NCBI GenBank assembly: GCA_030429145.1
Contig: JAUIDC010000001.1
Location: 810,001 to 842,000 of the forward strand
Direction of reading: 5' to 3'
Source: Candidatus Saccharimonadota bacterium
GTDB taxonomy: Bacteria; Patescibacteriota; Gracilibacteria; Absconditabacterales; Absconditicoccaceae
Length of the DNA: 32,000 nt
In this document: positions 1 to 32,000 of the stretch, piece by piece
How the letters are laid out: the number at the start of each line of letters is the position of its first letter
How positions within the stretch are numbered: the stretch's first letter is position 1
The notes under the pieces: model-generated
Seen by the model: only the letters and a program-made list of their open reading frames with translations
Told to the model about the DNA's origin: nothing
The model's database searches: none
Program-made: the position numbers and the translations under genes

Positions 1-175
1 CCATAGGCTCTTTTTTTGCCTCTTCGACGATGTTTTTTAACTCATCTGGAGCATCAGCAAACATCTCATGGAGCTTGACCTCCCTTGCATATTTTTCTTT
101 TTCCTCTTTGAGTGTTTTCTCATCGACTACCTGAAAGTCGAACTCTTTATTTTGATCGTCTTCTTGTTGAGTCAT
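1..175 (-). CDS. hypothetical protein, N-terminal fragment (gene runs off the left edge)
   Basis: Reverse-strand ATG at 173-175 opens a frame that stays open to base 1 (MTQQEDDQNKEFDFQVVDEKTLKEEKEKYAREVKLHEMF...). It lies 22 nt downstream of the lysS stop on the same strand. No family recognised. Confidence 0.35.
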   Translation of the reverse strand, partial: MTQQEDDQNKEFDFQVVDEKTLKEEKEKYAREVKLHEMFADAPDELKNIVEEAKKEPM

Positions 176-197
176 TATAGTATAGTAGATTGGTAAA

Positions 198-1793
198 TTA
201 TTCTTCTTCTGTATTTTCTGTCTTTTCCTTTAGCATGTGTGCCGGTTTCATCATGGGGAACAATATCACATCGCGGATATTTGGTTGTTCTGTGAGGAGT
301 GCAAAAATTCTATCGATACCCATTCCTCGACCAGACTGAGGTGGCATACCGTATTCCATAGCTTGGACAAATTCTGGGTCTCCTGCAGTCGCTTCTTCGT
401 CGCCTGCTTCTAGGGCTGCAGCTTGGGCATCAAAATTTTTCTGCTGCTCCACTGGGTCAACGAGCTCTGAGTAGGCTTTGATAACCTCTCGACCATTGAT
501 AAGAAGCTGCCACTGCTCTACGATATTTTTATCATAATCATTGGTACGCGCCAAAGGTTGCATGAGCTGTGGATAGTTGACGATAAATGCAGGACCAACT
601 ATCTTCGGTCTGGTTACTTTCTTGTAGAGGTAGTCAATCATCGTAACAAGGCCTTGTTTATCGATGCCTTCCCATGTATATCCTGCTTTTTTGACGTCTG
701 CTCTGAGCTTTTCGTCGTCTCCTTCCTGATAAGATCCAACATCAATGCCTGAATCTTTTTTGATTTGATCGACATAATTGATACGCTGTCGTGGGGTTTT
801 AAATGAAACCTCTTTTGTGACTCCTTGTTTGTCAGTAACATTGATCGTTTGTTGTAGTTCAGGGATCTTTTTGAAAATATAGTCAAACATCTCCTCGGTA
901 AATTTCATGTTATCCTCATGATTTCGATATGCTGCATAGTGCTCGATCATCGTAAATTCTTGGTGATGACTTGGGTCTGAGCCTTCATTGCGAAAGTCTT
1001 TTGCTACCTCAAAAACCTTTTCAAGCATACCAACGGTAGCTTTCTTAAGATTTGTCTCGGGTGAGATTCTCAGATACATGTCCATATCAAAGTCGTTGTG
1101 GTGTGTCACAAATGGACGCGCTGCCGCACCAGATGCTGCATTGCCAAGTACTGGCGTCTCTATTTCGGTGAAACCTCTCTCTCGGTAAAACTCTCTGATC
1201 ACCTTGAGAAACTTTGAGCGGAGCTTCATCCTCTCGAGGCTCTCTTTATTGAATATCATATCGAGATATCTGTGTCTGTATGCTCTCTCTTGGTCTTCTC
1301 CGATGCCGTGAAATTTGTCTCCAAGTGGTTGGATCGCTTTCGCCAAGAATGTATAGTTAGTTACGAACAGGGTTAATTCCCCTTTATGCGTCAAAAATAA
1401 CTCTCCTTCTACACCGATAAAATCACCAACATCGACCAACTTATCAATTAACTTATAGGCTGTCATATCTTCTATTTCACTTACGGCTTCGCCGTCCTTC
1501 ACAATATGTGTCGCTTCCCTGTGGAACATAAGCTGAATTTCTCCACTTTCGTCAAGGAGTCTTCCGAATGACAATTTTCCATGAGAACGGAAAAGCGTTA
1601 GTCTTCCAGCCGTTTTATACTCATTTTTGGGTGAAGGGATAATCTCTTCTACATCACGAAATTCCTCTTCTTTTTTTGTCAGAAGATCTTGTATCATAGA
1701 GGTCTTATCGTACTTTGGTGCGTAGGGATTGATTCCCATCTCACGTAGTTTCTCTGCTTTCTGTTTTCTTACCTCGTACTCTGAAAGTGTCAT
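198..1793 (-). CDS. lysS: lysine--tRNA ligase (class II)
   Basis: Uninterrupted 531-aa ORF with the class II LysRS layout: OB-fold region (GRLTLFRSHGKLSFGRLLDESGEIQL), motif 2 region (FRNEGSDPSHHQEFTMIE), motif 3 region (GMGIDRIFALL). ATG 1791-1793, TAA 198-200. Confidence 0.95.
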   Translation of the reverse strand: MTLSEYEVRKQKAEKLREMGINPYAPKYDKTSMIQDLLTKKEEEFRDVEEIIPSPKNEYKTAGRLTLFRSHGKLSFGRLLDESGEIQLMFHREATHIVKDGEAVSEIEDMTAYKLIDKLVDVGDFIGVEGELFLTHKGELTLFVTNYTFLAKAIQPLGDKFHGIGEDQERAYRHRYLDMIFNKESLERMKLRSKFLKVIREFYRERGFTEIETPVLGNAASGAAARPFVTHHNDFDMDMYLRISPETNLKKATVGMLEKVFEVAKDFRNEGSDPSHHQEFTMIEHYAAYRNHEDNMKFTEEMFDYIFKKIPELQQTINVTDKQGVTKEVSFKTPRQRINYVDQIKKDSGIDVGSYQEGDDEKLRADVKKAGYTWEGIDKQGLVTMIDYLYKKVTRPKIVGPAFIVNYPQLMQPLARTNDYDKNIVEQWQLLINGREVIKAYSELVDPVEQQKNFDAQAAALEAGDEEATAGDPEFVQAMEYGMPPQSGRGMGIDRIFALLTEQPNIRDVILFPMMKPAHMLKEKTENTEEE

Positions 1794-1873
1794 TCCTATA
1801 GTGAAATAATGTCAATAAATCTTTCTACATATATAGAAATTCCGCGTTTTTGCAATGAAAAAAGGCTGCATGA

Positions 1874-2260
1874 TTATGCAACCTTAACTCTCTTGAGAGA
1901 TTTCTTTTTCCTTTTGGGTAATAATGAATTTTGGATACCAATGATCTCATCTGTTTTGGGGAGTATTTTACATGGATATGAGCTTATGGATGAGCTAACA
2001 ATAGGAAATGCTATGATCTCCGTTCGTGTCATGCCATCAGCTTTAGCCAATGTGATGATGAGTTGAGGGATGCTGGTCTTCCTGTCATACTTATCATCGA
2101 GCTCTATATACAGTAGAGAAGCGTATTCAGGAAATATTCCATAACGCATACGTATAAATTCTTGTATCCCAACCATCTTCACAAAAGGAAAGAGGTATAA
2201 TATGGCGATTACCATATATTGATCTCTCCGCAGGTCTGCGATCTGTAAGGGTCTACTCAT
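1874..2260 (-). CDS. hypothetical protein
   Basis: The track ORF 1874..2359 is trimmed to the internal ATG at 2258-2260 (MSRPLQIADLRRDQY...), ending at TAA 1874-1876. Lys-rich C-terminal tail. The overlapping + strand ORF 1809..2066 has poorer composition. No family recognised and the start is uncertain. Confidence 0.45.
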   Translation of the reverse strand: MSRPLQIADLRRDQYMVIAILYLFPFVKMVGIQEFIRMRYGIFPEYASLLYIELDDKYDRKTSIPQLIITLAKADGMTRTEIIAFPIVSSSISSYPCKILPKTDEIIGIQNSLLPKRKKKSLKRVKVA

Positions 2261-2532
2261 CTTATTCCTTTTTTGTTTATCTATTTCGAAGATTATCAAA
2301 ACTGGATAAGGTTGCAATGAAATTTTATATATAAAGAAACCCGACCTATGTAATAACATAAGCCGGGTGTATGTAAGCTATTATCGCTATAGTGTGGCGG
2401 GCTCCTCCGTTGCCCGCCCTTGATATAGAGATCAGTAACGCCAGATCAAACTCGGAGGGTGTTTGCAGGTGTTACCTAGCTTTCAATTGAAAGGACGTTC
2501 ATTATAGAAATCTTGCTATCGAATGCAAGAGT

Positions 2533-3491
2533 TATTCGGAAAGCATAAATGTTTTGTATGTCACATCCTCCTTGGGAGCTGCTTTTCCATCTACAATATA
2601 TCTGCGGAATCGGGTTCTTTGTTTTTTAGCGAAGTAATGAGTGTTTCTTTTCATCTCTTCTTCGAGTTTGTCTTTGTTGTACTTTCATTCAAGATAGAGA
2701 ATGGTTTCCTTATATCCGATTCCGTTCATAGACTGATGCTGCAGGTTGTAACCTTGGTCTAGTAGTCGCTGAACCTCTTCGATAAGTCCTGTCTGCAGCA
2801 TCTCCTTAATGCGCGAATTGATACGTCTGTTCGTATCCTCTTTTTCGCGCCATAGTCCAAGCATCAGTAAAGGCTGCTTCACTGGTTGCTCCTTAGCTAC
2901 TTCTGTTTTTGTCACTCATATTTTCTCAAAAATCTCTAATGCACGAACGATATATCTCGTGCTGTTCGGGTGATGTTTAGCTGCCTCTTCAGGATCTACT
3001 TTATGGAGTCTTTTCCAGAGTACTCCAGGTTCTTTTTCTTCTAGAGCATATCGTTCTTCACGAAGAGGAAAATCTGGCTCCACTTCAGGCATAGCAAAGT
3101 TCTTATAGAGTGTATCTACATACAGTCACGTTCCGCCAACGATAAATGGTAGTTTTTCTCTTGTCTGTATATCTGTAATGATCTGCTCCGTATCGCTTTT
3201 CCACTGTCCTGCGGTATAGAACTCATCTGGATCAACGATGTCTATCTGGTGATGAGGAATCTTTTCACGAATCTCTTTGCTCACCTTATCGGTCCCAATA
3301 TCCATATAACGAAAAATCTGACGTGAATCTGATGAGATCACTTCTAGTGGAAAATTATCTGCTAACAGAATAGAAAGCTTGCTCTTTCCTGTCGCAGTTG
3401 CTCATCGGATCACTACTGCTCCATCCGGATTCTGTTCATAAAATCTTTCTATCTCTTCTTTCGCTTGTGGCTGGATATCAGTAACTTCCAT
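2533..3491 (-). CDS. miaA: tRNA dimethylallyltransferase
   Basis: Standard-code fragments (2685..2915, 3126..3341 and unlisted pieces) join in one frame through 4 in-frame TGA (3402-3404, 3126-3128, 2916-2918, 2685-2687). Motifs: P-loop VVIR[G]ATATGKS, SDSRQIFRYMDIGTDK, PFIVGGT[G]LYVDTL, THYFAKKQRTRFR. ATG 3489-3491, TAA 2533-2535, 319 codons. Confidence 0.9.
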
Positions 3492-4016
3492 CTATTCTTG
3501 TAATGATTGAACTAAATCATCTTTATTTACCATCATTTGTATCTCGTGCGGTGAAAGCAATTCTCAGTATTTTTTAAAGTACAACAACTTTACTTTTTTT
3601 TCGGGAGATAGTTCATTTTCGTCTAGATAGATATAATCTTCCATTACACTCCAAAAATATGAAGCTTTATTGCATTCAGCCGGGTCATCTTTTGCTCTAC
3701 ATATATCAAAGTATGTGCTAATAAGCTTGTTGCCTCCATGACGAAGACGACGGTTGAACCTAGCTAATATTCTATCATGTCCCTCATTATCTCGATGCTT
3801 CACAAAATAATCAACAATCCTAAATATTAATGGTATCGCTTTGCCCCGTTCTTCATACTTCCAACACTCCATTACTATATCGATTAGCATTAGCTCTCAC
3901 TTATCCTTATGTTTTTCTAGGAGCTCTGGAAATGCATGTTCAAAAAGCACATCAGCCGGCATTTGACTGACGTGCGTGTATTCTCGATCGTCGTGGTGTT
4001 GAGGGACTGAGTTCAT
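3492..4016 (-). CDS. hypothetical protein
   Basis: Track ORF 3564..3890 extends both ways through 2 in-frame TGA to ATG 4014-4016 and TAG 3492-3494 (174 aa, MNSVPQHHDDREYTHVSQMPADVLFEHAF...). It fills the gap between the sod stop and the miaA start exactly. No family recognised. Confidence 0.55.
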
Positions 4017-4619
4017 CTAGAACTTGCTAGTAAAATTTTCTTCTACTTGATCTCGGTTGATAAGATTCCAAAAGCTTTCTATGTAGTCAGGTCTTTTGTT
4101 CTGATGCTTGAGATAGTAAGCGTGCTCCCAGACGTCAATACCGAGAACTGCTCTGTCTCCATTCATAAGCGGATTGTTTTGGTTTGGTGTTGTAACGATC
4201 TCGAGGTCATCGTGTTTCTTGATAACCCATGCCCATCCTGAGCCAAAAACGCCAGCAGCTACATCAGCAAAAGTTTTCTTAAATGCATCCATGCCACCAA
4301 ACGAACCAGCAATTACTTTTTTGAACTCCTCGCTTGGCTCTGTTTTTTCTGGAGACATAATCTTTCGAAAGAATGAGTGGTTTCGGTGTCCACCTCCATT
4401 ATTTTTTACTGCAGTACGGATGTTTTCTGGAAGAATATCAATAGACTGCAATAGTTCTTCTATAGACTTTTCTGCATAGTCGGTCCCTTCGAGGGCAGCA
4501 TTGAGCTTATTTACATAGCCCTGATGATGCTTGCTGTGATGAATTTCCATCGTCTGTGCATCTATATGCGGCTCAAGCGCATCGTATGCGTATGGCAAAT
4601 CTGGTAGTGTGAAAGTCAT
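4017..4619 (-). CDS. sodA: superoxide dismutase, Fe/Mn family
   Basis: 200-aa uninterrupted ORF with the canonical Fe/Mn SOD pattern: LPDLPYAYDALEPHIDAQTMEIHHSKHH, FGSGWAWV, DVWEHAYYL. Metal specificity (Fe or Mn) cannot be decided by eye. Confidence 0.93.
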   Translation of the reverse strand: MTFTLPDLPYAYDALEPHIDAQTMEIHHSKHHQGYVNKLNAALEGTDYAEKSIEELLQSIDILPENIRTAVKNNGGGHRNHSFFRKIMSPEKTEPSEEFKKVIAGSFGGMDAFKKTFADVAAGVFGSGWAWVIKKHDDLEIVTTPNQNNPLMNGDRAVLGIDVWEHAYYLKHQNKRPDYIESFWNLINRDQVEENFTSKF

Positions 4620-4686
4620 GATACTTCTATTTACTAATAAAAATATATCTAAACGTTATCGACGCCTTCTTCTTTTTCAAGCTTTT

Positions 4687-5457
4687 TTACTGAATACCCG
4701 CTAATATTTCATATCCATTATCAGTTATCAATAATGTGTACTCCCATTGACATCCAATATCTCCGTGTGCAGTATAGAGATTTCGATTGTTAATTTGAGG
4801 TTTTTCGGTGTAGTCCGTCGATGTGATAGCCGTAATAGGTTCTACAGCGATGATAAGGTTTTTTTCCAGTATAGTTTTTTTTGCCTCGGGATTTGGATAA
4901 TTGTAGATAGTTGGTCCTTCGTGTACGTACTTCCCTGTCCCATGTCCGGTGAGAGGTTTAATAATATTGTACCCTTTTTGCGTGATGTAGTGAGCAATAG
5001 CGTACGACCGATCATAGACTGCTCTTCCTGGGCCAATATAGCGAAGACATTCGTCGAGACCCTCTTTCGTAGCTTCTAAAAGTCCAGCTCCTTCTTGGTT
5101 GTTAAACTCTCCTCCGACGATAACAGTCACGGCGGCATCAGTCATAAATCCTTTGTGGGTAACTCCGAGATCTATCTTAAGAAAATCACCATTTTTGAGA
5201 ATATAGTCGTCTGGTATCCCGTGTACGACACAATCGTTCACTGAAAGACAGAGATTGGCAGGATAGCCATTGAACCCCTTGAAAGAACCTTTGAGGTTAT
5301 GTTTCTTAAGAAATTGGCTTGCGATCTCTTCGAGCTCGAGGAGGCTGACTCCTGCCTTTGCTTCTCAGCGTAAAATACCCAGCAGCTCATTGTGATACTT
5401 CCCTGCTTCTCTAATCAGTTCAATCTGTGCGTCTGTTTTTGTAAATGCTTTTTTCAT
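4687..5457 (-). CDS. map: methionine aminopeptidase, type I
   Basis: Fragments 4687..5241 and 5365..5568 share one frame, joined through TGA 5365-5367 (GILR[G]EAKAG). MetAP pattern: CLSVNDCVVHGIP, DLGVTHKGFMTDAAVT, TGHGTGKYVHEGP, AVEP, QWEYTLLIT. Start taken at MKKAFTK (ATG 5455-5457); an alternative ATG lies at 5467-5469. Confidence 0.9.
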
Positions 5458-5483
5458 CTTTCTTACCATAATATCATTAAATA

Positions 5484-5906
5484 CTATTTTCCTGACGATC
5501 ATCGTGCTCACTCTCCTCTTGCTGTTCCTTCGAGCGATTCGACCTCTTCCCAGTCTACCTGAGCACATGTTTCTATAATAAACTGTGCAATACGATCTCC
5601 AGTTTTGACCTCATATGGCTCTTCTCCGAAGTTGATCAGGATAATACCAATATCTCCTGTATAACTACGATCGACGACTCATGCAAGTACGTCTATGCCG
5701 TACTTATATGCAAGGCCAGAACGAGGTGCAACACGACCATAATACCCTTCGGGCATGAGACAGGCAATATTAGTCTGAAAGAGATGTCTTTCTCCGGGCT
5801 GTAGTGTATAGTCTTCTGTAGCGTGCAAATCATATGCAGCATCAAATCTATGCGCCTGAGAAGGAGTAAGTGCCTTATCTGTCAGTTTCACAAATTGTAT
5901 CTTCAT
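5484..5906 (-). CDS. dut: dUTP diphosphatase
   Basis: Track ORF 5679..5942 continues through 3 in-frame TGA to TAG 5484-5486. dUTPase motifs: AAYDLHA, GRVAPRSGLA, LA[G]VVDRSYTGDIGIILIN, GDRIAQFII, C-terminal TARGE[G]AR[G]SSGK. Start at MKIQFVKL (ATG 5904-5906). Confidence 0.9.
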
Positions 5907-6022
5907 GGAAACTACTATAGCGGTTTGACCATGAAAAAGCAACCGTTATTTTCGAGGAAAGATGCCTTTATAGAGCCATTTTCTCTCAAAAATGCCTTTT
6001 GAGTGAAAAACCCATGAGAAAT

Positions 6023-6051
6023 TTGACAAAATATGATTTTTATGATATAAT
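6023..6051 (+). promoter_or_regulatory. consensus sigma-70-type promoter
   Basis: TTGACA (6023-6028), 17-nt spacer, TATAAT (6046-6051). It sits 34 nt upstream of the ATG at 6085. Confidence 0.55.
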
Positions 6052-6084
6052 AGATATGTTAATTTATCCTGTAAATACAAACAA

Positions 6085-6228
6085 ATGAGTAAATTGCTTA
6101 CGTATTTCCATACACAGACTCCGCATAAGGATCGTTTGCTCCTCGCTTGTCTGTTCGCTGTACTTGCGTTCAGCATCATTATGGACCTCGTTATCATCGT
6201 GGAACTCAATCTTGCACTCCTTTCGTAA
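6085..6228 (+). CDS. small hydrophobic peptide (47 aa, one predicted TM helix)
   Basis: ATG 6085 to TAA 6226-6228: MSKLLTYFHTQTPHKDRLLLACLFAVLAFSIIMDLVIIVELNLALLS. Too short for the track. Bracketed by a consensus promoter and a hairpin plus T-run. Confidence 0.4.
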   Translation: MSKLLTYFHTQTPHKDRLLLACLFAVLAFSIIMDLVIIVELNLALLS

Positions 6229-6266
6229 TTATATACTCAACTGCCGGCAGTATATTTTTATAGGAT

Positions 6267-6290
6267 AACTCCTCTCTTGGGGAGTTTTTC
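6267..6290 (+). terminator. rho-independent terminator candidate
   Basis: AACTCC (6267-6272), loop, GGAGTT (6281-6286), followed by TTTC. Located about 40 nt after the small ORF stop. Confidence 0.4.
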
Positions 6291-6363
6291 GTTTGTATAA
6301 TACATTGTTTTTCAAAAAAGTATTGGTAAATAAGAGTTAATTTAATCAAACTATTGGTATACT

Positions 6364-7332
6364 ATGATAGTGAGGCAAGAAGTATTTGATACGTATTGGT
6401 ATTTTGCGGCGAAGCGTCAGGATATTTTTTTTAAGAGACGACGCAATGCTCCTCAACCACGAACAGATGATCCTATCTTGCGTGAATATAAGTTTTGTAA
6501 TGTGTATAGATCCGCTGACAGAGTCTCTCAATATTTGATACGTAATGTTATCTATCCTGATAGGGCTTATTCAGCAGATGACACTATTTTTAGAATCATA
6601 CTATTTAAAATTTTCAATAAGATAGAGACACGAAAGTTTTTAGAAAATGAGTTAGGAGATATCACTCTTGCGAGCTATGATTTTGAACTTTTTCACACCC
6701 TCTTAGAAAAGTCGTTACAATCAGGTAGTGCAATCTATACGAGTGCGTATATGTCATGCGCAAACAAGGCTTATGGTTTTGATAAAAAACATCAGAATCA
6801 CCTTAAACTTATTGAACAGATGTTCTTTACTGATCATATTCCACAAAAAATAGCGGCATGTAAAGCTTTTGAGGAACTCTATAGCATCTTTATCTCCTAT
6901 CCTCTCTTAGGGCAGTTTATGGCCTATCAACTTGCTACTGATATCAATTATTCGGAAGTTGTAGATTTCAATGAACATAGTTTTTGTAAAGCAGGACCTG
7001 GAGCTGAAAGAGGTATCAAAAAATGCTTTGCAGACACAAAAGGAAAAAGTAATGAGTATGTTATTGAGCGAATGTATGACAATCAAGAAAAGGAGTTTGA
7101 AAGACTTGGTTTAGAGTTCCAAGATCTTTGGGGTCGTGCACTCCAGTTTATTGATTGCCAAGGATTATTTTGTGAAACTGACAAGTATTCTAGGGCAGCT
7201 TTCCCAGAACTTAAAAGCAATCGTAAGAGAATTAAAGCTCACTTTCAACCGAATAAAAATAGTATAGACTACTTCTTCCCTCCGAAATGGGGCATAAATG
7301 AGAAGATAAATCAGGACTTTATTATATCTTAG
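6364..7332 (+). CDS. putative DNA base hypermodification protein (aGPT-Pplase / 5-hmdU DNA kinase helical-domain-like family)
   Basis: Uninterrupted 322-aa ORF, so the CDS call is solid. The family call is from memory of these motifs: YWYFAAKRQDIFFKRRRNAPQPRTDDPILREYKFCNVYRSADRVSQYL at the N-terminus, and LGQFMAYQLATDINYS...AGPGAERGIKK later. No P-loop is present. It needs an HMM search. Confidence 0.55.
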   Translation: MIVRQEVFDTYWYFAAKRQDIFFKRRRNAPQPRTDDPILREYKFCNVYRSADRVSQYLIRNVIYPDRAYSADDTIFRIILFKIFNKIETRKFLENELGDITLASYDFELFHTLLEKSLQSGSAIYTSAYMSCANKAYGFDKKHQNHLKLIEQMFFTDHIPQKIAACKAFEELYSIFISYPLLGQFMAYQLATDINYSEVVDFNEHSFCKAGPGAERGIKKCFADTKGKSNEYVIERMYDNQEKEFERLGLEFQDLWGRALQFIDCQGLFCETDKYSRAAFPELKSNRKRIKAHFQPNKNSIDYFFPPKWGINEKINQDFIIS

Positions 7333-7399
7333 GATGAATTAAGTTGCATTTGTTATGTATATGAGTACATCTAGAGAAAATTTAATGACATCTTCTTTT

Positions 7400-7996
7400 A
7401 TGAAAAATAGAAAAAGACTTTCATTTACCTTGATAGAAATGCTGATAGTCATCGTGATTATCGGTATTTTAGCTGCTGCGTTAGTTCCAAGATTGGCGTC
7501 AGTGCAAGGGAGAGCAAGAGACAGTAAGCGCAAAGTAGATCTGAAAACCATCTACAATGCAAATGAAATTTATAAGGTAGATAATGGCGTGTATCCAAAG
7601 CCAAACAATCTCACAAGAACTTCGGGTGATTACAATATGGATTTTCAGATATACAGTTATAATACACAGCCATGGATTAGCGGTTTAGCGAGCTATCTTA
7701 CAACTATTCCTGTAGACCCTATCAATACGTATGAATATCTCGCTGCACAAGGACATCCCCCTCGGTACACAGGGAACTTTGTCTATCAATATAGTCGTGT
7801 ACTCAATGACTGACTTACCTATGATCTGACGACACAACTTGAAAATCGCAGTGATCCTGACAGATGTGAAGTCAAATTGTACAAATATTTCTATCTAGCG
7901 ACAGGATTTCAGCCTTATTATGGTTGTACTGGCTCTACAGCAAATCCTGCGGCTAAATATATTTACGAGTATTCACCCCACTCTGATTCATTCTAA
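7400..7996 (+). CDS. type IV pilin-like protein (prepilin-type N-terminal cleavage/methylation domain), paralog 1
   Basis: Class III signal MKNRKRLS/FTLIEMLIVIVIIGILAAALVPRL. Track ORF 7355..7813 continues through TGA 7811-7813 to TAA 7994-7996. Alternative upstream ATGs at 7355/7361/7385. It shares the N-terminal helix and the C-terminal QLEN(R/H)xDPDRC and KYIYEYSP motifs with 25112..25684. Confidence 0.8.
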
Positions 7997-8013
7997 TGAA
8001 GAGTGGTATCTAT

Positions 8014-8035
8014 TAATATGCCTTTAATATGCCTT
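8014..8035. repeat. exact tandem direct repeat, 2 x 11 nt (TAATATGCCTT)
   Basis: TAATATGCCTT at 8014-8024 and again at 8025-8035, in the intergenic region 70-90 nt upstream of the ATG at 8105. Confidence 0.9.
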
Positions 8036-8104
8036 GAAAATGTAGGTAATTTATACAAAATTTTCTGTAAATAATTTTATTTTCATGTACTGTATTAATC
8101 CATC

Positions 8105-10087
8105 ATGAGGAAGTTTGCGCAGAGCCTCATAAATACGAAACTATGAAGGTTTAATTTTCGTGTATATGCTGAAGATCAAGGGAAAGAAACAGTGGTGCTT
8201 TTTACTGAAAATATTAATCCACAAAAGCCATTTCTACTAAGAGTGCATAGTGAATGTATGACAGGAGATGTTTTTCATAGTATGCAATGTGACTGTGGTG
8301 AGCAACTTGACTCTGCTATTGCAACAATACAGGAAAGTGGCAACTGAGCTATAATCTACCTCAGACAAGAGTGACGTGGTATCTGACTCTATGAAAAAAT
8401 CAGAGCATATGAGTTACAAGCAAAATGATATGACACTTTTGAGGCGAATGTAATGCTTTGACATAATCCTGATCAGAGAACATATGGGATGGTTAAAGTC
8501 GCTTTAGATGACCTTGGTGTTAAAGATGTTATCCTTCTAACAAATAACCCCTCAAAGGTATCAGAAATTGCAAAGACATGAATTAACATAACAGATAGGA
8601 GACCTCTTATTATAGAGCACAATCCAGTTAACGAAAAATATTTTACAACGAAAAAGACTAAATTTAAACATTTCTTTAGCGATGAGGTAAGTTATTATTT
8701 TTATCAATTTCATGCAGATAAAGTAGAAATAGTACATGAGATTGGCGAATTTTTGAAAAACAAAAAAACAGATCCACTATTAAAAATCTGTATAGGTGTT
8801 CAGTGTGATAGCAGAGATCTTGGAGATCAGGAGAAGACAGACAATATAATGTCTATTTTTAAGGCTTGTGATCTATACAAGTGATTTGTTCCTATCCTCC
8901 ACTTTTCTTATAAATATTCCCAAGATCAAATTTGAGATACAGAAACAATCAAAAATAAACTGCCTTTTGTAAAATACCTTCAGACTAATGACTTTATCAT
9001 TAAGAAGAATGATTTGTCTTTTATCCAATATGCGGCTGAAAATTTTCTCATAGATGTACCTTTGGATAATGAGAACTTTAACTTGGTTGAAGATGAAACT
9101 TTCAGAGAAATAATCAAAAACAATAAGGCTTTCTTGCTCTTAGATAATAGCAAATGAACAGGAGTGCAAGAAGACAAAGACGTATTGAAGGAGAAGATAA
9201 ATGCCCTTTTGAAATATGACCTCAATGATATTGCTATTTTCGGTTGATTCGGTCCAGATGATTTAAGTAATTATTTTGAGCTAAGAAGATACTTTAAAAT
9301 CAATTTTTCTATAGATGCAGAAACAAAGTTAAAAACAAATGGGCAAATCGATGTTGAAAAAATCAAAACCTATTTAACTCAACTTATTCGTTTTGATGAT
9401 CCTGTAGAAGCAGCAATTGAACAAACGAGAACTTTTCAAAATCAGAATAAAAAAGAAGACTGGGTAAATATAGACTTTCTTGGTAACTCATATGCCATAC
9501 ACCCTGCTGTTTTTAATCCAGCATACTTTCCATCTACTCGTTGGTATGCCCAGATGGTAAATAAATATGTAAGTAAGGACGCTAATTTTTGTGAGGTAGG
9601 TTCATGAGCTGGTATTATCTCATGCTATCTAGCTAAAGAAAATTCTAAACTCAAAATTCTCGCGACGGATATAAATCCTTTTGCCACAGAAAACACTTTA
9701 TATAATGCTGAAAAGAACGGCGTAGAAGATAGAATTCAAGTTGTCACTGGAGATGTATTAGATAATGTTGGTAGTATAAAATTTGATACTATCTTTTGGT
9801 CTATGCCATTTGGATTCCTTGATCCATGATTAAACGTAGACCTAGAAGAGGCACAATTCTTTGATCCAGGATATAGGGCGATCAGAAAGTTTCTAAAAGA
9901 CTGTAAAAATCACCTGCATGAAAATGGACAAATACTGATCTGATTCTCGACAGACTTGGGTAATTATGATTTGTTAAAAGATATATGCGATCAGAATAAT
10001 ATAAGACTCGAGAAGCTAGAAGAGATAGAAATGCAAGAAAAAGATGTTGTTAAATTTGAGGTGTTTAAGTGAGTTTATGAGAGATAA
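8105..10087 (+). CDS. three-domain fusion protein: GTP cyclohydrolase II / TrpF(PRAI)-like TIM barrel / class I SAM-dependent methyltransferase
   Basis: Invisible in the standard-code track. One frame is open for 660 codons from ATG 8105 to TAA 10085-10087 if 15 in-frame TGA are read as Gly. GCH II motifs: [29 protein letters not shown][G]RGI[G]L (TGA 8372-8374 and 8384-8386), ANVML[G][21 protein letters not shown]-like motifs: [14 protein letters not shown][G][15 protein letters not shown][G][30 protein letters not shown]. MTase motifs: HPAVFNP, EVGS[G]AGIIS (TGA 9605-9607), [17 protein letters not shown]. Confidence 0.8.
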
Positions 10088-10183
10088 TTCGTTCTTAGAG
10101 ACCAATAATAGATATTCAGTCAACCCTCTGGCTATGTGTGATAATTTTACATTTTTTTTGACTTTTAACTAGTATTCAAAATT

Positions 10184-10212
10184 AAAAAAATCCCCGCCAT
10201 AGGCTAAGGGAT
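10184..10212 (-). terminator. rho-independent terminator candidate
   Basis: Reverse strand reads ATCCC-TTA-GCC-TAT-GGC-G-GGGAT followed by TTTTTTT (A-run 10184-10190 on the + strand). Located 25 nt downstream of the stop of 10237..10467. Confidence 0.45.
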
Positions 10213-10236
10213 GTTCAATAGTTTTAGCATTAAGAC

Positions 10237-10467
10237 CTAAGCAAAGCCTTCAATCCAGTTTCTTACACTTATAGCATTGGTGCTATCTACAGTTGGTAAT
10301 AAATCTATACCTACATGCCCACGCGTTTCATCTGACTTGTTTAGATCTGATAGCATTGATGCAATTGCATTAGGTAGATCATTATTATCCACATATTCGA
10401 GTGCTCTTTTTTTGCACCACTCGATATGTTCTGTTCTTTCAGTCGCATTTGTTTTTTTATCTGCCAT
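10237..10467 (-). CDS. hypothetical small protein (76 aa)
   Basis: Uninterrupted ORF, ATG 10465-10467, TAG 10237-10239 (MADKKTNATERTEHIEWCKKRALEYVDNNDLPNAIASML...). It has its own promoter-like element upstream and a terminator downstream. No family recognised. Confidence 0.6.
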   Translation of the reverse strand: MADKKTNATERTEHIEWCKKRALEYVDNNDLPNAIASMLSDLNKSDETRGHVGIDLLPTVDSTNAISVRNWIEGFA

Positions 10468-10487
10468 GTTTTATGTTTTGTAGCCTT

Positions 10488-10515
10488 ATTATAAGTTATA
10501 TATTATATAAGTCAA
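10488..10515 (-). promoter_or_regulatory. sigma-70-type promoter candidate
   Basis: Reverse strand: TTGACT (10510-10515), 16-nt spacer, TATAAT (10488-10493). About 20 nt upstream of the ATG at 10467. Confidence 0.45.
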
Positions 10516-10591
10516 TATAATAGTGTCCAATAAAAAAATAGCTAATTCTATTTATTATAAGCTACTTTTTGAGGCGATGAGAGTTGCACAC

Positions 10592-11413
10592 TTAATCTTC
10601 TTCCTGCTCTCCCTCAGTCCTTTTCTTCTCCTCCTCCGTCAGCTCTTTAATCTGATCTCTTAGCTCAGCGGCTTTTTCGAACTCTCGGGCTGCGATGGCT
10701 TCGTCGAGTTGACGTTTGAGTTCTTCTGCCATGATCTCTTTTTCTTTTTTCGTGAGTCTCTTGAGTCTCTTTGTTTTCCCACGAGTGAGTGATTTGAACT
10801 CTTGTTCTAGTTCTTCATCGGTCTTCACGACTTCAAGATCTTTGATGTTGGAAATAGCCACTTTTGGTGTGATGTCATGTACTTTATTGTGTTCCATCTG
10901 TGTATGTCTTCTACGATAGGTCTCCCAAAGTGCTTTGATGACCGATTCTGTCCATCTATCGGCATAGAGTACGACCTCACTGTCTGGATTACGTGCAGCA
11001 CGTCAGATGATCTGTACGAGCGAGGTGGTTGAACGCAAAAATCACTCCTTATCAGCATCAAGGATAGCAAGGAGTGTTACCTCTGGAAGGTCGATACCTT
11101 CTCTAAGGAGATTAATACCAACAAGGATGTCGATAGCACCTGTACGGAGCTTTTTGATAATCTCCCAACGGTCAGTAGTACCAATCTCGCTATGCAGATA
11201 GAAGGCCTTATAGCCACGTGATATCAGAAATGAGGAGATTTCCTCTGATGACTTTTTTGTGAGAGTCAGCAACAAGACCTTCCCATTTTTGGCAATATGC
11301 TCGTCAATTTTCTCGAAAAGATGATCCAAAAACGCAGGCAGCTTTACTCCACTCTGCACTTCGGATACCTGAAGAAATTCTTTAAGATTGGGATATTGTT
11401 CAAATGCTGACAT
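10592..11413 (-). CDS. uvrB: UvrB C-terminal half only (helicase domain 3 plus UVR domain); N-terminal ~400 aa absent
   Basis: Fragments 10592..10897 and 11042..11446 join with the piece between them through TGA 11042-11044 (DADKE[G]FLRS) and 11003-11005 (QII[G]RAARN). Motifs: [56 protein letters not shown], C-terminal UVR motif REFEKAAELRDQIKEL. In this frame a TAA lies about 90 nt upstream of the first ATG (11411-11413), and nothing UvrB-like precedes it. Confidence 0.75.
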
Positions 11414-11423
11414 ACACGATAAT

Positions 11424-11654
11424 TTACTGATTAACACTGTTCTCAACTCCTTCTGTGATAGGCATACGAGGTTGAGGTTTCTTCTGATTTTTCGTCTGTA
11501 ACCTTACCTCACTCACAGCAAATGGTTCGTGAGGAAACTGATACCATTGCCAGAGGACAAAGAGTGTCGCAAGTATAGCAATGATCCACCCAATAGTGAG
11601 CAGATGGTGATGGTATTTTGACTTTTTTTCATTTTTGTGACTCTTTGTTGTCAT
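11424..11654 (-). CDS. small membrane protein (76 aa, one TM helix)
   Basis: Uninterrupted ORF with a basic N-terminus and the TM segment LLTIGWIIAILATLFVLWQWY. It lies between the valS stop and the uvrB fragment. No family recognised. Confidence 0.5.
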   Translation of the reverse strand: MTTKSHKNEKKSKYHHHLLTIGWIIAILATLFVLWQWYQFPHEPFAVSEVRLQTKNQKKPQPRMPITEGVENSVNQ

Positions 11655-11680
11655 CGAAAGAGAAAAGAAAGATAAAACTA

Positions 11681-14600
11681 TTATACTTTGAGTTTAGCGA
11701 TTTCCAATTTTAACTTCGTGATTTTCTGTTTCACCTCATCAAGCTTCTTTTGCTTTTCTTCCATAACATGAGACGGCGCACTCGATGTGAAACTTGGGTT
11801 GGCAATCATATTTCTGAGAGATTGCATGTAGCTTTCTTCATCAGAAAGTTGTTTCTCTAGCTGAGCAAGCATAGTCTTTTTATCCAATACTTGTATCGAC
11901 TTCAGACCAATCTTCATATCAATAACCATAGCAGTCTGGTAGTCTTCCGGCATAGCCTCCTCTTCTCCAAGATAGATAATATTTTCAGTTTTTACAAGAT
12001 CTTTTACGAGATCTTCATACGACTTCACAAAATTGTTGAAGCTGACAGTTGCTTGAATAGCGATGTCTGCATTTTCATGCGGCTTCACCTTCTGCTGTGC
12101 ACGTAGATTGCGCCACTCAGTAATCATATCCATGAGGATAGAGATCTTGAAGTCTTTTGGTACTCCTTGCATCTCTGTTGGCCAAAGTGCTGTACAGAGC
12201 ATACTATCAAAGTGCATGTGCTCCCAGAGTCTCTCTGTCACAAATGGCATATATGGATGAAGCATCTTGAGCATCGTACCAATAGCATAGAGTAAGACCT
12301 TATCGGTATAGTCTGACTTCTCACGCTTTGAAATCTCAATATACCGATCACAGAAATCTCCCCATACCATACCAACGATGCTCTCTCCAAACTGTCCAAG
12401 ATGATAATCGCTGAACATTCTCTCTGACTCCTCTATGAGCATATTTATCTTACCAAGCAACCACTTATCAAAATGATTTAACTCTTCCATGTTTTTCTCG
12501 AGATCTCCCTTGATGGCGTCCAGATCCAAACTTACATCATCGTCTCCTTCTTTAAAAATATTTGTATGCACAAATCTTACAGCATTCCATAGCTTGTTAG
12601 CAAATCTATAGTAGTAGTCTGCTTTTTGGTCACTGTAGTTAACTGTATTACCTGGTGTTGAACCGATAATGAGAGAACAGCGAAGTGCATCAGCACCAAA
12701 CTTTTCAATCACTGTCAAAGGGTCCATCACATTACCAAGAGATTTACTCATCTTGCGTCCCTTTTCATCGTTCACAATACCATGGAAGTAGACAGTATCA
12801 AATGGCATGTTCCCCATGTTGATCTCAGCCATCATCATCATCCTTGCTACCCGAGGGAAGAGGATGTCATTTGCTGTTTCTAAGAGATTATTTGGATAGT
12901 AGTTTTCAAGATCTTGCGTCTGCTCAGGCCAACCAAGTGTTGAAAATGGCCACAAACTTGAAGAAAACCATGTGTCTAATACATCTTCTTCCTGCTTAAG
13001 GATAGTATCTTTTTTGCCAGAGAGTGCTCCAAAATCAAAGCTATACTCGTCTTTGTTTTCTACGATCAAAGGCATATCAGCAAGAGCATCTACTACTTTT
13101 TCTATGTTTTTTGCATCGCCATCGAACATAGCTTTCAGTTCTTCAAGCTCAGCTTCCCATGTTTTGTCTCCAGCTCCTTTCAGCTCGTACATAGCAAGAA
13201 ATGTATCAAGAACGCTTCCTCTCTGCTCTACGATACTCTTTGAGGTTAACACATCTATCAGTTGCTCTACATTGAATGTGTCGCCGAGACGTGAATCAGC
13301 AACGAGATTGAAAATGATAAGTGTAAGAAGGATGTTTTTCTTTTGTTTATTTTTTTTGAGATAGTCGATAACAACATCCTCATCAAAAATATAGTTATTA
13401 CCCTCGATATCTTTCCATACTGGTATGCGGTGTCCCCACCAAAGTTGACGAGAGATACACCACGGTTGTACATTGTCGAGCCAGTTATGAAAGTCATGAA
13501 CAAATCTCTCTGGATAGACAGTTACTTCTTTGTTGTCGAGTGCACTGAGCACTTTTTCAGCTGGTTCTTTCACATCGACGAACCATTGACGAGAAAGTAA
13601 TGGCTGGATACGAGTGTTTGATCTTTCGCAGTATGGGATATTGTGTGTATGCTTCTCGATCTTTTCGAGGTTGCCAATCTCTTCGAGCTCCGTAATGATG
13701 TTTTCATAGACATCTTCTATCTTTCTTTTTGCATAGGTCTCTCCAGCAAGGTCAGTGAAATATCCTTTTTTGTCTATAGCAAACCTGTCCATAGGAAGGT
13801 TGCTTCTCATACCTATTTCATAGTCGACTGGATCGTGTGTTGGTGTGATCTTAAGTGCTCCCGTTCCGAAAGTCATATCTACTGCCTCATCAGTGATAAC
13901 AGGAATAGGTTTGTTGATGATAGGGATCAGCACATTTTTGCCGACAATTTTTTTGTATCTTTTGTCATGAGGACTGACAGCAACAGCTACATCTGCAAAA
14001 ATTGTCTCAGGACGAGTCGTTGCAATAGTGATGCTATCTCCTTTTCCTTGGATAAAGTATTTGATATAGTAGAGGTTCCCCTCCTCTTCTTTGTGTATTA
14101 CTTCACTGTCTGATACCACACTCTGTGTACCAACTGATCGGTTCACGATACGAGATCCCTCGTAAATTTTTCCTTGCTGATAGAGATTCGAAAAAGCCTT
14201 TCTTACAGCACGAGATAGTTTCTCAGAAAGAGTGAACTCTTCACGAGACCAGTCGAGAGATGCTCCCATCTTTTTCGTTTGCGAGATGATGGTGTTTCTT
14301 GAATTCTTCGTTCGGTTCCATACCTCATCAATAAACTTTGCGCGTCAGAGTTGTTCTCTCGTTTTTCACTCCTTATCGAGTTTTTGCTCTACTTTTACCT
14401 GAGTCGCAATGCCTGCATGATCTGTACCAGGAAGCCAAAGAGTCTTCTTCCCTTTCATGCGCTGGTAACGAGCAATGATATCCTCTACCGTCAGCATCAG
14501 TCCGTGACCGACATGTAACACTCCAGTGACATTTGGAGGTGGAAGCATCATCACGAAACGATCTTCTGGTTTTACTTTTTTTACTGCTTTCTTTTTTCCT

Positions 14601-14695
14601 TCAGTGTAGTCAGGATTGAATACTCCTGCATCTTCCCACTTCTTATACACTTCATGCTCACGGGTGTGATCATATTTTTTTGGAAACTCTTTCAT
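11681..14695 (-). CDS. valS: valine--tRNA ligase
   Basis: Track ORFs 11681..14269 and 14366..14698 are one frame, joined through TGA 14366-14368 (LDKE[G]K) and 14345-14347 (EQL[G]RAKF). Motifs: [13 protein letters not shown] (HIGH), [46 protein letters not shown]-terminal coiled coil. ATG 14693-14695. Contains an unusually long insert, described in findings. Confidence 0.95.
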
Positions 14696-14782
14696 CAACT
14701 TATACGGACTGACAAAATGTAAAACAATGCTTTATAGATATGATTTCTGATTGATTTTGCAAGCCTAACCAGTAAGAAAACT

Positions 14783-15241
14783 ATGTTACTTTGTTTTCTT
14801 CTCTTCATGCGTCAGCATTTTTCATGAGTACATAAGCTCCTAAAAATCGTTTTGCTCTTTACAAGTATCGTGATGCTCGCAGATCTCGGCGGTCATCAAG
14901 AGCTTTCTTATGGCAACGATGAAAAGATTTTTGTGATAGACTATGATGCCTGAGGTGTTGATAGGCAGATAGGACAAGTGGATCGTTATCTGAGTGAACA
15001 TACATGACAGGCAGTGTGACTTGCTATCATAGATGAGTGAGAACAAACGCTTCTACTCCCTGCGAGTAAAGACTATCAGACTGTTTCTATCTATCTGCGT
15101 TCGTTGGGTGACGGAGATGCTGTCGGTCCGGTGGATTACTCTCTTTCCGAGTGACAGTGACGCACTGTTGATCAGCATGACAATACGACAGCTGACAATA
15201 TCCTAGCTATAGTAGTTATGTTTTTAGCTCTCTTTCTTTAA
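14783..15241 (+). CDS. hypothetical secreted or membrane-anchored protein (152 aa)
   Basis: Not in the track. ATG 14783 to TAA 15239-15241 is open only if 7 in-frame TGA are Gly. Hydrophobic N-terminus (MLLCFLLFM...KLLKIVLLFTSIVML) and hydrophobic C-terminal anchor (ILAIVVMFLALFL). Abuts the next gene with a 4-nt gap. Confidence 0.45.
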
Positions 15242-15245
15242 GTAG

Positions 15246-15689
15246 ATGCAACAGGAGATCTATTTCCCTGAGTGGCCTTCTCTGACAGCTATCGAAGAAA
15301 CCTATACCGTTTCATCTTTTATGCTCGTTGCAGGTATCGTGATATTTTCACTCATCATCCTTATTGCTGTGGTATCGCTCGTTCGTATTTTCATTCGTAT
15401 CCGTAGAGTGAAGCAAGACCAGAAAAACATCTATGTTGATATGGAGCTTTTTTATAAGAAACAGATGAAGCTTCTTCATGGAAAAGCATTCTTAAGTTCT
15501 TTCTATCAGTATAGTAAACTACTAGTACAACTTGGGAGATGAAAAACACTGAAAGAGATCTGGCACAATCTTTGATTTACCGATGCGATGGTTGAGTATA
15601 TCCAACAAACGATAAATGAGGGAAAAGAGCTGGACTATGAGTTTGAAAAACGTATCAAAGAGATATTACATCAACATATTGCCTCATAA
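15246..15689 (+). CDS. hypothetical membrane protein (147 aa)
   Basis: Track ORF 15246..15542 continues through 2 TGA to TAA 15687-15689. TM helix FMLVAGIVIFSLIILIAVVSLV followed by a basic stretch. Confidence 0.55.
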
Positions 15690-15710
15690 TTTTATCTATT
15701 AGAGAGTTCT

Positions 15711-17090
15711 ATGAGAAAAGTCTATCAGTTTGTATGAGTCGCTACTATTGCTTTATTTTTTTGTATACAGTCGGCAGGCGCGTATATGTTTGGTTTTAAG
15801 TCGTGGGACAATACACCAGAAAACATAAGTTATATCGAGAAGACACATGACATTCACTTGCCGATAGTTGGATTTATTTTTGATCCATGGGATGACTGGG
15901 GTGAAGCAACTATTATTCGTGCTGTGAAGGAGCTTGGGAAAGAGAGAATCTATCATATCACGATCTCTCCAGGGATGAGAACAGCAAAGCAGGTTGCAGA
16001 TGGAGAGTTTGATGATCAATATAAGAAGTTTTTTCTGTTAGTGAAGACGCTCGATATCAACGTGATATTCAGAACGATGCATGAGATGAATGGTGGACGA
16101 TATCCGCGAGGTTCAGATCCTGAGAACTTTCAGAAAGCTTGGAGACGTGCCTGGGAGCTTTCGAGAGAGGTCGGTCTCACACAGAAGAATATCCTGTTCA
16201 ATATGTCGGTCAATGGTTGGGATATTCCAACACACGACCCATTCCCAAATCAAAAGTCGGTGCTGTTTTACTGTAAGATGAGCGATAAGGCTCGCCTGGG
16301 CTGTCCGACTTTTGAGGACTACTACCCCGGACCTGACTACGTAGATATCATGGGTATGAGCTTTTATAACCGATGAAAAGGTAATGGAAACTACCAGTGG
16401 CTCTATCCCTATGATATCATCAACAATAGTCAGTGGCGTACACTAGATAGATTGAAAGAGTACGGCAAACCTCTCTTTATTGATGAGGTTGGTACGACCA
16501 GTGTTTGGTATGATGGGCATTATAATTTTGATAGATCAAAACAGGTCTATGACACAACAGCTATTTATAAAAATGATTGGCTACGTTCACTGAGAGATTT
16601 CATGTACAATGAACCACTCATAGTAGGTGGTATCTACTTCAATATCGATTTGACGAATGGATTGTCTCGTCGAGTACACGGTGAGCAGGATCGATCAGTT
16701 ATAGACCCAATCTCAGAAAAAGTGTATGAATGAATTTTTGAAGTATTGGATAGTGCAGTAGAAAATAGAACATTAACTTCGTCACTTTGGAGATTGTTTG
16801 GAAAGGAATATATGATGCTCTTTGGTAAAAAAGTTCTTATAGAAAGCGCCTATCGTGAGAAGATAGAAGAGATGGTGAAAGCGGCAAATATCCATGCTGC
16901 AATGCCTTCGCAGAAAGCTATTGGCGCGTTGGATGCGCAGAAAGGACATATTTCTATGAAGACACATTTGAAAAAATATCAAAAAAATGAGTATCTCCAA
17001 GCGATAGAGTATGCTAAGATGTTCTTTGCAGAGCATCCGGATCCGGCTGAAACCATTGCTGAGCGTCTTCCTCAGCGTGTGAGAAAATAG
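15711..17090 (+). CDS. secreted glycoside-hydrolase-like protein (GH26/mannanase-like barrel) with C-terminal extension
   Basis: Track ORFs 15786..16376, 16452..16733 and 16746..17090 are in frame with ATG 15711 and join through 3 TGA. Signal peptide MRKVYQFV[G]VATIALFFCIQSAGA. GH26-like motifs: FRTMHEMNGGRYPRG (acid/base region) and KPLFIDEVGT (nucleophile region). The family call is by motif only. Confidence 0.55.
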
Positions 17091-17658
17091 TGTTCGTTTC
17101 ATCGCCGTTGGCACAGACGATATAGCCAGTTTTCTCTGCAGTATCGTAGATAGCAGACCAAAGATCTTCTCGATCGAGGTCTGTTTTTTTTGTATTGATA
17201 ATAAGAGGCGTAATCGACTCTATCTTATGGTAACTTCTCAGAAAAGGTAGTTGTCCTACAATTGGGTCTGCATGCTGTGCAAAAAGTTCGTTGTCTACAG
17301 TGAGATGATCAAGATTTTGAAGAAGGGAATACTCTGTAGAGAGCTCGCCAAAGTAAGCGTGTAATGACTCATAGTCACAGGTAAGAAAGGTTATATCTGT
17401 GTCCAGTTTTGCCAGAGCAATCACTACTACTCTTTCAGGCTTATAGGCTTGTAGCCGATATCTGTGTAGCGCTGCCTGCATGAGTCCAGTATCAAAATAG
17501 CTACCATATGGCATAATGATACCACTACCAAAAGGCTGTTCTTTCAGTGTCTCCTCCAAGCGATCTGCCGACAAGAAAAGCTGCAGAGTCAGCTGGTGCA
17601 ATATCTGCGGATGTGTTGGGAAGTAACGAGTTCTCGGGTAGAATATTTTTGTCTGCAT
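17014..17658 (-). CDS. MEMO1 / AmmeMemoRadiSam system protein B-like protein
   Basis: Uninterrupted 214-aa ORF with N-terminal FYP...IIMPYGSYFDTGLMQAAL. This resembles the Memo motif PHAGYxYSG, but with the His replaced. Its last 77 nt overlap the convergent gene 15711..17090. Confidence 0.45.
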   Translation of the reverse strand: MQTKIFYPRTRYFPTHPQILHQLTLQLFLSADRLEETLKEQPFGSGIIMPYGSYFDTGLMQAALHRYRLQAYKPERVVVIALAKLDTDITFLTCDYESLHAYFGELSTEYSLLQNLDHLTVDNELFAQHADPIVGQLPFLRSYHKIESITPLIINTKKTDLDREDLWSAIYDTAEKTGYIVCANGDETNTIFSHAEEDAQQWFQPDPDALQRTS

Positions 17659-17721
17659 GAGTATCTTTTAGTGAAAAGAATACCTGTTGGCAAATGAAAG
17701 TGAGAAAACGACGTTTATGCT

Positions 17722-17749
17722 TGACAGTCTTTGTCTAATACTTATACTG
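17722..17749 (+). promoter_or_regulatory. sigma-70-type promoter candidate
   Basis: TGC-TTGACA (17722-17727), 16-nt spacer, TATACT (17744-17749). About 27 nt upstream of ATG 17776. Confidence 0.5.
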
Positions 17750-17775
17750 ACTGCTCAACAAAAACACATCAGCAT

Positions 17776-18213
17776 ATGACAACACACTATCCGGATCGAC
17801 TACCTTCAACAGCTGACAGCATGGAACGAATTGAACATGCTATTGCGATGTTTCAAAAAGCAGGATACACTATCTTGCAGGCTCTTATCTTAAATACCAT
17901 AGCCTATAAGCATCCAACACTGACCATTACTAAGGGAGAAGACAAGTATGCCCTCATCGATGAAGCAAAAAAAGCTGCTAAAGATTTTGGTCTCTGTGTC
18001 AATGAAGACAACAGCAAAATCAAAAGTGGTTATCTTGTACAGATCAGACACAACAAGCAGTGTCTTATGATTATTGTATCTACTGATCCTGTTCCTGAAA
18101 GCTTCAATCAAAAACATGGTTTTACCTTCGTTCCATTGAAAGAGACGTCGTCACAGCCGCAAGGAAAGCGAAAGAAAAAAGGCAAGAAGAGAAAACAGCT
18201 TATGACTACCTAA
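17776..18213 (+). CDS. hypothetical protein, paralog A (Lys-rich C-terminal tail)
   Basis: The track ORF starts at TTG 17731, inside the promoter, so the first ATG at 17776 is used (MTTHYPDRLPSTADSMERIEHAIAMFQKAGY...). Paralogous to 18337..18747: GYLVQIRHNKQCLMIIVSTDPVPESF...FTFVPLKET versus GHLIAVRYDAKAVAIIITDEPVEKTL...LIFVPLHTT. Confidence 0.65.
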   Translation: MTTHYPDRLPSTADSMERIEHAIAMFQKAGYTILQALILNTIAYKHPTLTITKGEDKYALIDEAKKAAKDFGLCVNEDNSKIKSGYLVQIRHNKQCLMIIVSTDPVPESFNQKHGFTFVPLKETSSQPQGKRKKKGKKRKQLMTT

Positions 18214-18221
18214 GACCTTAT

Positions 18222-18262
18222 GCCCCCGCGTGTATGCACAGTGATTTGGAGGGGCTTTTTTT
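18222..18262 (+). terminator. rho-independent terminator candidate
   Basis: GCCCC (18222-18226), about 24 nt with an inner GTG/CAC hairpin, GGGGC (18251-18255), then TTTTTTT. Confidence 0.5.
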
Positions 18263-18278
18263 ATAGTGTAAATTTTGC

Positions 18279-18306
18279 TTGACATATAGCCTTCTACGAG
18301 TAATAT
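18279..18306 (+). promoter_or_regulatory. sigma-70-type promoter candidate
   Basis: TGC-TTGACA (18279-18284), 16-nt spacer, TAATAT (18301-18306). Shares the TGCTTGACA context with the promoter at 17722. Confidence 0.5.
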
Positions 18307-18336
18307 AACGGTTCACAAAAAACAAATGCCAAACTT

Positions 18337-18747
18337 ATGAGTAAAAGAATTGCTAGGAACCAAACCATTACAAACGCTGTAGACTTTTTTACAGCAAAAG
18401 GTATTAGCATCCACTCTGTGCTAACTATGCCCAATCTTCAACAGCTTGTTGGTGTGTCACACCTCAGGGAGCCTGATTATGCTTCTATGGTAACCAGCGC
18501 AAAGAAGCTGGTACAGACCTTTGAAGGAAAGGCTCTGTCGGAAGAGAAAAACAATGCTATCCAAAGAGGGCACCTTATTGCTGTTCGTTATGATGCAAAA
18601 GCAGTTGCGATTATCATTACAGATGAGCCGGTGGAGAAAACATTGTTCGCCGAAACTGATTTGGATTTGATATTTGTCCCCTTGCATACTACGGCGTCAG
18701 AAGTAGAAGTCACTGAAAAAGAAGAACAGCTAGCAGTAGTTGCATAG
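18337..18747 (+). CDS. hypothetical protein, paralog B (acidic C-terminal tail)
   Basis: Uninterrupted 136-aa ORF, paralogous to 17776..18213 along its whole length. Confidence 0.65.
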   Translation: MSKRIARNQTITNAVDFFTAKGISIHSVLTMPNLQQLVGVSHLREPDYASMVTSAKKLVQTFEGKALSEEKNNAIQRGHLIAVRYDAKAVAIIITDEPVEKTLFAETDLDLIFVPLHTTASEVEVTEKEEQLAVVA

Positions 18748-18766
18748 CTGAACAACACTATCTTTT

Positions 18767-18819
18767 GCCCCTTATAGTTACAACCTGCATCAGGTAAGTA
18801 GCTGTGGAGGGGCTTTTTT
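18767..18819 (+). terminator. rho-independent terminator candidate
   Basis: GCCCC (18767-18771), long loop containing ACCTG-CAT-CAGGT, GGGGC (18809-18813), then TTTTTT. The 3' half TGGAGGGGCTTTTTT is identical to the terminator at 18222..18262. Confidence 0.5.
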
Positions 18820-18829
18820 CATGGGAAAA

Positions 18830-19372
18830 TTATTTTAGTTCATTCTTGCTTCTCATAAGGTTGAGGACGAACTTATCTGCAAGACGATAACGTCTCTGGA
18901 ACTCATCGAGAGACATGAAAGAGATCTGAGCGGTCTCGATAAAGAAATTTCTAAAGACTTCGCTGATATCATTTTTTATGACGTCTAAAAGAGACTTTTC
19001 GCAGTTTTTATAGATGATAACCATGTCGAGCTCCATAGTATCGTAGCCGAAAATCTTTCCTAGATAGTAGCTATCTATGATATACTCATATTTGTCAAAA
19101 AGATCCTTTAAGTCGGTGTTGAGACAGTAGAGAAGAAGTCACTTAATGTTTGATGATACAGAAGGACGAATAGTAATAGATCGTTTATTTCCTTCTTTGT
19201 CAATATCGACGATCTCACTATCCTCTAGTGAGTCTACCTGCTTTTTGATAGCAGGAAATGTCCAAGGAATCTCATGCTCCAATGCTCTGATAGATATTCC
19301 CTGTCTTCTAAAAATAAGATATTTCAAAATATCTACCTTTGTTTTACTTCAGAGGAACTTATCTAGCTTCAT
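18830..19372 (-). CDS. winged helix-turn-helix DNA-binding protein with uncharacterised C-terminal domain
   Basis: Track ORFs 18830..19036 and 19139..19327 join in frame through 2 TGA. ATG 19370-19372, TAA 18830-18832, 180 aa. wHTH-like N-terminus: SKTKVDILKYLIFRRQGISIRALEHEIPWTFPAIKKQVDSLEDSEIVDIDKEGNKRSITI. Confidence 0.6.
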
Positions 19373-19433
19373 CCATTGGAAAGAAAAGATAATTACTGTA
19401 TAGATAACCAATAGTTAGCGAATTGCAAGCAAA

Positions 19434-20195
19434 ATGTCCAGAGGGAGTTATCAGTCAGCAAGCTCTTGGTTTGCATTGCTGGTGAAAATCTGTATCCTGC
19501 TAGGGATGATGCATCGCATAGCTCATTTTATTGAGCGAGTAGGCAAATTGCTCATGAAAGCAATACTCCGATGAGTATTTCTTTTTTTGGTGCTTAATAG
19601 TATCATTTTCTTCTACTACGAGCGTCACATGTTTGCAGATGTGACAGACCTTCCAGAGCAGGCCGATGCAGTGATGATCCTTGGATCAAGTGTGAGAGGG
19701 AACAAACTCAGCCAAATTGTGCAGGATAGAGTCGAGACGGCTATCCAGATCTATCAGGCTGAAAAAGCTGAAAAAATCATCATTAGTGGCGATGGCGACA
19801 GTTCACAGCAATATTACAATGAGGTTGCTAGCATCAACAGATACCTTATCAATCGTGGAATCCCTCCTATCGATATTTTCGTCGATTTTGCTGGATATGA
19901 CACCTATGATAGTCTTCGGCGTGCACAGAAAATATATGGCATAGAGTCACTTGTTATCTCTACGCAGCGTTTTCACCTCCCGAGGGCTCTTCTCATAGCA
20001 CGTACACTTGGTATCAATGCACAGGGAATCATTGCAGATCGTACGGTCTATCATAGTGCGGCGAGAAACTCTCTGAGAGAGTCATTTGCACGCATGAAAG
20101 CTATTCTCAACCTCCTATTACAAAGCAAACCAGCTGTTTCTACTGACTCATTCATTGACATTCATGGAGAAGGCAACACATCAACGGCATTCTAA
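19434..20195 (+). CDS. SanA / YdcF-family (DUF218) protein
   Basis: Track ORF 19587..20195 extends upstream through one TGA to ATG 19434, adding an N-terminal TM segment; an alternative start is near 19554. DUF218/SanA pattern: ADAVMILGSSV, IIISGDG, NEVASINRYLINRGIPPIDIFVDFAGYDTYDSLRRA, VISTQRFHLPRAL. Confidence 0.72.
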
Positions 20196-20198
20196 CTA

Positions 20199-21554
20199 CT
20201 ACTTATAAGGCAATGGAAATTTCTGCGTCAATGCCTTCACTGCTGTGGCTAACTTCTTCATCATTTTCTTATCATCGTGTGCTAACAAACATAGTTCTAT
20301 AATAGTGGCCACCTGCGTCATCTCTTTTTTTCACATACCTCTCGTCGTCAACGCAGCAGTTCCTATCCTTATCCCGCTTGGATCAAGCGGCGATCTCTTA
20401 TCGAAGGGAATCATATTTTTATTGACGGTGATACCTATGCTTTCAAGGAGTCATTGGACCTTATCTCCTGTCAATCATGTCTTCTCTGTCCCTCGGAATG
20501 CACTAGTGACATCGATGAGTAATAGATGATTGTCTGTTCACTCAGTAATAACATTCCAGCCACGATCGACGAACTCTTTTGCAAGGTGCTGAGCATTTTC
20601 GATAACTCTTTTTGCATATGTCTTAAAAGCTGGCTGCATAGCCTCGTCAAAAGCGATAGCTTTTGCAGCATATGAGTGGACATGTGGTCCTCATTGAATA
20701 CCTGGAAATACTCCTCTATTGATAGCTTTGCCAAGTTGTCTAGAGTCATTTTTATAGTAGATTAGTCCTCCTCTTGGTCAGCGCAGTGTTTTATGTGTTG
20801 TTGTTGTCACAACATCAAAATCATTTCGTGGTCCTTCTAGCTGTCCTCCGGCGATAAGTCCTGCGATATGTGCAATATCAGCCATGAGAATAGGTGTATA
20901 TTTGTGTTTTTTTTGTACTTTTTTTGCAATCTGTCTGAATTTTGCCCGATCAAGATTTCTCGGATATGCAGAAAATCATGCGATGATAATCTTTGGCTTG
21001 TGTTTCAACGCTTTCTCCTCGATCTCTTTATAGTCTATCAGGTGCGTTTTGTCGCTGACACCATAAGAAACGACCTTGTACAACAGGCCTGAAATACTCA
21101 GTTTGTGCCCATGAGTCAGGTGTCAGCCCGCAGCCAAATCCATGCCAAGGATAGTATCCCCAGGCTTGAGCAGAGACAAGAACACTGCAGCATTTGCTGG
21201 TGACCCGCTCAGCGCCTGGACGTTCACCCCCCAGTCAGCACTTGCCATGTACTGCTGCATCTTGACCGCATAGTCAGCACTTGAAATCTTTAGTCTGCTA
21301 TTTTTCTTGATGAGTTTCATCATCGCTAAAGCTCTATACTGACAGAGAGATTCTAGTTTATCGACATTCTCCTGACCGCCATAGTAGCGAACTCCAGGAT
21401 ATCCTTCGCTATATTTGTTGGTAAACACATTGCCCATGGCGTTCATCACTGTGGGCGAAATATGGTTCTCTGACGCTATCATCTCGAGTCTCTCCTGCTG
21501 ACGCTTCGTCTCTTGTTTTATCAGAAAATTGATCTCTTTGTCGGTTTTTGGCAT
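20199..21554 (-). CDS. glyA: serine hydroxymethyltransferase
   Basis: Only the first 143 aa (21123..21554) appear in the track. The rest reads through 8 in-frame TGA to TAG 20199-20201. Motifs: [26 protein letters not shown][G][17 protein letters not shown][G]PRGG (TGA 20778-20780), FPGIQ[G]GP, TE[G][24 protein letters not shown]. 451 aa. Confidence 0.95.
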
Positions 21555-21649
21555 AAAATTTCTTTCGGAAACAATCTAAAGGATTATATTGCTATTTGTG
21601 CTATATATAGCTAAAATGAGGGCATAAATCAAAAGAAAAAATAACGTAT

Positions 21650-22099
21650 ATGGATACTACCTACAATATTAACAAAAATCTTTCTCAAATCCTTAAAATG
21701 TGGTTTGAAAACTCCTCTAAGGGGTGGACTTGCGTCATAAATCTCGAAGAAAAAGATGGAGAAACGGTATTTAGCATGTATATTCATATAGATGCAATCT
21801 ACCTAAAATTGTATTTGCTGTTTACTTCATGGCAAGACATTGTGAGTTTTTTCCAAGGGCTACAAAGTTCTAGTGCTGACGGAGAGCTTATCAAGCATTA
21901 TGGCGATAAGCGTCATGGTAAAGGGTGGCTTGAGTATAGAACATTAGAACAATGCCAGATGGATAACTCAGAGTGGGAAAAAGAAGCTATTAAGGCTCTT
22001 TGTTCTCTGCCTTTTGAAGCAATCCTTAGTGACCTTCCTGCATGGTGGCATATTGCCTTAGCCTCACCGGCGAAAGTGCTGAGTGAGGTGGCTGAGTAG
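21650..22099 (+). CDS. hypothetical protein (149 aa, Trp-rich)
   Basis: Uninterrupted ORF divergent from glyA. No family recognised. Confidence 0.6.
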   Translation: MDTTYNINKNLSQILKMWFENSSKGWTCVINLEEKDGETVFSMYIHIDAIYLKLYLLFTSWQDIVSFFQGLQSSSADGELIKHYGDKRHGKGWLEYRTLEQCQMDNSEWEKEAIKALCSLPFEAILSDLPAWWHIALASPAKVLSEVAE

Positions 22100-22158
22100 T
22101 CATTAATAAACAATATTGTTGAGTCTGCTATTATTGATGGCAGACTTTTTCTTATTTT

Positions 22159-22186
22159 TTGACAAAACAAAAAATCTCCGTATAAT
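22159..22186 (+). promoter_or_regulatory. consensus sigma-70-type promoter
   Basis: TTGACA (22159-22164), 16-nt spacer, TATAAT (22181-22186). About 34 nt upstream of ATG 22220. Confidence 0.55.
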
Positions 22187-22219
22187 CATAGTGTATTTAA
22201 ATCTTATACAAAAAATATT

Positions 22220-22711
22220 ATGGCTGACAAGATTATTGCTATGCCTACTGATGATGAGCTTTTTGCTGCGTTCCAGTATGGACTTGAAGCTGGTACTCCT
22301 GAACAAAACAAGAACATTCTTGGGATGTTTGAAAAGTTTATCGGGAAGGCAAAAGAACATCTGAAAACACTTGTTACTCTCCAAGACAATGGGCTCGCTC
22401 TCAATTTTAACGAGCAGTCGGGTAACCAAGTACTTGAAGGATTCATCGAGGCACAAGGATTTCTTCTGAAGCTTCCTTTGAAGGGAGTACTTGCAACCTT
22501 TGGCGCATCAACATTTACTGATTTCGTTAACTCAGTAAAATCAGGTAAAAATGGTAGAGAGTCTACTGTAGGTGGTATTACGAAAATCCTTATCGCTTTC
22601 TTTGAAAAGATTGGAGAGAAGTATGAGACTACTGATGATGCAGCGAGTATTACAGCAAAAGTAGAAGCAGTATTTGCAGAGCAACCAGCTGCTCCAGCAG
22701 AAAGTGCATAG
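22220..22711 (+). CDS. hypothetical protein (163 aa)
   Basis: Uninterrupted ORF behind a consensus promoter (MADKIIAMPTDDELFAAFQYGLEAGTPEQNKNILGMFEKFIGKAKEHL...). The longer antisense ORF 22204..22755 is Ser/Pro/Cys-rich and looks like a shadow ORF. Confidence 0.65.
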   Translation: MADKIIAMPTDDELFAAFQYGLEAGTPEQNKNILGMFEKFIGKAKEHLKTLVTLQDNGLALNFNEQSGNQVLEGFIEAQGFLLKLPLKGVLATFGASTFTDFVNSVKSGKNGRESTVGGITKILIAFFEKIGEKYETTDDAASITAKVEAVFAEQPAAPAESA

Positions 22712-22737
22712 TATTTATAGAAGTAATTTTGGATTAG

Positions 22738-22974
22738 ATGACTAGTGCTACGCACCTCAGAAGAAGAAAGAAGATTATCCAGAAGATACCAATCAATATC
22801 TACTATTTTCTCTTAGGTTTTGCACTGGTGATGTTTTGGAGAGGGTCATGGCGACTGATGGATCACTACTTCTTTCCTGATCTGCCACTCCTCTCTCATC
22901 TCGTTCCTCTACTCTTTGCATTGAGTTTCTTCCTTTGGAACAATGGAAAACTTGATGAGTTAGTAGGGCACTAA
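22738..22974 (+). CDS. small membrane protein (78 aa, two TM helices)
   Basis: Uninterrupted ORF with a basic N-terminus (HLRRRKKIIQK) followed by IYYFLLGFALVMFW and LLSHLVPLLFALSFFLW. Confidence 0.55.
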   Translation: MTSATHLRRRKKIIQKIPINIYYFLLGFALVMFWRGSWRLMDHYFFPDLPLLSHLVPLLFALSFFLWNNGKLDELVGH

Positions 22975-23622
22975 TTATCCAGCAATCTTTTCTCTTTCAG
23001 TGAGCTTCAATGCTCACTTTTTTTGTAAAAACTTTGGAAGCCGAGGTACGAGAAATAGCGTCCAATGCCAACGTGGTAACGGAAAGTATTTCCTTGCCGT
23101 ATTCCATAGAGAACTCGTACAGTTATTTCGCAAAAACGCATATCTTTCATGCTCTCTATGTACTGTATTGGTATGCATCGCAAGATCGACAAATAACTTT
23201 TTCACGTTTTCTTTCTCTAGGTGCAGTGGATAACGCCAAACGCTCTCTCCTCTTAACTTTCTCAACCCGACATGATCTTCTTCACTCCCCCAAATATACA
23301 AATTATAATATCACAAAAATGTCGCCTTCCAAAAATTATATTCACTTCCTTCATCAAGTTGTGCTTCTACGGAAAGCGTAATCTTCTTTGTATCAGAAAA
23401 AGAGAAGGTAAGCATCGTATGAGCAAGGAGATTTTTTGGACCAAATGGCGCGACGATGAGATCAACTCCTGTTATTTTTTCTACATCAAATGTATCAGTA
23501 ATCCAGCGTTCCTCTTGTTTATAATCTTCACTTGTTCGATGAAAATCTCTCAAATGATGAAAGGTATAGTGTGTTCAGCTATGAACAACGTCGCAGTATT
23601 TATTGTGTCATATCTTAAGCAT
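22975..23622 (-). CDS. DUF4105-like protein
   Basis: Track ORFs 23014..23301 and 23311..23553 are one frame, extended both ways through 4 TGA. ATG 23620-23622, TAA 22975-22977, 215 aa. DUF4105-like pattern: HHLRDFHRTSEDYKQEERW, LLAHTMLTFSF, ITLSVEAQLDEGSEYNFWKATFL, YAFLRNNCTSSLW. Confidence 0.55.
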
Positions 23623-23659
23623 CCTTCTAGATATAGGGATGTCAGACTTTATTGCAAAT

Positions 23660-23690
23660 AAAGAAAATGCAGGCAAGAATCCTTGCCTAC
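23660..23690 (-). terminator. rho-independent terminator candidate (downstream of hemW)
   Basis: Reverse strand: GTAGGCAAG-GATT-CTTGCCTGC (9 bp including one G-U pair, 23669-23690), followed by ATTTTCTTTATTT. Confidence 0.55.
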
Positions 23691-23773
23691 ATTTTTACTT
23701 CCACCAAAACAAATGTATTTACAACGTGCTAAGCCTATGAACTCTTAAACACAAGAGTGATTGTAGAGAAATA

Positions 23774-25036
23774 CTATGAAAACTCAAGTAGTTCGCTTGC
23801 TATGCCATTGTAGAGGTCCAGTCACTCATCAGTCAATTTCAGCGTATCGTCATCGAAATGTAACAGTCACTGATCAGCAAATTGTTCAAGGAGTGCTTTT
23901 CGATTTGATACAAACACTGGGGCGAACGCTTGGAGGTTTTTTACTCAGCGTGCTGTTCTGAGAGCGAGAAAGAAACTTTCAATCAGATAGTCTTTTTCAC
24001 TGAGGATAATCGTGCTGTCTTTCTCGCGAGACGACTCTTTCATATATCAGAAGATACTCGTCGATTCGGTGAAACGAATGCCATAGGACCCTTTTGCTTC
24101 GGGTAGCTGTTGAGCATATTCGCCAGTGAGAAAACTAGAAGCAGATGGACCGATACCAATATAGCTTTGCATAGTTCGATAGACCATATTATGGATAGAC
24201 TCTTTTCCTGGATAGGCAAAATTAGAGAGTTCGTATCTTCTGTATCATGCATCGAGGATATGCTCTTTGAGTCGCTGGAACTCAACTGTTATTTTTTCCT
24301 GATCTGTTTCAAATGGCACATGGGAGAGATCTAAGTGACTTTGTCAGTCTATCTCTTTACGCTTTGTCTTTTCTCGCTGTGCTCCCCCAAAGAGTTCCAG
24401 CGTATACAAAGAAAAACTGTCCGCAAATCCGCTTGCTGCTATACTCTGAAATCGCTCACGCCTCGCTCTGTCCCAAAAGAGATACTCATCTTCTCTTGTT
24501 CGTTCTCCGCTACCAAATGCAATAAAGTCTAGGTTAAACACATTGCGTGAATCCTTGATCTCACGAAGAGAACGAAGAAAACCTTGTATCCCTTCAAATG
24601 AGTACTGTCTTGAGGAAAGAGAAAGTATACGATCGTCGAACGACTGGATACCCAGACTAAATCTCACGCGTGGAAACTCTTTATATGTTTGCGTGATTGT
24701 CTGGATAATATCCAACATCTCATCGTGTGGATTTGGATTGAGTTCAATAGATAGTTCTTCCAGGTAGCTAAGATCAAAATACTCTGCTACATGATCAATT
24801 ATTTTCATCAATATTTTTTTTCCCAATATCCCTGGTGTTCCTCCTCCAAAATAGAGTGTCTTCAAGGCCGGCTTATCATATAACTTTCCCCAATGCTCAA
24901 TATCACGTACTACTCCCTCCACATATCACTCTATCATCTTCTGTTGTGGATCTACTCACTCTTTTGGTATCACAAAAAAACTGCAGTAACCGCATTTCTT
25001 ATCACAAAATGGCACATGAATATAAAGTGACAGCAT
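23774..25036 (-). CDS. hemW: radical SAM family heme chaperone HemW / coproporphyrinogen III oxidase-like protein
   Basis: Track ORF 24344..24922 is the core. The frame continues both ways through 8 in-frame TGA: ATG 25034-25036, TAG 23774-23776, 420 aa. Motifs: radical SAM cluster LYIHVPFCDKKCGYCSF, LYFGGGTP, SIELNP, GIQSFDD, DA[G]YRRYELSNFAYPGKESIHN, YIGIGPSASS. Confidence 0.85.
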
Positions 25037-25111
25037 GAGAGAGACTATAATGAGCTACTTTTTCATTACCACTTGTTTTTGCTATTCGACTCAATATATC
25101 TTGCCTATATC

Positions 25112-25684
25112 ATGTCTAATAGATCGATGGAGACGAAGAAAACATTCACGCTTATAGAGATGTTGATAGTGATTGTCATTGTCGGTATTTTGGCAGTAGC
25201 TTTAATTCCAAGATTACAGTCTGTACAGGCGAGAGCCAGAGATACAAAAAGAAAAACGGACTTTAGAACTATATATAATGGATTGCAAATATTTTTTACT
25301 GATAATGGAAGATATCCACAGGCCATAAATGGGTTATCTGGGGCATTCTCTTACAATACCTCACAAGGAGTTTATTCACGACACACAAGTGACTGGCTTA
25401 CTACACTAACATGAATTCTTACTAGTCTTCCTTCAGATCCTGTAAACAGAAATTTTACAGGAAATGGCTGACCATGGCGAGATGGTAATTATGTGTACTT
25501 CTATGGTGCGGTCTTCAATAGTCCAGTTCATCAGTTTGACCTTACTACTCAGCTTGAAAATCACCAAGATCCAGACAGGTGTGAACTCAAATGATACAAA
25601 TATTACTACTCTCCTCTCGATTACTGCTGATTCTGATCAAAATATATATATGAGTATTCTCCTTATTCCAATGCTGGGTTGTAG
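25112..25684 (+). CDS. type IV pilin-like protein, paralog 2
   Basis: Class III signal (MSNRS)METKKT/FTLIEMLIVIVIVGILAVALIPRL; an alternative ATG is at 25127. Track ORF 25073..25414 continues through 5 TGA to TAG 25682-25684. C-terminal TTQLENHQDPDRCELK and KYIYEYSPYS match paralog 1. Confidence 0.8.
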
Positions 25685-25756
25685 TTTCGTATTACCACTT
25701 GTTTTACGAAAAACCTTTCTTATATAAGAAACAAGAGATTTTTTTGTTGTTCATTT

Positions 25757-26299
25757 ATGAAAGAGATATCGAGAAAAGCTTTTACATTGATAGAGATGCT
25801 AATAGTGATCGTCATTATTGGTATTTTAGCAGCGGCTCTCGTACCAAGGCTTCAGTCTGTACAAGCAAGAGCAAGGGACAGCAAAAGAAAAGTAGACCTC
25901 AGGACTATTGCGAATGCAAACGAAATTCACAGGTTTGACTATGGAGTGTATGCTAAAGCAGGGACATGTTCCTACAATGTTGGTGGTTGTTATATATACA
26001 GCACAGGTGGTTACAATCCTTGGATACCTATGCTTTCAGGTGTGATGTCCTCTCTCCCTAAAGATCCCATCAATAATCTACCGACACCGTTCTCAACTAC
26101 AGGTAACTACTCATATATGTATGGCAATGTGCATGATGGTAATGAAGCGTATTTCGACCTGTATGCTCAGCTGGAGAATCATAATGATCCAGATAGATGT
26201 GCTATCCAGCAGTATGTCACGAATAAACCTGACAATACAGTTGTTCTTTGTTCCTATCCGGCACCAAGATGGCTACTCTATGTTGTATCTGCATATTAA
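25757..26299 (+). CDS. type IV pilin-like protein, paralog 3
   Basis: Uninterrupted 180-aa ORF: MKEISRKA/FTLIEMLIVIVIIGILAAALVPRLQSVQARARDSKRKVDLRTI, with later AQLENHNDPDRC. Followed directly by a palindromic terminator. Confidence 0.85.
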   Translation: MKEISRKAFTLIEMLIVIVIIGILAAALVPRLQSVQARARDSKRKVDLRTIANANEIHRFDYGVYAKAGTCSYNVGGCYIYSTGGYNPWIPMLSGVMSSLPKDPINNLPTPFSTTGNYSYMYGNVHDGNEAYFDLYAQLENHNDPDRCAIQQYVTNKPDNTVVLCSYPAPRWLLYVVSAY

Positions 26300-26301
26300 A
26301 T

Positions 26302-26325
26302 AAAAAGAGCTCTAGAGCTCTTTTT
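26302..26325. terminator. bidirectional rho-independent terminator (perfect palindrome)
   Basis: AAAAAGAGCTCTAGAGCTCTTTTT is a perfect inverted repeat with A-run and T-run flanks. It lies between the convergent pilin paralog 3 and the uridine-kinase-like gene, whose TAA (26324-26326) sits in the T/A run. Confidence 0.7.
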
Positions 26326-27352
26326 ATTGTTCATATCTGATATACGTACTTCACTCTGATCTTTTTTCTAATATTTTTCTTTTGTCCCCTTTTTTATAAT
26401 GAATGGCCTCGTAGGCAAAGTGTGTCTCATAGTTGAGCCCTGCAACCTGTAAAAGGTTGTGTAGTTGCGTCAGTATCCCTGCCTTTGCGAGAGAAAGAGA
26501 TATATGCTCAATAGTGTTTTGATCTCCATGTTTTGTTGATCTTGTCTTGGCAATGGTTACCGACTTCATGATACCATCTTTCTTATCATAATGTTCCCCA
26601 ATGATCAATTTACCATTTGAGTCATCTGAGGTGTCATTGTAAATGTAATTAACAATATACTCCTCTTCTATCTTATTTTCTCCCGGCTCTTTACCGTTCC
26701 ATGGCTCGCGCAACATCACCTTACCATCTTTTTCTAGGATGTCATAGTAGTTATGAATCACCAAGTCTGCCTTTTCTTGTTGATGTCTACCAAAAATATT
26801 CCACATTGGATAGACATTATTGAGTGCTCCTACTACCATATAGAGAGGCTCTCCTACTCTACCTGGATCTCTCAGGAGACGTCTTATCACAAGATCTTCT
26901 TCAGGAGCAGTTACATAAATTTTAAATGGATTGTGCTTATCGGTCAGTTTTGTAATAGTGTAGAGTCATTCTATGATAATATAGTCATAATGCCCACTAA
27001 GTGTGATAGCAATATCTCTCTTACTTTCCTTGAAATTGTAGGTAGGCATATCAAATGTCTGCTTGTGCATATACTGGTCTATATGCTTGTCCAATAGCTC
27101 ATACTCGATAAGGTCAGGATGGTCGAATGTTCCATACAGTACGGCTTTCAACCAAGTATCATCTCTATAGTAGTTGTCTGAGCTGACAGTGAGTACTTTT
27201 TTGCCTCTCTTTTCCAGTTCTTTCGCTATGATCTGTGCTATATAGGACTTTCCTGATGCAGATGCTCCTGCAACGAAAATAAGCTTCTTACCTGAAGAAG
27301 TAATCTCACTTAAGATGCCGTCCATGTTGTTCACCGATAGGGTGTTTTGCAT
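26324..27352 (-). CDS. uridine kinase-family nucleoside kinase with extra C-terminal domain
   Basis: Track ORFs 26351..26890 and 26966..27475 are one frame, joined through TGA 26966-26968 (IIIE[G]LY) and running past TGA 26351-26353 to TAA 26324-26326. Start at ATG 27350-27352 (MQNTLSV), just downstream of a promoter. Motifs: P-loop FVAGASASGKS, DNYY, FDHPD, PTYNFKESKR, VIRRLLRDPGRVGEP. About 160 aa at the C-terminus have no family I recognise. Confidence 0.68.
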
Positions 27353-27381
27353 TATGTTTCTGAGAGAGTTAAATACAGTAT

Positions 27382-27410
27382 AATTATACGGAAAAAGTAC
27401 TATTTGAGCA
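27382..27410 (-). promoter_or_regulatory. sigma-70-type promoter candidate
   Basis: Reverse strand: TTGCTC (27405-27410), 17-nt spacer, TATAAT (27382-27387). About 30 nt upstream of ATG 27352. Confidence 0.45.
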
Positions 27411-27420
27411 AATTTTAGCA

Positions 27421-27449
27421 TAGAAAAAAGCCCCCCGTCTATAACGAGG
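27421..27449 (-). terminator. rho-independent terminator
   Basis: Reverse strand: CCCTCGT (27443-27449), loop TATAG, ACGGGGG (27431-37), giving 7 bp with one G-U pair, then GCTTTTTTCT. Confidence 0.6.
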
Positions 27450-27705
27450 GACTTCGTGCCTATGATGCTTCTCAAGACGCATCACATACTCTTTGCATAG
27501 GGAGATCCCCTACATTTACTAGCTTTTTTCATAGCCTTTCTTCACTTTTGAGGCTATTTGGCTGCGTCTCTTTCGCATGAGCAGCCACCGGCCGGTGTTT
27601 TACAATACTAAGATGATTTTTGCTCCTTTGGAACGAGGATCAATGTGTGTGCCTTTCGGCGGTGCATGTACTTTTTTCATATTGTCTTTATGTTAGTGTA
27701 CTAGA

Positions 27706-27733
27706 AATCTTAGTCCAAAAAGTGGAAATGTCA
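27706..27733 (-). promoter_or_regulatory. sigma-70-type promoter candidate for an orphan ~275-nt unit
   Basis: Reverse strand: TTGACA (27728-27733), 16-nt spacer, TAAGAT (27706-27711). The -35 hexamer sits in the loop of a weak AAAAGTG/CACTTTT hairpin (27717-27740) just downstream of aspS. Confidence 0.4.
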
Positions 27734-27765
27734 ACACTTTTTATATGAAATATATCTCACTAGAT

Positions 27766-29076
27766 TTACGGCGTAATTCTACCAGTATCCCTTGGGAAGA
27801 GCTCTGCGTCTTTGACGTTTTCAAGACCGATAAGTTTTTGGACAAATCTTGCGATACCAAATCCTCGGCCTCCTGTATCGGCCATACCATATTTAAATGC
27901 ATCTAAGTAGTGCTTGAGTCCTGGATTGTTTGGATCAAGGTCTCTGTCTTTGATCTGTTGGATAAGCTTGTCATAGTTCACTTCACGCTGTGTGATAGTA
28001 GCTAGTTCTACTCCTCTAAAGAGTAGGTCAGCTCTGTCTGTTACTTCCGGATTTTCTGTATTTTGGTGGTGGTAAAACTTAGCGTCAGACCATGGAAACT
28101 CTGTCACAAAAACAGCTTCTGAACCCCAGTTCTTTGCACTGTACTCGCAGATAAATCTCTCCTCTGCTGGTACAACATCGAGCTCTTTTGTGTAGTCTTC
28201 TCCTGTTTCTTTGAGCATCAACTCATGAAGTTCTTTCACGGTGATACGAGGAAATTTCTCTGAAAGGAGTGGCTTTGTTGCTCCAAGAGCTTCCAGCTGA
28301 CCACCTGCCTTTTCCCATGTTTTTGTGATCACATACTGCAAAAACTGTTCAGCAAGTTCGAGCACCTGCTCCACATTATCGATAAATCAGGTCTCCACAT
28401 CAAGCATCAGTATCTCTGACATATGTCTGGAAGTATTTGACTTCTCTGCTCTGTATGCCCTTCCTATCTCATAGACTCTTTCAAAGATGGCTGACATAAT
28501 CTGCTTATAAAACTGAGGGCTCTGAGCAAGATATGCCTCTCTGTCAAAATAGTCTACCTTGAAGACCTCTGCTCCTCCTTCTGTCGGAAATGCAATAATC
28601 TTCGGCGTGTTAATCTGCGTAAAGTCATGATTGTCAAAGAACTCTCTCATATATTTCTCTGCTACTGCCGCAACCTTGAAAATTCTCATCTGTCTTGGAT
28701 GACGTAGCGCAACGACTTTATTGTCATGAATGGTCTCCATGTCAGCATGAATATCCTCTTTTGAGATATCTATTGGTGAGGGATGTGATATAGCTCTAAT
28801 GACTTCAACACTTTCTCCACCTATCTCAAATCCAAACTTAGTCTTTGGAGCTTCTTTCACTGTTCCTTGTATACGCAAAACAGTACCCATCAGGCAACCA
28901 TCCAATTTACTAATCTCCTCCTCTCCTTCTAACACTACTTGCATGAGACCTTGTCTATCTCTCATGATCACAAAGGCCAATTTTCATCAAACCAATCTTA
29001 TCGTGTGTAGCCAACCTCTCACGGTTGCTTGCTCTCCTACATGATTTTTTAACTCTCCTGATAGTACTGTTGTCAT
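27766..29076 (-). CDS. aspS: aspartate--tRNA ligase (archaeal/eukaryotic-type, ~436 aa)
   Basis: Track ORFs 27766..28374 and 28387..28980 are one frame, extended to ATG 29074-29076 through 3 TGA (IRLV[G][G]KLAF and DVET[G]FI). Motifs: TVRGWLHTIR...FVIMRDRQG (OB fold), FRAE-type motif 2 YRAEKSNTSRHMSEILMLDVE, motif 3 GRGFGIARFV. The lD.E signature favours AspRS over AsnRS. Confidence 0.82.
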
Positions 29077-29107
29077 CACTATATGCTCAAATATTTAGAT
29101 ATAAATA

Positions 29108-29452
29108 CTATTTGTCGTACTTTGTATTTTTTCTCAATTTTCTTCTTCCCCAACCAGAGAGTTGTACCTCTACAAAATCTCCTGCACCAGAAGGCTTTTT
29201 GATATATCTCCATCCGTCTGGATCGACACGTAGTCTCGTCTCCCAACAGATTTTTCTTCCTCTCAAAAACCAATGATATTTGTGCCCTTTCGGATTCGCT
29301 TGCACACCAACGACTCCCCACTCTTTTGCCTCTTCGAGTGAGAGCTTTCTTTTTGGATAGTCAAAACGACGCTGTCCCTTAGAACGAGCAGCTTGCTTTT
29401 GGAGCTGTGCTTTCTTCTGTGCTATTCCGCGTTTATTCGTCCTTGATGCCAT
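29108..29452 (-). CDS. hypothetical highly basic protein (114 aa)
   Basis: Uninterrupted ORF directly upstream of aspS on the same strand (MASRTNKRGIAQKKAQLQKQAARSKGQRRF...GWGRRKLRKNTKYDK). No family recognised. Confidence 0.6.
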   Translation of the reverse strand: MASRTNKRGIAQKKAQLQKQAARSKGQRRFDYPKRKLSLEEAKEWGVVGVQANPKGHKYHWFLRGRKICWETRLRVDPDGWRYIKKPSGAGDFVEVQLSGWGRRKLRKNTKYDK

Positions 29453-29585
29453 AAAAACTTAATTCATTCATATACAATAAAATCACTAACAGACCAATAT
29501 ATACGGAAAAAATAGCTTGTTTCAATTGTAAATATCGGTATACCCTTTTCGTTATTATTTTATTACTCAAGGAGAAAAGCAAAAA

Positions 29586-30227
29586 ATGAAAGATATCATA
29601 ATCGCAGGAATTGCCTGATCAGGAAAAGGGACACAGGCAAGAGCTCTTGAAGAGAAATTTGGAGATCAAGTACAGTATTTTGAACCAGGCGCAGTGCTTC
29701 GTGCGCTTAGCAGCAATGATAATATAGTAGGAAATTATGCAAAGACATATACTAGCAATGGTTTGTTACTTCCTGACGCATTTATGGGATCGGTGTTAAG
29801 CCTTGTGTTTGCGTCACTACACCAAGGGAATAGATTGTTAGTCGATGGTTTTCCAAGAATGCATTCGCAGAAAAAGATATTTGATGATGCAATGAGTGCG
29901 TGAGGAAGAGAGTTTGTTGTTTTTCATTTAGTGATAGATGAGGATGAGGCAGTAAGTAGACTGCAAAGAAGGATGTTCTGCCCAAGCTGTGGGACGACCT
30001 ACAATGAACTTTTGCATGGCGAGATAAAATATTGTCCGCAGGATAGTACACTTCTGAAAAGACGTACTGATGATATGTCTATGGAGGCGATTCAGGCAAG
30101 ATTTGATGCCTTCTATAAGGAGACAAAACCTATCCTCGATGAGTATAAAACTGAAGGTAGACTCATAGAAATCAATGGTCAGCAACCTGTAGAGGCTGTT
30201 ACGCTCGAAATACTCTCACACCTGTAG
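29586..30227 (+). CDS. adk: adenylate kinase
   Basis: ATG 29586 preceded by AAGGAG. Track pieces 29694..29903 and 29931..30227 are in frame and join through 2 TGA. Motifs: P-loop IIIAGIA[G]SGKGTQA (TGA 29616-29618), LVDGFPR, zinc-lid-like CPSCG...YCPQD. 213 aa. Confidence 0.9.
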
Positions 30228-30279
30228 TATTGAAAAACGCTTAGGGATTCTTATAACTGATAGCATAGTTTATGTCATA

Positions 30280-30969
30280 ATGTTATCAGTCATGCAAAGT
30301 TATATGCCGCAAATCGATCCAAGAGATTTATGCTCCGCGCTGAGACTATGCAGTGTCAGACAGTACGGAGACAAATACTACGTTGCCGTCAAGAGACTCG
30401 ATGGCAGCATGACTGAGATACCATTTGACGAGATAGCGAATGCAGACAGCTATGAAGGCAAAACAATTAAGAGAATTTACGGCTCATGACATGTCTTCTT
30501 CAATGAAGACCGCACAAAGATATTCTTAGTGACTGTAGAAAAAGGTGACAATAAACAGGTGCAATTTACTGGAGGCTCTCCTTTGGAAGAGACTCACCAA
30601 CAGGTGGTATATAAGATAGGAAGAGAGGTGAAATTTTACCTTTCGAAGGTAGAAGAAAATGCAATTGCTCGTACAAAAAACAGAACGGGTGTCGAAGTGA
30701 TTGATCACTATAACGAAACTCCTCTCGTTGACTGGGCATTGATGGAAAGCACTGATGATGAGGGCAATAGCTACTGGAAACTCGTCTGCCTCCTTCATTA
30801 TATCGTGAAGAAATCTTCAGGGAGACTGAAGGCACAAAAAGGCATGGAAAATGTGACTGAAGGAGGACGATACGATGTTGATGCAATTCTTTCATGAAGA
30901 ATCCCACATATCGCACCCAATGCTAAACTCATCGTGATGAAATCATTTGAAGTAATGATGGGTGGATAA
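30280..30969 (+). CDS. hypothetical protein (229 aa)
   Basis: Track ORFs 30280..30489 and 30529..30897 are in frame and join through 2 TGA to TAA 30967-30969. No family recognised. Confidence 0.6.
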
Positions 30970-31007
30970 AAGTAAGTATATTTATTTATTGAATGAGATA
31001 ATCTCAT

Positions 31008-32000
31008 ATGAGTGAACAAAGATTTGGACTGGATAATATCGTAGCATGGGCTAAAAGAAAATGATTTGTCTATCCAGGATCTGATATATACGGCGGCCTC
31101 GCTAATGCATGGGATTACGGTCCATATGGTTCACGGCTCAAGAAAAACATCTCTGATGCTCGATGGAAGTTTTTCGTCACAGAAAGAGATGACATGGTAG
31201 CTTTTGATACAGCTATCCTTGCTCATCCACAAACATGGGTTGCCAGTGGTCATGTTGGTACATTTGGTGATTTTCTTATAGATGACAAAAAGACCGGCCA
31301 GAGATTTAGACCTGATAAGTTAATTGAGGATCATATTGCTGTCCATGGAGTTACAAGAGAACAAGTAAAAGAAAAATATGGCGTGGATAATCTTATTCCC
31401 GAGTCTTGGGGTGCAGAAAAAATGCATGAGTATATTATCAAGGAAGGGATTAAAAATCCTGATGCTAAAAAAGATGCTGACTGGACACAAATTAGAAAGT
31501 TCAATCTGATGCTAGAAACTCACTTAGGTGTAATAGCTGATGAGTCTTCTAGAGTCTATCTTCGTCCTGAGACATGTCAGTCACTCTTTACCAATTTTAG
31601 AAATCTTTGTGATACGACGAGAGTGCGCATACCATTTGGTATGGCACAGATTGGTAAATCATTTAGAAATGAGATTACTCCCGGACAGTTTCTCTATAGA
31701 ACAAGAGAGTTTGATCAGATGGAAATTGAGTATTTTGTAGAAAATAAAGAAGAAAAAGCACAAGAGGCATTTGACATGTGGAAGGACCTTTCGATGCACT
31801 TCTGGAAAAATATTGTACAATTGAAAGATGATAATCTTCGTTTCCGTGAACATGAACAAGACGAGCTTTCACACTACTCTCGCGGTACATTTGATGTAGA
31901 GTATAACTATCCATGGGGATGGGGTGAGCTACAAGGTATTGCAAACAGAGGTGACTTTGATCTCACGCAACATCAAAAAACATCAGGGAAAGATCTACAA
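31008..32000 (+). CDS. glyQS: glycine--tRNA ligase (dimeric GlyQS type), 5' part; continues beyond the window
   Basis: Absent from the track, presumably because it has no stop inside the window. ATG 31008, one in-frame TGA (AKRK[G]FVYPGSDIYGGL). Motifs: NAWDYGPYG, WVASGHVGTFGD, LRPETCQSLFTNF, IPFGMAQIGKSFRNEITPG, FLYRTREFDQMEIEYF, GELQGIANRGDFDL. Confidence 0.92.

Follow-up and report, generated by a model that had tools for sequence, protein, structure and literature searches.

The DNA analysed here, a window of 32,000 nucleotides, is best explained as part of the chromosome of an uncultured bacterium belonging to the Absconditabacteria (SR1)/Gracilibacteria group, in which UGA would be read as glycine instead of stop, CGA and CGG as tryptophan instead of arginine, and UAA and UAG would be the sole stops, the rest of the code being unchanged; we put the probability of this reading at roughly 0.9. 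CGU, CGC, AGA and AGG would still specify arginine and UGG would still specify tryptophan. The meaning of the three codons was derived from conserved alignment columns together with codon-for-codon exchange with relatives, and no change was apparent for any other codon across 708 conserved columns. The code seen in the window is known biology, matching the prediction for Absconditabacteria of Shulgina and Eddy (2021; PMC8629427).

With TAA and TAG as sole stops, 31 gene models cover ~92% of the window. They are listed below with their TGA and CGR (CGA or CGG) codons and the basis of each model; L084 is a syntenic relative.

198..1793, minus: lysS (class II LysRS), 531 aa; no TGA; five CGA (lowest base 1182, 924, 789, 489, 327); Pfam tRNA-synt_2, 263 bits
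1874..2359, minus: hypothetical, 161 aa; no TGA; one CGG, one CGA; ORF only, a Pfam search of the product giving no match
2532..3491, minus: miaA, 319 aa; four TGA (3402, 3126, 2916, 2685); four CGA (3405, 3051, 2766, 2610); PDB alignment, Pfam IPPT
3492..4016, minus: hypothetical, 174 aa; two TGA; three CGR; ORF abutting miaA and sodA, no family
4017..4619, minus: sodA (Fe/Mn superoxide dismutase), 200 aa; no TGA; three CGA (4383, 4365, 4053); PDB alignment, Pfam
4687..5457, minus: map (methionine aminopeptidase), ~256 aa, start codon uncertain; one TGA (5365); CGG 5008, CGA 4783; Pfam Peptidase_M24
5484..5906, minus: dut, 140 aa; three TGA (5679, 5508, 5499); one CGA (5502); ORF, and a 75-aa Logan table-11 call annotated dUTPase
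6364..7332, plus: 5-hmdU DNA kinase-family protein, 322 aa; no TGA; four CGA; Pfam PF18723, E=5e-99
7400..7996, plus: type IV pilin-like protein 1; one TGA (7811); one CGG (7763); Pfam N_methyl
8105..10087, plus: fusion of GTP cyclohydrolase II, a middle domain and a SAM methyltransferase (RibA-methyltransferase), 660 aa; 15 TGA (8144, 8345, 8372, 8384, 8426, 8459, 8579, 8882, 8933, 9155, 9245, 9605, 9827, 9941, 10070); no CGR; homologues, PDB RibA
10592..11413, minus: uvrB C-terminal fragment, 273 aa; two TGA (11042, 11003); one CGA (10685); aligns to UvrB residues 430–659
11681..14695, minus: valS, 1004 aa; two TGA (14366, 14345); CGA 14312, 14138; CGG 12851, 12344; alignment to T. thermophilus ValRS (1GAX)
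14783..15241, plus: membrane protein, 152 aa; seven TGA; positional orthologue of equal length (152 aa) adjoining valS in L084
15246..15689, plus: hypothetical membrane protein, 147 aa; two TGA; L084 orthologue, 51% identity
15711..17090, plus: GH26-like protein, 459 aa; three TGA; five CGA (16098, 16107, 16371, 16671, 16692); Pfam Glyco_hydro_26, L084 orthologue, 65% identity
17611..18213 (start uncertain), plus: hypothetical; three TGA; four CGR; ORF only
18337..18747, plus: hypothetical, 136 aa; no TGA or CGR; ORF only
18830..19372, minus: hypothetical, 180 aa; two TGA; one CGA; L084 orthologue, 86% identity
19434..20195, plus: DUF218 protein; one TGA; three CGR; Pfam DUF218, L084 orthologue
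20199..21554, minus: glyA (SHMT), 451 aa; eight TGA (21123, 20976, 20778, 20691, 20538, 20475, 20451, 20331); CGG 20946; CGA 20826, 20493; homologue alignment, Pfam
21650..22099, plus: hypothetical, 149 aa; ORF only
22220..22711, plus: hypothetical, 163 aa; L084 orthologue
22975..23622, minus: Lnb_N-domain protein; four TGA; three CGR; Pfam Lnb_N, L084 orthologue
23774..25036, minus: hemW-like radical SAM protein, 420 aa; eight TGA; six CGA (24500, 24452, 24374, 24272, 24176, 23900); clade homologues
25757..26299, plus: type IV pilin-like protein 2; Pfam N_methyl
26324..27421, minus: PRK/uridine-kinase-like protein; two TGA; Pfam PRK, L084 orthologue
27766..29076, minus: aspS (archaeal/non-discriminating type), 436 aa; three TGA (28987, 28984, 28387); one CGA (27865); PDB 1N9W/3NEL
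29108..29452, minus: hypothetical basic protein, 114 aa; Logan contig ERR3428547_5926 matches exactly
29586..30227, plus: adk, 213 aa; two TGA (29616, 29901); PDB Adk alignment
30280..30969, plus: hypothetical, 229 aa; two TGA; one CGA; L084 orthologue
31008..32000, plus, running off the window: glyS/glyQS (class II GlyRS), 5′ part; one TGA; CGG 31134; CGA 31161; Pfam tRNA-synt_2b, full gene in L002

In-frame TGA occurs 78 times, spread over 23 of these genes (a preliminary description had estimated roughly 80 in about 22), while in-frame TAA or TAG is absent from all 31 models. As that description had stated, every complete model ends at TAA or TAG (18 and 12 of 30) with no other terminator, and the eight TGA codons that it had quoted (8372, 8384, 9605 and 29616 on the plus strand; 3402, 20778, 11042 and 11003 on the minus strand) all lie in the frame of the named gene. 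Its gene models 8105..10087 and 14783..15241 are also real, the former having 108 full-length standard-code homologues and the latter its positional orthologue in L084. Reading TGA as sense takes the count of non-overlapping ORFs that reach 300 aa from 4 to 13, whereas reading TAA or TAG as sense keeps it at 4. Under table 11 the region does look pseudogene-rich, as had been foreseen, yielding 62 ORF pieces of which just those 4 reach 300 aa, and the expected splitting of genes is visible in the table-11 gene calls of the public Logan assembly, where IPPT (59+58 aa), AspRS (192+199 aa), SHMT (143 aa) and dUTPase (75 aa) are fragments.

Such pieces could also come from a standard-code genome in decay, or from a sequencing or assembly artefact giving false stops. 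However, only one stop triplet occurs in frame, there are no frameshifts, and Pfam domains continue unbroken across the TGA codons (SHMT 458 bits, IPPT 238, GTP_cyclohydro2 163, tRNA-synt_1 403). The TGA sites are specifically Gly columns, the pattern is common to relatives, and the independent Logan assembly (run ERR3428547) is 100% identical to the window across 20,353 overlapping bases; decay or artefact is thereby refuted and extremely improbable. Selenocysteine, for which UGA is the codon in many bacteria, is refuted as well, its probability being virtually nil, by TGA codons scattered over 23 unrelated genes in Gly rather than Cys/Sec columns; an Rfam search gave no match, and none of tRNA-Sec or SECIS type was found.

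The assignment of glycine to UGA, as in the preliminary description, is right by alignments and codon exchange. Of the 36 TGA codons placeable against standard-code homologues, 31 fell in columns where Gly is the majority residue and none fell in one of Trp, and a small all-codon screen gave glycine in 18/19 conserved columns. For RibA-methyltransferase, Gly makes up 92% or more of 13 of the 15 TGA columns among 108 distant full-length standard-code homologues and 69% of another, with the last column variable, in agreement with PDB RibA alignments, whereas the gene's three TGG codons match W in 107–108 of the 108. Its TGA five codons 5′ of the stop is Gly in 99/108 homologues and is therefore not a terminator. 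In glyA, five TGA columns are G in 105–116 of 120 homologues, the sole alternative being W from close relatives translated with table 4, and a sixth is G in 67/120; four hemW-like columns are likewise essentially G plus table-4 W alone among 120 clade homologues. Both TGA codons of uvrB are invariant Gly (DADKEGFLRS, TIGRAARN), and both of those in valS are G in 1GAX. PDB MiaA proteins have G in 3/3, 2/3, 2/3 and 3/3 at 3402, 3126, 2916 and 2685, and the adk P-loop codon 29616 is G in 3/3 PDB Adk, with 29901 in a variable column (L/M). In aspS, 28387 corresponds to G/A and the adjacent pair 28987/28984 lies opposite LG or G-gap. The dut TGA codons we take to lie in the G-x-I/V-D and R-G-x-G-G-F-G-S motifs.

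Codon exchange gives the same picture. Window TGA stands opposite GGN 22 times, TGA 8 times and TGG never in L084, where window TGG is never opposite GGN (Fisher p=6e-15). TGA of RibA-methyltransferase is opposite TGA 8, GGA 6 and GGT 1 in a relative; that of the 14783..15241 gene is opposite GGN and TGA in L084; and in comparison with A. praedator, TGA was opposite TGA 13 times and GGN opposite TGA 32 times. Table 4, with UGA=Trp, restores ORF lengths equally well and is used for this genome by a large public protein collection, in which SHMT and RibA-methyltransferase have W at every TGA. It is excluded by the column counts, by exchange with GGN and never TGG (0/40 in relatives), and by Pfam scores, which rise with TGA=Gly and fall with TGA=Trp (W versus table 25: SHMT 454 versus 479, IPPT 235.5 versus 247.0); it would also imply a Trp content of ~2.0% versus 1.1%. 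Its chance of being correct is very remote.

The window holds 48 CGA and 11 CGG codons, and both behave here as Trp codons. Among 27 placeable CGR codons, standard-code homologues show W in the column for nine, five are in columns with only W and R among nearest relatives, eight are in aromatic or aliphatic columns and five in variable ones; none is in an Arg-majority column, and conserved Arg columns are occupied by CGT, CGC, AGA and AGG. All four CGR codons of valS are W in 1GAX (VWQWK, LVNWC, ILFLWV, FCDWY), all four PDB SODs have W at sodA 4365 and 4053 (NHSLFW, VVNWE), miaA 2610 is W in 3/3 PDB MiaA (QLTWF) and glyA 20946 is W in 95/99. For lysS, 10–11 of the 11 nearest relatives have W, or R translated from CGR, at residues 290, 335, 435 and 489, with 204 a mixed column, and residue 335 is W78/F40/Y14 among 139 distant homologues. 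The 120 clade homologues of the hemW-like protein show R85/W35 and no third residue at 24176 (HNxxY-W motif) and R58/W49 at 24374. Columns of other types are L at sodA 4383 and uvrB 10685, and F (GGFxxG) at aspS 27865. In glyA, the CGT, CGC and AGG codons are all on R columns and the AGA codons mostly so. Support for CGG is thinner than for CGA, consisting of one column in SHMT (203), two in ValRS (615, 784) and the exchange with TGG.

The preliminary description had held that table 25 (UGA=Gly, all other codons standard), the sole NCBI table with UGA=Gly, gives a coherent reading of the window. The UGA part of that table has full support, and the five CGR codons in variable columns are neutral, but the table's retention of CGA/CGG as Arg is already contradicted. 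CGR lies on invariant Trp in ValRS (four), SodA (two), SHMT, MiaA and LysRS, and never on conserved Arg. Of 27 aligned CGR codons, L084 has CGR at 18, TGG at 8 and CGY/AGR at one (CGY); window TGG is opposite CGR 18 and TGG 29 times, whereas window CGY/AGR is opposite neither (0 and 0; p=1e-12). An Arg reading also lowers Pfam scores, which gain 7 to 20 bits with W (IPPT 258.4 and SHMT 485 with Gly+Trp; SodA total from 239.4 to 258.9). Unmodified table 25 is thus highly unlikely.

Partly ambiguous decoding, with UGA mostly Gly and sometimes terminating or misread by tRNA-Trp, CGA/CGG a Trp/Arg mixture, and selection keeping such codons from some genes, would fit the uneven share of TGA among Gly codons (chi2=82, df 30, p ~1e-6): 0/33 in lysS and 2/52 in valS versus 15/39 in RibA-methyltransferase and 7/15 in the 14783..15241 gene, or ~4% in four aaRS genes versus ~17% in the rest of the window. 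Ambiguity between UGA and UGG through U34 wobble is mentioned in the literature as a possibility (PMC8629427). However, gene-specific base composition could account for the unevenness equally well (RibA-methyltransferase GC 0.33), and invariant catalytic Gly and Trp residues are freely encoded by TGA and CGR (Adk and MiaA P-loops, SHMT active-site loop, Trp of ValRS and SodA), which argues for accurate decoding; we consider ambiguity unlikely.

The earlier SR1/Gracilibacteria placement fits these data and is suggested by sequence similarity. At the level of order, membership may be proposed on the sole basis of the nearest named homologues (Absconditabacterales, Absconditicoccus praedator, Vampirococcus lugosii; 40–57% identity). 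UGA=Gly is described for Absconditabacteria and Gracilibacteria, and CGA+CGG=Trp was predicted for Absconditabacteria with Codetta, with matching tRNAs (Shulgina & Eddy, 2021, eLife; PMC8629427); both are taken as established for Absconditabacterales in PMC13092985. The window shares with that code all three reassignments, Arg at CGU/CGC/AGA/AGG and alternation of CGR and UGG at shared sites in close relatives. CGR makes up 36–42% of Trp codons, close to the share in the 'advanced' genome GCA_002791215.1 (PMC8629427), and arginine is encoded mainly by AGA (235 per 10,000). CGA occurs 52–53 times per 10,000 codons compared with '<37 per 10,000', a figure for Pfam-aligned codons only and so not strictly comparable, and the GC content of 0.39 is just above the 0.26–0.38 reported for CGR-reassigned clades (PMC8629427). 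Table 4 systems (Mycoplasma/Spiroplasma, several insect endosymbionts) resemble the window in having UGA as sense, RF2 presumably lost and a small, lowish-GC genome, but their UGA amino acid is Trp. In Anaerococcus and RFN20/Onthovivens Bacilli, tryptophan likewise captures an arginine CGN codon; however, CGG alone is reassigned, CGA remains Arg without a tRNA(UCG), and UGA is stop (PMC8629427, PMC13092985).

According to the clade literature, UGA would be decoded by a tRNA-Gly with anticodon UCA, with release factor 2 lost, CGA and CGG by tRNA(UCG) and tRNA(CCG) carrying tryptophan identity elements and charged by TrpRS, and CGU/CGC by tRNA-Arg(GCG). These decoding tRNAs were not seen because no tRNA gene lies in the window or its 17 kb same-genome flanks (49 kb total). 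NCBI table 25 (SR1, Gracilibacteria), attributed in PMC8629427 to Campbell et al. (2013) and Rinke et al. (2013), agrees with the window on UGA=Gly and on UAA and UAG as sole stops, but leaves CGA/CGG as Arg; applied here, it puts Arg at 59 Trp positions and mistranslates ~36% of the Trp codons.

With only TAA and TAG taken as stops, tightly packed open reading frames cover ~92% of the window (GC content 39.4%), and following the choice of start codons they yield 31 gene models totalling 9,061 codons. TGA stands in frame 78 times, in 23 of the 31 genes, and TAA and TAG never do. These two serve as terminators, TAA in 18 and TAG in 12 of the 30 complete models, and between them they suffice to close every one. 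The preliminary description, made by a model reading the sequence alone, had proposed that the window is coherent only under translation table 25 (UGA as glycine, all else standard) and had estimated about 80 in-frame TGA codons across about 22 models, each closed by TAA or TAG; both the count and the terminators were reproduced, and each of the eight codons that it cited proved to be an in-frame TGA of the gene to which it had been assigned. A greedy non-overlapping set contained four open reading frames of at least 300 amino acids under the standard bacterial code (table 11) and 13 when TGA alone was freed, while the number stayed at four in controls in which TAG or TAA was freed. The splitting of genes that the preliminary description expected was seen in an independent Logan assembly of run ERR3428547, whose contigs _4705 and _5926 are 100% identical to the window over 20,353 overlapping bases and whose table-11 gene calls are the fragments that had been foreseen. 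Pfam domains continue unbroken across TGA in SHMT, MiaA, GTP cyclohydrolase II, ValRS, AspRS, Adk, the UvrB C-terminus, the HemW-like protein, Map and others.

For the assignment of UGA, TGA was masked as X and the proteins were then aligned to homologues from standard-code organisms. Gly-majority columns hold 31 of the 36 placeable TGA codons and Trp columns hold none, as the glycine reading of the preliminary description and its proposed column check had predicted.

TGA codons and the alignment columns that they occupy
RibA-methyltransferase fusion, 8105-10087 (+): 15 TGA; Gly at 92% or more in 13 columns and at 69% in another, the last variable (108 distant full-length homologues)
SHMT: 8 TGA; G in 105-116 of 120 at five columns and in 67 of 120 at another, two variable
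MiaA: 4 TGA; each Gly in 2-3 of 3 structures
Adk: 2 TGA; P-loop Gly in 3 of 3, second column variable
UvrB fragment: 2 TGA; both on invariant Gly
ValRS: 2 TGA; both Gly in 1GAX
AspRS: 3 TGA; partly Gly

The TGA nearest any C-terminus, at 10070 in the RibA-methyltransferase gene and five codons before its TAA stop, corresponds to Gly in 99 of 108 homologues. At the five strong SHMT columns the sole non-Gly residue is W, confined to the closest relatives; because these relatives have 10-24 W each, against 1-3 normally, the W is explained as TGA mistranslated with table 4 (UGA as tryptophan). The eight TGA codons of HemW were compared within the clade only, and there four columns hold just G and such table-4 W. 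In a small screen of all codons over 708 conserved columns in three proteins, TGA fell on Gly in 18 of 19 cases. Pfam scores moved in the same direction, since the SHMT domain scored 458 bits with TGA masked, 454 with TGA as W and 479 with TGA as G, and the IPPT domain 238, 235.5 and 247 bits, respectively.

Codon exchange was analysed against a locus on a 240-kb metagenome contig of a relative (Logan SRR32417865_260; locus L084), which was reached via a HemW homologue and is syntenic with the window over ~11.6-32 kb. TGA, CGA and CGG were masked before the alignment of fifteen orthologue pairs, which are 51-86% identical and gave ~4,000 codon pairs. CGA and CGG are abbreviated as CGR, and CGT, CGC, AGA and AGG as CGY/AGR.

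Codons of the window and their counterparts in L084
TGA: GGN 22, TGA 8, TGG 0
GGN: TGA 16, GGN 191
TGG: GGN 0, TGA 0; CGA/CGG 18, TGG 29
CGA/CGG (n=27): CGA/CGG 18, TGG 8, CGY/AGR 1
CGY/AGR: each other 150, CGR 0, TGG 0

The exchange patterns of TGA and TGG differ (Fisher test, p=6e-15). Against Absconditicoccus praedator (CP054059.1), TGA of the window is paired with TGA 13 times and GGN with TGA 32 times, and in the RibA-methyltransferase orthologue of the Logan relative the 15 window TGA codons are matched by TGA (8), GGA (6) and GGT (1). This last gene lies at a locus of the relative (L086) that lacks synteny with the window and added no orthologues for the window's left third. Thus, the exchange counts across relatives identify TGA as a synonymous glycine-family codon in the clade.

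Other explanations of the in-frame TGA codons were weighed against these results. Reading UGA as tryptophan is ruled out by the columns (0 Trp), by the codon exchange (no TGA-TGG pair) and by the lower Pfam scores, and the Gly columns at TGA leave no room for selenocysteine. Pseudogenes or an assembly artefact are incompatible with 78 TGA against 0 TAA and 0 TAG in frame and with the lack of frameshifts, and also with the independent assembly and the conservation in relatives.

Prompted by the work of Shulgina and Eddy (2021; PMC8629427), we examined the 48 CGA and 11 CGG codons of the window.

CGA and CGG codons and the residues at their columns
ValRS 128 and 186 (CGA), 615 and 784 (CGG): W in 1GAX (VWQWK, LVNWC, ILFLWV, FCDWY)
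SodA 85 and 189 (CGA): W in 4 of 4
SHMT 203 (CGG): W in 95 of 99
MiaA 294 (CGA): W in 3 of 3
LysRS 335 (CGA): W78/F40/Y14 (W in 78 of 139)
LysRS 290, 435 and 489: W or R in 10-11 of the 11 nearest relatives
HemW 287 (CGA), HNxxYW motif: R85/W35 and no other residue, clade-internal
HemW 221: R58/W49, clade-internal

The mixture of R and W in clade columns is as expected if CGR translated by the standard code stands beside genuine TGG. Another eight CGR codons occupy columns of aromatic or aliphatic residues and five occupy variable columns, and no CGR codon falls where Arg is the majority residue; CGT, CGC, AGA and AGG are found on conserved Arg columns. CGG has fewer Trp-column sites than CGA, and the relative carries CGG opposite a window TGG at a RibA-methyltransferase column where no fewer than 107 of 108 homologues have W. 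One apparent counter-example was residue 435 of LysRS (CGA), the protein that also served as query for the exhaustive search of representatives: at first sight it is R in three of four LysRS structures in the PDB. The larger alignment removes this objection, because the column is mixed among distant homologues (M33/W23/R15/K12) and all but one of the 11 nearest relatives have W there. With CGR read as Trp, the Pfam scores of SHMT, MiaA and SodA improve by a further 7, 11 and 20 bits, respectively. The exchange pattern of CGR with L084 is also distinct (Fisher test, p=1e-12), and at the level of sequence comparison it is decisive for the meaning of these codons. Table 25 as put forward in the preliminary description therefore holds for UGA as glycine and for TAA and TAG as stops, but in its plain form it is contradicted by CGA and CGG, which act as Trp in the columns, in the exchange with L084 and in the Pfam scores. 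In the screen of 708 conserved columns from three proteins, no departure from the standard meaning was apparent for the other 59 sense codons. Over 49 kb of the window genome, CGA, CGG and TGG occur 52, 12 and 88 times per 10,000 codons, so that CGR makes up ~42% of Trp codons there, compared with 36% in the window alone and 51% in the relative.

The nearest named SHMT and HemW homologues, at 40-57% identity, carry the names Absconditabacterales, A. praedator, V. lugosii and SR1 Aalborg, with Gracilibacteria and Peribacteria names among the matches at similar identity, and closer matches (64-84%) are metagenome contigs. This agrees with the earlier placement in the SR1/Gracilibacteria group, so the window probably adds one more member to a recoded clade that was already known. 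The SHMT protein retrieved no relative from the genome contigs of species representatives, which places the window genome outside that set. An alignment-based scan of genome contigs, in which the tblastn ranking disfavours TGA-broken genes, returned 80 loci, almost all of them standard-code, with one from Gracilibacteria and one from Peregrinibacteria. Table 25, with UGA as glycine, has been published as the code of SR1/Absconditabacteria and Gracilibacteria, and CGA and CGG as Trp on top of it was a computational prediction for Absconditabacteria in 2021 (PMC8629427); a 2026 paper takes the latter as established for Absconditabacterales (PMC13092985). The code in the window is thus not new, and the underlying biology has already been published. 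It is the same as that of Absconditabacteria, although the GC content of 0.39 is slightly higher than the range reported for the reassigned clades, and it shares UGA as Gly and the UAA and UAG stops with table 25 but differs from it in that table 25 has CGA and CGG as Arg. What is added here is that table 25 is insufficient for the window genome, that a clean and independent codon exchange supports the CGR reassignment, and that a genome with a GC content of 0.39 makes heavy use of CGR.

Following the clade literature (PMC8629427, PMC13092985), UGA would be read by a tRNA-Gly(UCA) after loss of RF2, and CGA and CGG by tRNA(UCG) and tRNA(CCG) bearing Trp identity elements. CGU and CGC would fall to tRNA-Arg(GCG), because these CPR bacteria do not have the inosine-forming tRNA-Arg(ACG). 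The tRNA-Gly(UCA) would be expected to show G1:C72, C2:G71, G3:C70 and U73, and the Trp-identity tRNAs G73 and no A20. A tRNA scan detected none in the window, in its 17 kb of flanking sequence or in 64 kb from the two recoded relatives, and a scan of the window, the flanks and the relatives' three loci for RNA families (Rfam) gave no match; two standard-code loci (L004 and L005) contained just ordinary Val, Leu and Arg tRNAs. No release-factor gene was found in 49 kb of the window genome. The Logan relative encodes RF1 (prfA; L086, 13961-15037; TIGR00019, 453 bits, above cutoff) in a gene with two in-frame TGA and three CGR codons, which is expected and uninformative about prfB. No RF2 gene was found in 43 kb of that genome, a stretch far too short for absence.

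Several genes of the window merit description in their own right.

198-1793 (-): LysRS, bacterial class II, in the same window as an archaeal-type AspRS
6364-7332 (+): 5-hmdU DNA kinase helical-domain family, PF18723 (E=5e-99), on a bacterial chromosome and divergent to the adjoining dut
7400-7996 (+) and 25757-26299 (+): type IV pilin-like paralogues that share the N-terminal segment FTLIEMLIVIVIIGILAAALVPRL
8105-10087 (+): 660-residue protein of GTP cyclohydrolase II, middle region and SAM methyltransferase; relative's copy at L086 10001-11983
10592-11413 (-): uvrB, a 273-residue C-terminal piece with Helicase_C, UvrB and UVR domains, aligning to UvrB residues 430-659
17611-18213 (+) and 18337-18747 (+): adjoining hypotheticals resembling tandem paralogues
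27766-29076 (-): AspRS of the archaeal, non-discriminating type, best PDB match T. thermophilus AspRS2 (1N9W)

PF18723 is a family known from phage thymidine hypermodification pathways. The RibA-methyltransferase fusion has full-length homologues, 50-60% identical to it, in Patescibacteria, Chlamydiota, Bacteroidales and Flavobacteriaceae; its GC content is 0.33 in both the window and the relative, against 0.39-0.41 for the genome, and its chromosomal site differs between the two. The N-terminal 430 residues of UvrB are not encoded at the locus, because the valS stop lies 270 bp upstream. With an intact open reading frame and two TGA codons on invariant Gly, the fragment looks maintained rather than decaying. 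Between the fusion gene and this fragment, 10088-10591 (504 bp) gave no convincing open reading frame, tRNA or Rfam match. A break in the Logan assembly, made from the same sample, falls exactly at the first pilin copy (window ~7441-7460). The C-terminal halves of the two adjoining hypotheticals share ...I(I/V)(V/I)(S/T)(T/D)(D/E)PVxE...F(T/I)FVPL, and neither matched a family; re-scanning of ten hypothetical proteins with the corrected translation likewise found no family.

Annotation of this genome depends on the code that is applied. Table 11 breaks up most of its genes. Over the 32 kb, table 4 turns 78 glycines into Trp, and table 25 turns 59 tryptophans into Arg, including several that are invariant in ValRS, SodA, SHMT and MiaA. 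The warning of the preliminary description against table 11 was thus justified, and the case is stronger than it stated, as all three tables are wrong. In a large public protein collection, the SHMT and RibA-methyltransferase of the window genome (P0001 and P0440) carry Trp wherever TGA stands, at 8 and 15 positions, respectively, and were thus translated with table 4; the W excess recurs among close relatives in that collection, together with R at CGR sites. Structure predictions, protein databases and the phylogenies built for candidate phyla radiation (CPR) bacteria all inherit such translation errors. CGA and CGG as Trp is among very few bacterial sense-codon reassignments, and in the literature consulted its basis is computational prediction.

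TGA is used very unevenly between genes (chi2=82, df 30, p about 1e-6). Its share of Gly codons is 0 of 33 in lysS, 2 of 52 in valS, 15 of 39 (38%) in the RibA-methyltransferase gene and 7 of 15 (47%) in the gene at 14783-15241; it is also 0% in sodA, HMUDK and some others, and ~4% in the four aminoacyl-tRNA synthetase genes together. This unevenness is a possible sign of selection and could reflect decoding that is partly ambiguous, but gene-specific composition could account for it equally well, the RibA-methyltransferase gene having a GC content of 0.33 in both genomes. Moreover, TGA and CGR are freely used at invariant catalytic positions, which argues for accurate decoding, and we regard partial ambiguity as improbable. 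The window lineage and its syntenic relative have a moderate GC content of 0.39-0.41, without extreme AT-richness, and yet CGA and CGG supply 36-51% of their Trp codons. If both this share and the gene-dependent use of TGA are genome-wide, the captured codons may have rebounded under mutation and selection, with their usage shaped by translational selection, a reading that we hold tentatively (probability roughly 0.3). Residual UGA/UGG or CGR ambiguity could, for example, lead to avoidance of these codons in highly expressed aminoacyl-tRNA synthetase genes. Should this rebound be borne out, the lineage would be a natural system for the late stage of sense-codon reassignment.

Follow-up and report, generated by a model that had tools for sequence, protein, structure and literature searches.

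A three-domain reading frame that requires genetic code 25

The window analysed here (the whole stretch of DNA, 32,000 nucleotides) carries on its + strand a frame that runs from an ATG at 8105 to a TAA at 10085-10087 and contains exactly 15 in-frame TGA codons and no other stop. These TGA codons start at 8144, 8345, 8372, 8384, 8426, 8459, 8579, 8882, 8933, 9155, 9245, 9605, 9827, 9941 and 10070. An in-frame TAA/TAG directly 5' of the frame ends at 8098, so 8105 is its first ATG. With translation table 11, the interval 7813–10277 of the + strand yields only fragments of 51 amino acids or fewer, in agreement with a preliminary description of this DNA, which noted that no + strand open reading frame was listed there and that the frame is open if TGA is read as glycine. 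Thirteen of the 15 TGA codons fall at positions where glycine is present in 31–45 of 45 aligned homologues; this demonstrates directly that TGA encodes glycine here and that code 25 applies. Only read-through of TGA makes the window as a whole gene-dense (coding coverage 0.72 with code 11, 0.91 with code 25). A protein in the public databases (P0001) is this same protein, its sole difference being a tryptophan at the 15 TGA positions. The gene encodes a three-domain fusion of a GTP cyclohydrolase II (GCH II), a TIM barrel of the phosphoribosylanthranilate isomerase (PRAI) lineage and a small-domain methyltransferase of the N-methylating type; the domain boundaries drawn in the preliminary description were essentially right and are revised only slightly below. 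The features are as follows:

8013..8061, + strand: upstream intergenic region with an 11-bp direct repeat, 2.1 copies (8013-8035), and one promoter-like site (8034-8061)
8105..10087, + strand: complete open reading frame of the three-domain enzyme, 660 amino acids with TGA as Gly, TAA stop at 10085-10087
8111..8683, + strand: GTP cyclohydrolase II domain, AAs 3–193 (Pfam PF00925, TIGR00505)
8693..9397, + strand: divergent PRAI-lineage (β/α)8 barrel, AAs ~197–431, without a Pfam family of its own (AF2, Foldseek, hhalign)
9398..9469, + strand: predicted helical linker between barrel and methyltransferase, AAs 432–455 (helix predicted at model residues 245–258)
9470..10078, + strand: MTS/HemK-type class I SAM methyltransferase, AAs ~456–658 (PF05175, AF2, Foldseek)
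AAs 497–503: methyltransferase motif I, EVGSGAG
AAs 521–524: methyltransferase acidic loop, TDIN
AAs 549–551: methyltransferase GDV
AAs 566–569: methyltransferase motif IV, SMPF

The surroundings of the gene within the window offer few clues to its role. The tandem repeat previously reported upstream is present, but it consists of merely two copies of an 11-mer (TRF score 46), and promoter-like matches are not enriched (15, versus 11.5 ± 3 in shuffled sequences). The significance of both is doubtful, and we rejected them as regulatory signals. No intrinsic terminator was found for the fusion gene, and the window contains no FMN riboswitch or other Rfam match. The scanned window genes include no member of the RibD, lumazine synthase or riboflavin synthase families, of the FolB, HPPK or pterin-binding (DHPS) families, or of the ToxC/D/E-like or RibD-like families, and no trp genes. 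The window does encode a folate-dependent SHMT (20199-21554; PF00464, E 1.6e-143). An HMUDK-like gene lies two genes upstream of the fusion, a linkage not seen at other loci.

The three domains of the fusion protein

The N-terminal domain matches Pfam PF00925 with an E value of 1.4e-54 (184.6 bits, cutoff 23.3) and exceeds the cutoffs of the NCBIfam equivalog-domain model TIGR00505 (223.9 bits, cutoff 205.85) and of NF001591 (239.8, cutoff 148). In its alignment with PDB 2bz0 (5.9e-48), residues C51, C62, C64, Y102 and R125 correspond to C54, C65, C67, Y105 and R128 of E. coli RibA, and all five are invariant among 46 homologues. Judged by sequence, this domain is a genuine GTP cyclohydrolase II that has kept the zinc cysteine triad and the catalytic tyrosine and arginine, as the preliminary description had recognized from its zinc cysteines.

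The middle domain is more divergent. Residues 194–456 match nothing in Pfam or NCBIfam at E ≤ 1, and a profile of the barrel family finds only QAPRTase in the PDB (E 0.17). Its AF2 model (pLDDT 82.8, pTM 0.80) has eight strands alternating with eight helices, and Foldseek aligns it with TIM barrels at E 2e-7 and a TM-score of about 0.5; the best 50 matches are triosephosphate isomerase and TrpA, with no PRAI among them. An hhalign comparison with T. maritima TrpF gives a probability of only 1.8% (E 0.028). The domain was therefore rejected as a direct member of the PRAI family. It is, on the other hand, matched (probability 99.85%, E 1.3e-30) by an unnamed family of stand-alone barrels, 45 of whose 81 members match Pfam PRAI, with no matches to another family; the top five PDB matches of this sister family are all PRAI. 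By these profile comparisons, homology to PRAI is transitive only, through the stand-alone sister family. The earlier view of the middle domain as a PRAI-like TIM barrel thus stands as to fold and lineage, and fails as to a direct PRAI match and the catalytic cysteine (below). One of the motifs on which that view relied, "KICIGV", is placed on predicted β-strand 2 and not at the β1 "KICG" position of PRAI.

The invariant residues of the barrel (H266, Q293/N295/D296, P319, D347/N348/S349, G380 and S402/D404/E406) are located on the catalytic face of the predicted model, at the C-terminal strand ends. D347, in the sequence "LLLD" with which predicted strand 6 ends, is the equivalent, via the sister family, of the PRAI β6 general-acid aspartate (T. 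maritima D126); the sister-family "LiD" aligns with PRAI "LLD" in 4aaj and 5lhf. The same alignment indicates that the phosphate-site motifs of β7 and β8 are kept. With TrpF (PF00697; PDB 1LBM/1NSJ, 4AAJ) the barrel therefore shares, by transitive homology, the (β/α)8 fold, the β6-end Asp in an "LLD" context, the GG phosphate loop after β7 and the β8 phosphate-binding motif. Unlike TrpF, which is about 200 amino acids long, it has about 235, gives no direct significant match, has no trp operon context and lacks the β1 catalytic Cys: strand 1 is YFYQFH, without the general-base cysteine of PRAI (T. maritima C7), and the sister family has Thr or Ser at the aligned position. In addition, barrel and sister family have an invariant set of their own that includes a β3 His and a β4 Q-x-N-D, both extra relative to TrpF, and an S-x-D-x-E on β8. 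The missing PRAI cysteine and these residues mean that the barrel may catalyse something other than a simple Amadori rearrangement.

The C-terminal domain matches Pfam MTS (PF05175) at E 1.2e-13 (51.5 bits, cutoff 23), and its AF2 model has a pLDDT of 88.4, so its previous assignment as a class I small-domain methyltransferase is borne out by both profile and predicted fold. The top Foldseek matches are the Asc-Orf2 carbamoyl N-methyltransferase (TM-score 0.73–0.75), HemK2/KMT9, RsmC, PrmC and TrmM, and the TM-scores to Asc-Orf2, HemK2, RsmC and PrmC span 0.64–0.75. These nearest structures are all N-methyltransferases, one of which (Asc-Orf2) acts on a small molecule. The domain has in common with the MTS/HemK N-methyltransferases (PF05175: RsmC, RlmG, PrmC/HemK, HemK2/KMT9 and TrmM; also Asc-Orf2, PDB 9L4Q) the class I fold, SAM motifs I–III and a proline-aromatic motif IV in the same position; it differs from them in being joined to metabolic domains, in scoring below every curated equivalog cutoff, and in having A/S-L/M-P-F as motif IV instead of (D/N/S)-P-P-(F/Y/W). 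Its invariant residues are E497, G499, G503, D522, G549, D550, P568 and F569. The suggestion that SMPF occupies the (D/N/S)PP(Y/F) site is right as to position, since a profile alignment puts ALPF/SMPF on the NPPF of TrmM (7wm6). Within the motif, however, invariance is limited to P568 and F569, and across the family the consensus reads ALPF; the serine in the window is not a feature of the family, and the polar D/N/S of the amino-methyltransferases is not conserved. It is therefore the fold neighbours, and not the motif, that suggest N-methylation.

Mean pairwise identity among 44 homologues is 0.68 in the GCH II domain, 0.60 in the barrel and 0.57 in the methyltransferase, with 58, 31 and 37 invariant columns, respectively, so none of the three is decaying. 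The linker before the methyltransferase is less conserved (identity 0.54, 2 of 24 columns invariant).

Distribution, split forms and gene neighbourhoods

Full-length homologues of the fusion form more than 120 clusters in the public databases, from Patescibacteria and environmental Chlamydiales, and every one of these clusters carries only the label "GTP cyclohydrolase II". Genomes of at least 34 species in GTDB carry the family. The preliminary description knew of no characterised enzyme with this architecture; the literature does indeed contain no description of the fusion that we could find, but the architecture itself is not rare. Split versions, which it had proposed to look for, exist as well. 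The methyltransferase is fused in about 25 loci and is a separate, adjacent gene in three others (L028, L032 and L037). Two-domain proteins of about 430–445 amino acids contain only GCH II and barrel, and in four loci (L009, L027, L035 and L036) these are adjoined by a different, divergent class I methyltransferase; in L005–L007 the 3' end of ribBA is overlapped by a stand-alone barrel gene. Whatever the gene arrangement, GCH II and barrel come with a methyltransferase.

Conserved neighbours, which were also to be sought, did not emerge. Our survey covered 144 genes that flank 34 loci (±10 kb), and a family was counted as recurrent if it was present in at least two. By this measure there is no recurrence of rib, fol, que or trp genes among the 144 neighbours; RibD, lumazine synthase and riboflavin synthase do not recur at the 34 loci, and the FolB, HPPK and DHPS families are each represented at most once among these genes. 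What does recur near the fusion are extra methyltransferases, MFS transporters and TrmB regulators, and in the chlamydial loci two further methyltransferases and an MFS transporter lie beside it. There is no conserved synteny, and the flanking genes differ even in an 85%-identical ortholog. Such unrelated flanks, together with the absence of conserved rib/fol/que neighbours at the 34 loci, suggest that the fusion is self-sufficient; the earlier observation that no riboflavin genes lie next to it holds. A FolD-like gene is present near the code-25 relative at L004.

Several other leads came to nothing. A 424-amino-acid gene with a Mur-ligase fold, beside the stand-alone barrel of L046, was considered as a link to folate and proved to be MurF-like (TIGR01143, E 2.6e-68; folC, E 0.0077). 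The unannotated partners of the phage-like stand-alone barrels at L042 and L044 contain no hidden GCH II or methyltransferase (no NCBIfam match; HMMs E > 0.1), no viral carrier of the fusion-type barrel was found in IMG/VR, and a fold search of BFVD with the barrel returned only generic barrels.

Proposed function and its alternatives

By analogy, the closest known chemistry is that of Chlamydia trachomatis, in which RibA and TrpF together form 7,8-dihydroneopterin monophosphate (H2NMP), as seen by fluorescence and LC-MS, and so bypass FolE/FolQ in folate synthesis (Adams et al. 2014, PMC4161248). This is a direct precedent, uncited in the preliminary description, for a PRAI-type Amadori step on the GCH II product, a combination that the description had called chemically coherent. 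Both systems combine GCH II with a PRAI-lineage (β/α)8 barrel, both would have the barrel act on the GCH II product by ring opening, Amadori rearrangement and ring closure, and the fusion family belongs partly to the same phylum, Chlamydiota. The differences are also substantial. The chlamydial enzymes are two separate, promiscuous proteins borrowed from riboflavin and tryptophan synthesis, whereas here GCH II and barrel are covalently fused (and genetically coupled in the split forms), and are proposed to act in sequence; chlamydial TrpF is a canonical PRAI that retains PRAI activity, whereas the fusion barrel comes from a separate sister family, unnamed and lacking the PRAI Cys; and the fusion family always has a methyltransferase attached or adjacent and has no linked fol genes.

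Toxoflavin synthesis, previously offered as the closest analogy, is a poorer one. It too starts with a GCH II (ToxB) and ends with SAM-dependent N-methylation (ToxA) of a GTP-derived heterocycle, but it needs the RibD-like ToxE as well as ToxC and ToxD, and no ToxC/D/E-like or RibD-like gene recurs near the fusion in the 34 loci. The tox pathway is not known to include a PRAI-type barrel.

We tentatively favour the view that the protein is a self-contained trifunctional enzyme which channels GTP into a methylated small molecule of the pterin type or a closely related pyrimidine type; its chance of being correct in this form is a little short of even. In the first and well supported step, the GCH II domain is predicted to convert GTP to 2,5-diamino-6-ribosylamino-4(3H)-pyrimidinone 5'-phosphate, formate and pyrophosphate. 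The barrel would then hold the ribosylamine 5'-phosphate at the β7 GG/β8 phosphate site, where D347 may act as the acid for ribose ring opening and Amadori rearrangement, and ring closure of the ribulosylamino product at the 5-amino group would yield 7,8-dihydroneopterin 3'-phosphate. Finally, the methyltransferase would use SAM to methylate a nitrogen, either in this product or in an intermediate. The site of methylation is speculative; a candidate is the exocyclic 2-amino group, which is chemically identical to the guanine N2 that RsmC/RlmG methylate. No downstream pterin-using enzyme was identified. The product in CPR bacteria is probably not a folate precursor, a novel metabolite is plausible, and the linkage of the Chlamydiales gene to further methyltransferases and an MFS transporter suggests that it is a small molecule that is transported. 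Overall, the observation made in the preliminary description is confirmed and its interpretation partly supported.

The most serious competing explanation, though still rather unlikely in our estimation, is that the barrel performs some other sugar-phosphate chemistry (ring closure, dephosphorylation or aldol-type cleavage) and that the end product is a methylated, possibly secreted, pyrimidine- or azapteridine-like compound and no pterin at all. The loss of the PRAI Cys and the distinct invariant set common to the stand-alone sister family would fit this, as would the chlamydial loci, which with their two additional methyltransferases and MFS transporter resemble a small biosynthetic cluster. 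Nevertheless, PRAI is the sole homology signal (45 of 81 relatives, with no other barrel family), the β6 Asp and the β7/β8 phosphate-site motifs are kept, an Amadori route on exactly the GCH II product is experimentally established (PMC4161248), and ToxC/D/E-like or RibD-like partners do not recur. Alternatively, GCH II and barrel could replace FolE/FolQ and feed 7,8-dihydroneopterin monophosphate to FolB-FolK-FolP, the methyltransferase being separate or regulatory. The same two activities do just this in C. trachomatis (PMC4161248), the family is partly chlamydial, and the SHMT in the window and the FolD-like gene near L004 are in keeping with folate use. We nonetheless regard a folate bypass as improbable: FolB, HPPK and DHPS are found neither among the scanned window genes nor at least twice among the 144 flanking genes, CPR genomes are reported to lack dihydropteroate synthase (2026 preprint, 10.64898/2026.07.13.738296), and a plain folate role leaves unexplained a methyltransferase in every architecture.

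It is quite improbable that the fusion is simply the RibA of an ordinary riboflavin pathway with accessory or inactive extra domains. Its first domain is above the RibA equivalog cutoff, the databases name the whole protein GTP cyclohydrolase II, and "production of riboflavin" is among the few predicted capacities of a Gracilibacterium (PMC10811913). Against this, RibD, lumazine synthase and riboflavin synthase are missing from the scanned window genes and do not recur at the 34 loci, the window has no FMN riboswitch, the second and third domains are conserved nearly as well as the first with the SAM-binding motifs intact, and the three parts stay together in the split versions. There seems to be hardly any chance that the methyltransferase modifies a macromolecule (tRNA, rRNA, release factor or ribosomal protein) and that the fusion couples such modification to GTP/pterin metabolism. 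HemK/PrmC, RsmC, RlmG and TrmM are indeed among its nearest relatives in sequence and structure, but it scores far below the cutoffs of all those equivalog models, the structure it matches best is that of a small-molecule N-methyltransferase, and its motif IV is atypical. Moreover, an unrelated small methyltransferase replaces the fused one in two-domain relatives, and a shared small-molecule substrate fits this better than an RNA or protein target.

CPR bacteria and environmental chlamydiae have very few biosynthetic genes, yet they have kept these 660 residues, at about 50–60% identity across CPR/Patescibacteria and environmental chlamydiae and with the three predicted active sites intact; the enzyme must therefore do something important. 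Its database label, "GTP cyclohydrolase II", could lead metabolic reconstructions to credit the carrier genomes with a riboflavin capacity that they may not have. More speculatively, and with less confidence than we give to the trifunctional enzyme itself, the fusion may be a dedicated one-polypeptide pathway that is specific to host-dependent, genome-reduced Patescibacteria/CPR and environmental Chlamydiales, bacteria otherwise without folate and riboflavin synthesis, and that leads to a so far undescribed product, an N-methylated pterin or a related heterocycle derived from GTP. Between symbiont and host, the compound could then act as a cofactor, a signal or an effector, exported or exchanged via the linked MFS transporter in Chlamydiales, and the barrel would represent a new enzyme family, sister to PRAI, whose catalytic residues are its own. 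If the proposed chemistry is true, what is a promiscuous patch in Chlamydia (RibA plus TrpF) would here have become a dedicated pathway in fused form, extended by a methylation; the barrel would define a new family of enzymes next to PRAI, and the fusion would point to a so far undescribed GTP-derived metabolite of uncultured symbionts.

The reading frame and its outer domains

The gene encoding the 660-aa fusion (8105–10087, + strand) is a single frame interrupted by no stop codon other than 15 TGA and terminated by TAA; because the preceding in-frame TAA/TAG has its end at 8098, translation can start no earlier than ATG 8105. Translated with the standard code, positions 7813–10277 of the + strand yield no fragment longer than 51 aa, in line with the preliminary description, which reported no ORF there. 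Reading TGA through lifts the coding coverage of the window from 0.72 to 0.91, the public database copy of the protein (P0001) is identical apart from Trp at all 15 TGA positions, and 13 of these 15 positions are conserved Gly columns (Gly in 31–45 of 45 aligned homologues, mostly from standard-code organisms). Together these observations demonstrate that TGA encodes Gly (code 25) in the window and that the gene is intact, so the open frame with 15 TGA read as Gly is solid. The P0001 record was translated with the wrong code, giving Trp where the family has Gly. The outer domains have clear family matches:

Family matches of the fusion protein
aa 3–193, + strand: GTP cyclohydrolase II (GCH II; domain 1), Pfam GTP_cyclohydro2, E 1.4e-54
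aa ~456–658, + strand: methyltransferase (domain 3), Pfam MTS, 51.5 bits (cutoff 23)

Domain 1 scores 223.9 bits against NCBIfam TIGR00505 (curated cutoff 205.85) and also exceeds the curated cutoff of NCBIfam NF001591. When it is aligned to E. coli RibA (2bz0, E 5.9e-48), C51, C62 and C64 fall on the zinc cysteines C54, C65 and C67, and Y102 and R125 on Y105 and R128; all five residues are invariant across 46 homologues. The cutoffs and these catalytic and zinc residues bear out its initial identification as GCH II, and by its sequence it should be catalytically competent.

Domain 3 also matches HemK2-like and PrmC-like models, under their curated cutoffs. The structures nearest its confident model (pLDDT 88.4) are Asc-Orf2 (TM 0.73–0.75), HemK2/KMT9, RsmC, PrmC and TrmM, all nitrogen-directed methyltransferases, of which Asc-Orf2 is a small-molecule carbamoyl N-methyltransferase. 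The SAM-binding residues E497, G499, G503, D522, G549 and D550 are invariant. Profile alignment of the full domain to TrmM (7wm6) places the family motif A-L-P-F (S-M-P-F in the window) exactly on NPPF, so SMPF had been put correctly at the position of the amino-binding motif. Invariance within that motif, however, is limited to the Pro and Phe; a polar residue in first place is not shared by the family. Domain 3 is predicted to be catalytically active and to belong to the N-directed structural class of methyltransferases.

The barrel and its stand-alone relatives

The middle of the fusion (domain 2, aa ~194–456) has no Pfam or NCBIfam match. Its confidently predicted structure, made with a 30-sequence alignment (pLDDT 82.8, pTM 0.80), has eight strands alternating with eight helices, and Foldseek against the PDB finds TIM barrels (triosephosphate isomerase, TrpA; E down to 2e-7, TM ~0.5), with phosphoribosylanthranilate isomerase (PRAI, TrpF) absent from the top 50 matches. 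The modelled fold is a (β/α)8 barrel, and structure alone does not give the kind of barrel. Direct matching to PRAI fails: a profile of domain 2 retrieves only quinolinate phosphoribosyltransferase from the PDB (E 0.17), and hhalign against T. maritima TrpF (sequence identical to 1LBM) gives E 0.028 and a probability of 1.8%, covering only β7–β8.

Searched exhaustively with HMMER, 1.84 billion representatives yielded 134 proteins matching the domain 2 profile, among them a tail of stand-alone proteins of ~240–275 aa; the fusion barrel aligns to a profile of 15 of these over 218 columns (hhalign 99.85%, E 1.3e-30). Pfam PRAI is matched by 45 of 81 proteins of this sister family (best E 8.5e-12), and no other barrel family by any of the 81. 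The top five PDB matches of its profile are all PRAI:

PDB matches of the sister-family profile
4aaj: E 2.5e-6
5lhf: E 5e-5
5lhe: E 8.7e-5
1lbm: E 4.4e-3
1dl3: E 0.012

By these comparisons the PRAI link is transitive but clean, running through the stand-alone proteins; domain 2 belongs to an unnamed sister family of PRAI and is not PRAI itself. The earlier label "PRAI-like" therefore holds for transitive homology and fails for direct matching.

The sister-family "LiD" Asp at the end of β6 aligns on the PRAI "LLD" Asp, which serves PRAI as general acid (T. maritima D126). Its equivalent in the fusion family, D347, is invariant, and the β6–β8 motif pairs proposed in the preliminary description are right; its "KICIGV" belongs to strand 2 and does not correspond to the PRAI β1 "KICG". 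The general-base Cys of PRAI β1 is not kept: strand 1 of the fusion reads YFYQFH, and the sister family has Thr or Ser at that position. Invariants common to the fusion and sister families are the β3 His (H266), β4 Q-x-N-D (Q293/N295/D296), β6 D-N-S, the GG after β7 and β8 S-x-D-x-E, all at C-terminal strand ends, the catalytic face of (β/α)8 barrels. Some stand-alone barrels (L042 7001–7714, L044 4495–5292, also L043 and L045) are on phage-like contigs and carry the signature YIGITGF...HY...QLN...DPSGGxG...AGGL...SIDAE; their operon partners have no Pfam or NCBIfam match.

Distribution and gene neighbourhoods

A word-indexed search gave more than 120 clusters of ~660 aa that match the query end to end at 51–98% identity, unnamed or labelled "GTP cyclohydrolase II". 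Scanning one genome per GTDB species with two peptide patterns only, hence as a lower bound, found at least 34 loci, carried by Patescibacteria (Nomura-, Adler- and Staskawiczbacteria, Parcubacteria, Minisyncoccia), Chlamydiales (Sacchlamyda, Parachlamydiales and others) and two further MAGs labelled Gammaproteobacteria. Mean pairwise identities of domains 1, 2 and 3 (0.68, 0.60 and 0.57) and their invariant columns (58, 31 and 37) point to similar constraint on all three. The parts also occur in other arrangements:

Gene arrangements of fusion relatives
GCH II + barrel two-domain protein: ~430–445 aa
Stand-alone barrel overlapping the ribBA end: L005–L007
GCH II + barrel, then a separately encoded MTS domain copy: L028, L032, L037
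GCH II + barrel adjoining another, divergent class I methyltransferase (~230 aa): L009, L027, L035, L036
Three-domain and two-domain copies in one Nomurabacteria MAG: L009

That the parts stay together in the split arrangements as well is strong genomic evidence for a single process served by all three activities. The L009 paralogues (9440–11404 and 14979–17196), a three-domain fusion and a GCH II + barrel protein that precedes the divergent methyltransferase (~236 aa here), hint at two differently methylated products.

The window is a housekeeping region, with Pfam-confirmed LysRS, MiaA, SOD, SHMT and a HemN-like radical SAM protein, and MetAP, ValRS, Asp/AsnRS, Adk and GlyRS assigned by eye; no riboflavin, folate or queuosine biosynthesis gene is among the window genes scanned. 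No tRNA gene and no Rfam family at threshold occurs in 1–32000, hence no FMN or THF riboswitch. An 85%-identical orthologue of the fusion has entirely different neighbours. Among 144 genes no more than three genes from a family member at 34 loci, the recurrent Pfam families are MFS transporters (7), TrmB-type regulators (7), extra methyltransferases (7) and ABC transporters (4–5); no rib, fol, que or trp family was seen twice.

In Chlamydiales the fusion is followed by a Methyltransf_11/25 enzyme and an MFS transporter, in some cases with an oppositely oriented MTS paralogue between them, or directly by the MFS gene:

Chlamydiales mini-clusters
Fusion, Methyltransf_11/25, (MTS paralogue), MFS: L001 10001–14928; L024 89–4271; L025 9434–14547; L029 9428–14107
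Fusion, MFS: L030 370–3728; L033 268–3587

These resemble small biosynthetic and transport clusters. TrmB-family regulators bracket the two-domain gene in one Patescibacteria MAG and two MAGs labelled Gammaproteobacteria (L038 8141–11248, L039 7598–11480, L040 3–3801), which suggests regulated expression. Several other window genes deserve mention:

Other features of the window
6364–7332, + strand: 322-aa protein, Pfam HMUDK_hel (5-hmdU DNA kinase helical domain), E 5e-99
7355–7996, + strand: pilin-like protein, directly upstream of the fusion
10592–11413, − strand: UvrB C-terminal half only (Helicase_C + UvrB + UVR motifs, 273 aa)
11681–14695: valyl-tRNA synthetase
25757–26299, + strand: pilin-like paralogue
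26324–27532, − strand: 402-aa ORF with a uridine kinase/phosphoribulokinase-family domain (PF00485)

The HMUDK_hel domain is known from phage thymidine hypermodification; here its gene, the second one upstream of the fusion, stands alone in a bacterial housekeeping setting and is linked to the fusion in no other locus. The valyl-tRNA synthetase gene starts directly after the partial UvrB, so the UvrB N-terminal half is missing there: the gene either has been truncated or survives as a remnant. The N-terminal methylation and transmembrane segments of the two pilin-like paralogues (FTLIEMLIVIVIIGILAAALVPRL...SKRKVDL) are almost identical. PF00485 covers residues 48–223 of the 365-aa sequence scanned, and the ~140-aa C-terminal extension that follows has no family match.

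A proposed three-step route from GTP

On the best-supported reading, the fusion would carry out three successive steps, starting from GTP, on one polypeptide. Step 1, judged by catalytic-residue conservation, would be the GCH II reaction, whose product is 2,5-diamino-6-ribosylamino-4(3H)-pyrimidinone 5'-phosphate. In step 2 the barrel would convert this to 7,8-dihydroneopterin monophosphate, as homology, genetic coupling and direct biochemical precedent suggest: purified chlamydial TrpF performs this conversion on purified RibA product (fluorescence and LC-MS), and the RibA + TrpF route bypasses FolE and FolQ (PMC4161248). In step 3 domain 3 would methylate a nitrogen atom, either on that product or on an intermediate, since the methyltransferase association is universal and the structural neighbours are N-directed. 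The 2-amino group is a speculative site, attractive because it is chemically the guanine N2 methylated by RsmC/RlmG.

With the PRAI Cys lost and invariants of its own gained, the barrel may instead carry out a different reaction on the GCH II product. Three points weaken a plain folate bypass by GCH II and barrel: no fol genes are linked at the loci scanned, a methyltransferase is always present, and a preprint states that CPR genomes lack dihydropteroate synthase (10.64898/2026.07.13.738296). Such a bypass may still hold, above all in the chlamydial members. A plain riboflavin role would agree with a published minimal Gracilibacterium reconstruction that has "production of riboflavin" among its few predicted capacities (PMC10811913), but is weakened by the absence of nearby rib genes and by how strongly domains 2 and 3 are conserved. 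The toxoflavin analogy drawn in the preliminary description lacks the other enzymes of that pathway, which do not recur among the 144 neighbours at 34 loci. That interpretation was otherwise largely right, with the three domain types correct and corrections needed on the direct PRAI match and on the polar residue of SMPF.

The literature searched contains no description of a GCH II–barrel–methyltransferase fusion, and public annotations of the family are at most "GTP cyclohydrolase II" or "hypothetical protein", with one distant relative called "phosphoribosylanthranilate isomerase". All three domain superfamilies and the RibA + TrpF chemistry are already known. What is new is a dedicated fusion whose barrel is a distinct sister of PRAI, a proposed obligatory methylation step, and an occurrence confined to genome-reduced, host-dependent bacteria.
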